A DNA stretch of 54,274 nucleotides from a virus. Taxonomy: Duplodnaviria > Caudoviricetes. The stretch is taken from positions 1 to 54,274 of IMG/VR virus record IMGVR_UViG_3300050162_000156, one strand, 5' to 3'. Position numbers and translations under genes: made by a program. Below are positions 1 to 54,274 of this stretch, one piece after another (position 1 is the stretch's first letter; every line of letters starts with the position of its first letter). The notes under the pieces were generated by a model. It searched no databases and was not told the origin of the DNA. It saw only the letters and a program-made list of their open reading frames with translations.

Positions 1-35
1 ATTATTGTTGGTTCTCATTATGAGAACAATTGTTC

Positions 36-446
36 TCAAAGCAGATCGCGAAGCAAACCGGGTTGCAACTGAATTTTATTGATCACATACCGATCATTGC
101 CGACAACGGAAGTGATATTCATTGACACAAATGTGGTTTGGTCGATGGGAGTAATGTACCAATTCAATACACCGCATCCATAACTGGAAGTGATTTCATT
201 ACCATAGTTCCAATTTGCCCACATCCTGACCCACGAAAGTGCCTCGACTGAATCGATGGTCTTGGGGATTTCCACAAAAGAGACTCGCTGAAAACCCCGG
301 CGTTCTCCAAGTTCGGGACAATGACGAATTGAAAAGTATGCCGTGTTTTCAATACGCGCATCTGCCTCAAGAGCGGCCTCTTTTGTGTCATACTTAACCC
401 CAGCATTGTCAAAATACTGGACTAATGTGATAGTTTCTTCACGCAT
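36..446 (-). CDS. Hypothetical protein, tandem paralog of 486..890
   Basis: N-terminus MREETITLVQYFDNAG is nearly identical to the neighbour's; GAGGA RBS upstream. Confidence 0.8.
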   Translation of the reverse strand: MREETITLVQYFDNAGVKYDTKEAALEADARIENTAYFSIRHCPELGERRGFQRVSFVEIPKTIDSVEALSWVRMWANWNYGNEITSSYGCGVLNWYITPIDQTTFVSMNITSVVGNDRYVINKIQLQPGLLRDLL

Positions 447-485
447 GGTTGATTCCTCTTTTCGGTTGGGTTGGGTTTGGTTTGG

Positions 486-890
486 TTAATTGAGTAGGGC
501 CATAAGATCGTCGCGGTCCAATTTGATTTTTTCAATCAATTCCGCTCTGTTATTACCAGCAAAATGCGTATCCTCATTAAAACGGCTCAAGTCAATGGGT
601 GTGATGGTCCATCCCCGCACTGCACCACCATAAAACTCGACGATTTCGTTACCAGAGTGCTTTGTTGCCCACATACGTGCCCAAGTGGTTCCGTCAATAT
701 AGTCCTCTTTGGCCGGAAGAGAAATATAAGTTGTTCTGCGAAATTTTTCATACTCGTCCACATCATACTTAACTGAAAAATACATGATGTTATTCGCGGC
801 CTCGTCAGCCGCTATTGCTGCCCACCGAGTCGGATGCCGATTACCTGCATTATCAAAATACTGAACTACCTTGATAGTTTCCTCACGCAT
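486..890 (-). CDS. Hypothetical protein, tandem paralog of 36..446 (start revised to ATG 890)
   Basis: MREETIKVVQYFDNAG; shares leader and RBS with the paralog; sigma70 promoter upstream. Confidence 0.8.
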   Translation of the reverse strand: MREETIKVVQYFDNAGNRHPTRWAAIAADEAANNIMYFSVKYDVDEYEKFRRTTYISLPAKEDYIDGTTWARMWATKHSGNEIVEFYGGAVRGWTITPIDLSRFNEDTHFAGNNRAELIEKIKLDRDDLMALLN

Positions 891-930
891 GGTTGATTCC
901 TCATTTCGGTTGGGTTTCAAGTACAAAACA

Positions 931-959
931 ATAATAGCAAGACCAATTTATTTTGTCAA
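931..959 (-). promoter_or_regulatory. Sigma70-type early promoter
   Basis: TTGACA-N17-TATTAT on minus strand. Confidence 0.8.
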
Positions 960-960
960 A

Positions 961-1251
961 TCAAAAAAACAAATTTTCATTTTCTTCGTCCCATTTAACC
1001 ACCGAGGCAGGGATTTCAAGGACTTCCATCACCCGACCCATGTCAAAATTGTCCATATGGGTGAAACCCTTCACAGAGGTTTCTGTCTCCCACACATTCC
1101 AATAGTCATCCAACCATTCAGTGCAACAGTGTTGCTCTGCTGTTGTCTTGTAGGCCAACAGTCCTTCAATCTGATCCCGAGTCAAATCTTTTGACTGGAT
1201 GATGAATGAACTTGACGATGAATTTGACACAAAACCTTTTCTTATCTTCAT
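961..1251 (-). CDS. Phage protein of the MKIRxGFVSNSSSSSF family
   Basis: Signature N-terminus MKIRKGFVSNSSSSSFII; GGAGG RBS; ATGA overlap with the nrdG stop. Confidence 0.8.
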   Translation of the reverse strand: MKIRKGFVSNSSSSSFIIQSKDLTRDQIEGLLAYKTTAEQHCCTEWLDDYWNVWETETSVKGFTHMDNFDMGRVMEVLEIPASVVKWDEENENLFF

Positions 1252-1712
1252 ATCAGTTTTCCTCCGTGCAGTCGCAGTATTCGCTGATTTGTTGATCCTC
1301 GAAAACTGGAAGTGCAATCTTTTAAATCTTCTTGATATTTACCGTCAACAAGCACATCAATGTGAGTTAACGGCGTATCTTCAGGCAGTTCCTCCCATTT
1401 AAATCCAGTGTAGCACCAAACAGTTTTATCTGGGCAGATACCTTTGAATGTTTTTAGAAACTCTCCAAGTTCCTTACCGTGATAGAGTGGATCACCACCA
1501 GAGATTGTTATGCCGTCAACCAAGCAATTATTTGCGGTACGTTCAATAAAGGCTTGTTGTTTCTCTACGGTGAATTCCACACCATAATCAAAATCTTGTA
1601 ACTTAGGATTATGGCAGTTACGGCAGTGGTGACGGCAACCAGAAATAAAAAGTACATTCCTGATTCCGTCACCATCCACCAGTGATTCGTATTCAATTCC
1701 ACCTAGTTTCAT
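1248..1712 (-). CDS. nrdG: Anaerobic ribonucleotide reductase activating enzyme (radical SAM)
   Basis: SLVDGDGIR, GCRHHCRNCHN (CxxxCxxC), GITISGGDP, DVLVDGKY, FRGSTNQRI; directly downstream of nrdD. Confidence 0.97.
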   Translation of the reverse strand: MKLGGIEYESLVDGDGIRNVLFISGCRHHCRNCHNPKLQDFDYGVEFTVEKQQAFIERTANNCLVDGITISGGDPLYHGKELGEFLKTFKGICPDKTVWCYTGFKWEELPEDTPLTHIDVLVDGKYQEDLKDCTSSFRGSTNQRILRLHGGKLI

Positions 1713-4327
1713 TCTGCGTTATGTTTCACCCTATCTTTTACCTCGGCCTGTTTTCCAAGGTTGAAATTGGTGTAGTCGCAAGTCAGGTAGCCAGTTACCC
1801 TGCGCAATCGTTCAATGTTTGTTTCTCCGCATTGTGGACAGGCTTCTGGAATGTCTCCTGAGAAGTGGCACTCGCGGCAAGTATCAATTGGAAAGTTCAG
1901 CGCATAATATGGAATATTATGATCCATTGCATAATTGATAATTTTCTCAACCGCATCTAGATTCTGAATCAGTCCACTTGTCAACTCATTGTAAGTGATG
2001 CAGCCAGAAGTTGCATAGTAAGCAAACGGAGCCTCAATATCAATCTTCTGTTGGATAGAAACATTCTCCCATACTGGCACATGATGGCTATTAGTCAAAT
2101 AATCCCTATCAGTAACTCCCTTGATCACTCCATACTTTTCTTTTAACTGTCGCATGGCAGTATATGAAAGATTTTCTGCGGGGGTCGCATAGCATCCAAA
2201 ATTTCTATCATACTTATCAGATGCGCCCTTAGCAGCATCATAAATCCGTTTAACTACTTCCAAAGCAAACTTACCAATAGTTTCATCGGTATGGTTTTTT
2301 CCAAACAATGCGGTCATCGCTTCCGCCAAACCAAGATACCCAATCGCCAGCGTTCCATGCTTCATGGCTTGCTCAACCGTATCGATACAATCCGACCCGT
2401 TCGCTATCGAGCCATTCTTATACATGAAAAAAGCAGACTCAGGTTTTTGTGAAGTGATAATGTCATATCGCTGTAATAGCGATTGAATTGTCACTTCAAT
2501 TGTTTTGTCCAATTCCTTCATGAATAACTCAGGATTGCCTGTGCATTCAATACCTAGTGCCGGAAGAATGATAGTGGTAGGAACAATGTTTCCTCGGCCA
2601 GTCTTTGAGTATCCTTTACCGTGCCTGTCGCGCCCAATCATGGTTCTGCAATTGTGGCTATAGATTCCGTTCACTTCAAAGTAGTCCGATGAGGTAGTCA
2701 CATCATAGCTTTCGGCAATGTAACTGAATTGCGGAATAATCTCAACAACCCGAATAGGATTCTTTTCGGAATCAAATAACCAATCGCCCGGAACAATATC
2801 TTTTGCCATTACTCTACCCCGATTCATCACTGGCAACGGATGATCAGTGGTGCAAAGCAAATGGGTGTTACCTACCCGAATAGTCAGCCAGTCGTTATGC
2901 TCAGGCTTTCTTTGCAACAACAACTTACACTCAACAAAACCATTGAAAGTGTCCAGAATTTTGCACTGGCCTTCTTGGAATCTGAAATAGTAACCATACT
3001 CATTTTCTTCCAGTTCCACCAACTTATAAACTCGCTGCCACATCATCGTGAATGTTTCGCGATAGGTTGTGCCGTTGAATTGATAGGTGATGTTAGATTC
3101 GCCATCCACACATCCCATTGTTGCCATGTAAGTATCTGGATCATCAATTGTTTCCTCATGATTAGTGAAGTCACAATTAACCCAATTTGGATAGATGCGC
3201 TTTGCCATGGATTGCAGGGCCAGCTTTTTCAGAAAATAGTTCGGTGTACCGGGCACGTCATTGATTCCTTTCTTGTGTTGAAAAATACTGATAGGAAAAA
3301 TGCTGGTGTGATGGTATCGACCAATGCCATTGATACTTGCCTCTAGGATTGACTTACTGATCAATTGCCCTTCCGGTGAAGTATCTCTTCCGAAGTTGAT
3401 CGAGCTAAACGGTAGCTGACTTCCCGAGCGAGATTCCAAACTGTTCAGATTATGATAGAACGCCTCAAACCCCTGCTTGGCTTCTTTTTGTAATTGATCA
3501 ATTGCAAACTTCCATGCTTTTGGATAGTTATCCATATAGTAACTATCGGACATAGAAACCTCCGATGGAACAGTTATTTCATGCTCAGTTTCATAGAGAT
3601 ACTGCAACCCGGTGGTCAAATGCTTCGCCAGTGACTTCTTTACGAAAGGTGCAAGTGAGTAGTCCAAATGTGCTGCCCCCACACCGCCAAACTGACACTG
3701 TGATTGTAACTGAAAAATCACCGCAGTAAGCTGCAATGCAGAGTTCAATGAGTTAGCTGGCCGAATGTCGCCGTTTCTCAACTTAAACCCCTGTGCTAAT
3801 AGGGTATCTAGATCAACAAACAAACAATTGTGCATTCCTGTGGCATAGTAAGAAAAATCATGCAGATAAATTTTTCCATCTTCAAAATACTTCTTGACAT
3901 TCGCAGTTAGTAAATTATCAGTGGTATACTGCTTTTGTAGAATCTCCGAAACATGTTCTCGCCTAGCCGAGAATGATTCATCCGACACGTTTGCATTGGC
4001 GCGTTCTTTCAATTGCCCGGTCAGAATCTTGGCTGCTCTGCGATATAGGCTGGATCGTTTATTGCGCTCTTTAGTTCGCTCATTTCGATACAGAATGTAG
4101 GCTTTGGCCACATCTTTATGGGCAGAGGCCATCAGTTTCTTTTCAACAATGTCCTGAATGGTTTCCACTGATAGCACAGCAGAATCAATTGATGAAATAG
4201 AGTTAATTATTTTTGTTATCAGATCATCGTCCGATACTTTTTGTTGTTGCATAGCTTTGAGAATTGCTGCCTTGATTTTGTTACTATCAAATTGGACAAC
4301 TCTCCCGTCTCGTTTTTCAACGACCAT
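1709..4327 (-). CDS. nrdD: Class III anaerobic ribonucleoside-triphosphate reductase with N-terminal ATP cone, intein-containing
   Basis: VEKRDGR ATP cone, IYLHD, MHNC, NFG, MG/CRT finger loop, ATPAE, TNSHH, CxxC..CxxC Zn site, RRVTGYL glycyl-radical motif. Confidence 0.98.
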   Translation of the reverse strand: MVVEKRDGRVVQFDSNKIKAAILKAMQQQKVSDDDLITKIINSISSIDSAVLSVETIQDIVEKKLMASAHKDVAKAYILYRNERTKERNKRSSLYRRAAKILTGQLKERANANVSDESFSARREHVSEILQKQYTTDNLLTANVKKYFEDGKIYLHDFSYYATGMHNCLFVDLDTLLAQGFKLRNGDIRPANSLNSALQLTAVIFQLQSQCQFGGVGAAHLDYSLAPFVKKSLAKHLTTGLQYLYETEHEITVPSEVSMSDSYYMDNYPKAWKFAIDQLQKEAKQGFEAFYHNLNSLESRSGSQLPFSSINFGRDTSPEGQLISKSILEASINGIGRYHHTSIFPISIFQHKKGINDVPGTPNYFLKKLALQSMAKRIYPNWVNCDFTNHEETIDDPDTYMATMGCVDGESNITYQFNGTTYRETFTMMWQRVYKLVELEENEYGYYFRFQEGQCKILDTFNGFVECKLLLQRKPEHNDWLTIRVGNTHLLCTTDHPLPVMNRGRVMAKDIVPGDWLFDSEKNPIRVVEIIPQFSYIAESYDVTTSSDYFEVNGIYSHNCRTMIGRDRHGKGYSKTGRGNIVPTTIILPALGIECTGNPELFMKELDKTIEVTIQSLLQRYDIITSQKPESAFFMYKNGSIANGSDCIDTVEQAMKHGTLAIGYLGLAEAMTALFGKNHTDETIGKFALEVVKRIYDAAKGASDKYDRNFGCYATPAENLSYTAMRQLKEKYGVIKGVTDRDYLTNSHHVPVWENVSIQQKIDIEAPFAYYATSGCITYNELTSGLIQNLDAVEKIINYAMDHNIPYYALNFPIDTCRECHFSGDIPEACPQCGETNIERLRRVTGYLTCDYTNFNLGKQAEVKDRVKHNAE
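2651..3112 (-). mobile_element. Mini-intein (154 aa, no homing endonuclease) in NrdD
   Basis: Begins CVDGES after MATMG; block B CTTDHPL; block F/G YDVTTSSDYFEVNGIYSHN followed by Cys+1. Confidence 0.95.
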
Positions 4328-4342
4328 ATTACGACTCCTATA

Positions 4343-4555
4343 TTATTGTTTCGACAGCCTGATTGACATTGCGGCGCAGTCAACCGCTTGCTTCATCTCT
4401 TCCGGTGATAGGTCCAAATCAAGCAACTCAGACAAAATATCCTGATATAAGGCTACTTGTTGGCGAAGAACTTGCTCACGTTCCGTAACTCGCAGGTATT
4501 CATCCAAAACGGGCGAGAACGACAACACCATATTCACTGCATCTGAATTATTCAT
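4343..4555 (-). CDS. Hypothetical protein, first gene of the nrdD operon, probably leaderless
   Basis: ORF; TTGTTT-N17-TAATAT ends 6 nt before the ATG. Confidence 0.7.
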   Translation of the reverse strand: MNNSDAVNMVLSFSPVLDEYLRVTEREQVLRQQVALYQDILSELLDLDLSPEEMKQAVDCAAMSIRLSKQ

Positions 4556-4561
4556 AATGAT

Positions 4562-4590
4562 ATATTATCACACAGAAAAAGAGAAAACAA
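4562..4590 (-). promoter_or_regulatory. Sigma70-type promoter with extended -10
   Basis: TTGTTT-N17-(TGn)TAATAT. Confidence 0.6.
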
Positions 4591-4638
4591 TAGGGAAAAC
4601 CATAATAGTCTTCCCTATTGTTTTGATTTTTGTTAAAT

Positions 4639-5793
4639 TTAGTGAAGTAGAAGGTAGGTTCCCAGAACCGACTTATCAACTGCCGAGTCATCACCTGCAC
4701 CAGACTGGACAATAACATTCCACTTTGGAATATCACCTTTCTGTGCAGGACTCATCTTAATGTATTCGTCATACATTTTCACTGTATCCAGCTTGAGTTT
4801 GTATTGCTTGGCTACCCGCTGCTTCAATTCGGCAATATTTGTAAATTGCATCGAACCCGCTTCGGTGCGATCAATATTACCGTCCTTGTCGAGTTTGATT
4901 AGGTCAGAGAACACGTCTCTTGGAACAACTTCGCTGTGTTTGATGTTGACCAAATCTACCTGTTTTTGTTCGGATGGTTTTGCGCCACCTGAAAAGTTTA
5001 CAATGAAGTTGACTGGTTTGGTATTATCCAGAGCTACTGAGGCCATCTTGGTGTAGCAATAAACCTTCACGTTGGGATTATCATTGCAAATTTTCTTGCA
5101 AATATCGTAGTACGCGGGAGAGAAAAAGTCTCCTGCATCATGCCAGCGTAGAACGGTTCCAATGCCCTTCTTGCTATTCAGTTTTTGTGCAGCGGCCAAT
5201 TCATTATGCAATGCTGCACGGAATCCTTCTGGATCATTGATCAAGAAATTCAGAGTGCGGCTCTGATTCATACTGGCATTCTTGAATTGCACGTAGCCAC
5301 CCTTGGCAGCGTAGCAGAAGGTCTTGCAGATACCTGCTCCGGGGCAGGTGTTGACCACCTTTAACTCATCCGAGTCTTCATCTACGATAAGACCTTGAAT
5401 TGCTGGCAAGCCAAGATTGTAGAACATATCGGCTGTTCCATCACTGTGTTGCATTTTCGCGTTACGTTTCAACAGTGCTTTGGGACGCACTGAAATCTCG
5501 CGCTTGAGGGCTTCAATATCCAGTTCCTTATTTTCATCGTCGATAACTTTGATGTTTGAGCGGTGAACATAAGGGAACTTAAATTTGTCATTCTTTTCAC
5601 GAGTTTGATTCTTTACTCGGCCAAGGTAATCGGCAATGTCTTGCTGTGACACGTCACTGTAAGGCGCGTCTAGTTCGGCCTCGGTAACAATCTCGTCGTT
5701 GTCTTCTATATCACTATTCTTTACAAAGGATGTAAGGGATTGTACCTTAAATCCGTTTATGTCTTCTTCTGTTATAAATTCATGAAATCGCAT
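4639..5793 (-). CDS. GP88-like (radical-SAM-like) protein; start revised to MRFHEFITE
   Basis: NTCPGAGICKTFCYAAKG Cys cluster, RWHDAGDF, YCYTK; AGGAG RBS and ATAAATA late motif upstream. Confidence 0.75.
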   Translation of the reverse strand: MRFHEFITEEDINGFKVQSLTSFVKNSDIEDNDEIVTEAELDAPYSDVSQQDIADYLGRVKNQTREKNDKFKFPYVHRSNIKVIDDENKELDIEALKREISVRPKALLKRNAKMQHSDGTADMFYNLGLPAIQGLIVDEDSDELKVVNTCPGAGICKTFCYAAKGGYVQFKNASMNQSRTLNFLINDPEGFRAALHNELAAAQKLNSKKGIGTVLRWHDAGDFFSPAYYDICKKICNDNPNVKVYCYTKMASVALDNTKPVNFIVNFSGGAKPSEQKQVDLVNIKHSEVVPRDVFSDLIKLDKDGNIDRTEAGSMQFTNIAELKQRVAKQYKLKLDTVKMYDEYIKMSPAQKGDIPKWNVIVQSGAGDDSAVDKSVLGTYLLLH

Positions 5794-5811
5794 TAAATGA
5801 ATCTCCTGCAT

Positions 5812-5818
5812 TATTTAT
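5812..5818 (-). promoter_or_regulatory. T4-like late promoter core ATAAATA; also at 10955(-), 15395(-), 15649(+), 21557(+), 30073(-), 37121(-), 38058(-), 46132(+), 46151(-), 46663(+), 50733(+), 51914(+)
   Basis: The same heptamer lies a short distance upstream of almost every structural gene start; resembles the T4 gp55 promoter TATAAATA. Confidence 0.85.
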
Positions 5819-5824
5819 GCAAAT

Positions 5825-5856
5825 AGAAAGCGTAGCGAAATTTCGCTACGCTTTCT
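5825..5856 (-). terminator. Intrinsic terminator, 32-bp perfect palindrome
   Basis: AGAAAGCGTAGCGAAATTTCGCTACGCTTTCT at the end of 5846..6274. Confidence 0.7.
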
Positions 5857-6274
5857 TTAAAACCTCGTTCATTATTTTAGTCGAGTAAGCCAAGTTGGAT
5901 CGATAAGTGTCACGGATCATCTTCCATTCGTGATCCATCTGGAGCAGTTCGTTCAAATCGTTCAGGTTAATATTCCGCTTCGCAGCGGATGATATTGTGA
6001 CTCGTAGTGCATCAGCATCTTTTTCAGATAGCGGAGAGTGCGCGAACAAACTCAAAGAATACAAAAAACTCTTGGCTTCATACAAAAATGCCCGACCATT
6101 GATTTCGAACCAGCACATTTTGGTGGCCCGATCATAGTAGAAACCGTCTCGGTTCATGATAGGGGCGATTTCGCCTTTTGCGCATTCCTGAACGTCTTTC
6201 CATGTGACCCAATCACCATCAACAATCATCCAAGATTCGAGCGGCAGAACTTTATATCTGTTCTGAAAACCCAT
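5846..6274 (-). CDS. Hypothetical protein
   Basis: 142-aa ORF, GAGAGGG RBS-like sequence, co-oriented with neighbours. Confidence 0.75.
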   Translation of the reverse strand: MGFQNRYKVLPLESWMIVDGDWVTWKDVQECAKGEIAPIMNRDGFYYDRATKMCWFEINGRAFLYEAKSFLYSLSLFAHSPLSEKDADALRVTISSAAKRNINLNDLNELLQMDHEWKMIRDTYRSNLAYSTKIMNEVLKKA

Positions 6275-6317
6275 GGTTAAAGAAGCCCTCTCTTTCAGTT
6301 AATTCTGCTGTTTTCAA

Positions 6318-6845
6318 TTATCGCATCTTTCTACTTGGCCATTGCGGAAATTCCTTTCCATGTTTTGATCGGTTCCAAATCTGGGTGGTCTTCCATTTTT
6401 CCACAGTTCCGTCTGCCTTGGATACGGTCAGAATCGAGAATCCCCATACGTGATTCCCTTGCAAAGTTGCGCCTTCCACCTTGCCAATCTTTTTGACCAG
6501 CTTGGCAACAAAAGCGTCATATTCAATTGCCGCGTCATCTTTTTGTTCCTGAATATAGCGTTCGCACTCTTCCGGGTCCATCGTGACCCATAATGGATCG
6601 TTCATGCAGCGGTGGCCTTGGCCGGGGTTCGCAGAAGTCAGGCGACAATATAAGTTGTATTTCGCTAGCTTCTCATGATAATCACGAAAATCACCTTTGG
6701 GATAAGGCGCGACTTTATTGCGGTCGCCATCTACAGCGGCCAAGCTAATTTTCGCATTTTCGATGGTACGGGCAGCTTCTTCTGCTGCGAATGCGATAGC
6801 ATCCTGCTTAACTGGCATCACTGCGTGTTCGATAGCATTCATCAT
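6318..6845 (-). CDS. Hypothetical early phage protein (start revised; leaderless)
   Basis: MMNAIEHA begins 6 nt after the -10 box; C-terminus WKTTQIWNRSKHGKEFPQWPSR looks like a phage early protein. Confidence 0.8.
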   Translation of the reverse strand: MMNAIEHAVMPVKQDAIAFAAEEAARTIENAKISLAAVDGDRNKVAPYPKGDFRDYHEKLAKYNLYCRLTSANPGQGHRCMNDPLWVTMDPEECERYIQEQKDDAAIEYDAFVAKLVKKIGKVEGATLQGNHVWGFSILTVSKADGTVEKWKTTQIWNRSKHGKEFPQWPSRKMR

Positions 6846-6851
6846 AAAAAC

Positions 6852-6900
6852 ATGATAGCAAAAAATGTGCAGAATGTCAAGCATTTTCTGCACATTTTTT
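6852..6900 (-). promoter_or_regulatory. Sigma70 promoter embedded in a terminator-like hairpin
   Basis: TTGACA-N17-TATCAT; the -35 lies in the loop of a perfect 15-bp inverted repeat (6860-6874 / 6886-6900). Confidence 0.8.
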
Positions 6901-6909
6901 CACTTTTCC

Positions 6910-7632
6910 TTAATGGGAAACCAAAGACATAGCCTTCCAAAAATCCTTTGAAAACTGATGAAGATCAATTTTGGCTCCGGGCGCAAGGTGTGCTTCACCC
7001 ATCCTATCGACCCACAATTGTACCTTGCCATCATTTGCCCTCACCTGAAAAATCTCATCGGGGTGAGAGTCGGGCGAAGATACCACAAAATCATATTCTC
7101 CTGCTCTCATAGTGATAGCAGGTGTAGCGAATAGTGTGTATAGCGAAATCGTGGACAGATTCGAAACAATATTAACATTTTGATAAGGTTCAGTCTTCTG
7201 TTCGACGGGAACCGCGAAGCAATATTGCTTCTTCACAGAATCATACATGAAATCGGCTGCGCTGCCCATATTTGATGGATACGTATCAAAGCAATACGGG
7301 TATTTCTTCAATTTCACGCAGTTGGGAGCGTGGGAATTTTTGAGAAGGTATTGCTCGTTGGCAACTTCTTGATAGGTAGTTTTTCCAGAACCCATATACG
7401 GAATGCCCACCGGATACTGTGTACCATAACTGGTAGCACTGGCTGGCACATAGTCCGCCAAACGGTATCCATCGGGACACGAATAAACTCTGTCCACCGC
7501 AGGAACTTCTCTGATGATGGGGGCGGTCACGTCTTCGACGTTATTTTCGGTCCAAGTTTGCTGAGAGGTGGCAGATGTAGGCAAAACCAACACGCCCATC
7601 AAAACCAGCACACAAAAAGTAATATATTTCAT
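6910..7632 (-). CDS. Exported protein with signal peptide (start revised to MKYITFCVLVLMG)
   Basis: GGAGA RBS; K + hydrophobic stretch + TSA cleavage-like site; paired cysteines. Confidence 0.75.
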   Translation of the reverse strand: MKYITFCVLVLMGVLVLPTSATSQQTWTENNVEDVTAPIIREVPAVDRVYSCPDGYRLADYVPASATSYGTQYPVGIPYMGSGKTTYQEVANEQYLLKNSHAPNCVKLKKYPYCFDTYPSNMGSAADFMYDSVKKQYCFAVPVEQKTEPYQNVNIVSNLSTISLYTLFATPAITMRAGEYDFVVSSPDSHPDEIFQVRANDGKVQLWVDRMGEAHLAPGAKIDLHQFSKDFWKAMSLVSH

Positions 7633-7650
7633 TATTCTCCTATGATTATT

Positions 7651-7678
7651 GGGAGAGAATCCGGTTGGACCCTCTCCC
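7651..7678 (-). other. Intergenic RNA hairpin without U-tract
   Basis: GGGAGAGGGTCC-AACC-GGATTCTCTCCC forms a 12-bp stem (with G-U pairs) only on the minus-strand transcript. Confidence 0.55.
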
Positions 7679-7684
7679 TCAAAG

Positions 7685-7840
7685 TTACTCGGATTTCTTA
7701 ACCCGCTTGCTACCACGTTTATGATCCGTGGTACGGAACATTCGCTGGGGTTCGTTATGAACCTCGTAATTGTCGCTATCCTGCTCGTAATTCTCCAGTT
7801 CCTCTTCTGTGTAGTCGGCAAGCGAACGATAGTTCGTCAT
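7685..7840 (-). CDS. Small hypothetical protein, acidic N-half and basic C-half
   Basis: AAGGTGA RBS before MTNYRSL; promoter upstream. Confidence 0.7.
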   Translation of the reverse strand: MTNYRSLADYTEEELENYEQDSDNYEVHNEPQRMFRTTDHKRGSKRVKKSE

Positions 7841-7878
7841 TTCTGTTTCACCTTTCAAAGTTTTGATCTTCTTGTTAT

Positions 7879-7907
7879 ATCGTAACACGCTATTCAGGAT
7901 TTGTCAA
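7879..7907 (-). promoter_or_regulatory. Sigma70-type promoter
   Basis: TTGACA-N17-TACGAT. Confidence 0.75.
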
Positions 7908-7919
7908 GAGATTTTTGAA

Positions 7920-8364
7920 CTATCCGCGATAACATGGAGGAAATATCCAAGTTCGATTGCCTTGCAGCAGGTTATGAATCAACCCTGCATCGCCGTTCGC
8001 CTGTCGAACCGGAATAGTCTTCATTTCATTGATATTTTTGTTTTGACGCTGAGGGCCAAGACGCGCCTTCGGTACAGGATATCCTTGGCGATATGTCAGG
8101 CTTGCCCCACGCTGTGAGCGAATTTCATCAACAGCTTTTGCGGTGATACCATACTTTTTTGCCAGTTCAACTGAATCCTCACTCACCAGTGACGTGCGAA
8201 TGGCAATAATTGTTTGGGCTGGGATCACTCCAGAACCATATAGTGCGCCACGAATACGGCGCACACTTCGGGGGTGAAAGGTTATGCAGTTCTGCGGTGT
8301 GTACAGTCGAAAACGCCGATTCTTTGACGCTTTTCCGCACTGATGCTGAGATTTTCGATTTCAT
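7920..8364 (-). pseudogene. HTH-like DNA-binding protein, apparently frameshifted near its start (or a sequence error)
   Basis: ATG 8364 has the promoter and an AAGG RBS; the long frame containing ELAKKYGITAKAVDEIR is +1 and open from 8360. Confidence 0.5.
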
Positions 8365-8395
8365 AGTTTGCCTTTCTGAAGTTTGCTACCTTTTC

Positions 8396-8475
8396 AATAT
8401 ATCGCAAGTTTGGCAGGTTGTCAACCGAAAACAATAATAATTTTTCTTGACAATCAAAAAGTATTTTGATAATAT
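8396..8475. promoter_or_regulatory. Divergent pair of sigma70 promoters
   Basis: Minus: TTGACA(8424-8419)-N17-TATATT; plus: TTGACA(8447-8452)-N17-TAATAT. Confidence 0.75.
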
Positions 8476-8504
8476 GGATTCAACGATTAAGGAGCGTTGC
8501 ACCA

Positions 8505-8780
8505 ATGACCGACACAATTCCTAAGTACACAGTTCGAGTTGATGGCCACACCTACGTTTGGAGCGGCCCAAGCAAGCGTATTCCCCGACCTACCGCAAAG
8601 AACCTTGAGCAATACGTGTTCGCACTTGCCCGGTCTTTTGAACCGGGTGGAGCAAACGATCATGTATCACAGGCATTGGGATACATTCCGTATCCTCAAC
8701 GGGCAGAGGTACTATTGAACGGCAGTAATATCATTGTTGCTTCGTGGGAAGCCAGTAAGTTTCAGACCTATGGAGGTTAA
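8505..8780 (+). CDS. Hypothetical early protein (start revised)
   Basis: TAAGGAG RBS before MTDTIPKY. Confidence 0.75.
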   Translation: MTDTIPKYTVRVDGHTYVWSGPSKRIPRPTAKNLEQYVFALARSFEPGGANDHVSQALGYIPYPQRAEVLLNGSNIIVASWEASKFQTYGG

Positions 8781-8906
8781 ATGAGAATTAAGGGAGTATG
8801 CCAAACGTGCCGAAAAACATTCATTAAACTCAAGGCCATGAGAGGCTGCGACCAAGTTTGTGCGCGATGTATTTCTGTAGTTCGCGTCAAGAAACGACAT
8901 GAATAG
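8781..8906 (+). CDS. 41-aa zinc-finger microprotein (not in ORF track)
   Basis: GGAGG RBS; MRIKGVCQTCRKTFIKLKAMRGCDQVCARCISVVRVKKRHE has two CxxC motifs; terminator follows. Confidence 0.7.
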   Translation: MRIKGVCQTCRKTFIKLKAMRGCDQVCARCISVVRVKKRHE

Positions 8907-8909
8907 TTT

Positions 8910-8936
8910 AGGGGAGGCTTTAAGCCTCCCCTTTTT
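8910..8936. terminator. Terminator between convergent genes
   Basis: AGGGGAGGCTT-T-AAGCCTCCCCT followed by a T run. Confidence 0.8.
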
Positions 8937-8937
8937 G

Positions 8938-9672
8938 TTATTTGATTAGTGCCAAATCAGCTTGTAGCTGTGTCAGATTCAAACCAACCGGGCTTGACCC
9001 CTTAGAATCCAACCAATCCTGCGAAATGATCGCGTATGATTCATCGACATAAACTTTCCAGAAAGCCCATGTCATTTTCATGACTTTACCCCATGAGATA
9101 AAGTACACATAGTTTGCATCATAACCACATACACAAACACAGTGGCCTCCCCAACTACCTGCTACATTATCCTTGGTATGTGGAACCACATCCCAAATAT
9201 CCTGATTCTGTGCGCTAATTGGAAGAGCTACCCCAATATACAATCCACCAAATAGATCAGTGGTAACTTTCACTTCATTGAGATTTTTCTGATCTACTTT
9301 TGCGTAGGCTGCAATTTTGTGTCCCTTGAAATCAGTGTTTTGCCACTGAGTTAGAACATCCAATTCGATTCCGCCAGCATCGGTGTTTGGATCAGATGGA
9401 TTATAGCCGTCCCACTTCTCATAGTACGATACCACATCATCATCCGAAAATTTGACTTCTTTGCTTGCGTTAAGTGTCCATACCATAATCATGTGAGCTA
9501 CACCTGCAATCGTGCAATCACCTAATTGATCGTTTTTGTACATCAAAAAATCACTAGCATTCTTGGCCCAATTGATTGATGTAGGTGGAACGGGTAACAC
9601 GGCTGGAGTCAAATACTTCGCCATCTTCAACGTGCGATTATCGTGTTTAACCGCCTTTTTACCAAGTTTCAT
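8938..9672 (-). CDS. Papain-like (C1-related) cysteine peptidase
   Basis: NDQLGDCTIAG (catalytic Cys), GGHCVCVCGYD (His), ISWG. Confidence 0.8.
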   Translation of the reverse strand: MKLGKKAVKHDNRTLKMAKYLTPAVLPVPPTSINWAKNASDFLMYKNDQLGDCTIAGVAHMIMVWTLNASKEVKFSDDDVVSYYEKWDGYNPSDPNTDAGGIELDVLTQWQNTDFKGHKIAAYAKVDQKNLNEVKVTTDLFGGLYIGVALPISAQNQDIWDVVPHTKDNVAGSWGGHCVCVCGYDANYVYFISWGKVMKMTWAFWKVYVDESYAIISQDWLDSKGSSPVGLNLTQLQADLALIK

Positions 9673-9673
9673 G

Positions 9674-10339
9674 TTATTGTCCTCTGATAAGTGTTTTGAG
9701 TAGTCGCAGCCTGTCTAGAAATGACAAGTGCTTTCCAACACCCGGCGCGACTAGAGTTGATGTTACGGTATGCACATCTGATGTGATACCTGCAATATTT
9801 CCAGCAGTTGTCTTAATTGCTGGATCGCCCAAGGTCGCATTGACCAGATCAAGTGTATTAGTTAAATGGCCATATAACTGAAGCTCTTGCTGGTCCAAGG
9901 TATCTAGGTTATCGTACTCGTGATCAATTACCATGTCTAAATGTGTAAGCGACGATTTAGCTGCCAGTATAGATTTATTCAGTTGGATAAGTGTGCCGTG
10001 CTCACCATTGATATAGTTAAAGGAATTTTGTAGATTACCATCAGTGGTAATTAGTGCATGATTGAGTTCAGGTATGGTCTGGTCGTTGATTGTCTGAAGA
10101 GTGGTATTTAGGGTACTTGACGTTGCATTCAATGTTGTCACTGTGTTTGTCAGTTGAACAAGAAGAACATGCGCATCATTTGCATCTGATCCGATAGTCG
10201 CAGTCACAGCTTGTAAAGAGGAAACTTCTGTATCCACGTTGTTCATAACTACATACATCTTGACGAACAATACAGGCAGACCAATAACCAAAATTATCAG
10301 CAGAGCTATCAATAACCACGATTGAATGTTTTCTCTCAT
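9674..10339 (-). CDS. N-terminally membrane-anchored coiled-coil protein (spanin- or MCE-tail-like)
   Basis: One hydrophobic TM helix followed by long heptad-patterned T/N/L-rich helices. Confidence 0.6.
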   Translation of the reverse strand: MRENIQSWLLIALLIILVIGLPVLFVKMYVVMNNVDTEVSSLQAVTATIGSDANDAHVLLVQLTNTVTTLNATSSTLNTTLQTINDQTIPELNHALITTDGNLQNSFNYINGEHGTLIQLNKSILAAKSSLTHLDMVIDHEYDNLDTLDQQELQLYGHLTNTLDLVNATLGDPAIKTTAGNIAGITSDVHTVTSTLVAPGVGKHLSFLDRLRLLKTLIRGQ

Positions 10340-10343
10340 GGTG

Positions 10344-10949
10344 TTATCCCTTCATTGCGACAAGCGTGGTGTATGCACTATCCAGCTTTGCGTTACGCAC
10401 GTTCTGCAATTCGTCTTCCGATGATTCATCGCCTTGAAGATAATCAATTTCATCATTGAACTGATCGTCCCAAATATCATCATTATCAATGTCTGAATCA
10501 AGTGGAGTCATTTGTTTGTTGCGAATATCGTATTGATAGAAATGAATTCCCGGAACCTTGATGAATCTTTCCCAGATACTTCTTCCACCACGAGTTTGGC
10601 CCATGCCTGACATTAGAATTATGTTCTTCGATTTGACCAACCAAGTATAGAATACAACAGGCAAATTCATCCCAGCATACTCTGGGTTAACTGCAACCAG
10701 ATCGACCAGCATAGTATGTTCGTTTGAGAAGGGAGAAATGAGGCGCACCACGAGAGCAATCGCATTGCCATCATACATCGCTAACAATGTTTCGGCATCG
10801 GTAACAGATTTGATGACTTGATACTTTCCCATCGTTCCATAGGCAGTCTTTCCGTACACTTTTGAGGTACGCTTCCATGAGGACACTAGATCGTTATAAG
10901 TGTCCTTCTGAGTTATTGCTGTTGTCATGGTTATTTCGGTCAATCGCAT
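10344..10949 (-). CDS. Late protein with GNAT-like fold (start revised to MRLTEI)
   Basis: VDLVAVNPEYAGMNL...GQTRGGRSIWERF resembles GNAT motifs A and B; ATAAATA 5 nt upstream. Confidence 0.55.
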   Translation of the reverse strand: MRLTEITMTTAITQKDTYNDLVSSWKRTSKVYGKTAYGTMGKYQVIKSVTDAETLLAMYDGNAIALVVRLISPFSNEHTMLVDLVAVNPEYAGMNLPVVFYTWLVKSKNIILMSGMGQTRGGRSIWERFIKVPGIHFYQYDIRNKQMTPLDSDIDNDDIWDDQFNDEIDYLQGDESSEDELQNVRNAKLDSAYTTLVAMKG

Positions 10950-10971
10950 ACAGGTATTTATGACCAAATTG

Positions 10972-10999
10972 ATAATGGCCGCTCGTGAGCGGCCATTAT
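10972..10999 (-). terminator. Terminator-like hairpin
   Basis: ATAATGGCCGCTC-GT-GAGCGGCCATTAT right after the stop of 11001..11309. Confidence 0.65.
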
Positions 11000-11000
11000 G

Positions 11001-11309
11001 TTATCCATGCAAAATTGAACTTTTTGGAAGCACCAGTGCCGAAACACTTTCTAAATACGCTTGCTCTAAGTCCGGGCGAATTTCACTGGATTCTACCACC
11101 ACGTTTGTCAAACGAAATACACATGGTGCATCCGGCTTGGCACAAAACATAACTGGTCCTAGCGACATTGCATCGTATGGATCAACCAACAACACTCTGG
11201 CATCCTTGAGTTCCAATAACGTTTCCGATAGCATGGATAGCTTGCCAATAATCTCTTCACCTGTCACAATCTTAATTACACAAACTTTTGTTTCGTCACC
11301 CATAATCAC
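11001..11309 (-). CDS. Phage Sm-like (LSm-fold) protein
   Basis: VIKIVTGEEIIGKL...LKDARVL...AYLESVSALVLP pattern of T4-like Sm-like proteins. Confidence 0.65.
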   Translation of the reverse strand: MIMGDETKVCVIKIVTGEEIIGKLSMLSETLLELKDARVLLVDPYDAMSLGPVMFCAKPDAPCVFRLTNVVVESSEIRPDLEQAYLESVSALVLPKSSILHG

Positions 11310-11737
11310 TCCTTGATTTTTGTCAAAATCTCTTGCTTTGTTATAGTTTGAACAAGTTGAACTTTTTCCTGCTCTATTTCAGACAAATATTTATCTCCGA
11401 TCAACAAGGCCGGAATGATTCCTTCGATTACATCATTTACAATTCCAACCGAAAAATTAGTGTCCTTTCCATGCGAACTCATGATCAGAGTGTACAACAC
11501 ACCTAAACATTGTGAGTTTTTACAGAAGGTATTCTCACTGAAAAGTTCCCATGGTGTAGGCCACTGCTCTAAAACAGAAATGTCAAACTTGTCTTTCCGT
11601 AAAATAGGGCAAAATTCCCATTGATTTATTGTTGCGGTAACTGCCTCTTCAAATGACAATTCAGAAATATATTTTCTAAATTTACGGATAGAGAGAATTC
11701 TATCCTCTGGTGTGCCTATCCATTGAATGTTAACCAC
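11306..11737 (-). CDS. Conserved jumbo-phage hypothetical protein (start revised to GTG 11737)
   Basis: AGGAG RBS; WPTPWEL...FCKNSQCLGVLYTL motif. Confidence 0.7.
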   Translation of the reverse strand: MVNIQWIGTPEDRILSIRKFRKYISELSFEEAVTATINQWEFCPILRKDKFDISVLEQWPTPWELFSENTFCKNSQCLGVLYTLIMSSHGKDTNFSVGIVNDVIEGIIPALLIGDKYLSEIEQEKVQLVQTITKQEILTKIKE

Positions 11738-12422
11738 ATGACTCCTGTGACTCGTGAAATTTGATAACCTTTTCCCACCACATTTCTTCAAAGCGTTTAA
11801 ACTCCGTGTCTCTAATCCAGAATTCTTGATATTCCAAATCAGGCGTACAAATCATATTCACTGCCGAAGTGATGTTAGTGCCATATAGATGATTATGTGC
11901 AATCGCATACGCCACTAATTGATTTCTATATGAATCTAAATATTCTTCCTTTTTCAGTTTATTACTCTGCTTGAAATCGATGATAACAATCTCGCCATCT
12001 ATCTCAGCAATGCAATCAGTTGAACCAGCATACAGCGATGGATACCAAAGACCGATTTCAGTACCATAAAACTTGGTACAATTGACCAATCCTTTTTCAA
12101 TAATTGTCGAGGCCATGTTATGCGCAATTTTAGCCATCGGGTGTGTACCGCAATAACCCATATCGTCAGTGTTAATCCAATTTTCTAAAAACTTGCCCTG
12201 ACGTGTGCCTCTTGATGCTGCCTCTCTAGTGATCGCAACGGCTTTCTGTGGGCCTACCCATTTTCGCCAATTTTCCAAGGCTTCTTTATCTTTCTGGGAT
12301 TTGGTAGCATCGAGAATGGTAGTGACCGAGGGAAGATATTGATTTTCCGGGCAGCTATACAACCGCTGCCCGTTTACTTCGGCCCGTGTTAATGTAGTAT
12401 ATGGAAAAGCTGCTGTGATCAT
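11730..12422 (-). CDS. PD-(D/E)XK (Cas4/lambda-exo-like) exonuclease, leaderless start
   Basis: LPSVTTIL, RGT, TEIGL, YAGSTDC, IIDFKQS, QLVAYA. Confidence 0.88.
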   Translation of the reverse strand: MITAAFPYTTLTRAEVNGQRLYSCPENQYLPSVTTILDATKSQKDKEALENWRKWVGPQKAVAITREAASRGTRQGKFLENWINTDDMGYCGTHPMAKIAHNMASTIIEKGLVNCTKFYGTEIGLWYPSLYAGSTDCIAEIDGEIVIIDFKQSNKLKKEEYLDSYRNQLVAYAIAHNHLYGTNITSAVNMICTPDLEYQEFWIRDTEFKRFEEMWWEKVIKFHESQESCG

Positions 12423-12428
12423 AGGTCT

Positions 12429-12457
12429 ATTATATCTATAATTAAATCGCGTTTCAA
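12429..12457 (-). promoter_or_regulatory. Sigma70-type promoter
   Basis: TTGAAA-N17-TATAAT, ending 6 nt before ATG 12422. Confidence 0.8.
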
Positions 12458-12907
12458 TCACTTCATACGCTTTGCTGCGCGTTTAGCCATAGTCTGTACT
12501 GGATTAGGAGCCATCGGGACCGTGGGAGGGGCTTCTGGCGCGATTGCTGGCTCTTCTTCATTACCTACCGGAGCCGCAGTTTCACCCTCCAAGTCAGTAT
12601 CCAACAAATCGTCATCATTCTCATATGGCATTAGTGGAGTTTTTGCGGGAGGCATCACAGATGCAGTCGAACCATCCAATGATAATTTAATGGTATTTTT
12701 GTTAATGTCGGACACCTTGCTTGCAAGCGAAGGATCGGAGTGCAGTGCATCCTGCAACTCTTGGTAAGTCATTTCAATTCCAGTTCCACTTAGCATGTCC
12801 AACACTTTTCCAGTTGGAACAACGGGCACACTATTATGTTTATCGTGTGCCCGGTGCGAGAGAAGCTGAAGGATAGAAATTAGTGAATTTCTAACGTTCG
12901 CATCCAT
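12458..12907 (-). CDS. Conserved hypothetical protein
   Basis: 149 aa; acidic Pro-rich linker; ends VQTMAKRAAKR. Confidence 0.8.
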   Translation of the reverse strand: MDANVRNSLISILQLLSHRAHDKHNSVPVVPTGKVLDMLSGTGIEMTYQELQDALHSDPSLASKVSDINKNTIKLSLDGSTASVMPPAKTPLMPYENDDDLLDTDLEGETAAPVGNEEEPAIAPEAPPTVPMAPNPVQTMAKRAAKRMK

Positions 12908-12909
12908 TC

Positions 12910-13521
12910 TTATTTTCCTTTGTTACGTTCTGATTTAATACCAATGACTGCCAAGCGATTGAGTTCTTCCGACAAACGTCTTGCTTGCTTCGGGAACTTC
13001 TTCGTATCGAGTTCCATGAGAGCTTTATGAAGTGCCTTCATCTGTGCCTCACGAATTCTCTTTTCGCGACCAATTGGATTCTTCACAGGTGGCTTTTCGT
13101 TGGGTAGAGCTTCTGGTTTATTTTCAGAATCTTCGTCATCCAAGTCGGGCAACTCAACAGGTTCAGACTCATCGGGAAGGTTCAGGCCACTGTCAAGATC
13201 GCCTTCGGCTGCATCGCCAGTGAGAACCAATGTTGCATTTTCAAGAGTGGTCTTGTGTTCCTTTACAGCAGCAAGCAACGAAGTCAAAACTTCATCGGCG
13301 GTTGATTGATATTTTGATGCGGCTTCTGCACCAAAGCTGGCACGAATGGAATCGATCAGATGGGGCAACTCATCATTGCACATCTTACCAATTTCCACGA
13401 TGGTATCTTGCAGACGATCTACCAAATCCTTTGCAGCCAATGATGCTTCGGCGTTTTCCATTTTGCCTTCCACAATCATTTTGCGGCAACGACTTTCAAT
13501 TAGTTTGTGTTTCGGTGTCAT
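12910..13521 (-). CDS. Probable prohead core/scaffold-like protein
   Basis: Helical, acidic linker, PIGREKR motif; AGGAG RBS; GTAAATA late-motif variant upstream; function inferred. Confidence 0.5.
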   Translation of the reverse strand: MTPKHKLIESRCRKMIVEGKMENAEASLAAKDLVDRLQDTIVEIGKMCNDELPHLIDSIRASFGAEAASKYQSTADEVLTSLLAAVKEHKTTLENATLVLTGDAAEGDLDSGLNLPDESEPVELPDLDDEDSENKPEALPNEKPPVKNPIGREKRIREAQMKALHKALMELDTKKFPKQARRLSEELNRLAVIGIKSERNKGK

Positions 13522-13536
13522 ATAAAATCTCCTATA

Positions 13537-14652
13537 CTATTTACCTGTGTTGGCTTGGATCGCTTTATACATTGCGGTGGTATATGCGATTAGACTGTCT
13601 TTGCGATCTTCATCCAGCCCGTCAAACTCGTGATCGCTGCTGGTTGCTATCAGACGTTCAATACTATCAATTGATCTTGGCGTAGGGTCAGATACACCAG
13701 CAGAGTACACCTTGGAAAGCATCTTATAAATGACATTTTTGTTGGTATATTCGCTGAAGTGTTTTTGAATTTCTGAAGCTAAAAATGTTTTTGGTTTTGG
13801 ATTATGGGAAAGAATCTTTTCAAGACTGAGTTCATATTGTTGGAACTTTTGTTTTCCAATATCCGTGCGCAATGGTTGCTTCCGTAAACCAGCGACAAAA
13901 GCAGATACGATACCCGTGGCCATCGACTTTGCAGCATGAGTTGCAATCGCGTTAGGATTGGCGGCAAGTGTATCTTTGTGCGCTTTTAGTTTATCAACCA
14001 TTTGTGCAGCTTTCGCATTCAACTCAGTGGTTTTTTCCGTGGGGGCTGGTCCCTTGTCTGATATTGCGCACCATTTGTTAAGGGAGCCGATATACACGAA
14101 TCGTTGACCAGCAGCGGTTATAGAATTACCGTCTTCTGGGGTTGAACCATACCATGCAGTCAGTTGCTTCTGGGTGTTATCAGCAAGGGGTGATTTTACA
14201 TCAACATGTTCCCATTTCGATCCAAACATCATGTACTTTTGGCCGTCCTTTGCGACAATGACGGGAGTGGGTGTGCTAGAAATTTTCACACCCTTCAATC
14301 TCTTTGTTCCTTTTACCTTGACCTTTGAAAAGGATTTATCGGGCGGGGCAGGATATTCATTATTCTGCCAGAAGTTATTCCAGTGATCATCAAGATCAGT
14401 CTCATCTTCAAACAAGAATTTATCATGACGAATAGTTTCCTCTACCACTCGCTGTAGCAAGACGAGAGCCATGTACTCATCTGATTGCATAAAGCTATCG
14501 CGCAAACGATATTCCCGCAATCTCTGTGAAATTTCTTCTTTGAGTTGAACAGCCAAATTTCTTGTCAGTTTTTCAACCGGAAATTCAATATCGAATCTTT
14601 CGGTTAATTCATCGTAAAATTTGAATGGTTGGTCGAACTGTTCTATGATCAT
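13537..14652 (-). CDS. Hypothetical late protein, possibly internal head protein
   Basis: 371-aa ORF, AGGTGA RBS; internal repeat of a (DG/AG)Q(K/R)(Y/F)..G..W unit. Confidence 0.7.
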   Translation of the reverse strand: MIIEQFDQPFKFYDELTERFDIEFPVEKLTRNLAVQLKEEISQRLREYRLRDSFMQSDEYMALVLLQRVVEETIRHDKFLFEDETDLDDHWNNFWQNNEYPAPPDKSFSKVKVKGTKRLKGVKISSTPTPVIVAKDGQKYMMFGSKWEHVDVKSPLADNTQKQLTAWYGSTPEDGNSITAAGQRFVYIGSLNKWCAISDKGPAPTEKTTELNAKAAQMVDKLKAHKDTLAANPNAIATHAAKSMATGIVSAFVAGLRKQPLRTDIGKQKFQQYELSLEKILSHNPKPKTFLASEIQKHFSEYTNKNVIYKMLSKVYSAGVSDPTPRSIDSIERLIATSSDHEFDGLDEDRKDSLIAYTTAMYKAIQANTGK

Positions 14653-14659
14653 AATTCAC

Positions 14660-15001
14660 CTATTTTTGCATCATTGGAAAAACGATTTTGATTATTACGA
14701 TTCCAATTGCTCCTATTAACGTTGCGATGATTGCTGCGCCCCAATTGATAATCTGTGTTGTTCTGCTGTCGCGTGTTTCCTGAATCGCGTCCCATATATC
14801 ACTGATCTGACTATCGTACAAAACCCTGATGTTGTCCAGCTTAGTAATAAATTCCTGTCTCATTTGATCGACAGTAGATTGATTGTTATCGATAGAATCT
14901 TGAAGATTCTCTAAACGTAGATTCACCGCTTGCTCTCTTGCATCCTGTAGAGCAATGTGCATCTCTAGACTTTTCTTTTCAATATCATTTGGAGACACCA
15001 C
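14660..15001 (-). CDS. Coiled-coil protein with C-terminal TM helix (holin/hemolysin-like architecture)
   Basis: Heptad region followed by WGAAIIATLIGAIGIVII. Confidence 0.6.
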   Translation of the reverse strand: MVSPNDIEKKSLEMHIALQDAREQAVNLRLENLQDSIDNNQSTVDQMRQEFITKLDNIRVLYDSQISDIWDAIQETRDSRTTQIINWGAAIIATLIGAIGIVIIKIVFPMMQK

Positions 15002-15008
15002 AAATACC

Positions 15009-15389
15009 TCACAACAAAATTCTCTCTATACTATTTACCCCCCGAAGGGAGATATTGCATTTGTCACCACTGATATAAAAACAATCAGAAGGGGTTGATT
15101 CAGTCAGTCCAGAAATAACAGGAACATGCTCGAAATCGCTCAATATATCACGCAAATCAATTCCGCCTGTCTCATATTCAACCTCCATAATCCATTCGTC
15201 TCCTTCACGAACAGGTTCACTCACCTGCACAGGAAGAAATCGCAAGTGCAATATCTGAATAACAACATCATAATTTCTTTGCTGATTCCTGCGCAAAGTC
15301 CATCCCTCTTCATTCTCTTCCATCAACGAATTATAATTTCGACGAACATCGGTCTTGGTAATATCTACGGTAGTTCTCAATTCAATCAT
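15009..15389 (-). CDS. Conserved late hypothetical protein (start revised to MIELRTTVDIT)
   Basis: TTVDITKT, RNQQRNY, VPVISGLTE; ATAAATA 5 nt upstream. Confidence 0.75.
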   Translation of the reverse strand: MIELRTTVDITKTDVRRNYNSLMEENEEGWTLRRNQQRNYDVVIQILHLRFLPVQVSEPVREGDEWIMEVEYETGGIDLRDILSDFEHVPVISGLTESTPSDCFYISGDKCNISLRGVNSIERILL

Positions 15390-15415
15390 ACCGCTATTTA
15401 TGGACAAGCGAACAC

Positions 15416-15454
15416 CGTCATATTTCTTCTATAGTATTAAGGGAAAACCTGACG
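15416..15454 (+). repeat. 39-bp quasi-palindromic box, copy 1
   Basis: CGTCATATTTCTTCTATAGTATTAAGGGAAAACCTGACG; 1 mismatch to copy 3. Confidence 0.95.
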
Positions 15455-15507
15455 GTATTTCACTTATAAATAAAACCAATTTTGGTAATTTATTCATAGA
15501 CAAATAG

Positions 15508-15546
15508 CGTCATATTTCCTCTATAGTCTTTAGGAAAAACCTAACG
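15508..15546 (+). repeat. 39-bp quasi-palindromic box, copy 2
   Basis: CGTCATATTTCCTCTATAGTCTTTAGGAAAAACCTAACG; 92 bp from copy 1. Confidence 0.92.
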
Positions 15547-15557
15547 GTTTTCTTCAA

Positions 15558-15633
15558 TAAGAAATACCAAAAATGAATTTAGCACTGCACCACCCATGAT
15601 TGATATGATGTTCATCAAATTATGATTTTCTTT
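15558..15633 (+). repeat. 76-bp inverted repeat, left arm
   Basis: Reverse complement of 43308-43383 with 4 mismatches; 39-bp perfect core GAATTTAGCACTGCACCACCCATGATTGATATGATGTTC. Confidence 0.97.
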
Positions 15634-15672
15634 GAAAGAACACACCTGATAAATATCAGTATAGGAGTTCTC

Positions 15673-16458
15673 ATGTCATCTAAAATAAGTCCATCTACTA
15701 TCGATGCCACATTTCCAAAAGCTACAGTGAATCAGTCTTCGAGTGGGTTTCGTACCAACTTTCTAGCAATCCAGAATGCGTTTAAGGAAACTCGTTTGGA
15801 AATCAACGACCTTCTAGATAAAGTGATCGTCTCCGCACCGTTGGCCTATGGTTCATCAAATGTATACATCAATGACTTTGGTGGAATGAACAACTCGAAT
15901 CTTGCGCTTACCAATTATGCCAAGACATTGTATGATCATGGCCAGATCAGTACAGATGGCGCACTATCCATCGACTTTAGTGCCGGATCAGTTCATACAT
16001 GTAATCTGATCGCTTCTACCGTGCAAACTGTTCAAGTTGCCAATTATGGGAATCTTGGTCATCAGTCTGCTATCCTTTCCGTATTCGCAAATACGGTTCC
16101 GCAATATTTGGACTTTACATCGTTAGATGGAACCATGTACCCATATTCCTCGGTTCCGTCCGCTGGAAACTCATCCTTGTATGCGCCCCAGACAAATAAT
16201 GGAAACCTTCGACTGGACGCGGTTGATTATAATTATCTCGTTGAAGTCAGTAGTGAAAATGGCGATGATTGGTTTGTACAGGTGCTCAATCCTCCTACGC
16301 AGGTCGATGTAGCCACTGCTGTACCTTCTACCTCAATCGGTTCGGAAGGCGACCATCCGGGCATGATTGCCTACAATAGTTCATATTTTTACGTGTGTAT
16401 CGCTGAATATGACGGAACCACCCAAATCTGGAGACGATCAGCATTATCTTCGTTCTAA
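15673..16458 (+). CDS. Virion structural (tail/fibre-associated) protein; start revised to MSSKISP
   Basis: AGGAG RBS; ATAAATA; N-terminal IDATFP..SSGFRTNF and C-terminal GMIAYNSSYFYVC..IWRRSAL fibre-type motif. Confidence 0.75.
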   Translation: MSSKISPSTIDATFPKATVNQSSSGFRTNFLAIQNAFKETRLEINDLLDKVIVSAPLAYGSSNVYINDFGGMNNSNLALTNYAKTLYDHGQISTDGALSIDFSAGSVHTCNLIASTVQTVQVANYGNLGHQSAILSVFANTVPQYLDFTSLDGTMYPYSSVPSAGNSSLYAPQTNNGNLRLDAVDYNYLVEVSSENGDDWFVQVLNPPTQVDVATAVPSTSIGSEGDHPGMIAYNSSYFYVCIAEYDGTTQIWRRSALSSF

Positions 16459-16461
16459 CCG

Positions 16462-16490
16462 TTGACATTTGACTGAGTATGTGATATAGT
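16462..16490 (+). promoter_or_regulatory. Sigma70-type promoter of the dut-to-clamp-loader operon
   Basis: TTGACA-N17-(TGn)TATAGT. Confidence 0.8.
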
Positions 16491-16531
16491 CTTGATATAC
16501 AATATTTTTGATTGTTGGAGAACTATATCAC

Positions 16532-16981
16532 ATGCTATATGTAAAGCACCTTGTTTCGGATTCTATCGCCCCCACCTGTTCTCATCCCAATGAAGATTTG
16601 GGTTATGATGTATATGCCGCAGAAGACATTACTCTTCGCCCCCACATTCCCACAAAAGTAAGCACCGGAATTGCTGCACAGTATCGCGATTCATCAGACG
16701 AATCGATCATGTATGGCCTGTTGATTCGTGACCGTTCATCCATGGCAGCAAAGGGTATCACTGTGTCGGGAGGAGTTGTTGACGCATCGTACACTGGCCT
16801 AATTAGTGTCATTCTTACCCTCGCTGGACATTGGAGTGATTCTCCTGTTATGATTCACAAGGGCGACAAGATCGCACAAATGCTTCCGTTGAAGGTTCAT
16901 ACTGGTGAGGGTGTTTCGGCAGTAGATGAATTGCCTAGCAACACTAGAGGAGCCAATGGTTTTGGAAGCACAGGAGTTTAA
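16532..16981 (+). CDS. dut: Trimeric dUTPase
   Basis: Motifs GYDV, RSSMA, GVVDASYTG, KIAQM, RGANGFGSTG. Confidence 0.95.
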   Translation: MLYVKHLVSDSIAPTCSHPNEDLGYDVYAAEDITLRPHIPTKVSTGIAAQYRDSSDESIMYGLLIRDRSSMAAKGITVSGGVVDASYTGLISVILTLAGHWSDSPVMIHKGDKIAQMLPLKVHTGEGVSAVDELPSNTRGANGFGSTGV

Positions 16982-16983
16982 CA

Positions 16984-17214
16984 ATGTTTATCGATTTTAG
17001 CGAACTCAAAAACAAAGAACTTGAAGAGCGAATTACTAAGGCTCGGCAGATGTGGTTATCTGCCAACAATGAGAGTGTCGCTCAACAATTTGAACACATT
17101 CTGCGTGAGTTGGAAGATGAGCGCACCCGCCGTTTTGATGCACGAATGAAGCGGTATTATGAACGTAAGGGTATCACTGATCCTAATCGGGATACTACAC
17201 CAATTGATTTTTAA
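16984..17214 (+). CDS. Small helical hypothetical protein
   Basis: AGGAG RBS; in operon. Confidence 0.8.
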   Translation: MFIDFSELKNKELEERITKARQMWLSANNESVAQQFEHILRELEDERTRRFDARMKRYYERKGITDPNRDTTPIDF

Positions 17215-17234
17215 CCGGGACTTCGGAGGATAAC

Positions 17235-17912
17235 ATGGAATCAGTGATTGATAACACTACGGTACGACAGGAGCTACACGCAAAGGTAATTTCGGTTGAT
17301 GAAAACGGGTTTCTTCCCATGGCACTAACTATCACCTTTGATCTTATTATGCTTTCCCCTGAATATGCTGCACAATCGACAGCGGTGGAACGAGTGCAGG
17401 TCTTTTTCAGGGACGTATTCAATAAGTGCATGGTGATTGCCGAAAATAGTCCGCTATTGCCCAAACTCAAGAAACTCAAAACCTCTACCCTCATTATGGA
17501 AACCCCTGATGTACCATTTGAGCACCAGATTGGTTCATTACTTTTCAATAAACTTCAGGCTATCGTGGAAGATGTTTATTTGGTTGATGAATTGACTATC
17601 TGGGGTGACAGAGGAGGTCTTTCCTACATTATCAACAGTGCCAGTAAATATTCCGATAGCAACGAAGACAATCGCTGGTGGAATCGCGAGGATTTAACGC
17701 TGTCCGATGATAAGAAATCTCCACTCATTGAACTCACATGGGAAAAACTCGGGATGGAACTTGGTGATTATCTCATTTTTGATTTGGATGAAGACGGCGA
17801 ATTGGTTTTCACTCCATTGGAAGATGAGCCGGAATCTGATCTAGCGGTGACAGTAGTAGACGGCGGGGCAGAAAACCCCACCGAGGATGATAACTCGGAT
17901 GATTCTGAATAA
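17235..17912 (+). CDS. Conserved hypothetical protein with acidic tail
   Basis: GGAGG RBS; WWNREDL and TWEKLGM motifs. Confidence 0.8.
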   Translation: MESVIDNTTVRQELHAKVISVDENGFLPMALTITFDLIMLSPEYAAQSTAVERVQVFFRDVFNKCMVIAENSPLLPKLKKLKTSTLIMETPDVPFEHQIGSLLFNKLQAIVEDVYLVDELTIWGDRGGLSYIINSASKYSDSNEDNRWWNREDLTLSDDKKSPLIELTWEKLGMELGDYLIFDLDEDGELVFTPLEDEPESDLAVTVVDGGAENPTEDDNSDDSE

Positions 17913-18435
17913 TTTAGGAATGCCCGGTTTCACAGAGAAAGAAGTGGTAGATGGGTTGCGGGTAAATCCATCTACCAATCTGACCGATATTGGTTTAATC
18001 GACTCGCAATACAACGAAAAGATTCGTAAAAATTATGTTCAAGAAAGTATTGAATTTGCAAATATTTTCGAGGATAATATAGATATAGATTCGGTTGAGT
18101 TCCATACAGCGATTCAAAATTTTTGGTACATGCCAACGGAATATTATCAGTTTGATATTGTTGCATTTTTGCAATCGTTATGTGAAACAGAGCAGCAATT
18201 AACTAGAGTAAACCTTGAGTTGGATTTATATGCAAAGTTCAATTTGCTGAACCTATTAAGGTACATGGTGTACCTGAAAATCACTGCCGATGAACATAAG
18301 ATTGTATGGGGTGTCGGGCGCGGTAGCTCCTGTTGCTCGTATGTGCTTTATTTGCTCAAAATCCATAGAGTAAATAGTCTAGAGTATGATCTAGACATAC
18401 ATGACTTTTTAAGGGAGAAAACCAATGGCTCGTAA
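17887..18435 (+). CDS. DNA polymerase III alpha (DnaE)-like fragment lacking the catalytic aspartates
   Basis: RVNLELDL, IVWGVGRGSSCCSYVLYLLKIHRVNSLEYDL..FLR matches the DnaE GRGS region; start may be 17899. Confidence 0.85.
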   Translation: MITRMILNNLGMPGFTEKEVVDGLRVNPSTNLTDIGLIDSQYNEKIRKNYVQESIEFANIFEDNIDIDSVEFHTAIQNFWYMPTEYYQFDIVAFLQSLCETEQQLTRVNLELDLYAKFNLLNLLRYMVYLKITADEHKIVWGVGRGSSCCSYVLYLLKIHRVNSLEYDLDIHDFLREKTNGS

Positions 18436-18703
18436 AATCATCACATCGGCCCGAGGCAAGAAATTAGATTTTGACACAATAAAGGCGGCTGCAACCCATG
18501 CGCGGCCTATCACAAATAAAGTATCTTCTACCCAAACCCCCCATAAGACACCAGCAACACCGATTGATATTGTGGTTCCAAGATCACCGAAGCTAAATGC
18601 CGAGAGTCCTGCACCACGACCAGTTACACCAGAACAATCAGATGAAGCAGTAGAAGAAATTGATATTTTTTCCAGTAAGGAAAAACCGAGGAGAACGAAA
18701 TAA
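18425..18703 (+). CDS. Basic, disordered hypothetical protein
   Basis: SARGKKLDFD N-terminus; AGGGAG RBS. Confidence 0.75.
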   Translation: MARKIITSARGKKLDFDTIKAAATHARPITNKVSSTQTPHKTPATPIDIVVPRSPKLNAESPAPRPVTPEQSDEAVEEIDIFSSKEKPRRTK

Positions 18704-19083
18704 TGTCAGAGCAAGTTCCGTTGCCAAAAATTGTTGAGTTGCAACCCGGAATGAAAATTGAACCATTGCCTTCCGATGTGTTAGTTGTCGATATGTATTT
18801 CGGTGACTATCAATCTCAGGGAGGTATTATCCTAATGTCCGATGATGGTGTTGATCGCGGTATTAAACCACGTTGGGCGAAGGTCTGGGCTGTCGGGGAA
18901 AAGGTTCAAGATTTAAAACCCGGGATGTGGATTTTGATTGAGCATGGTAGATGGTCGCGTGGTATAGAAATTGAGGATGAGAATGCCAGTGAACCATACA
19001 CTATTAGAAAGGTGGACACAAAGGCCATCATGATGACTTCAGAAAACCAACCATCAGAAGGAAGACTTAATGGAAGTAACTAA
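18703..19083 (+). CDS. GroES-like co-chaperonin
   Basis: IEPLPSDVLV, SQGGIIL mobile loop, AKVWAVG, LKPGMWIL. Confidence 0.85.
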   Translation: MSEQVPLPKIVELQPGMKIEPLPSDVLVVDMYFGDYQSQGGIILMSDDGVDRGIKPRWAKVWAVGEKVQDLKPGMWILIEHGRWSRGIEIEDENASEPYTIRKVDTKAIMMTSENQPSEGRLNGSN

Positions 19084-19999
19084 GAATAATTTATGGGTCG
19101 AGGCATTTCGTCCAGCTACTTATGACGGATATGTATTCAAGGATGACAAGGTAAGAAATCAGGTTGAAACATTCGTTCACACTAAATCAATTCCCCACCT
19201 ATTGATCCATGGACCATGCGGAACCGGAAAGTCCACACTGGCACAGATCATCATCAACATGATTGGGGTTGAGAAAGCAGACGTTCTAAAGCTGAATGCC
19301 AGCAAAGAGAACTCGGTTGATACTCTACGTACCCGAATCTCTAACTTCGCCGCCACGATGCCCTACGGTGCGTTTAAAGTGGTATGGTTGGAAGAGGCTG
19401 ACCATCTTAGTACAGCATTTCAGGCAGCACTGAGAGGCGTACTAGAAGACAACTCAGGATCATGTCGATTTATCATGACGTGCAATTATCCATCAAGGAT
19501 TCTTCCGGCCATTCATAGTCGCTGCCAAGAAATCGTTCTGGATTCCCTGCCGATGGAGGATTTCATCGTGCGAATTGCAGAAATCCTCGTCTCAAATACT
19601 GTCGAGTTTGAAGTCGATGTGTTGGATTCTTATGTGAAGGCATATTACCCAGATATGCGTAAGACCATCAACGCGGTGCAGCTAAACACGAGGGAAGGCA
19701 AGCTATTGCCTGTCACTGATACAACTTCGACTAGTGATTATAAACTGGCCGCAGTATCACTTTTCAAGGACAAGAAATTTCGTGAAGCTAGAACCCTGAT
19801 TAGTTCACAACTTCGACCAGAAGAGGCCGATGATTTCTTTAGGTTTCTGTACAACAACCTATCGTTGTTTGGAACAACAGAAGAACAGAAGGACGCGGCC
19901 ATTCTCATCATTCGCAAGGGAGTAGTTCAGATTCCTCTGGTAGCAGATGTTGAAATTCTAGTCTCAGCAGTGATAACCGAGTTAATGCAAATCGAATAG
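19070..19999 (+). CDS. Sliding-clamp loader AAA+ ATPase (T4 gp44/RFC small subunit-like)
   Basis: LWVEAFRP, GPCGTGKST, LNAS, EEADHL, CNY, HSRC, PDMRK. Confidence 0.95.
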   Translation: MEVTKNNLWVEAFRPATYDGYVFKDDKVRNQVETFVHTKSIPHLLIHGPCGTGKSTLAQIIINMIGVEKADVLKLNASKENSVDTLRTRISNFAATMPYGAFKVVWLEEADHLSTAFQAALRGVLEDNSGSCRFIMTCNYPSRILPAIHSRCQEIVLDSLPMEDFIVRIAEILVSNTVEFEVDVLDSYVKAYYPDMRKTINAVQLNTREGKLLPVTDTTSTSDYKLAAVSLFKDKKFREARTLISSQLRPEEADDFFRFLYNNLSLFGTTEEQKDAAILIIRKGVVQIPLVADVEILVSAVITELMQIE

Positions 20000-20008
20000 G
20001 AGATAAAA

Positions 20009-20218
20009 ATGTATCTGTGCGTCACCACCGTTCAAAACGGAAAAGAAATTGAAGAAATTCCTATGATGTACGCCAAACTTCCAAAAGCGAAAGTTATGGC
20101 GGAAGCAAGTATCATTGTGAATCTCGAAACTGAAGAGGTAGTCAAATGCCGCCACGCCAGCATCCCCGACAAAACGTATACCGAAATCATCAAGTGGTTT
20201 CAAAACCTGACAGTGTAG
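20009..20218 (+). CDS. Hypothetical protein
   Basis: AGGAG RBS; in operon. Confidence 0.7.
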   Translation: MYLCVTTVQNGKEIEEIPMMYAKLPKAKVMAEASIIVNLETEEVVKCRHASIPDKTYTEIIKWFQNLTV

Positions 20219-20673
20219 CCTTCAATAAAATAGTAATTCACAACACTACATTACAATTATTCATTAAATTAGCGGACAAAAGTTTTCCGAAAGAGTGGGG
20301 AGTGGCCCTATTCGGGAACATAAAACAGAACGTCATATACATATATGCAACACAAGATTTGGATATTTATAAGAGCACTCCATGCACGTTAGCATACGGT
20401 ATATTAGAGCAAGACGATATTATCCCCTATACCTATCTAGGAATATTACATAGCCATCCAAGAGGAGGTTATGACTTGAGCGAAGCAGATAAAATGATCC
20501 TGCTGAACTCAATTCAGAATTCCACTTATACATTAGATACAGACGAAGTTATATTAGAACGGGATCACATCATGGGCGTGTTGGCTATATTTAAAAACAA
20601 ATCTACATTACAATGGAAATGCGCTTTTTACGACACCGAGTATCATGAGATTCCATTATTTATTTCACAATGA
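20146..20673 (+). CDS. JAB/MPN+ (JAMM) metalloprotease; true start uncertain (possibly GTG 20194)
   Basis: FPKEWGVALFG catalytic Glu; HSHPRGGYDLSEAD fits HxH-x7-S-x2-D. Confidence 0.8.
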   Translation: MPPRQHPRQNVYRNHQVVSKPDSVAFNKIVIHNTTLQLFIKLADKSFPKEWGVALFGNIKQNVIYIYATQDLDIYKSTPCTLAYGILEQDDIIPYTYLGILHSHPRGGYDLSEADKMILLNSIQNSTYTLDTDEVILERDHIMGVLAIFKNKSTLQWKCAFYDTEYHEIPLFISQ

Positions 20674-20706
20674 AAAGAGGGGCCAATATTGGCCCCTCTT
20701 TTCATT
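20669..20706. terminator. Bidirectional terminator, 38-bp perfect palindrome
   Basis: AATGAAAAGAGGGGCCAATATTGGCCCCTCTTTTCATT between convergent genes. Confidence 0.85.
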
Positions 20707-20710
20707 TGGT

Positions 20711-21469
20711 TCAAAGTTTGTCTTTGTACAGCTTGAGAATGTAACTTACCAATGGACTTCTAACCGAGTCTCCCTCGGCAAATTCTGTGATGCCCACTAA
20801 CGGATTCGGATTTCTACTGAGTCGTTTCATTAAATCTTCAAGGCCGCAGTCCGCAGAGAACCTACGATCACGTTGTTCAAGATCGCCTGAAATGATGAAC
20901 TTTGCGTTTTCTCCTGCGCGGCTCATGAGAGCCATACATTCATTTACAGTGGAGTTCTGCAATTCATCAGCAATTACTGCGCACGGATAAGCAAAGTTTC
21001 TACCACGCAGAAAGTTCAATGGTTCGATTGCAATCACTCCATTCTCAATCATCAGTAGAATGTCTTTCTTGCTGTACCATAGCTCCAAAAATTCCAACAA
21101 ATTCTTGTAATAGATTTCTAGTTTTTCGTACAAATCTCCGGGCAGTGCTCCAATCTGCACGTTATCAATAGTAGCAAGGGGTTTTGTTAGAATGATTTTT
21201 GAGATTTTCTTGGCTTCTAACTGTTGCACCGCCCAAGCGACTCCCATGTAAGTTTTACCGCAACCCGCTTCACCAATCGCGCATACCAAACGAATATCTT
21301 CGTCGTTCAGGTGCTCTAACATCTGTTCTTGGCGTGGGTTTTTGGGAATGATAGTCACTGTTTGCTTGAGTTGGCCACGATGACCAAAACTCTTTGGAAC
21401 CGCATTCGATGAAGTGATTGGAAGAGGGCGAGTGGAGGGGCTGTCTGGTTTCTTTGTTTTTCTAGGCAT
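20711..21469 (-). CDS. phoH: PhoH-family ATPase
   Basis: PKNPRQ, GEAGCGKT, IGALPGDL, FLRGRNF, DELQN, GDLEQRD, VRSPLV. Confidence 0.95.
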   Translation of the reverse strand: MPRKTKKPDSPSTRPLPITSSNAVPKSFGHRGQLKQTVTIIPKNPRQEQMLEHLNDEDIRLVCAIGEAGCGKTYMGVAWAVQQLEAKKISKIILTKPLATIDNVQIGALPGDLYEKLEIYYKNLLEFLELWYSKKDILLMIENGVIAIEPLNFLRGRNFAYPCAVIADELQNSTVNECMALMSRAGENAKFIISGDLEQRDRRFSADCGLEDLMKRLSRNPNPLVGITEFAEGDSVRSPLVSYILKLYKDKL

Positions 21470-21578
21470 ACTGCACAATTCTCCTTGATCTACTGCTGCC
21501 TTTCACCAATATTTAGCTGGCGGCATGGACTGATATTTTCGGCTGTTGACAGCAGCATAAATACACTAGAGGTTTACA

Positions 21579-22184
21579 ATGATTGATAACTCACCCATCC
21601 TAATAAAAGGGCACGTAACCATAGTTGACGAGCAGACCGGAGAAATTCTGGTCGATAAAGATAATGCAGTTCACTATGAAAATTTTTCGACCGCAATTGT
21701 ACAGAGTTTGATCAATGGTCCGGTAAACAACCAGAGTAGTGCAGGATTCATCTATAGCATGAATTTTGGTAATGGTGGCACATCGGTTGACGCAAGCGGA
21801 ATCATTACTTACAATCCGCCAAACACTTCTGGACTTACTGCGCAGCTATACAATCAGACCTATAAAAAGGTGGTCAATGATTCGTTCTCAACCAACTTGG
21901 ACACCGCCAATAATTACTTTCAGTACAGCCATATTACAGGAAAAAGCTACACCGATATTATTTGTCGTTGCCGCTTGGACTACACTGAGCCTAGCGATCA
22001 ACAGAGTTTCGACAATAGCAATGACTATAATACCAATTACGCCTTCGATGAATTAGGATTGTTCAGTTACTCTGGCCTATTACTAACACATGTTTGTTTT
22101 GCGCCTATTATTAAGTCTCTCAATCGCACCATGAAGGTCACATACACGTTGCGTGTATCAACACTATCGTCGCTGAATATCTAA
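21579..22184 (+). CDS. Virion (baseplate/tail) structural protein
   Basis: GHVTIVD..TGEILVDKDNAVHYEN, FDELGL, LLTHV..KSLNR; late motif and GAGG RBS. Confidence 0.75.
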   Translation: MIDNSPILIKGHVTIVDEQTGEILVDKDNAVHYENFSTAIVQSLINGPVNNQSSAGFIYSMNFGNGGTSVDASGIITYNPPNTSGLTAQLYNQTYKKVVNDSFSTNLDTANNYFQYSHITGKSYTDIICRCRLDYTEPSDQQSFDNSNDYNTNYAFDELGLFSYSGLLLTHVCFAPIIKSLNRTMKVTYTLRVSTLSSLNI

Positions 22185-22192
22185 GAGGTCAA

Positions 22193-23719
22193 ATGTCATA
22201 TACAATTAAACAAACAAATGGAAACGTGCTAACCACCATTCCCGACACACAATTAGTTAAGACCTTTGCTGGCCTGACGTTGTTTGGTGCGAATTATCCA
22301 TCTGTCGGCACTGTGCTGAATACTGATCTTGTTAGAATCGTGGAAAATTTTGCATCGAGTGTTTCGCCTACAAATCCACTGGTGGGACAGTTCTGGTATG
22401 ATACCACTGAAAACAAAGTAAAGTATTGGAATGGAACATCATTCAAACAAGTATCTGTTCTAACTACTGACTCAACCGCTCCATCCGATGCGCAGGAAGG
22501 CGATCAGTGGTTCGATACGAACACTAACCAATTGTATATCTATCATGACTACACTTGGATTCTGATTGGACCAGACACCGGAAACGTTGCATCAACAGAA
22601 GGCTGGATAACCGAAATCTTCACTAATAGTACCGCCAACATTTATTATGAAGAACTATTACTGAATGGCAACGTTGGAATCATTGCATCGACCCAAAACA
22701 TTGATACAACTTATAATCCCATTACTGGATTTTCCAACATTCGCGCCGGTTTGAATTTTGTCACTTCGCCAGTTTCGGGTGAGGCTGAGGGCGGAGTGTA
22801 CAATGCAACCGAACTTACTCTCGGAAACGGTGATCAATTTGCACTAACCACAGATGCAGACGGCAACGGTGACATTTATTCGTTCGGAAATATTACCCAA
22901 ATCAACACTATGGGAAATACTACAGCCAATGCGTATGCCTATCAACAATTCATCAACGGAAATATTACCGGGCTGGTGTACATGAACGAGTTGATGGCAA
23001 GAAATATCAACGTTGCGAATAACATGTCAGTTACCGGAAATATTACCATCACGGGAAACATTTCAGTTCCGGGGTCCGATCATCAAGTTCTGTATAATAA
23101 CAACGGAAATTTAGGTGCAACGGGCGCAATAAGTGTGTTTGCGAATAGCATGACTCAACTCAACGGCACTATTAGCGCATTGGGTGACACCTTCATCAAC
23201 GCAAACTTGAACATCACTGGTATGGCAACATTCAACGCGAATACTGCTAATTCATTTAGTATGCCGAAGGCAAGCCGGGGAACATCGGGTCAGGCTTTGG
23301 TTTCTAATGGGGATGGCACAACATCATGGGGATTGGGAAATGTTCCGACTATTTCTGCGGCGACATACAACTACTATACCAGACCGCCATATTTGGTGAA
23401 CGATCCCGAAAGTTATTCTGCCCCTCTAGGAAGCAGTTCAATTTTCCAGAACACGTCGAACTTGCGTATGTTAGTTACAGTCAGTGCAGATGGTGGCGGT
23501 GGAGGTTTTCATGGAGTTGTTTACTGCGATGCCAACCAAGCACCGACCACTGCTGTTGCCAAGTTCTGCCGAGTAAATGCAGGATCATCAAACCCAAATT
23601 GGTATCCGGGTTCCGTAACATTCATGGTTCCTCCGGGTTACTACTATAGCGTGTCTTGTACTAACAGCGGCGGAGTTATATCATCTGCGATGTATGTATG
23701 GACAGAATGGATATTTTAA
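22193..23719 (+). CDS. Baseplate/short tail-fibre-like protein
   Basis: MSYTIKQTNG, LVRIVENFA, PLVGQFWYDT, GDQWFDT repeats; fibre motif GQALVSNGDGTTSW; C-terminal tip domain. Confidence 0.75.
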   Translation: MSYTIKQTNGNVLTTIPDTQLVKTFAGLTLFGANYPSVGTVLNTDLVRIVENFASSVSPTNPLVGQFWYDTTENKVKYWNGTSFKQVSVLTTDSTAPSDAQEGDQWFDTNTNQLYIYHDYTWILIGPDTGNVASTEGWITEIFTNSTANIYYEELLLNGNVGIIASTQNIDTTYNPITGFSNIRAGLNFVTSPVSGEAEGGVYNATELTLGNGDQFALTTDADGNGDIYSFGNITQINTMGNTTANAYAYQQFINGNITGLVYMNELMARNINVANNMSVTGNITITGNISVPGSDHQVLYNNNGNLGATGAISVFANSMTQLNGTISALGDTFINANLNITGMATFNANTANSFSMPKASRGTSGQALVSNGDGTTSWGLGNVPTISAATYNYYTRPPYLVNDPESYSAPLGSSSIFQNTSNLRMLVTVSADGGGGGFHGVVYCDANQAPTTAVAKFCRVNAGSSNPNWYPGSVTFMVPPGYYYSVSCTNSGGVISSAMYVWTEWIF

Positions 23720-23741
23720 AAGGGGCCGATCGGCCCCTTTT
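23718..23741. terminator. Bidirectional terminator, 24-bp perfect palindrome
   Basis: AAAAGGGGCCGATCGGCCCCTTTT between convergent genes. Confidence 0.85.
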
Positions 23742-25045
23742 CATTTCACTATAACTGATCCTGCGCTAAGAAGAACAGTTGAAATAGTGGATGCGGCATT
23801 TTGAAAACTCACGCCAGAATTAGCGGTAGTCCAAAGCTGCCCACCAACATCCGCATTTGTTAACGATGAAAGTAATGTGCTATTACCCGTACACATAACT
23901 TGCTCTCCAACTTCATGCACAGTTGGAACTCCCGTTCCATTTACTCCCCTCATCAAACCGGATAAAGTATTAGTCGTGGTATCATTTGTCAAATAACTGA
24001 TTAGTTCCCCATTGATAAAAGCGTACCCTCTATCTGGTGAGGCAGGTACATCAAAATGTGCGGTAGATTGAAGCGCAATGCTTTGGGCATTTGCGTAAAC
24101 ATTTCCGGTCAATACCGATACCGTGTTCGCACCAATCAAATTATAAGTGGTTGGACCAGTCAAGGTAACAACAATATTTCCCGAAACATTGCCTGTCGAG
24201 AAGGACAGTTTTCTATTTGATACTGACCATTGATTAGACGCGATAGGAACACCGTCGATGGTGACGGCTGCTGAACTATCTAGAAGACTATCCCACGGAA
24301 CTGTATAGGTGGTATTACCATTGCCAGTAATACTTAGTGTGTTTATGCCATTTGTTAGGGCGTATGGTTTGAATACATTGAACCCAAGAATGGGTGTACT
24401 GGTATTACTCGCCCCAATTGCTATCTGAGAAACTTGAATCTGCAACGAGTCACTTATCTCAAGAGGAACCAATTCCTCGGGATCAAAATGATTTGAAAAA
24501 TCCCCGCCATCAATCACTGTATCTTGTGGCTTGCTTCCGAGCGTGGTATCGAGAAAATTACTCTTTATCTCAGGCACATCATAGAAGGCAGAGACGTTCT
24601 TGGCAATTCCTTTGGTGATTTTAAAATCACCAATTTCGCCGATGAAAGGATAGCTGTTAGAGAAGTCTACACCAATCGTAATTTGTCCTGCTGTTCCCTC
24701 ATCAACAATACTAAATGTTGAAGTAGTTTTCCCTTGAAGAACCCCATCCAAAAACAAATAGGTACAATTCGCTTGACGTTCGATGCTGACAAAGTGGCGG
24801 ACATTTGCTGTCACTGCTTCCGTCCCACTAATATCTAGATTCCCATTATTGCCTAGACCAGTAACACGCAACATGCCATTGTCAATTGCGTTGTAAAAGT
24901 GTGTTCCATTGCTATCAGAAATATCGAATATGGTTTGAGACATAAAGCCAATATCAATCGGCTTTATGAATACTTCAACCGTGAAATCTGAATACGCAAG
25001 CGCATAATCTTCATTTGCTAAACTTCGGATAAACCCATTACTCAT
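23741..25045 (-). CDS. Structural protein with N-terminal LamG/concanavalin-like domain
   Basis: DFTVEVF...YLFLDG...FIGEIGDFKITKGIA; PEELVP; INGELISY..LMRGVNGT. Confidence 0.75.
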   Translation of the reverse strand: MSNGFIRSLANEDYALAYSDFTVEVFIKPIDIGFMSQTIFDISDSNGTHFYNAIDNGMLRVTGLGNNGNLDISGTEAVTANVRHFVSIERQANCTYLFLDGVLQGKTTSTFSIVDEGTAGQITIGVDFSNSYPFIGEIGDFKITKGIAKNVSAFYDVPEIKSNFLDTTLGSKPQDTVIDGGDFSNHFDPEELVPLEISDSLQIQVSQIAIGASNTSTPILGFNVFKPYALTNGINTLSITGNGNTTYTVPWDSLLDSSAAVTIDGVPIASNQWSVSNRKLSFSTGNVSGNIVVTLTGPTTYNLIGANTVSVLTGNVYANAQSIALQSTAHFDVPASPDRGYAFINGELISYLTNDTTTNTLSGLMRGVNGTGVPTVHEVGEQVMCTGNSTLLSSLTNADVGGQLWTTANSGVSFQNAASTISTVLLSAGSVIVK

Positions 25046-28000
25046 TGACTTTCACCACCATTATATTGTCTTCTGACGTGCCATCAATTGTCACGTTGTG
25101 TAGGATAAGTTGCTTCTGATCCCACGATTGATCAGTAACATATTTAGTTGAATTGACGCTGTTGAACGACAAGGTAGAACCAACTTCGTTGTTCATAGTC
25201 TCGAAACCAAACAGGACCGCAGTGAAATCATAATAGGAGTCGGCCTCTTTAGTACGGGGGAAGGGAGCCGATGGCAATACCGGAGTTGTCTTTGCATATC
25301 GATTGAACTCTTTGGTGATACGCAATTCATCCATATACCCACTCATAATGTTGTTTCCCGACACATCTGCTCCTATGGTGAGAGCACTATCTGTCATGCT
25401 GTACAACGGCGACATATCACCAACTTTTTCACCATTCAAATACATCACGACATTTGAAGTATTTCCTGCAACTACAATATAATTCCAAGAGTTCGCAGTC
25501 ACCGCAATGTTCGATGTGATTGATCCCTGTGAACAAGAAGCAACAATATTTCCATTTTGATTTGATACCACAAGACCGTTGTCACTGTTGATAGATGATC
25601 GAGTGTCGAGCATGACGGCATTCGCCAACGAATTCAGTCTGAACAAAAACTCTACTGTGAAAGCCCCTGAACCAACACTAATATCAGATTCGATATTTGA
25701 AGCAGTAATATATGAAGAGTTAAAGCACCCTGCGGTATTACTGAATCGTGCATGTTCATGATCAAATATTGTGTCGGTGATCACTGATGGTCGCCAAGAG
25801 ATATTCAGAATCACATTCGCTACATTCGCCTCCTCTATATTGAAGATCGAAGATGAAGGTGGAATGTAAGACGGCGCAAGGTCCAAACCAGTTGTAGTAA
25901 TATTCGAGGATGATGAATATAGGTTGCCACGAGAATTCAACGAAGGTGAATAAAATACCAGTCTATTCATGGCGGTACTTTCTGACACTTCTTCATCGGT
26001 GGCAGTTGTCCACATACTGCTATTTGCAATTAACGCATTTGCATTCGTTGCTTTTAGGAATGATCCATTCACATAGACAATGCTATTTGCAGGATACTTA
26101 CAGGTTGTGTTTCCGTATTCGATAGCCGAACTCACTCTATCAAATCTCAACTCAGTGTCGATTGCGCGAATGAGATCATTGCTTAATTCAGGGCGCACTG
26201 TCGCATCGACACTTGCATTAGCATCGATGATGACAACTGACGGCGTAGTGATGAACGAACCGCCATCGTGGATTACAAAATCATTGATTCCATAACTGAG
26301 GTCGAAAGTTGCACCTGCTCCATTACCAGTGTAATTTGTGGTTGGTATTCCCGAATGAATCGAAATAGTTGTGAATGCTATGTTAGCAGGTTGAAGAGTG
26401 AATGAGTTTATTCCACCGTTCGCGAACGTACTATTGACCAAAATATTTCCAATGTATCCATTCAGAGCAACAATATCATCGGCAGCATAATGTGCTCCAG
26501 TTTGGTTAACACTCGCGCTGACCAACTTCAAACTATTGACTGCAATGTTTGCGCCAGCAGCAAATACATTTGCACTGGTATCTAGGTAGCCCGATCCGCT
26601 ATTAGTCAGTGTCAGTGCCGAGATTGAATACGCATGATTATTATTCCATGCCGAAAACATCGGATTGGTTGATAACGTATTTGCATCGGTTAATTGTGAA
26701 CCATCTACTGAACGAACAAACGAAATTGAATTCGCGACAGCAGTGTATGGAATGGAAACCGAACCATTCAAATAGAATGGAATAGATTCTCCATTGATAA
26801 TTGCATACCGTGTGTTGAACGGAATACCATTGAAGGTAGGCCCGACAACATACGGATATTGATCCGTCATAAAGTATGCGTATGTTCCGTTTGGATATTC
26901 AGGCGTGACGCATTGAATTCCGTTATGCACGTCCAATGTTCCTGATCCATCCACAAATTGATAGTCGTCAATATATCGTCCGGTTGCTTGTACAGCTACA
27001 CCAAGTTGAACGCCGTTTGCAACCCCAGTTGGTTCCAAACGAGTGATATTTTTTAGTTGATAACTTGAAGTATGTTTTACAACGGCATTTCCTGAATAAC
27101 CATACGCACCGTAAATTGGATTGCCATCAATCGCAAATCCAAGTAACGGACTATGTGTTGTTGCATTGCCTGTATCCAAGGTAGATGGACTTCCAATGTA
27201 TCGTGCAGTATCATCAACAATTATCAGCGCATGAACATTCGCTCCATAACCATCGTTCATAACATGGGTTTCTACCTGTGCCAAGTTGGATGAATTATAC
27301 ACGGATAGGCTGTTACCCGAATTAGGCGAAAAGAACGGCACACCATCAATCGCAACACCCAAGGGAAGTGCATCGATGTTCTGATAAACGCCATCAACCA
27401 CGGTAGCTACTTGTGAGCCATTCTTGGTATAGAACGATTCAAATTTGATGTTGGATGTGTTGTCTGCGGTAGGTATAGCAAACTTCCACGACACACTATC
27501 GGCCATAGTGTTTCCGCCGACAGGCAATCCATCACTGGTCACATACAAGGCCGAGTCGGTTTGGTATACGCCACACTTTTCCAAGAACGGGGTGTTTGGT
27601 TTTGGATTGTTTGTGGTCGCCAAAATCATGTTGTAGTAATTCGTATCAAATTGAGAAGGCAAATCAAAATCTTGAACACTGATGTTCGCCACATCCGTAC
27701 CGGAGAACGTGTTGTTGAACTCTCTGATGCGAGTATGGAATGGGGTTGTTTCGTCGATGAAGTTTTGAATCATGGTTTGATTGTCAGGTTCAAAAGTTCC
27801 ACGCACACTCAAATCTCGATTGTTGTAATCAACCGAAACAAAGCTGGTCTTGAATAGCCAATCCAAATTTTTATTTTCATACATGATGTATTTGACCAGC
27901 GCAAAGAACGCATCATCGGCAGCTTGCGCGAGTTGTTTACTGGAGGTCAAAATCTTTTCATTTAGAATATGGGTAATCTTTCTGATTTCAAGATAAGGAA

Positions 28001-30056
28001 CATTGTCGAACGGGCACGAGTCAAAGTTTGCAGCATCGAACCCAATTCCTGCGGCATTGAAATCAAATAAATTGTCGGTAAATTGAATGGTTCCATTTTT
28101 TATGAAAACAGGTTCAATTGTGAGAATAGACGAATCAATATCACTCTTCACAACTTGATAGATTATTCCGCTGCCTTCAACTTCGATAATGTCTCCAAGC
28201 GAATATTCAATTGTATTCAAGCTGCCTGTATGAGCGATGACATAGGTTGGTGTAGCTCCGGTATATGCTGAAGAATACCAATCAGAATATTCCCATTTGT
28301 TGCTCAGGTCATAGGTGCAGCATCGATCATGAATCCACGATGAACCATCCGAATAAACCACACTCCAATTGTCGTTGATGATGGTTGAATCTGATTGCAC
28401 AAGAATTTTATAGTTCTCGTTGTAATCAGATGGATTCATTTCATCCAATACGTCCCGAGTGCTAACAACAAGGTCATAGTCGGTTGGCATTGGGTCTTTA
28501 TCTGAGAGCGCAGTAATAATATCTAACGTGGCAACAGCGCAATTAGATAAATTCTGGTTGATCACATCATAGTAAATCTTCAACGCAGATACGCGATCAG
28601 AGAACAGTGATTGAGACACTGTATCGGAAATGCCAACAAGTTGATTGTCCGGCAATGTGTAATCAGGAACAAGAACCGAGGAAGTTTCTGCTATGCCACA
28701 CAAACTATCAATTACCTTTTGATAGAGTGGAGTCTTGAACCAAGATTTTGACCCATCGTTGCCGATCAGAACAAATTCGTTATGAAGGTTATTGTGTGCA
28801 GAGGCCGACACATAATCTATATGCAGGATTGCATTATATTTGGAAACATAATTGTTTAGGTTCCAAAGTGCAACACTATTGTTGTCGATAGCAGAAATCA
28901 TCGGAATACCCGAGCCGCTTAGATTGCTTAGGTATTGAGTCAATGAAGAAATGTTAATTTCATGTCTGCTTCCATTTGTAGTTTTTCCATATACCCAGAA
29001 GCAATATTTCTTGGCATTGGCATCATACACAAATGGAGTATCGATTGAATCCAAATATCCAGTGGGGTCTCCTTGTGTATAGGCAGCAGGAATAGTCGCA
29101 CTGGCCACCCACTCATAAACAACCGGAGTTGAACCAGCGAACCATTTATTCCAGTTATTGACACGAACACCCAACTCACCTTTTTGCGCGTCGATTACTT
29201 TCACATTCTTGGTATTGAACCAAGTTGTACCTGCCTTTTCTGCCCCCCAAAACATTGTTCCTGCGGATTGGGTAGTCAGTGCCCCTAGATTCTTCCATAA
29301 GGCTTCATTAAACACTCCGCCGCTCTTTCCTGCGTACAATGCCTTGTAAAGCACCCCAGAGTACGTTACAAGATCACCAATCGCGTATACGCAGCCAGAA
29401 CGCCAAGAAGGGGTATTGTAGAGAGCAGGGTCAACGCTTGCGCTATAGTCCAAATACTGAGCGACAGTTGGTGGGAGAACTCCGTTAATCAAATCGACCA
29501 CATCGAGGTCTACAATTTTTTCTAATGTAACGCTATCGTATAACCATGCGCGAGAAATGGACGAGCCATCAATTCTTGGTTCATTTGAGGACTTACGGGT
29601 CCACCCATGGGTTAGCGATTGATTGTTGTACATGTAGATTGGGTTGGAAGGATTGTTTCTATCCGCCACAAACAGATTATCGGTGTCACCAGCAAAAAGG
29701 ATTTCAGAGGGACTGACATTACTGGACACTGCGATGCGATTGACTTCTACTGGTTGAATGCCGTTGTCAGTTGAGCTTATCCAATCCGCATCAGTAGTAA
29801 CCACTTGAAATAGTTTTAATTCTTGTGTGAGCGCGACTGTTTCTTCGCCAAAATTAGTTTGGTTCCCGTCAAAGCTGGTTCCATCCTCAAACGAGATTAT
29901 GTCATCAATTGTGGATGAAGTGGTGTCAGTGTATACTGCGCCAAAAATATCATCGGTAATCCACTTGACATGTTGACCAAAATTTCTACCGTTATTTTTA
30001 TCGGTATGTAGTGTTTTTATGAGAGTAAACTGACTATTGACATTCGAACTTTGCAT
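25038..30056 (-). CDS. Very large baseplate/tail protein with YHYH-like and LamG domains
   Basis: 1672 aa; DWLFKTSF, PFHTRIREF, DFDLP; HSPLLGFAIDGNPIYGAYG and VTPEYPNGTYAYF; FTVEF..MSGYMDELRITK. Confidence 0.8.
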   Translation of the reverse strand: MQSSNVNSQFTLIKTLHTDKNNGRNFGQHVKWITDDIFGAVYTDTTSSTIDDIISFEDGTSFDGNQTNFGEETVALTQELKLFQVVTTDADWISSTDNGIQPVEVNRIAVSSNVSPSEILFAGDTDNLFVADRNNPSNPIYMYNNQSLTHGWTRKSSNEPRIDGSSISRAWLYDSVTLEKIVDLDVVDLINGVLPPTVAQYLDYSASVDPALYNTPSWRSGCVYAIGDLVTYSGVLYKALYAGKSGGVFNEALWKNLGALTTQSAGTMFWGAEKAGTTWFNTKNVKVIDAQKGELGVRVNNWNKWFAGSTPVVYEWVASATIPAAYTQGDPTGYLDSIDTPFVYDANAKKYCFWVYGKTTNGSRHEINISSLTQYLSNLSGSGIPMISAIDNNSVALWNLNNYVSKYNAILHIDYVSASAHNNLHNEFVLIGNDGSKSWFKTPLYQKVIDSLCGIAETSSVLVPDYTLPDNQLVGISDTVSQSLFSDRVSALKIYYDVINQNLSNCAVATLDIITALSDKDPMPTDYDLVVSTRDVLDEMNPSDYNENYKILVQSDSTIINDNWSVVYSDGSSWIHDRCCTYDLSNKWEYSDWYSSAYTGATPTYVIAHTGSLNTIEYSLGDIIEVEGSGIIYQVVKSDIDSSILTIEPVFIKNGTIQFTDNLFDFNAAGIGFDAANFDSCPFDNVPYLEIRKITHILNEKILTSSKQLAQAADDAFFALVKYIMYENKNLDWLFKTSFVSVDYNNRDLSVRGTFEPDNQTMIQNFIDETTPFHTRIREFNNTFSGTDVANISVQDFDLPSQFDTNYYNMILATTNNPKPNTPFLEKCGVYQTDSALYVTSDGLPVGGNTMADSVSWKFAIPTADNTSNIKFESFYTKNGSQVATVVDGVYQNIDALPLGVAIDGVPFFSPNSGNSLSVYNSSNLAQVETHVMNDGYGANVHALIIVDDTARYIGSPSTLDTGNATTHSPLLGFAIDGNPIYGAYGYSGNAVVKHTSSYQLKNITRLEPTGVANGVQLGVAVQATGRYIDDYQFVDGSGTLDVHNGIQCVTPEYPNGTYAYFMTDQYPYVVGPTFNGIPFNTRYAIINGESIPFYLNGSVSIPYTAVANSISFVRSVDGSQLTDANTLSTNPMFSAWNNNHAYSISALTLTNSGSGYLDTSANVFAAGANIAVNSLKLVSASVNQTGAHYAADDIVALNGYIGNILVNSTFANGGINSFTLQPANIAFTTISIHSGIPTTNYTGNGAGATFDLSYGINDFVIHDGGSFITTPSVVIIDANASVDATVRPELSNDLIRAIDTELRFDRVSSAIEYGNTTCKYPANSIVYVNGSFLKATNANALIANSSMWTTATDEEVSESTAMNRLVFYSPSLNSRGNLYSSSSNITTTGLDLAPSYIPPSSSIFNIEEANVANVILNISWRPSVITDTIFDHEHARFSNTAGCFNSSYITASNIESDISVGSGAFTVEFLFRLNSLANAVMLDTRSSINSDNGLVVSNQNGNIVASCSQGSITSNIAVTANSWNYIVVAGNTSNVVMYLNGEKVGDMSPLYSMTDSALTIGADVSGNNIMSGYMDELRITKEFNRYAKTTPVLPSAPFPRTKEADSYYDFTAVLFGFETMNNEVGSTLSFNSVNSTKYVTDQSWDQKQLILHNVTIDGTSEDNIMVVKVNE

Positions 30057-30085
30057 TCACGGAACCTCTTTGTATTTATGCCGAA

Positions 30086-30112
30086 AAAAGTGGCCCGTTA
30101 AGGGCCACTTTT
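30086..30112 (-). terminator. Intrinsic terminator directly followed by a late promoter (30073-30079)
   Basis: AAAAGTGGCCC-5nt-GGGCCACTTTT plus T run on the minus strand. Confidence 0.8.
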
Positions 30113-30115
30113 CCG

Positions 30116-33100
30116 CTATAGAATTGAGGCTATTCCGTATTCTTGTTTGGTTTGATCGATACTGAACAACAAGTTTATGCCGGATAGCACCACTGATATT
30201 CCAGTTTTCGAAGTATAAGCATTTATGTCTGAAATCAGCGTAGTCAAGTTTGAACCCGAACGATTGATTATCCATCCGTTCACCCAAACCTGTGATGCTC
30301 CGATCATACCTGTTGCCCGACTGGTGGGAACGATTTTCTGGGTGGTGATAGACGAATCCATCGCAAACATATGAACCAATCCTCCCCCGACCTTGCCGTT
30401 ATCAGTCGCATTTGCGCTGCCCACTACCAGCATATTATTTCGGATCGAAACACTGCTACCAAATTCCGAATCACTGGAAGTCGGAGCATCGATTTCTTGC
30501 GAGAACGCCAATCTTGGACCATGTATTTCTACTGTGCTTCCACCAGCAATAGTGTTGGTGAAGGTGATAGAAGAAACCAAACCATTCGATATAACAGGAG
30601 CATACGAAGTCGAAGCAACAAGCACTCCGTCAATCATTACTTTGTTGACGGTTGGAAGTATGATGTTGATCGAAACAGTTTTAGTGGATGCAGTAATCAG
30701 TTGCTTTTCATATATGCGATTAAAGATGATCACCTTTCCTGTGCCGTTTGATGGATCACCTAATGCCACCGTTTTTCCTGCGGTATCACAACTCAACGAT
30801 TTCCCAAAAGTAGAAGAGCTATACAAACGTCCACCGTAATTTATGTTGGTGAAGAGTTTATAGTAATACTCATTTCCGTTAACGTTCACCGAGGTTTGTG
30901 AACTGGTTAGGTTCCATCCCGAAGTGAGAACAGTGATCGTATTGCCGTTTGCCACCGTGTAATCTACCCCCGCCTTCATCATCAGGGTTTCCGAAGAAGC
31001 CGAGTCGGTTACAAGAATATTGATTCCTTCGGCTTCGACCAATGTGCTTGGCGTAACTACGATACTATTTGAAGTTACTGATGCAACGTGGTATGCACTA
31101 GTGTATGAAGAGTTTTCTTTGAGCACTCCTTGTATCAGTTGACCACTGCCCGAAGCATAAAGGTATCTTGCATCTTCACTCATGCACAGTGCTTCGATGT
31201 GCTTGATACCCGGGCATGACAACACCTGTTGAATTGCTGGAGCCGTATTACTGCTATATGTGGCCACGTATAACATTGCGTTACCTGTAGAAGATGTGTT
31301 GTTAGCCGATGCAACCACGAAGCCATTTGCAACAACAAGTTGCTCTCCTAGATTGGTTGTATCCATGGTAATAAATGACGCATAGTGCGAAACATTGGCA
31401 TACACTGGATATGTGTTTCCATTACTATCGGTGTGTTCTTTCAGGTGTCGCATTTGTATCAATCCGCGATTAACACCTAGAGTAGAATTATACTCAGTGT
31501 ATGGCTTTCCTTCCCATACTAACAAGCTGTCCATGTCATAATCAATGGCAGTGGTAATGGTGGAATCCACTTGAGGAAACACATCATACCCGGCGGAATA
31601 TGGAACAACCAGTTCATACTCAGCGGTTCCATACTCATCATTGTTTACGTATACGGAATTTCCAACCACTTCGGCGGGATTGATAGCCGCGATATTATCG
31701 TAACGCAAATCAGTGGACACCATTACGCCACCCATTGCAACCGGGTCCGAGAACCAAGCTGTAGATGCAGTGTTCGAATTCTGAAAACTCAACACTGAAT
31801 AGTATTGAATGTTTCCCAGATTGGTTGGCGAAACAGAATAATCGGTTACTTTGAAAATTCCTTGGATATTGACGTTCGCATCGGTGAGGTCAAGAGCAAC
31901 CAAACGGTTTTCTGCGGTAGCAATATTTGCAGTAAGCATCAGCGAAGTGACATTACCATTCGCGGTCACTCCAGCCACACCCGCTTCTACGGGCGTAAAC
32001 GAGATTACATTCCATTGATCAGTATCTTCAATGGTCGGGTCAGACGCAATCCAAAACAGCCCCTTACTCTTGGCAATCTTGACAAGAGAGGTTGTATTGG
32101 ATGAATTGATCATTGCATCATAGTTCATGAACATGGTATCAGCTGAGTCTGTCGTTACATCGAAACCGGGAACGATGTTGCTGTTGTATGCAGATAACCA
32201 ATCAGGGATAACTGGACCTGCTGCACGAAATGGTTTGAAATTAGTTTCGAGGTTTCCATATTGCTGCACGAAATTTTCATCCCAATTACTAGACTTCTCA
32301 TAGAGGCTTGCAGTAGGAACTTGAATGCTCACATTGCTATTTGAATTCACCGTAGGAGTGAACGAAATCGTAATAGGATCATTCTTAATAATAGCGGGAG
32401 ACAGCGACACATCACAGAACCCTGTTCTGGAATCCGAGCCATACGTTCCTACCTTCACCGCATATTCTTCGGTGATGGTGATAGCTGTATTCAAAGCATC
32501 GGTTGATCCATAACCATAATTAGTAACTGCATTGAGAGTGCCTTTCTCTTTTACCCATCCACAGTAATATTCAACCTGTGCGCTTGCGTCAATATCCAGC
32601 CCCATTAACCAATCACGTTCAATATAACCAAGCGTGTTATTGCGGAGAGTCAAAAGATCGGTGATGATTGGGCGATAATTTACATCATACGCATTAAAAC
32701 AATCTTTGATTTTCAACGACAAGTTTGGCAAAATGCCATTCGAGAATGTAGTTGAAATCTGCTGAAAGTATGATGACTGAAACGTAGCCGCACCAATTAC
32801 ATCCTGAGTTGCAATGTAATTGTTGTTTTTGTACTTCACAAGACTTCCCATCACGTAATCGGTGTTGCTTTCCCATGAATCAACCGTGTTAGTTGTGATG
32901 ATAAAACCTGCCGAGTTAATCGTTCCATCCCAATCACCGCTACGCTGACCCGACAGCTTGATTCTGTTCTGTCTAATACCCGCGATGGGATCATAAATCA
33001 CATCGGAAAATGCAGTGGTGTTATCGAACACCAAGCGATGTTCGTAATTGGTGATAGGTGCATCTACACAAGAAATCACTCCACCACCAAGGTGCATGAT

Positions 33101-36100
33101 GGTTACGTTATTTCCCTCACGAATCACTTCTAAGAATTGCGAATCAACTACTTTTCCGCTTGCATCCAAAACTGTGCTAATGTTGGGATCAGTTAAATCG
33201 CTTAGTGATCCTGATGTAGCAGTGTATTCAAAAATCGATGCGGCAGGATTTAACACCAAGGTTAGTTGTTGGCTGGCGGTCAATGCCCACTTGATAAACA
33301 ACACACCGCTCTCACACCAAGTTGTTTTGGCCTGATCGTTTTGTAAGTTGAAAATCACTCCATTCGTGGTAAGAAATTTTTCATATCCTGCCAAGAAATT
33401 CAATACAGATTGCTTAGTTGCGAACGTGGTGTTGTATGCAATCGCAGATGAACTGCTTGCAAACGTAGTTGGATATTTAAACTTATCGTTTCCAATAGTC
33501 ACAGTCTTGTAGGGACCGTCCACGTTTGCGGCGTAGATGGAGAAATATGGATGCGTGTTGTTGTAACCGGAAATTACAAAACCATCATCTGTTTGACGCA
33601 CGATCACGCCGCTGTAATTCAGTGTTCCGACAGGCGTACTGTTGTAGAGAAACAGATCGAAATCTTCATCGGGAATCAGTTCCGCTGCACCCGTGTCCGA
33701 TGGGTTATTTGGGGTTGCATATGCAGCAACATCACTTACCGAAGTGAATCCCCCAATCGAATACATAAGCTGGGCAGTAGTTTGTGACAGAGCCTTGGAC
33801 AACAGGGTAATATCTCTGTTTTGATGCAGCAGATATTCGTATGAATATGCCAAGATTCCATGCTTGGTAGAATCGGTTGGAATATCACTTATATTTGCGA
33901 TGCGATTGCTGTATAAAAACTGTTTGGAATCATCTGATGGAAGATAACCGCAAGTATCCCACAACATTCCAATCATGAACATTGGATTCATTAAAATTCT
34001 TGCGCGAAGCATTGCAAACTGAAATGCGCTGGACCGTCTCCATGCGGTTTCCACTGGCCCTTGATCACCGAACACAAAAGCATTCGATGCTGCACTTTCA
34101 TCATACGTACCAACCATTACATCATTTGGTGTTAGCACATTACCGGAGTCATCCACTGGAAGGATTGACAATAACTCGGGCTTTGTTCCAACGACACTGG
34201 TATACGATCCCGATGGATCACGCACGATACCATCAGCAATGTCTTGCCATAGAATTGTGTTTCCAGCAGTGTATGGCGCAGGTCCGTACACATCATCCCA
34301 CCATGATGGCTTCTCAGATAAATTGAGCATTTCCCATGGACGCAGATGTACCGAATCCGTTCCATAAAAATAATTATAGATTCCTCTCCAATATCCAATC
34401 AGAGAATTTCCCGACAGCTTATCCTTTGAGGACGACCAATTCCATGTAAAGTAATTATTCGCATCGAAATAATTTCCCGCGTCAGTCACATTGTAATCGG
34501 CAATCCATTCATAATACATGCGCGACAAAATTCCGTTGAACTCGCTCTGGGTGTATTTCGATGAACGCCAGTAGCCGGGATCAGGGACAAAGGTCTGAAT
34601 AGCATTGGACAGAAGTTGGTTATCAACTTTTAAATTATTGTATACACGCAACTCATAGTCAAGGAGCACTTGATCACGATAGTCATTGAAGCAAGTTGTG
34701 ATACTTCCATCGTGGCCACGCAAAACCATACGAGGATCGGTGTAAGTATCATCAGTGAAAATTTCTGGTTTGTATGCAGGAGCTAACCCGAGTTTAGTTG
34801 GGGTCGAAGGAATATACGATCCCTTGGTGGATGAAATTTCATAGACGACTAATTTGTCACCCGCCGCAAGCGTACAGGTAACATTCAGTACATAATCGGC
34901 AATAGTGTAGTCAGTTCCCTTGGTAAGTTGAACATCGTTTAGATACACCAGCACTGCAGTGAAGTTTGCGGTTGTGAAATCATATGACTTCGACAGTGGA
35001 AAATTCTTATGATCAAACTTAGTGATATTGTGGGTTGTTTTTGTTCCGCCATAACCGCACATATCACTGTTGTACCAGCTAGTATTCCCGGCCAGCACAT
35101 TTGTTGCTAATGATTCAAGAATAGAATCGACAACATCATGGGGAGTCTTCAAAATCGCATTCTGCATCGAATTCATTTTATTCAAAAATCGATTCTTGAA
35201 GAGTTGGTATTCAGACGCAGCAGTACGAATCGCTTTGTCAATGTCAAAACGAGAATCGCACATCAACAACGTTGTCAGATAGGCGAATGATTCATTTTTG
35301 AGCAGCTTGCCTTTCTGAATCTCACTGATGTTCAGTGTCGTAAAAGATGTGTTGAATTGGTTGTTCTCAAACGCCACAGGAACATCATACCATGCGCCTG
35401 TAATGGGGGTAGAAGAGATCGCACGAACCACAGCGGTATCTGAGGTAGTTAACGCAGTAGAAAGCGTTAGAACGGCCTTGCTGCTCGATTGTGTGAATGT
35501 GAACGACACGCTGGTTCCATTGACATACACCGAGACATTATCACTGCTTGTGATAGTAGCGTTTGGTAGTGTGATAATCGAGGTCGCAGTATTCGCGATG
35601 ATCTTCTGTTGATATAGCTGGCCGCTCTGGTCAACATATTCCCATGGATTGTATACGGTCAATGCGCTCTTGTTGGGATTCAAGTACATCGGTTTCGCAG
35701 TGGACACAGCAACAGCAGACTTCACTCCATCGTAAGCGAACGTGTCAACATGATAGTCCACGCTAAAAACTACATCGTTCAAATTTCCGATGAGTCCATA
35801 AGATAATGGGGTTTCGATGATTTCGTCCGCTGATCCTGAACCAGTTTGGTATGAGAACAATTTGCATCCAGAAAAAGTAGAATGAGTATACCCACGGAGG
35901 CTCACGCCGTTTGAATCATATAGATCAAACAGTGGTGATTGTTGAAGTTTTGTTTTAGCTTGAGGCGAAACGATCCAAGTGTTCCCGTTCCAAGATACGC
36001 TTCCGCCACCAAACGTGTCTCCATTCACAACCGAGACGCAATTATCAGTTGTTGCAGTTGCTTCCAACACAAGATGGTATTTCTCGTTACTGTCAACTTC

Positions 36101-37105
36101 AACGCGGTAGATATTATTGCGCACAATATGGCTTTGATCATTATTGAAAATAATGGTGTGACCATTTTTCAATTCAACACCATCGCACATGAAAGGAACA
36201 GCGGTTCCTTCAACAATTGAAAATGCGTTCGGTGTATAGTTGTCAAATAATGAGATAGGTGTAAGACCAATCTGGTTGGAATCCACCAGCATCATTGGTG
36301 CGAACTCAATGATTGGTCGCACAGCAACATTAAATGAAGTAGGGAGGGCAACATCGCTGTACTGTTGTTGAATGATCGATAGAATGGTGTCAACTACATT
36401 TCTATGAACCCAGAAATTAGTCAAAGACCAGAAGTTTTTATCTGTCGAGGTTCTACTGATGGTGATGTAGTCGGCCTCATAGTTCTCTTCCTTCACAATG
36501 ATTGGGTCAACTAAATCGCTATACGCCAACAAAGTGATATATGAACCGACTCCATCGACGATAAAAGAACCATCCGAGCATGAGATAAACATTCCATTAG
36601 CTAACGTGATTGATCCGCTTGTATAAGTGGCATTACCAATAATATCGGCTGACGCAACAGTTTGTATAAGGATTGGATAGTTCCAATACCACGAATCGGA
36701 TGCCTTTGAAATCCAGATGTAGTTGGAATAGTTTGTCAGTTTGTCCTGATCGATGAACCCATTCCACTTATAATAATTACTGGACAGCAATCGATCCCAT
36801 GCACTCGTGGCCGCTTCATTTGCGGCAGCACTATTCACAACATCAATGAAGTTGGAAACCGAAGTGATTACACTGTCAGCATCGCGTGTTACAAATGCTG
36901 GCTCTAATTGGTAGTTTTGGCGAGGAGCCGTTATTTCTCCTAGATAATAACCATCTAATACAGCATTATCGACAACACTGCGGCCCACATAACCATTGAA
37001 ACGGTTGATGACAGGCTCTTTCGTTAGTAAATCTAACGTGGATTTCAGGAACTTTTGATTTGTGTTGGTATTTAAGTATGGTGGTAAAAATCTAGATGTG
37101 TACAT
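30116..37105 (-). CDS. Very large baseplate/tail structural protein (about 2329 aa; start revised to MYTSRFLP)
   Basis: GAGGA RBS; ATAAATA; FLKSTLDLL, YQLEP, PTKLGL, GHDGS, PWEML, GDQGPVETAWRRSS; FG-GAP-like repeats at the C-terminus. Confidence 0.8.
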   Translation of the reverse strand: MYTSRFLPPYLNTNTNQKFLKSTLDLLTKEPVINRFNGYVGRSVVDNAVLDGYYLGEITAPRQNYQLEPAFVTRDADSVITSVSNFIDVVNSAAANEAATSAWDRLLSSNYYKWNGFIDQDKLTNYSNYIWISKASDSWYWNYPILIQTVASADIIGNATYTSGSITLANGMFISCSDGSFIVDGVGSYITLLAYSDLVDPIIVKEENYEADYITISRTSTDKNFWSLTNFWVHRNVVDTILSIIQQQYSDVALPTSFNVAVRPIIEFAPMMLVDSNQIGLTPISLFDNYTPNAFSIVEGTAVPFMCDGVELKNGHTIIFNNDQSHIVRNNIYRVEVDSNEKYHLVLEATATTDNCVSVVNGDTFGGGSVSWNGNTWIVSPQAKTKLQQSPLFDLYDSNGVSLRGYTHSTFSGCKLFSYQTGSGSADEIIETPLSYGLIGNLNDVVFSVDYHVDTFAYDGVKSAVAVSTAKPMYLNPNKSALTVYNPWEYVDQSGQLYQQKIIANTATSIITLPNATITSSDNVSVYVNGTSVSFTFTQSSSKAVLTLSTALTTSDTAVVRAISSTPITGAWYDVPVAFENNQFNTSFTTLNISEIQKGKLLKNESFAYLTTLLMCDSRFDIDKAIRTAASEYQLFKNRFLNKMNSMQNAILKTPHDVVDSILESLATNVLAGNTSWYNSDMCGYGGTKTTHNITKFDHKNFPLSKSYDFTTANFTAVLVYLNDVQLTKGTDYTIADYVLNVTCTLAAGDKLVVYEISSTKGSYIPSTPTKLGLAPAYKPEIFTDDTYTDPRMVLRGHDGSITTCFNDYRDQVLLDYELRVYNNLKVDNQLLSNAIQTFVPDPGYWRSSKYTQSEFNGILSRMYYEWIADYNVTDAGNYFDANNYFTWNWSSSKDKLSGNSLIGYWRGIYNYFYGTDSVHLRPWEMLNLSEKPSWWDDVYGPAPYTAGNTILWQDIADGIVRDPSGSYTSVVGTKPELLSILPVDDSGNVLTPNDVMVGTYDESAASNAFVFGDQGPVETAWRRSSAFQFAMLRARILMNPMFMIGMLWDTCGYLPSDDSKQFLYSNRIANISDIPTDSTKHGILAYSYEYLLHQNRDITLLSKALSQTTAQLMYSIGGFTSVSDVAAYATPNNPSDTGAAELIPDEDFDLFLYNSTPVGTLNYSGVIVRQTDDGFVISGYNNTHPYFSIYAANVDGPYKTVTIGNDKFKYPTTFASSSSAIAYNTTFATKQSVLNFLAGYEKFLTTNGVIFNLQNDQAKTTWCESGVLFIKWALTASQQLTLVLNPAASIFEYTATSGSLSDLTDPNISTVLDASGKVVDSQFLEVIREGNNVTIMHLGGGVISCVDAPITNYEHRLVFDNTTAFSDVIYDPIAGIRQNRIKLSGQRSGDWDGTINSAGFIITTNTVDSWESNTDYVMGSLVKYKNNNYIATQDVIGAATFQSSYFQQISTTFSNGILPNLSLKIKDCFNAYDVNYRPIITDLLTLRNNTLGYIERDWLMGLDIDASAQVEYYCGWVKEKGTLNAVTNYGYGSTDALNTAITITEEYAVKVGTYGSDSRTGFCDVSLSPAIIKNDPITISFTPTVNSNSNVSIQVPTASLYEKSSNWDENFVQQYGNLETNFKPFRAAGPVIPDWLSAYNSNIVPGFDVTTDSADTMFMNYDAMINSSNTTSLVKIAKSKGLFWIASDPTIEDTDQWNVISFTPVEAGVAGVTANGNVTSLMLTANIATAENRLVALDLTDANVNIQGIFKVTDYSVSPTNLGNIQYYSVLSFQNSNTASTAWFSDPVAMGGVMVSTDLRYDNIAAINPAEVVGNSVYVNNDEYGTAEYELVVPYSAGYDVFPQVDSTITTAIDYDMDSLLVWEGKPYTEYNSTLGVNRGLIQMRHLKEHTDSNGNTYPVYANVSHYASFITMDTTNLGEQLVVANGFVVASANNTSSTGNAMLYVATYSSNTAPAIQQVLSCPGIKHIEALCMSEDARYLYASGSGQLIQGVLKENSSYTSAYHVASVTSNSIVVTPSTLVEAEGINILVTDSASSETLMMKAGVDYTVANGNTITVLTSGWNLTSSQTSVNVNGNEYYYKLFTNINYGGRLYSSSTFGKSLSCDTAGKTVALGDPSNGTGKVIIFNRIYEKQLITASTKTVSINIILPTVNKVMIDGVLVASTSYAPVISNGLVSSITFTNTIAGGSTVEIHGPRLAFSQEIDAPTSSDSEFGSSVSIRNNMLVVGSANATDNGKVGGGLVHMFAMDSSITTQKIVPTSRATGMIGASQVWVNGWIINRSGSNLTTLISDINAYTSKTGISVVLSGINLLFSIDQTKQEYGIASIL

Positions 37106-37152
37106 AGGTGTCCTCAAGAGTATTTATGTGGCGGGGAAACACCTATTTCAAA

Positions 37153-38052
37153 CTATAGAACGGATAATCCTCCACTACTAGGATCAATATAAGAATAGAA
37201 CATGATTATGATTGAACCAACGTCAGGCGGGGTGGTGAATGTCACGCAGTTATCAATTAGGGTGTAGTCGTGCCCTTGCGCCAGCAGTATCCCATTAACA
37301 TACAAAAAAGCACTATCGGCAGGTTGTGGGGTGTTGGGTAGGTAAAAAGTCATATTTACCCCGTCCACTTCTCCTGATGGAGACTGATAATCTGCGTATA
37401 AGTACGAGATTGCACTACCATCTGAAGTCACGTTGCTTAAATCCCATCGCGCAATCGTGATGTAATAATTTGCGTTAACCGTCGAAGTATAATCTACCTT
37501 AAAGTTGTAGGTTACTGAATTGGCACTTCCGTGCAAGTCAGGCTTACCCGATTCCATATTGGTATATTCAGCAGTAGTGATATACAGTAACGAGGGATTC
37601 GGAATGCCCGAAATAATACCGGATGAATTATCTAACACTAAGTTGCTAGGAAGAGTTCCACTACTTACAACAATGTTTCCGACCAATTCTGGGATATTTT
37701 CGGTGGGAGCAATACTAATCGATAGAGGAAACCCATCTGGCCAAATACCTAAGTTAGCATTTGGTAGATAATTCACAAGCGTGGCTGTTGTTACTTCAAT
37801 CGAGAATGTTCTATCAACAACAATTGCACCCGAAGCCATACGAAGTGTGAATTCGTATAACCCGGATGCAATTGTTAAAGGAACAGTTCCGCTGATAGTG
37901 AATCTAGATAATGACAAACCTTCTGGAAGACTCCCAGCAATCAACGACACAGTAACAATAGACGTTCCGGTGGTTGCCGAAAGCGTTATTGAGAAAGCTG
38001 TTCCCTTGGTAACAGTGCCAATGATTCCTGCGTCAGTATTCCAAAATATCAT
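37153..38052 (-). CDS. Ig-like (He_PIG-type) virion protein, apparent N-terminal part
   Basis: LIAGSLPEGLSL..ISGT, DRTFSI, SSGTLPSNL..GIISGIP; C-terminal PSGEVDGVN module. Confidence 0.75.
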   Translation of the reverse strand: MIFWNTDAGIIGTVTKGTAFSITLSATTGTSIVTVSLIAGSLPEGLSLSRFTISGTVPLTIASGLYEFTLRMASGAIVVDRTFSIEVTTATLVNYLPNANLGIWPDGFPLSISIAPTENIPELVGNIVVSSGTLPSNLVLDNSSGIISGIPNPSLLYITTAEYTNMESGKPDLHGSANSVTYNFKVDYTSTVNANYYITIARWDLSNVTSDGSAISYLYADYQSPSGEVDGVNMTFYLPNTPQPADSAFLYVNGILLAQGHDYTLIDNCVTFTTPPDVGSIIIMFYSYIDPSSGGLSVL

Positions 38053-38068
38053 ACTGGTATTTATCAGG

Positions 38069-38284
38069 CTAATACCTATATACGATTCGGGCCAACTCCA
38101 GAGAATATGGACTCAGTTCTAATTGTACTGAATCACCCGGTTCAATTCGAATGCTGTTCTTTCGGAGTTTCCCTCCAAGATATGCCGGAATTTCTTGCCC
38201 GTTAGGTAGTGTGACAATCCACCGCGTGTTTGGTAGTGCAGTAGTCACGACTCCTCTTACAGATACCTGATCAATTCGTGCCAT
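38069..38284 (-). CDS. infA: Translation initiation factor IF-1 homologue
   Basis: 71 aa; GVVTTALPNT..V.L.NG..I.AYLGGKLRKNSIRI.PGD.V.LELSPY.L..ARIVYR. Confidence 0.93.
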   Translation of the reverse strand: MARIDQVSVRGVVTTALPNTRWIVTLPNGQEIPAYLGGKLRKNSIRIEPGDSVQLELSPYSLELARIVYRY

Positions 38285-38290
38285 TTCCCC

Positions 38291-38476
38291 TCATGATGTG
38301 AGTGCTTTCACCATGCGGTGAAGCAGTTTTCGTAAAGCATCTTCCCATGCTTGTTTCTCGCCGATGAATGAATGGGCCAGCATTCCATCCGACCCATCCG
38401 TGATATAGAAATACTTGCAGTTATGGATACACTTGGCATTTGGTATTGCCTTTGTCACATACTCTTCCGAAGTCAC
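38291..38476 (-). CDS. Small hypothetical protein
   Basis: GAGGA RBS; GTGA overlap; AWEDA motif similar to AWKDA in 41799..42050. Confidence 0.7.
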   Translation of the reverse strand: MTSEEYVTKAIPNAKCIHNCKYFYITDGSDGMLAHSFIGEKQAWEDALRKLLHRMVKALTS

Positions 38477-39663
38477 TTACAAATCCTCAAGATGACGGTA
38501 TCTGGACTCAAACAATTTTTTACTTTTGTTTCAACTCCAGTAATTCCACCAAACCACTTATTAGCCTTTACCGTAGTCTGCGCAGCAGTAAATGCTTTGA
38601 GTTGTTCGGCAGGTTTTCTCAATGTCTTCTGGATACTCTTGGATTCATCAAGGTTAAGAATTTTAGAACCCTTCACGTCCAATGTACAGTTTGGAATCGC
38701 GACGAAATGTTGTAGCTTTCTCAGCTTGGTGTTATAGGTCCAGAGTTCAGAGGCTTTGAGAATTTCAACCGGATTGGCTGACTGTAGTTTGAGTGCTTCG
38801 AAACTTCTCAAGTATTTCAACCCAGCAACGATCTTTTCAGGAGCGACAGCTTTCTTTTTCTTGGTGGCCTTGACACGATTTTTGACTACAACCGCGTTTA
38901 CCTCATTGATTGCTCGTTCAATCCATGCGATACAATTCTTGGTCTGTTTGGCTGTCAAATGATGGTAATCTTCCTTATACGGAAGTCGATCCTGAGACAC
39001 TGCCTTGTAGATGTACAACATTGAATTTAGATGCTCAATTACATCCTTGCGTTTGTTCGCGGGAATCTGTTGGATGAGCGCGCCCAATGAATTTGTTTCC
39101 AAGTGGTATCCATCATATAAAAAGTCGGAAAATAATCCGTCAATCTCTGCCTTGATGTAACGCACCTTATTATTCAGTCTATCCTGAATTGTTTCCTTTA
39201 CCGTGTCCTCGGAGACGATTGACTTCTGTTTGGGATTGCGAACACATTTGCGAATGTTCTTAGCTAAGAATTGCTTCTCTTTCTTTCTCAAAAGAAATCC
39301 GTAGTGCATCAGCCGGATGAGTTTCAACGAAGTGAAAGAAAGTTCATATTCGCTTCCGAGAATCTTTTTGTATAGTTGTTCGCCATGCTCAGTTAGATGG
39401 AACGCTTTTAGCGCACATGCACTCAGCGACTTCACATCTTGTGTGAGATTATACCAATTCAGTGCAATCAATAATCGGGAGCAATATGTGTCATAATCCC
39501 ACGCTTTCTGTTCTTCGATTGATGGATAGGCTGGCTCATACATACCAATTTCATTCATGCCATCGCCCTTGAAAATTAGCTGCTTTGGTGCATGATCAAA
39601 CTTGGTAGGTTTGAAAGTACGAATTGCTCTTACTGGAAATCGTTTTGTGTTTTTCTTTACCAT
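38473..39663 (-). CDS. Conserved T4-like phage hypothetical protein (basic)
   Basis: ALNWYN, TIQDRL, WTYNTKLRKL, VKGSKI, KTLRKP motifs. Confidence 0.8.
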   Translation of the reverse strand: MVKKNTKRFPVRAIRTFKPTKFDHAPKQLIFKGDGMNEIGMYEPAYPSIEEQKAWDYDTYCSRLLIALNWYNLTQDVKSLSACALKAFHLTEHGEQLYKKILGSEYELSFTSLKLIRLMHYGFLLRKKEKQFLAKNIRKCVRNPKQKSIVSEDTVKETIQDRLNNKVRYIKAEIDGLFSDFLYDGYHLETNSLGALIQQIPANKRKDVIEHLNSMLYIYKAVSQDRLPYKEDYHHLTAKQTKNCIAWIERAINEVNAVVVKNRVKATKKKKAVAPEKIVAGLKYLRSFEALKLQSANPVEILKASELWTYNTKLRKLQHFVAIPNCTLDVKGSKILNLDESKSIQKTLRKPAEQLKAFTAAQTTVKANKWFGGITGVETKVKNCLSPDTVILRICK

Positions 39664-39666
39664 ATC

Positions 39667-40203
39667 CTACTCCGCTGAGGGAATTCCCAATGTTGCCAAC
39701 ATTTCTTCCAATAGCATCACCTGAACCATACAGTCCTCTAGACCGTCATGATTTGTTGGCGGGGTTGGATAGTTTGTCAGCTTTGCTACTGTCTGAAAGT
39801 CCATACATTGATTGACATTCCATGGACACCGCATATTGTTTTCACGGAGCAAATTTTCCAAAATGGTTAAATGGAAATTTCTATTTGCCCAGACTTCAGT
39901 TGCGCCAAACATGAAGGTACGGAATTCCTGTAATCCGCGCATCAATGGAGTGCGTCCGTTATCGGTGAATAGAGCCTCTTGGACGGCCTCGGGCTGCGAG
40001 GACCACCAGAGTACCGTAGAACCGTCTTCAAAACGATTCTCCTGCCCTTCTAGGGCCAGCAACACATGAAAGGTTGGGGCTTGTGACATGTCAGACATAT
40101 CACCCCGATTAAACGCTACCGCAGAAATACTCAGAACTTTTGCATCTGGAGTACACGCCAGCGTTTCAATGTCTACCATACGACTGTTATATTTGTTAAC
40201 CAT
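39667..40203 (-). CDS. DEDDh 3'-5' exonuclease (DexA/RNase AS-like)
   Basis: MVDIETL, TVLWWSSQ, PW..MDFQT, HDGLEDC. Confidence 0.85.
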   Translation of the reverse strand: MVNKYNSRMVDIETLACTPDAKVLSISAVAFNRGDMSDMSQAPTFHVLLALEGQENRFEDGSTVLWWSSQPEAVQEALFTDNGRTPLMRGLQEFRTFMFGATEVWANRNFHLTILENLLRENNMRCPWNVNQCMDFQTVAKLTNYPTPPTNHDGLEDCMVQVMLLEEMLATLGIPSAE

Positions 40204-40209
40204 AATCTC

Positions 40210-40914
40210 CTAATCGTTTACTTCTACGCCAGTCGGTCCCAACTTTCCACTGACACCGATTTTAGGTAACTCAGTGGTATTGACTGACTCAAAATATTTA
40301 TACATCAAGTGCTCAATGTCTCGATACTTCCCGTGGTTGATCGAAGCAAGGAAATCTTCTATCATGATATTATAGCGAGATAATACAAGTTTCAAGCTGT
40401 TTTTCGGAAAACTCCACAATCTTGTCATATATTGTTTGGCGAGATTACCTGTTAGCATGGGAGGAAACTGCGATTGACACGCTTGCGCAAAATAATACTG
40501 AGTTGGATCAGAAAAATTTGCCAAATTAAACTCATCGGTCAAATAGTATCGCCCGGACAACTTGAATATTCGATCATACGCTGGCAACGGTGATTGCATC
40601 TTTGTAAGCACAGTCTTGAATGCGTACAACTCACTCAAATTTTTAACAATGTCATGATTTGTTTTTGGTTCATTGTAGATGTGCGCAAGGTTGGTATCAC
40701 TTGATAGATCAGCCAACGATGTGCATTTAAGTTCCTTTTGTTGGGCAGGAGTAATGGCGAATCCAACACTACAATTCACCAATAGAACCTCTGCGGTTGG
40801 AACCTTATCATATACACTCTGAATGGTTCGCTTGGTTTGTTCAAACCGCTCCTCGGTGCTGTATACGCCATACTTGGTATTGATTGCCGATGGCACAATG
40901 AATAATGTTTTCAT
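40210..40914 (-). CDS. Putative glycosyltransferase-like protein
   Basis: ERFEQTKRTIQS, RIFKLSGRY, TRLWSF, DIEHLMY; motif-level inference. Confidence 0.5.
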   Translation of the reverse strand: MKTLFIVPSAINTKYGVYSTEERFEQTKRTIQSVYDKVPTAEVLLVNCSVGFAITPAQQKELKCTSLADLSSDTNLAHIYNEPKTNHDIVKNLSELYAFKTVLTKMQSPLPAYDRIFKLSGRYYLTDEFNLANFSDPTQYYFAQACQSQFPPMLTGNLAKQYMTRLWSFPKNSLKLVLSRYNIMIEDFLASINHGKYRDIEHLMYKYFESVNTTELPKIGVSGKLGPTGVEVND

Positions 40915-40915
40915 G

Positions 40916-41746
40916 TCACTCCATGTGGAACAGATACTTATGTTGTGTGGTTAGCTTATTGCGATAATGTGAGTAAATCGTAAGAATTTCCTCGTTACAA
41001 ATCGCGGTCTTCAACACACTCAGGGCTTTAATTTCTAATACGACCTCGGGAGGAAGCGACAGCTTGCTCACTAACTGCTGAGTAGAGTATTCATAATTGA
41101 CCGCCACGATTTGAGGGTGTAGTAGCAGGAACACACTGAACAAACGTTCGACCACAAAAGTGTAATATGGGATGTTCTTGTCGCCTGAATAATCTGCGCT
41201 GGTTTCAAACAATAGTTTTTCATATTCAGGATTTAACTTTGCGTAATCAAGGAAGTTAGTAACGAACGTGATGTACTTACTCCAAAACTTACGATTCCCA
41301 CAAAAATAATTGCAAAATGTAAAGGTGGATCGATCCATGATGTGTGTGGGCGATAGCTCGTAACCCATCAGTACCAAGGTATCCAGCATCAGTTTGGATA
41401 GTCCTTTATGGTACAGTTCTCCATGAAAAATTACATTCGGGAAAATGGCCTCGTTGATCGGTTTAGGATTGATGAAGCACACGTCAGCAAAGGACTCGTT
41501 TCTTTCAACAAACGCTTTGAACTCCTGCGGGGTAATGCCAGCCTTGGTGGAAAATTTAGGACTAATAAAGCCCCAATACGATAGGTCGGACGTGTTGGTT
41601 GCTACGTTGTGCCAGCATTCTGCAAACACTGGATACTCTCTATGTTCTGGATGCGCAGCCGCTCGATTGTCCCAAAGTTCAATTCCCTCGGGTTTTTCTC
41701 TCGACATTTGCTCATCGGTGTGACAAATTTCAAATAATGTAATCAC
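40916..41746 (-). CDS. Putative glycosyltransferase-like protein
   Basis: REY, WGFISPKF, FCNYFCG..FW..Y, FVVERLFS; motif-level inference. Confidence 0.5.
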   Translation of the reverse strand: MITLFEICHTDEQMSREKPEGIELWDNRAAAHPEHREYPVFAECWHNVATNTSDLSYWGFISPKFSTKAGITPQEFKAFVERNESFADVCFINPKPINEAIFPNVIFHGELYHKGLSKLMLDTLVLMGYELSPTHIMDRSTFTFCNYFCGNRKFWSKYITFVTNFLDYAKLNPEYEKLLFETSADYSGDKNIPYYTFVVERLFSVFLLLHPQIVAVNYEYSTQQLVSKLSLPPEVVLEIKALSVLKTAICNEEILTIYSHYRNKLTTQHKYLFHME

Positions 41747-41798
41747 GAAACATTCTCCTATAAGAATACTTCTATTGTAGGAGAAAATAATTCGTAAT

Positions 41799-42050
41799 TC
41801 AATACTGTTCGTCCACTCCCGACAATTGATTTGTCATATTTTCGAGCAAATCAATTGCTGCATCCTTCCATGCGCCCTTGATGGTGTTTCCCATACCAAT
41901 ACAGATTCGACGGGAGGTTAGTGGTCGCCGGAAACCTCTATAATGGGCAGGTTGCTTACCACCAACATAGATGTGCCAGTTCCTTCCCATGGGTCCACGC
42001 GCACAATAAGCCTGTCGTTCAATCGATTTAACCAACTGTGAGTTTGTCAT
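41799..42050 (-). CDS. Small basic hypothetical protein
   Basis: ORF co-oriented with and overlapping the upstream gene; GAGGA RBS. Confidence 0.65.
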   Translation of the reverse strand: MTNSQLVKSIERQAYCARGPMGRNWHIYVGGKQPAHYRGFRRPLTSRRICIGMGNTIKGAWKDAAIDLLENMTNQLSGVDEQY

Positions 42051-42594
42051 GACCAGTCATCCTCTGAATGTTTTCTCCTGCCAATACCATCGCCATGTAT
42101 TCTTCTTCCGATGATTGCCAGAGAAATCCATTGGGTATCTCCCATAGGGTATTGGTACAAATATGTTGGTCCGTGGCGCAACGGGCGAAATAATTCGGAT
42201 CATAAATGAACTGACACTCGCCATCTTTCTCTTGGCGGCGCATCATGGTAATCTCGCCCATTTCATCGGATTTCCATAATGACCAATCTTCAAAATCGGT
42301 ACGGCTCATAGGGTTCACTACCGGGAAGCTCATCACGTCATGAACGAGACATTCTTGCAGTTCTGCTCGGATGATACCAACGGAATCCCCACAATCTACA
42401 ATCAGATTCTCGGTCACTCGGAATTTAAAAGGGGATCGAACCACTTTATTTTTCAAGTCAATGAACACCCCAGCTGGCCGTGCTCTCGCATTCAACAATA
42501 CCAACCACATATATCGCTGGTTGGCCATATCAGAAAACAAAATTCGGACGTATGGAAGAAACTCATCATTGTTTAAGGATGGCAATTTGATCAT
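42028..42594 (-). CDS. Hypothetical protein, leaderless
   Basis: ATG 6 nt after the -10 box; segment PAGVFIDL resembles PVGVSVDI in the neighbour. Confidence 0.75.
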   Translation of the reverse strand: MIKLPSLNNDEFLPYVRILFSDMANQRYMWLVLLNARARPAGVFIDLKNKVVRSPFKFRVTENLIVDCGDSVGIIRAELQECLVHDVMSFPVVNPMSRTDFEDWSLWKSDEMGEITMMRRQEKDGECQFIYDPNYFARCATDQHICTNTLWEIPNGFLWQSSEEEYMAMVLAGENIQRMTGHDKLTVG

Positions 42595-42600
42595 AGGAAA

Positions 42601-42629
42601 ACCATATCACACGAAATAGGTCTTGTCAA
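42601..42629 (-). promoter_or_regulatory. Sigma70-type promoter
   Basis: TTGACA-N17-(TGn)TATGGT. Confidence 0.75.
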
Positions 42630-43267
42630 TCCCGGCAATGTACCAAAATTTTCACTGCACTTAACGGTTTGAGCCTTATTAACAAATCAGGATGCGTTCT
42701 AAGGTACATAAAGTCTTTCACGGTCATTTGAACTATCTTTTTCATGGTAATGCCTTCCAAAAATAGGCAAATTGTGGCAAGTGAATTGGTAGTCATTAAC
42801 TCTACTATACCGCCCACATACACGGTTTTCGCATCAACGCACTCTGTTCTACCTCTGAGCAACACTCTAGTGATATTATGCCAATGAAATCTAATGTCCG
42901 TGATTGATGGGTGATACCACATAGGCAGCATGGGCAAATCGTTTTCATGAACCACTTTCGCACGTGGGTACTCAGATAGGTCGGTGGCCAGCCATACGTC
43001 TACCATATTTGGTAGACGCGAATTACTCGAAAGTTTTAATTCACTTTTGGTTAATTTCATTAACAGATCATGGGGGATTGATTCAATAGTACCAGTGTTA
43101 ATGTCCACTGATACTCCGACAGGCCAAATGGTTCGGTTCTGAATCAATAAATGCCTTTTGTTGTCTCGGTCTGAAAACAACCACCAATATTCTGCAGTTA
43201 TAGACGCATCGGGTGCTGGACTCAGAATTGTGGAGTGGAGTATATGAGCTTGTGATTTTGAATTCAT
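42626..43267 (-). CDS. Hypothetical protein, leaderless
   Basis: 213-aa ORF; ATG 6 nt after the -10 box. Confidence 0.7.
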   Translation of the reverse strand: MNSKSQAHILHSTILSPAPDASITAEYWWLFSDRDNKRHLLIQNRTIWPVGVSVDINTGTIESIPHDLLMKLTKSELKLSSNSRLPNMVDVWLATDLSEYPRAKVVHENDLPMLPMWYHPSITDIRFHWHNITRVLLRGRTECVDAKTVYVGGIVELMTTNSLATICLFLEGITMKKIVQMTVKDFMYLRTHPDLLIRLKPLSAVKILVHCRD

Positions 43268-43273
43268 TTATCT

Positions 43274-43302
43274 ATGATAGCAACGAATCCAATAATTGTC
43301 AA
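43274..43302 (-). promoter_or_regulatory. Sigma70-type promoter
   Basis: TTGACA-N17-(TGn)TATCAT. Confidence 0.8.
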
Positions 43303-43307
43303 CCAAA

Positions 43308-43383
43308 AAAGAAAATCAAAATTTGACGAACATCATATCAATCATGGGTGGTGCAGTGCTAAATTCGTTTTTTGTATTTCTTA
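43308..43383 (-). repeat. 76-bp inverted repeat, right arm
   Basis: 72/76 identical to 15558-15633 in reverse complement. Confidence 0.97.
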
Positions 43384-43394
43384 AAGAGAAAAAG

Positions 43395-43433
43395 CGTCAT
43401 ATTTCTTCTATAGTATTAAGGAAAAACCTGACG
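43395..43433 (+). repeat. 39-bp quasi-palindromic box, copy 3
   Basis: CGTCATATTTCTTCTATAGTATTAAGGAAAAACCTGACG. Confidence 0.95.
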
Positions 43434-43469
43434 CAAGATTATTCATTTATTCATTCATAAAGTGAATAT

Positions 43470-46133
43470 TTATTCATTGGTTTCTCCGTAATCGCTCAAC
43501 ATGCCATAATCACGATGTTCGTCAGGAAAAGAGAAATATTCACTGTATTCATCTTTATTCAGAAATACATTCGATGAATTGGAATTCCAACCCGAAGAAA
43601 TGACAGAAATAGAGACATTGGTGTTAGTGAACGCGCTATTCGATGGATCGGATACCGATATTCCCCCTCCGCTTGTATTGATCAGATTGAGAGTTGTTCC
43701 TGATTGAGTTGCATACAGTTCTTCTATATCCAAACTGTTCACGATATTCGCCATATTACTTGTAGTGTAATCCGAATTTATCGTCAATTGAGTTACCACT
43801 GCGTTAGCAAGGTTGATAGGTAATCCGTTTGCATAGGTAGTAGATGGGTTAGTAGTTGTAATGAATACATTCCCTGAACCTGATAATGGAGACTTCAAAG
43901 TTGTTTGTAACTTAGTCGATACACCGCGATTCCAATCTTTACACACTCCCTTATTCCAGATATATCGATCTGAATATGCTTCAATCTGGTTTAATGGCAT
44001 TGTGTCTTCGAAATATTTTCCAATGAAGTATTGCGCCATCTTTCCATAACCGGGTTTGAAGTACCCGATAGGAATGGCAGGAATATATCCAATGATAGTG
44101 CCATCTGGTTGAGTGTCTGTCATCCATGATGGGAGAGCACTTGTGTTGAAGTCAGATACAGTTTTGAGTAACTGAGTTGTCATGTTATCGAACGAGGGCT
44201 GATCTGATGAATCATTCAGCGAAGTATAATCGGTGGTAGTGAACATATCAAGCGGTTCGATATACACCACTTCGTAATTTTCTGAAGATGACTTTGCCCA
44301 TTTCAGGCCGTTCAATAAAAGTTTCTTGGGATGATGTGCATACGATAGCGCATTTGCAATCTGTTCAGATGTAGTTGGATAAATTCCATAAGCTACCAAC
44401 AGACGCAAGTCTTTAGGAATGCCGAAATAAAAATCTGTTGGACGATAAATCGCATCTTCCGAAAAGAAAGCGTTATTGTGAAGTGCCTTCTTGAAATACT
44501 TCCAATTGTCACTGTCTATGAAAACTTCCAGAGATAGATTTGTTAATGGTTCTTCCGTAGCTGATGACAGAGCCAACGTGAAATCTTTGGTCGATGTGAC
44601 AACCTCATTAGCATAGGAACAGGTCGCTAACACGGTGAAACTATATGACACATTTCCGGCAGGAACAGGTACACCAACAATCTCGCCATTTTCTAAAAGT
44701 TTCAATCCATCGGGTAACGAACCGGAAGATAGTGTATAGACAATTGGATTTGTCGCACGTGGTTTGTCCTTACTGGTAATTTCAACCGATGGGAAATGTG
44801 GAAAGAACTCTCCGGGTGAAATCACTGAGATATTACTGATTCGTCCCTCGTGAATAAACGGAACCGCGACAGGATCAACCGTTTGGCCGGAGTTACCAAA
44901 GCCTACTAACGCATTGTCATAGTATTCCCCAGCATTGATGATGGTAACTTCATCAACTCCGAAGTTCAATTTCAGTAGACTGTTTTTACTATCGGTGTCG
45001 GGATTTTCCCATAGGACCAGCAGCGAATCAGGCAGGATTGAATATTGCTGGGTGTTATTTGCAACAGTGATTCCGGTGATCGCACCCGAGGAATCCACTG
45101 ATGATATTGCAATATTTGCATTGCCAACACAAGCTCCGCCGCTAATCACTTTATAGCTGCCCACATTGAAATTTGAGCCACCATCGATAATCTCTGCTCC
45201 GATAACTTTCAGCGTACAGTTCGCAGTAGCAGGGAGGGTAGATGAATTTCCAAAAGTGGAAACTATGTTTGCCTCAACACATAGAGTCGATGGTCTACTG
45301 GCAACCACCGTTCCAATATTTGAGGATGATGACCATTGGATTGAATCAATGGCAGACGATACCACATCTAAATAAAAATTTGCTGTTGTGTTATAAGAAG
45401 TGCTTACTTCTTTTGCAACATGAACTTCAAAGGATTGCATACCCAATTCAGCTCGATCAACGGTTCCGCTGATCAAACCAGTGCTACTAATGCTTATATT
45501 ACCGGGGATGCTATCTGTGTTACTCAGTGCATAGATCAAAGTGTTATCTTCAAAATCAATGGCGTTAACTTGAAATGCGATTTGATCGCCCGTGGCATAG
45601 ATGATTGAATTTGCATTGGTGATTACTGGATCATGGTAGCATGGACCAGCCGTATAGCTACTATCGCTGCGATACATTGAAAGTAGTGTATCGTCTCCTT
45701 CGGGTGGAAAGTTCAAGAGTATGGTTGTGTTAGATGAGTTACTAAAATTCCAATCTTGTGAAGGGTACAATAGTACGCCATTGTAAAACATTCTCAAAGA
45801 ACTGGTGGGTTTTGGTTCGGATGGAATGAGGTATGTTTCATTGGAGCCATCAATATTTCCAGTAGGCACAACGAACTCATATCCGCCTGTGATCAGCGAG
45901 GTTGAATATTCATAGTATGCTTGTAGTAAATCCGTTGATTCAGGAGCGACTGCAAACACAATTATCTGATTTGCTGCACCAGTGATGTAGTAGTCTTCGC
46001 CCTTAGTCTGCGTCACGCCGTTTTTAGTGATTACAATAGAGTCTGCATTCACGATAGTGTTTGCCAGCGTGAAAGTGCAATTCACTCCATCTAGATCGCC
46101 CTTCGGCGTTTCATTACCTGCATAGTAAATCAT
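43470..46133 (-). CDS. Ig-like (He_PIG-type) virion protein, apparent C-terminal part (887 aa; start revised to MIYYAGNE)
   Basis: GAGG RBS and ATAAATA before ATG 46133; SSGSLPDGLKL..GEIVG, IYRPTDFYFG, LPSWMTDTQ, DRYIW. Confidence 0.78.
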   Translation of the reverse strand: MIYYAGNETPKGDLDGVNCTFTLANTIVNADSIVITKNGVTQTKGEDYYITGAANQIIVFAVAPESTDLLQAYYEYSTSLITGGYEFVVPTGNIDGSNETYLIPSEPKPTSSLRMFYNGVLLYPSQDWNFSNSSNTTILLNFPPEGDDTLLSMYRSDSSYTAGPCYHDPVITNANSIIYATGDQIAFQVNAIDFEDNTLIYALSNTDSIPGNISISSTGLISGTVDRAELGMQSFEVHVAKEVSTSYNTTANFYLDVVSSAIDSIQWSSSSNIGTVVASRPSTLCVEANIVSTFGNSSTLPATANCTLKVIGAEIIDGGSNFNVGSYKVISGGACVGNANIAISSVDSSGAITGITVANNTQQYSILPDSLLVLWENPDTDSKNSLLKLNFGVDEVTIINAGEYYDNALVGFGNSGQTVDPVAVPFIHEGRISNISVISPGEFFPHFPSVEITSKDKPRATNPIVYTLSSGSLPDGLKLLENGEIVGVPVPAGNVSYSFTVLATCSYANEVVTSTKDFTLALSSATEEPLTNLSLEVFIDSDNWKYFKKALHNNAFFSEDAIYRPTDFYFGIPKDLRLLVAYGIYPTTSEQIANALSYAHHPKKLLLNGLKWAKSSSENYEVVYIEPLDMFTTTDYTSLNDSSDQPSFDNMTTQLLKTVSDFNTSALPSWMTDTQPDGTIIGYIPAIPIGYFKPGYGKMAQYFIGKYFEDTMPLNQIEAYSDRYIWNKGVCKDWNRGVSTKLQTTLKSPLSGSGNVFITTTNPSTTYANGLPINLANAVVTQLTINSDYTTSNMANIVNSLDIEELYATQSGTTLNLINTSGGGISVSDPSNSAFTNTNVSISVISSGWNSNSSNVFLNKDEYSEYFSFPDEHRDYGMLSDYGETNE

Positions 46134-46176
46134 AAATAACCTCGATATTGTATTTATGTGAAATGGAGGTTTTGAA

Positions 46177-46323
46177 ATGAGCCAATTCAATGAGTTTCCA
46201 GCAGTTTCGGTCCAAGAGCATTTGAAAATTGAAGTTGAAGAACAGGGAAAGCAAACAAAGGTAGTTGTGAATTCCCGCGTTTCACCCACCCCAAAGGACA
46301 ACAAATGCAATCCCAAGAGATGA
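46177..46323 (+). CDS. 48-aa hypothetical protein (not in ORF track)
   Basis: GGAGG RBS; MSQFNEFPAVSVQEH...; ATGA overlap with the next gene. Confidence 0.6.
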   Translation: MSQFNEFPAVSVQEHLKIEVEEQGKQTKVVVNSRVSPTPKDNKCNPKR

Positions 46324-46670
46324 AAATTTTGCGGGACGGAGTGCGGGAATATCTAGAAACAATCCAAATTGATCCCCTTGCAAAAAACGTAATTATTGAT
46401 TCTTTCGACAAAGCAGACTACGCGGAAGAGGACAACTTAATGATGTGGAATCTCGGTTTTGGAATGCGAGTGGCAAAACGTCAGGTGTTAGAAGTTGTTC
46501 CTGTAGATGTAGTGGTTGATGGTTGGACAACATATTCTGCGTTGCGGTACGTTGCAGAGCAGTTCTGTCGCACCCATTCACATAATAGGAACTGGTTTGA
46601 ATCATGTGCCAACCCGATTTGTGGCGTGACGAGACACCTAATATTGCAGCTTAAAAATCCAGATAAATAG
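46320..46670 (+). CDS. Hypothetical protein (start 46320 or 46305)
   Basis: ORF; Cys/His cluster C.TH.H....C...IC near the C-terminus. Confidence 0.7.
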   Translation: MKILRDGVREYLETIQIDPLAKNVIIDSFDKADYAEEDNLMMWNLGFGMRVAKRQVLEVVPVDVVVDGWTTYSALRYVAEQFCRTHSHNRNWFESCANPICGVTRHLILQLKNPDK

Positions 46671-46674
46671 AGTT

Positions 46675-49600
46675 ATGGCAACTACATCGAATAACACGTC
46701 TCTGATGAACACGACACAGTTCGGAATACAGGACTGGACCGCGACATATCAACAAGTACCACAAAATCCTTTATTGAGTTCATACGATTTCGAGACATTG
46801 AGAAAATCAATGTTGCTCTATCTCCAACTCAATAATCCCGAGTCCTATAACGACTATATCAATTCCAGTGAGTACATCGCACTGGTTGACTTGATTGCGT
46901 TCATGGGCCAGAGTTTGTCGTATCGTATTGATATGAACGCCAGAGAATCGTTTCTTTCAACTGCCACAACAAGAAACGCAATCGTGTCACTTGCCAATCT
47001 GGTTAGCTATCATCCATCGAGAAATCTCGCAGCAAATGGCTATCTCAAAATCACAAGTATCTCTGTGAATGATGACGTGTATGATAGTCTGGGAAACAAT
47101 CTCAATGGGTTGAGTATTGTCTGGAATGATAAGACCAATCGTAACTGGTTAGATCAGTGGAATGCTGTTATGAATGCAATCCTGATCAATTCACAAACGG
47201 TTGGAACTCCAGCCAACACCCAAACATTAGATGGAATTTCTGTTTCGGAATACAATGTCAATGTTGTATCAACCAGTAATCGCCCTTATTCATTTAGCTC
47301 GACAATCGATGGTACTTCGACTGCATTTGAAATAGTGAACCCAAGCACGGTTGGACAAACTTCTATTTATGAGGTTGGCCCACTCGACTCTTCATACTTC
47401 AATTTTCTATACGAAAATGACGGAACAGGCTATGCCAGCCAGAACACGGGATTTTTTGCATATTTCAAGCAAGGTACGCGATCTTCGGAGACATTCACTG
47501 TAAGCAATGCGCTGCCTAACTACTCGTACACATTGAACGCTACTGGAGTCAATGATACAGACGTTTGGGTATATCAACAAAATTCAGATGGATCATATAC
47601 CAAGTGGACAGAAGTTGATTCAATCTATGCGGATTCTGCTGCAACCGGAACCATTTATTCAATCACCAACACAGTGAATGACGGAATCACTCTGGTGTTT
47701 GGTGATGGCGTATTCGGTGATATTCCCTCCGGTACGTTCATTGTGTACACCAGAACCAGTAACGGCCAAACATACCGAATCAATCCCTCGGAAATGACCA
47801 ACATTGCCGCCAAGCTGTCTTATACGTCAAAGACTGGACGTACACAGACTGTAACATTCAAGGCCAGCTTGCAATACACTGTCGGCAATAGTGCGCCAAC
47901 CGAAAGCCTAGCAAACATTAAACTGAAGGCTCCCCAGCATTTCTACAGTCAAAATCGAATGGTGAATGGACAAGATTACAATTCATTGCCTTACACCAAA
48001 TTCAGCAACATACTAAAAGTCAAAGCAGTTAATCGCACCAGTTCAGGAGTGTCACGATATCTTGATGTGAATGATCCAACCGGAAAATATTCCAGCACCA
48101 ATATTTTCTGTGATGATGGTTTTATGTACTTGGACGATTCCATCGACACAAATACAATTACCTATTCTACGAATTCGGACTTGGCATCATCTGTGCAGAG
48201 TCTTGTCAACGATGCAATCGCCTCTAGCGGTACAATGGCGTTCGTACTGAACAATTACACAAAATATGATTTTTCATCCAATGCAGTTATCTGGAATTTA
48301 GTGCTCAACAATACTAGCTCAAGTAGCGGATACCTAGCCATTTCAGAGGCAGGAACCGTAGTTCCAACGTCATCATCTATATTCTCCGAGGGCTACGGAT
48401 CGATTCTCGTAGAGGGCGCACTTATTAAGTTTGTTCCGCCAAGTGGATACATGTTTGACAGTAACAATTTGCTGGTAGTGAATACCACTGGCATACCCGC
48501 GCTCAATCAAAAGGATGCTATTTATGCGGCCATTTCCGCTTCCGCGACAAATGAAGGATACGGTGATGCAATTGATATGGATGGAGTGAACATTGACGGA
48601 ACTGGTGCGATTACACTCAATCAAATAGTTCCTACCAATGCAATTCTGTCGGAAATTTATCCGTACTATTCCTCAACTATTCCAAGTTCGGTAGTCACCA
48701 ACATCATTAAAAATGTGGTCAACGGGCTGTCGGTATCATTGCAATATTATCCAACCAAAGTTGGTCAAGGTACATCGGATAACTTGTGGGTAATTACTAC
48801 CAGTCCAACGTTTCCTTTGGGGTACTCACCCACAACGTATGGAACAACTTTCTATCAACCAACAGATAGCAGTGCCAATGCGTCAAATAGCTGGTTGATT
48901 TCTTTTGTTCCGGCTTCATCATCTACCGTGACGATGTATTGCCGAAATAATTCATATTATTTTGGAAGTGTCACCCAGACCTCATTTTACTATGATGGAA
49001 AAAACAAGGTCTACAATCCTGCTAACTCATCACTAGTGACAGATAGAATCACTATTCTAAAGTCAAATAGTGGGCCATCTACTTCGACAAATCTCGGATT
49101 GTCTCAGGACATTTCCGTGGATATTATGGCTCAAGTTTCAAAATCAAATGGTCTGACAGATACTTCGCGTATTCAGGTACAGTATGCCGACTTATACTCG
49201 ACTGGTACACCAAGCGATCCATCATTCTTCGATACGTTCGTGGCAACCACGGATTATGTATTTTTGAAAACGGATAATACCACTTTCGAAACCTCCGTTG
49301 TTTCCTCCGGTATTACTGTCTCCACACCATCGGTGATCAATGCCAACCTATATTCGTACACAAGCGGAACGATTGTTTATTGCAAGTCAAATCAGACATT
49401 TTATGAAATTACTCGCACCGGGACAACAGTGACTAAAACGGCCCTGAACGCAAGCGGCGACACGTTGACCTATTCAGTTTATCGTGGCCGTAAGGGAGTC
49501 AACTTTAAGTACATTCATAATGCTGCCAATAACAGACGCATTGATCCAAGTCCCGCGAACATCATCGATTTGTATATCTTGGAAAACAGTTATGCGACTG

Positions 49601-50112
49601 CTTATCAGCAATGGGTAACAGATACCACTGGTTCGGTATCGGAACCCACTGCGCCAACTACCGCAACGTTATCAAGTGATTTCTCTTCATTGAATAATTA
49701 CAAAATGATTTCAGATGAATTGATTTTTAACAGTGCAAAATTCGTGCCTCTGTTTGGAAGCAAGGCAGACACAAAACTACAGGCAACGTTTGTAGCAGTG
49801 TCCAACCCAAACTATCCGGTTAGTAGCGGAGAGATTGCTTCACGAATCATTACACTGGTCAATGAATATTTCGAAATTGGTAATTTTTCGTTCGGTCAAA
49901 CATTTTACTGGAGTCCTTTATCGAATTATATTATGACCAATATTGGAAATATTATTAACTCGATTCATTTGGTCCCAACCTCCAGCGAATTGTCATATGG
50001 AAACCTTGAAGAGATAACCTGTGATCCATATGAAATCTTCATTTCGTGTGCGACCATAGCCGATGTTACAGTGGTTTCCAATTTGACTTCAATCAACTTG
50101 AAAATAAGTTAA
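46675..50112 (+). CDS. Baseplate wedge protein (T4 gp6-like)
   Basis: SYDFETLR, SSEYIALVDLIAF, NARESFL.TA..R, FGDGVFGDIP, IKLKAP..YSQNRMVNGQDY. Confidence 0.88.
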   Translation: MATTSNNTSLMNTTQFGIQDWTATYQQVPQNPLLSSYDFETLRKSMLLYLQLNNPESYNDYINSSEYIALVDLIAFMGQSLSYRIDMNARESFLSTATTRNAIVSLANLVSYHPSRNLAANGYLKITSISVNDDVYDSLGNNLNGLSIVWNDKTNRNWLDQWNAVMNAILINSQTVGTPANTQTLDGISVSEYNVNVVSTSNRPYSFSSTIDGTSTAFEIVNPSTVGQTSIYEVGPLDSSYFNFLYENDGTGYASQNTGFFAYFKQGTRSSETFTVSNALPNYSYTLNATGVNDTDVWVYQQNSDGSYTKWTEVDSIYADSAATGTIYSITNTVNDGITLVFGDGVFGDIPSGTFIVYTRTSNGQTYRINPSEMTNIAAKLSYTSKTGRTQTVTFKASLQYTVGNSAPTESLANIKLKAPQHFYSQNRMVNGQDYNSLPYTKFSNILKVKAVNRTSSGVSRYLDVNDPTGKYSSTNIFCDDGFMYLDDSIDTNTITYSTNSDLASSVQSLVNDAIASSGTMAFVLNNYTKYDFSSNAVIWNLVLNNTSSSSGYLAISEAGTVVPTSSSIFSEGYGSILVEGALIKFVPPSGYMFDSNNLLVVNTTGIPALNQKDAIYAAISASATNEGYGDAIDMDGVNIDGTGAITLNQIVPTNAILSEIYPYYSSTIPSSVVTNIIKNVVNGLSVSLQYYPTKVGQGTSDNLWVITTSPTFPLGYSPTTYGTTFYQPTDSSANASNSWLISFVPASSSTVTMYCRNNSYYFGSVTQTSFYYDGKNKVYNPANSSLVTDRITILKSNSGPSTSTNLGLSQDISVDIMAQVSKSNGLTDTSRIQVQYADLYSTGTPSDPSFFDTFVATTDYVFLKTDNTTFETSVVSSGITVSTPSVINANLYSYTSGTIVYCKSNQTFYEITRTGTTVTKTALNASGDTLTYSVYRGRKGVNFKYIHNAANNRRIDPSPANIIDLYILENSYATAYQQWVTDTTGSVSEPTAPTTATLSSDFSSLNNYKMISDELIFNSAKFVPLFGSKADTKLQATFVAVSNPNYPVSSGEIASRIITLVNEYFEIGNFSFGQTFYWSPLSNYIMTNIGNIINSIHLVPTSSELSYGNLEEITCDPYEIFISCATIADVTVVSNLTSINLKIS

Positions 50113-50130
50113 AATATTTTTCAAAAATGC

Positions 50131-50159
50131 TTGACAAGTTATTCAAAGTGTAGTAATAT
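50131..50159 (+). promoter_or_regulatory. Sigma70-type promoter
   Basis: TTGACA-N17-TAATAT with upstream A/T tracts. Confidence 0.75.
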
Positions 50160-50250
50160 AGTTATATTGAATGTGAAGTTGACACGACACATGAAATAAA
50201 CGTAAATCAGTTGATTCATCGATAATCAACTATATTTGGGAGATATATAA

Positions 50251-50556
50251 ATGAAGAATATTCTTGCAGTAATGTTGCTTGCTATCGCCAGTTTTACCGT
50301 GGTGAATGTTAATGCACAGGAACCAACCAAGGCTCCTGTAGACCCCAAGACTCAGCTTACTGAAGTCGAAGCATTGAAGGTGCAAAACCTTTCTCTGGTC
50401 GTAGACAATCTCACTCAGTCTTATCGAGTGAAGGAATTTCAGGATAAGATGGCGCAGGTCAACGATCAGGTAAAGCAGCTGGTGGAAGCAATTGAAAAGA
50501 ACCATCCCGGCTACACCTTTGATCTAAAGACTGGAACTCTGGTCAAGAAGAGCTAA
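50251..50556 (+). CDS. Small exported coiled-coil protein
   Basis: Sec signal MKNILAVMLLAIASFTVVNVNA/QE; GGGAG RBS. Confidence 0.8.
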   Translation: MKNILAVMLLAIASFTVVNVNAQEPTKAPVDPKTQLTEVEALKVQNLSLVVDNLTQSYRVKEFQDKMAQVNDQVKQLVEAIEKNHPGYTFDLKTGTLVKKS

Positions 50557-50687
50557 CTCTTGACGAGTGAGGTTGAACCACTCCGATAATGATACGTTTC
50601 ATAATCGAAAATGTTCAGCAGTGCTGACAGTGCGCTACTCCGCTGTTGACTATGGACTAGTCAATTTTCCTTTCTTGTTTAATTACT

Positions 50688-50728
50688 CCCAAAAGGTTCA
50701 TCTTAATTGATGGGCCTTTTGGGTTTTT
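50688..50728 (+). terminator. Intrinsic terminator
   Basis: CCCAAAAGGTTCATC...GATGGGCCTTTTGGG followed by TTTTT. Confidence 0.75.
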
Positions 50729-50758
50729 GGCGATAAATACTGGTGGGAGCACACAATA

Positions 50759-51925
50759 ATGCCAAGAATATCAATGTGGAAAGATGGTGTCTATGGAGTT
50801 GAAGCCAAGTACATCGACAACTTAGTGTACGAACAATTTGTGGTGGGCGGAACAGACATTTATGTTCACAAATACATTGGTTCAGAAAATCCAAACATCA
50901 CCAACGATGCTACACAGCCCGTGTACTCCAATCTATCCGAACAGAATATTCAGGATTTATTGTTCCTAGAAAATCGAGACAGAAAATACGAACAAGACGT
51001 TATAAAGATGCGCTGCCACTTCAGCATTCAAGATTTGGACTTAGACCTATCTCAGTTTGGTCTTATGCTTGGAACATCTGGTATGCTATCAATCACGGTT
51101 CATCTAAAAAATTGTGTTGATCTATTGGGCAGAAAACTTATGTCGGGTGATGTGCTTGAAATTCCCTGCCTGAAGGATTTTTACGCACTGGATGAAACTA
51201 TTCCGGTTGCGCTCAAACGATATTATGTTGTTCAATCTGCTTCTCATCCTGCTGCCGGAGTTTCGCCGACTTGGTGGAATCACCTTTGGAAAATGAAATG
51301 CACTCCGATGGTCAACAGCCAAGAATACAGTGATATTTTGAATAAACCAGTTACAAACGCATGGGGTGATACTGTGACTAATTCAAGCGGTAATGCTGTG
51401 ACATACGCGAATGTTTTTACTTCGGGCGATTTATTCAATTCCATCAATGACGCAGTGATAACACAGGCAGAAAACAATACACCATTAAGCGGATACGATA
51501 CCAATCCAATCTGGGAACCATTGTTTGTAATCGATAGCTCAACCGACAAGAAGACTGCGCTTGCTCCGGGTTCTTCACCGCAGCAAAAATTCTCCGGTTA
51601 CAATGTAGGTAATGGACAACCGGAAGATGGTTACGCCGTCACAAGTGCAACCGAGTTTCCTAGCAGTCCCACGGTTGGTCAATATGTCCAACGCACTGAT
51701 TATTTTCCTCCTCGTCTTTATAGATGGTCTGGAATTAAATGGCAATTTGTAAACGCGAATATGAGAACTCCGCTGACAAATGGTTTGGGTCATACTCAGC
51801 GCGATGCGTTCATTAATAATGCGAACACATTTGTTAATTCAAACGGAAATACCGAACCAGTTTTACAAAATCTTTCAACCTTGTTTCGACCAGACAGAAC
51901 CGGAAATAGCACCATAAATACCTAA
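50759..51925 (+). CDS. Neck/head-completion-like protein (T4 gp14-like)
   Basis: MPRISMW, VGGTDIYVHKYIG, IQDLLFLENRDRKY, DLSQFGL, LGRKLMSGDVLE, PTWWNHLW. Confidence 0.7.
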   Translation: MPRISMWKDGVYGVEAKYIDNLVYEQFVVGGTDIYVHKYIGSENPNITNDATQPVYSNLSEQNIQDLLFLENRDRKYEQDVIKMRCHFSIQDLDLDLSQFGLMLGTSGMLSITVHLKNCVDLLGRKLMSGDVLEIPCLKDFYALDETIPVALKRYYVVQSASHPAAGVSPTWWNHLWKMKCTPMVNSQEYSDILNKPVTNAWGDTVTNSSGNAVTYANVFTSGDLFNSINDAVITQAENNTPLSGYDTNPIWEPLFVIDSSTDKKTALAPGSSPQQKFSGYNVGNGQPEDGYAVTSATEFPSSPTVGQYVQRTDYFPPRLYRWSGIKWQFVNANMRTPLTNGLGHTQRDAFINNANTFVNSNGNTEPVLQNLSTLFRPDRTGNSTINT

Positions 51926-51935
51926 GAGGTTATCC

Positions 51936-54274
51936 ATGAAATTAGTTTCCAAACTATTCTTTATTGCTGTAACTGCGCTGATGGCATCAGTTACACTAAA
52001 CGCTCAGACAACAAAGATTGATCCAAATACACAGGTTGGCCCACTCACTAGCTCGTCCAATGCGATGTTGCCCGGAATCAAAATTGACGGAAGCAATGGA
52101 TTGACTATTTCGGGTGTAGTGACTGCTAACGGGTTTAAAGCAGCGGCTACACAGATTACTGTCACCTACTATTTGGATGGTAGTAGAACCGATACATATA
52201 CTCCCGATGGTTCGCAGCAATGGCCGTATACAACCTTGGATGGGCTGTTCAATGCGATCAACACCTATTCAACTAGTTATCCATCGGCCAACTTTGCAAT
52301 TATTAGTGCGCCCGGAACATACACCACTTCTACTACACTGGCTACTCCAGCAGCAGGATTGATCATTTATGGTAACAACAGTAAGTGGTATATGAATGGA
52401 GGTTTTACTTCCAATTCCATACCACTCGAAACATATGACTTGAATCTATATGGAAGCATGAGCTACGCGATTTGTTCAGCCTCGGGTGCAGGTTCAAAAC
52501 ATGGTGGTTCATATAACAATGGAACCATCACCTTTGCGGCTGGTTGCGCAGTGAACATGTATGGTGTTGCATTGAGTTCCGCAACCATCACTAACGGCGG
52601 CACAATCTATGCCGATACGCTGACCGGAAGCGGAAAGCTAATCAATAGTTCGTCAACCTCTAGTTTCATTTTAAACAGATTGATGCTCAGTACCGCATCT
52701 GGTTACAACGTCGATAATACTGGCGGTGGACTTGTTGTATTGTTAAATTCATCATTATCTGCTAGCGCAAGCACGGCCAACGTATACGATCCTACCGCAA
52801 ATAGTTCATCGCTTCCCAACGTATACATGAATGATCAATTCAAAACAGGTTTAGGTGTTGTCTGCGTCTCTGGAACCACCACCTATATCAGCTATGCAAA
52901 TCTATCATTACCGCCAACTAGCTGCACAATCAATCAGACTTATGTACAAGGTAATGATGCAACCCATCCTATTTCTGCATGGTGGACAAATAGTTTAACT
53001 GACACCGGACTAACTACCGCAGGTATTGTCACAAATACATCGGCTGGATTGATGGGAACAACCACCACTGTTCCAATTGCTAACGGTGGCACGGGGGCTG
53101 CAACCTCTTCTGCATATACTGCATTTGGAAACTTCACGGGTTCGACAGCTGCCCCCTCATTCACTAGCTTTAATTCGAATGTCGTGAGTGCTCCTGTAAC
53201 GGGAACCGATACGGGAACTGCTACCGCATTTGTGGTTACATTGACCCCTACTATGTCTTCATTAACTAAAGGAACCTACCCATGCCAACACAGGTACTAC
53301 ACCTACCTTGGCAGTATCGGGACTAACTGCGACCACTATAACTAAATGCGGAGCATCAGCATTAGTTGTGGGCGATCTTACAACAACAGTATTGGCAGAA
53401 GTGGTCTATAACGGAACTACGTGGCAATTGATGAATCCACAAGTAGCACCCTGTGGTTTGGGTTCTCTGAGCACCGATGGAACGTTCGCAACGCAGCTTG
53501 ATACATTGATTCCATCACAAAAAGCTATCTACACCTACGTTAACTCAAAGGCTGGAATCTTCTATCGTCCACAAGCACAATTATTGGATTCGGTTGATAC
53601 TACGTTGCCAACGGATACCTCGGTACTAATTGACGGAATCACTGTTTTATCTGGATATAGAGTATTGGCTACTGCGCTATCCACGGGAAATAATGAGGTC
53701 TATAGTGCATCGGTATCGGGTACAACTATTACATGGACTCTTGCAACAGACGGTCAGGCCGGAACAGGTTTGCCATCGAATAACGATGCAATCTATATTC
53801 AGTATGGTACAACGTATAGTGGATATACATATGAATATCAGACCGCTTCAACATCATGGGTTTCAATCTCAAGTGTGTCTTCAAACGTACTGCTCAAGAT
53901 CAACAATTTGAGCGATGTTTCGAGTGCATCTTCAGCAAGAACAAATTTGAGCGCAGCAAAGTTAGGCGCGAATAGTGATATTACCAGTTTGGCCAACACA
54001 ACTTCGGTTACTGCCGGAACGGGAACCTCTAACTTGACTCTAGCTGCTTCAGGTGCGGGTTCAAACGTGGTAATCACTCCCGGCTCAGGTGGTTCGATTG
54101 TTGACAGCAACCTCACAACGGCAGGTATTGTCACCAACACGGCTTCCGGTACAATTGGCAGCACTCAGTATGTTCCGATTGCTAACGGCGGCACAGGCGC
54201 AGCTACAGCCGCAGCAGGAACCGTTTTTGGAAACAATAGCGGAACCACTGCCGCACCATCTTTCACCGCTGCCC
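51936..54274 (+). pseudogene. Tail-fibre-like protein with signal peptide, frameshifted at about 53274, runs off the window
   Basis: Frame 1 reads to ..SLTKG. The +1 frame from 53275 (PTHANTGTTPTLAVSG...) stays open to the window end and has fibre motifs NNLSDV..ARTNL, GANSDITSL, VPIANGGTGA. Confidence 0.8.

Follow-up and report, generated by a model that had tools for sequence, protein, structure and literature searches.

Inverted repeats in a jumbo myovirus contig are probably members of a dispersed non-coding cassette family at the heads of transcription units

Introduction

Several T4-like phages (RB49/phi1, PST/T4 and nt-1/KVP40) carry promoter-early stem-loop (PeSL) cassettes, i.e., multi-copy intergenic cassettes of ~100 nt in which a stem-loop accompanies a sigma-70-like promoter that has an A/T-rich tract upstream of it (Arbiol et al. 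2010, PMC2839356; Comeau et al. 2014, PMC4122927). As the cassettes are presented in these two accounts, the stem-loop is stable and acts as a terminator or attenuator, the promoter is strong and early, and mini-circles and deletions are the products of recombination between copies. In the Rak2-like jumbo phages, such as CBB and GAP32, promoter prediction has yielded RpoD-like promoters with UP-like elements, and ATAAATA as the predicted late promoter motif (PMC5259590).

Here we analysed two intergenic loci that bracket a 27.7-kb segment of a jumbo phage contig with inverted repeats. An initial annotation had proposed either a site-specific genome-inversion system or a duplicated replication/packaging origin. 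Our analysis makes it probable that both belong to a family of dispersed non-coding cassettes marking the heads of transcription units, for which the PeSL cassettes appear to be the closest known system.

Materials and methods

The window, i.e., the whole stretch of 54,274 nt analysed here, is the entire IMG/VR record IMGVR_UViG_3300050162_000156 and an incomplete genome. Its genome of origin is a T4-related jumbo myovirus of ~360 kb, of which the window covers ~15% (CheckV) and ~85% lies outside. The baseplate-wedge proteins of Rak2-like jumbo phages are similar to those of the window at 30-37% amino-acid identity. The bracketed segment contains replication and virion genes. Comparisons were made with two other IMG/VR contigs from the same sample (G001 and G002), with the closest relative (G003), and with two more distant relatives (G004 and the 90%-complete G005). 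Serine and tyrosine recombinases were searched for with PF00239 and PF00589, which in control genomes gave matches in 12 and 14 of 14.

Results

The two loci are built from the following elements:

15416 to 15454, no strand: box 1, the copy farther from the arm; imperfect palindrome or hairpin, outer stem CGTCA/TGACG
15508 to 15546, no strand: box 2, proximal to the arm
15547 to 15557, plus strand: T-rich spacer of 11 nt between box 2 and the left arm
15558 to 15633, plus strand: left arm, pointing toward gene 15673, with a 39-nt core at 15575-15613
43308 to 43383, minus strand: right arm, pointing toward gene 42626-43267
43384 to 43394, minus strand: spacer of 11 nt at the right locus, T-rich when read on the minus strand
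43395 to 43433, no strand: box 3, at the right locus, 36 nt past the stop of the upstream gene

The inverted arms of the initial annotation were confirmed: over 76 nt the left arm and the reverse complement of the right arm differ at 4 positions (15568, 15574, 15614 and 15622), and the core is their longest perfect run. A repeat search lengthened the inverted repeat to 127 nt (15507-15633 / 43308-43434, 81%), as the box itself is partly palindromic. The three boxes match one another at 37-39 of 43 positions on the plus strand and at 24-28 of 43 as reverse complements, with a self-complementarity of 26 of 43 in each. Since the plus-strand match is by far the better, one of the two loci has its box turned round against its arm, as had been described. 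The 11-nt spacing between box and arm at both loci and the 92 nt from the start of box 1 to the start of box 2 also held. A 41-nt box pattern searched with up to 3 mismatches gave 2 matches, against 0.00 expected from 100 shuffles. The motif TATTCAT does lie beside the boxes but is not specific to them, occurring 23 times in the window (14 on the plus strand, 9 on the minus strand).

RNA folding was pronounced for box 1 (-13.9 and -15.5 kcal/mol on the two strands, z = -2.98 and -3.69), intermediate for box 3 (z = -1.75 and -1.79), weak for box 2 (z = -0.83 and -0.46) and not significant for the left arm (z = +0.54). Over the boxes of both cassette types described below, z-scores range only from -3.7 to -0.3. 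The hairpin plan (6-bp outer stem, inner stem, loop of 8-11 nt) is common to both types, and the sequences that form it differ. A consensus scan called no terminator at either locus, and a terminator role for the box is weakly indicated. The arm contains a -10-like TGATATGAT preceded by TG and, after it, an A/T-rich tract, as well as a small palindrome, TCAAATTWTGA.

Searches with the arm core and with the box pattern both matched exactly two further IMG/VR contigs, G001 and G002; shorter patterns gave chance matches only, with 48 of 50 and 5 of 7 loci lacking extended similarity. The cassette is the sole DNA common to the three contigs (GC 42.4, 43.9 and 43.3%), and among the 13 proteins flanking the four loci there is no related pair (none at E < 0.009). 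Copies beyond the pair, which the initial annotation had named as pointing to a general regulatory repeat, therefore exist, and the family has four assembled copies in unrelated contexts. We infer from the sample, the GC content and the shared element that G001 and G002 belong to the genome of the window. The data also suggest that the source run holds more copies than the four assembled. Its contigs break at the cassette, its summed contig depth is 15-19 in the flanks, 101.8 in the box bin and 171.8 in the arm bin, and its loose ends include the G001 flanks and at least two flanks absent from all assembled contigs. The core is invariant across all four copies of the window type, and its 39 nt exceed the length that any promoter element needs. 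Box 3 is flipped against its arm, unlike the other five boxes of this type.

The closest relative, G003, is collinear with positions 1992-51838 of the window, with identical gene order and orientation, and has its own inverted repeat (130 nt, 91.5%) at the two homologous junctions. Its sample holds six copies of a diverged cassette, and each of the four window-type copies has orthologous flanks at a G003-type copy. The T-rich spacer after the arm-proximal box is found in 4/4 copies of the window type and in 0/6 of the G003 type. Alignment scores are 168 and 219 within genomes and 40-63 between them; shuffles of the latter average ~30, and 0-19 of 500 reach the observed values, while a neighbouring intergenic control scores 36 against 35.1. 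That each genome has its own diverged version of the cassette at orthologous loci indicates concerted evolution of the copies. At two of the four loci the directly downstream gene differs between the two genomes. The three ORFs that follow the right cassette of the window are absent from G003, where the homologue of window 40916-41746 comes immediately after the cassette, and the gene downstream of the G002 copy is unmatched at the orthologous G003-type locus.

Taking both types together, all ten cassettes (four of the window type, six of the G003 type) are intergenic, lie upstream of the next ORF and are directed at it. The cassettes are thus a multi-copy family whose place and direction with respect to gene starts are fixed. 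At 6 of the 10 copies the upstream gene is divergent, so at many sites there is no incoming transcript to stop. The arms in the window are inverted because the left cassette heads a plus-strand gene and the right cassette a minus-strand gene, each arm being directed at the next gene (ATG 15673 and ATG 43267, respectively) from a distance of ~40 nt. Genes and putative promoters around the two cassettes are as follows:

15395 to 15402, minus strand: late-promoter-like motif CATAAATA for the leftward gene, one of 12 ATAAATA sites placed before an ATG
15648 to 15655, plus strand: late-promoter-like GATAAATA, 17 nt before ATG 15673, with an AGGAG ribosome site between
15673 to 16458, plus strand: 261-aa gene that the left cassette heads, without a family match
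41799 to 43267, minus strand: three ORFs of 83, 188 and 213 aa, immediately following the right cassette
43274 to 43302, minus strand: sigma-70-like promoter TTGACA-17-TATCAT with upstream TG, 11/12 matches
43470 to 46133, minus strand: gene upstream of the right cassette, probable start ATG 46133, preceded by CATAAATA

The leftward gene likely starts at ATG 15389 and not at the mechanically called TTG 15407. The gene upstream of the right cassette is probably 887 aa long, not the listed 948 aa (43470-46316). The initial annotation had called this an Ig-like virion gene and gene 15673 a virion gene; these labels found no backing, as neither protein has a Pfam or PHROG match. Homologues of gene 15673 share 58% (G003), 45% (G004) and 37% (G005) identity with it.

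In the window, 12 of the 21 ATAAATA sites are followed after 3-30 nt by an ATG that begins an ORF of at least 80 aa, whereas random positions averaged 1.5 and reached at most 7 in 300 trials. The arrangement of CATAAATA beside a box recurs in G001 and in four copies of the G003 type. Downstream of the arm, GATAAATA is present at the left locus and in G001, and orthologous loci in the relatives have CATAAATA or CTAAATA in its place. The (G/C)ATAAATA motif downstream of the cassette resembles a T4 late promoter. A promoter scan between the left arm and its gene called none. At the right locus the -10 hexamer of the predicted promoter ends 6 nt before ATG 43267, and the same geometry is seen in G002 (TTGACA-17-TTATAT), L114 and L116; the sigma-70 scan of the right region gave 3 promoters against 3.6 expected, a count that is not significant. 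Two promoter subtypes, both predicted, are found downstream of the cassette: a host-type early promoter at 2/4 copies of the window type and 3/6 of the G003 type (the other three being late-type), and a late-type (G/C/T)ATAAATA motif at the remaining 5 of the 10 copies.

Discussion

The present family shares several features with PeSL cassettes as these have been described. Both are composite, intergenic, placed between the stop of one gene and the start of the next, ~100 nt long, multi-copy and conserved in sequence; both have a stem-loop, here predicted, and a sigma-70-like promoter with A/T-rich DNA upstream, here putative and at 5 of the 10 copies; and close relatives differ at both by genes gained, lost or replaced, in the present family at two of four loci. 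The mechanism proposed for PeSL cassettes, homologous recombination between copies with no dedicated recombinase, would also apply. There are also differences from those descriptions. In the present family the conserved part lies upstream of the promoter and consists of box plus ~80-nt arm with its invariant core, the module is also found before late-type (G/C)ATAAATA promoters and at divergent gene pairs, and the stem-loop, rich in A/T and with a large loop inside it, differs from the GGGG...CCCC kind and is not convincingly a terminator. One copy has a flipped box, the copies bracket a core segment of 27.7 kb and not single small ORFans, and concerted evolution is seen at orthologous loci. 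With the Rak2-like phages, the window shares the phage group, judged by baseplate-wedge similarity, the late motif before structural genes and host-type early promoters with A/T-rich upstream tracts; however, the promoters of CBB and GAP32 are given in that account as short MEME motifs, with no 130-nt palindromic-box module among those described (PMC5259590).

General recombination between the inverted cassettes could produce isomers, a minority of genomes having the 27.7-kb segment flipped. Such isomers, a by-product of the repeats and not a dedicated switch, would be compatible with a family of cassettes heading transcription units, and we regard them as unlikely, if not negligibly so. The likeness of copies within a genome at orthologous loci implies physical exchange, the inverted cassettes offer 76 nt at 95% with 39 nt perfect where T4-type recombination is said to require patches of <50 bp (PMC2839356, on PeSL cassettes), and a crossover inside the arms would leave each transcription unit its cassette and its own promoter. 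The initial annotation had pointed out that inversion would bring gene 15673 directly downstream of, and co-oriented with, the gene ending at 43470. This flipped adjacency does exist in G004 and G005, where the homologue of the 948-aa gene is followed after 15-33 nt by a co-oriented homologue of gene 15673; a segment end has therefore been rearranged in evolution, with the cassettes now at new junctions. That a past rearrangement ended at the cassette junctions of the window is, however, weakly suggested, because at least 10 synteny breaks separate the window from the distant relative. Against isomers, the 948-15673 junction in G004 and G005 has no cassette. Moreover, the window and G003, which both carry the pair, share one orientation across the whole window, and in both contigs the assembly passes through the repeats.

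Promoter-dependent origins occur several times in T4, and those of the oriF/oriG kind have a middle-mode promoter with an activator box at a fixed distance and then an unwinding element. By analogy, a promoter within the arm (the -10-like TGATATGAT) might give a transcript that primes DNA synthesis, with the A/T-rich tract as unwinding element and several cassette copies as several origins. The -10-like hexamer with its TG and the A/T-rich tract are visible in the arm and partly conserved in the G003 type, yet that type lacks the TG, and no -35 or activator box stands at a fixed distance, the gap between the conserved ACCACCCA and the hexamer being 7 nt in the window type and 10-11 nt in the G003 type. 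GC skew tracks the coding strand alone and does not turn at either locus as at an origin, and gene control better accounts for the strict tie to gene starts and for the two promoter subtypes. Given also the multi-copy family, the duplicated origin of the initial annotation is very improbable.

A selfish, MITE-like non-autonomous element inserted in intergenic sites, with no role for the phage, has a similarly slim chance. The multi-copy family, the palindromic box at one end and the 'empty' orthologous sites of G005, where back-to-back late promoters stand ~15 nt apart with no 130-nt module, would suit it. The ends, however, are ragged and mosaic, no terminal inverted repeats, target duplications or transposase were seen, and all four loci have persisted since the lineage parted from G003; a single orientation to the next gene in 10/10 copies is not expected from random insertion.

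Mu G/Gin and P1 C/Cin are tail-fibre switches of ~3-4 kb with an adjacent serine recombinase and an enhancer. Programmed inversion of this kind (Gin/Hin/Cin or shufflon type), with a dedicated recombinase acting on arms or boxes, is the least credible reading: although a phage segment does lie between short, sharply conserved inverted repeats and ~85% of the genome lies outside the window, the repeats, instead of being the single pair or defined set that would bound such a segment, are one pair of a larger family (at least 4 copies, in unrelated contexts and both orientations, all tied to gene starts), the segment holds replication and virion genes and not a variable tail-fibre cassette, G003 has it in the same orientation, and neither PF00239 nor PF00589 matched the window, G001-G004 or the 90%-complete G005. 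The initial annotation had correctly found no recombinase in the window, which in itself says little because the window, being the whole record, is ~15% of the genome; the search for one elsewhere that it had proposed gave no match in these contigs either.

The probable reading is that of a dispersed cassette family that marks transcription-unit heads. Toward the gene, such a cassette would present one or two imperfect-palindrome boxes, able to fold into an RNA hairpin or a DNA cruciform, a short T-rich spacer, the conserved ~80-nt arm ending in an A/T-rich tract, and finally the gene's own promoter, host-type (-35/-10) or T4-late-type (G/C)ATAAATA, and start codon. Box and T tract may insulate the downstream unit from incoming transcription, or the box may bind a dimeric protein. 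The arm may supply upstream promoter or regulator-binding determinants, for which the TCAAATTWTGA palindrome, the -10-like TGATATGAT and the UP-like A/T tract are candidates. The copies would be kept alike by gene conversion via the phage's homologous recombination, and their homology may occasionally permit gene swaps or segment inversions, as has been proposed for PeSL cassettes.

Results

Two inverted arms that each face a gene

The window is a whole IMG/VR record for which CheckV gives a completeness of 15%, implying a genome of approximately 360 kb. Its PHROG matches indicate a T4-related myovirus; they cover NrdD, a clamp loader, a PhoH-like protein, a dUTPase, exonucleases, a gp6-like baseplate wedge and giant virion proteins (1672 and 2333 aa). 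The baseplate wedge protein shares 30–37% identity with its counterparts in the jumbo phages Atu_ph07, SCTP-2, XaC1 and Serratia BF. GC skew follows the coding strand only.

Gene strands (from gene calls) and arms in the window
left of 15407, minus strand: genes
15673–20673, plus strand: genes
23741–46316, minus strand: genes
15558–15633, plus strand: left arm, ending 39 nt before ATG 15673 (plus strand)
43308–43383, minus strand: right arm, ending 40 nt before ATG 43267 (minus strand)

As the initial annotation described, the arms share 76 nt with 4 mismatches and a perfect run of 39 nt (15575–15613), the spacings of 11 nt at both loci and 92 nt at the left locus are exact, and one of the three 39-bp boxes is flipped relative to its arm, since the boxes match on the plus strand at 37–39 of 43 positions and as reverse complements at only 24–28 of 43. 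By repeat search the inverted repeat reaches 127 nt (81%), and 0.00 chance occurrences of the box pattern are expected. TATTCAT, noted beside the boxes, occurs 23 times within the window and is not a signal. At both loci the arm points toward the gene directly after it, and the arms are therefore inverted because one of these genes is on the plus strand and the other on the minus strand. Duplicated gene heads were rejected as the source of the repeat, as the proteins encoded downstream of the two arms show no relationship.

Several further features of the gene layout were recorded. The annotated starts of two ORFs are probably too long: the 948-aa ORF upstream of the right cassette (43470–46316, minus strand) likely begins at ATG 46133 (887 aa), its relatives aligning from residue 61, and the 132-aa ORF (15009–15407, minus strand) likely begins at ATG 15389; CATAAATA precedes both likely starts. 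Perfect or near-perfect palindromes in short intergenic gaps (20669–20706, 38 nt, between convergent genes; 5825–5856, 32 nt; 4584–4624, 41 nt) are probably bidirectional terminators. A 73-nt direct repeat (89%; 400–472 and 844–916) spans the starts of the neighbouring paralogous genes 36–446 and 486–926 (minus strand), both of which match a single locus in the distant relative G004. The NrdD-like protein (1709–4327, minus strand; 872 aa) matches its PHROG profile in residues 1–406 and 556–869, and the roughly 150 aa left unmatched between the two could represent an inserted domain or an intein.

Further copies in the same sample

Searches with the arm core and with the box pattern each returned exactly two further IMG/VR contigs, both from the same sample, G001 (L012; 21.8 kb) and G002 (L014; 20.0 kb), so the arms belong to a family. 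Shorter patterns matched 50 and 7 loci, with extended similarity only at those on G001 and G002. The cassette, i.e., one or two boxes, a T-rich spacer and the arm, is the only DNA common to the window, G001 and G002, whose GC contents are 42.4, 43.9 and 43.3%, and none of 13 flanking proteins compared across the four loci is related between loci. The G001 copy has one box and the arm between a divergent gene pair, whereas in G002 a co-oriented gene is followed by two boxes, the arm and TTGACA-17-TTATAT. All four copies have an identical 39-nt core. A role in gene control accounts for neither this invariance nor the flipped box at the right locus. A tandem array of about a dozen paralogous ORFs of approximately 80 aa (68–90% alike in DNA) also occupies 8500–13000 (plus strand) of G001, stopping just before the gene downstream of its cassette.

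Contigs of the probable source run were aligned to window positions 14400–16700 at 80% likeness. Summed contig depth, which is not copy number, was 15–19 over the flanks, 101.8 in the box bin and 171.8 in the arm bin, in agreement with more than four copies. Loose contig ends in this run carried the G001 flanks and at least two flanks absent from every assembled contig, and a single-box variant was also seen. No contig bridged the cassette in the two listed sequencing runs (Logan contigs), run X2 yielding only two 151-nt pieces at a depth of about 4. The arm core had no match in the metagenome contig collection, which has no bearing on copy number as the source sample possibly lies outside that collection. 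The left locus had no DNA match among 50,697 phage records, the 261-aa protein of gene 15673 had no tblastn match among cultured phages, and the 948-aa protein had only partial matches there (15–23% coverage).

Predicted early- and late-type promoters follow the arm

The right locus carries TTGACA-17-TATCAT with an upstream TG (11 of 12 matches), and GATAAATA follows the arm at the left locus and in G001. Of the 21 ATAAATA sites in the window, 12 are found 3–30 nt ahead of the start codon (ATG) of ORFs with 80 aa or more, against a mean of 1.5 and a maximum of 7 for random positions. All 12 read (G/C)ATAAATA, and the genes they precede include the baseplate wedge gene, the giant virion genes, gene 15673 and, next to box 1, the leftward gene with ATG 15389.

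Example (G/C)ATAAATA sites from the set of 12
46662, 50732, 21556: plus strand
38065, 37128, 30080, 46158: minus strand

This motif is a candidate late promoter of the window phage; from its analogy to T4 TATAAATA, ATAAATA has been predicted as the late promoter in CBB and GAP32, two related jumbo phages (PMC5259590). Promoter-scan counts alone were not above chance. At five of six early-type promoters examined the -10 hexamer ends 6–7 nt before the next ATG, with no ribosome site, which predicts leaderless early mRNAs; the sixth, at L113, a copy of the relative's cassette type, has a 24-nt leader with AAGGAG.

Other early-type promoters in the set
window 43267–43302, minus strand: right locus
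L014 4647–4680, minus strand: G002 copy
L114: copy of the relative's cassette type
L116: copy of the relative's cassette type
G005 at about 220.4 kb, minus strand: distant relative

Orthologous placement and concerted change in the closest relative

A homologue of the 261-aa protein (58% identity) was found on G003, a 63.7-kb contig which is collinear with window positions 1992–51838 on one strand (conserved genes 65–71% identical in nucleotides), contrary to the reading of the arms as an inversion system. At the two homologous junctions G003 has an inverted repeat of its own (130 nt, 91.5%). The three ORFs at 41799–43267 are missing from G003, and its right cassette directly precedes the homologue of 40916–41746; these ORFs are thus lineage-specific cargo beside the right cassette. 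They encode 83, 188 and 213 aa (minus strand) without family match, the last two being faintly alike (E 0.009).

A 24-nt piece of the G003 arm occurs in six copies, two on G003 and four on a 195.8-kb contig of the same sample, and all six are directed toward the ORF that comes after them. Downstream, three have (C/T)ATAAATA with a ribosome site, and the other three have TTGACA or TTGAAA, 17 nt and TATnnT or GAATAT. Judged by flanking proteins, all four window-type copies lie at loci orthologous to G003-type copies, with late promoters paired with late and early with early. The cassette has therefore been kept at four loci since the two lineages, now at about 50% protein identity, split.

Cassette alignment scores
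within genomes: 168 and 219
between genomes: 40–63
shuffle mean: about 30, with 0–19 of 500 shuffles reaching the between-genome scores
neighbouring intergenic control: 36 (shuffle mean 35.1)

In a joint alignment only the promoter-proximal third is common to both types, comprising ACCACCCA, a -10-like ATATGAT, TCGTC and an A/T tract. From the orthologous placement and this shared third it follows that the cassettes predate the split of the two lineages, and the scores argue that they have evolved in concert within each genome. The G003-type box fits the right-locus reading slightly better (scores 8–9 against 3–7), a gap too small to name the ancestral box orientation.

Gene order in distant relatives

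An alignment query returned G004 (50 kb, 45% identity) and G005 (359,890 bp, 90% complete), and the identical first and last 126 nt of G005 suggest a complete, circularly assembled genome. G005 (L090–L107) also has several families of its own of 50–90-nt dispersed repeats.

Dispersed repeats in G005, examples
66271–66335, 125349–125408, 186344–186400, 343180–343243
200470–200549, 262877–263962

The adjacency predicted for a flipped 27.7-kb segment is found in both genomes, where the counterparts of 37153, the 948-aa gene and 15673 lie side by side in one orientation, so the segment end has been rearranged in evolution. The homologues of the 948-aa gene and 15673 are separated by 15–33 nt with a CTAAATA motif and no cassette; a causal role of the cassettes in the rearrangement is not shown by this gene order. 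At least ten synteny breaks separate the window from G005, and cassettes and viable breakpoints are both confined to transcription-unit boundaries. At the G005 locus orthologous to that of G001, the late motifs of the divergent genes stand back to back with some 15 nt between them and the module is absent, so it was also added to pre-existing junctions.

The initial annotation was correct that the window holds no recombinase, an absence borne out by profile search which nevertheless carries little weight in a 15%-complete record. Resolvase and Phage_integrase profiles had no match in the window, G001–G004 or G005, while the controls were positive in 12 and 14 of 14 genomes. Together with the further copies and the G003 orientation, this leaves both the inversion system and the duplicated origin that had been proposed unsupported.

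Discussion

The cassette family is most likely a variant of phage regulatory cassette, and what adds to its interest is that copies at orthologous loci have evolved in concert. Among known systems the nearest is the PeSL cassette of T4-like phages, and the window family would work in much the same way. In the parts of the published accounts consulted, PeSLs are multi-copy intergenic composites of about 100 nt, joining a stem-loop, a sigma-70-like promoter and an A/T-rich upstream tract; genes are shuffled by crossovers at them, and no dedicated recombinase is needed (PMC2839356, PMC4122927). Compared with those parts, the window family differs in that its conserved part is the upstream module, late promoters and divergent gene pairs are served in addition to early promoters, and its hairpin is A/T-rich with no convincing terminator.

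The box folds into an outer 6-bp stem, an inner stem and an 8–11-nt loop in both the window and G003 types, and by sequence reading one pair of the outer stem has changed on both sides between the types (T-A to A-T) and another on a single side (C-G to T-G). It is doubtful that the box acts as a terminator, because fold stability is modest (z -3.7 to -0.3), the scan calls no terminator at either window locus, a T tract follows none of the six G003-type boxes, and no gene reads into the box in six of ten copies. The box may instead insulate against stray transcription or bind a dimeric protein. Within the arm are a small palindrome, TCAAATTWTGA, and, immediately before the -35, an A/T tract; the arm may supply upstream promoter or regulator-binding determinants.

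Other roles were rejected. A structured RNA is disfavoured, as nothing in the window scored up to the gathering cutoff of any Rfam family and the arms fold no better than shuffles (z +0.54 and +1.31); tRNAs, which might have suggested a tRNA remnant, are absent from the window, G001 and G002. Nor does the arm encode a conserved small peptide: the 8-codon ORF running in its direction opens with ATG in two copies but with ACG in the other two, and an antisense ORF differs in length in each copy. A promoter inside the box with the arm as RNA leader is disfavoured by the lack, on inspection of the copies, of a convincing -35/-10 at usable spacing in the box and by the unfolded arm.

A broader reading, which we consider rather unlikely, is that the module is a self-homogenising non-coding element of jumbo phages, combining breaks at the box, portable homology and two low-frequency 27.7-kb isomers. 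The cruciform-prone box would be cut, e.g., by the phage's structure-specific nuclease, and repaired from another copy, which would hold the copies of one genome similar as the family diverges from genome to genome. The copies would let whole late and replication modules, besides small ORFans, invert or exchange; both isomers would be viable, and the G004 and G005 order would be the other isomer's junction.

As a variant regulatory cassette, the family goes beyond the consulted parts of the PeSL description in two respects: one 130-nt upstream module serves both early-type and late-type promoters, and four loci kept the cassette while its sequence was replaced in concert within each genome. 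For concerted evolution of viral regulatory DNA, it offers a clean example from nature. These results remove a tempting false lead, a genome-flipping switch, and give a testable picture of how the starts of gene units are marked in an uncultured giant phage. The cassettes are defined sites at which recombination-driven module shuffling in jumbo phages can be tested, and they supply candidate early and late promoters, with apparently leaderless early genes, for this phage group.
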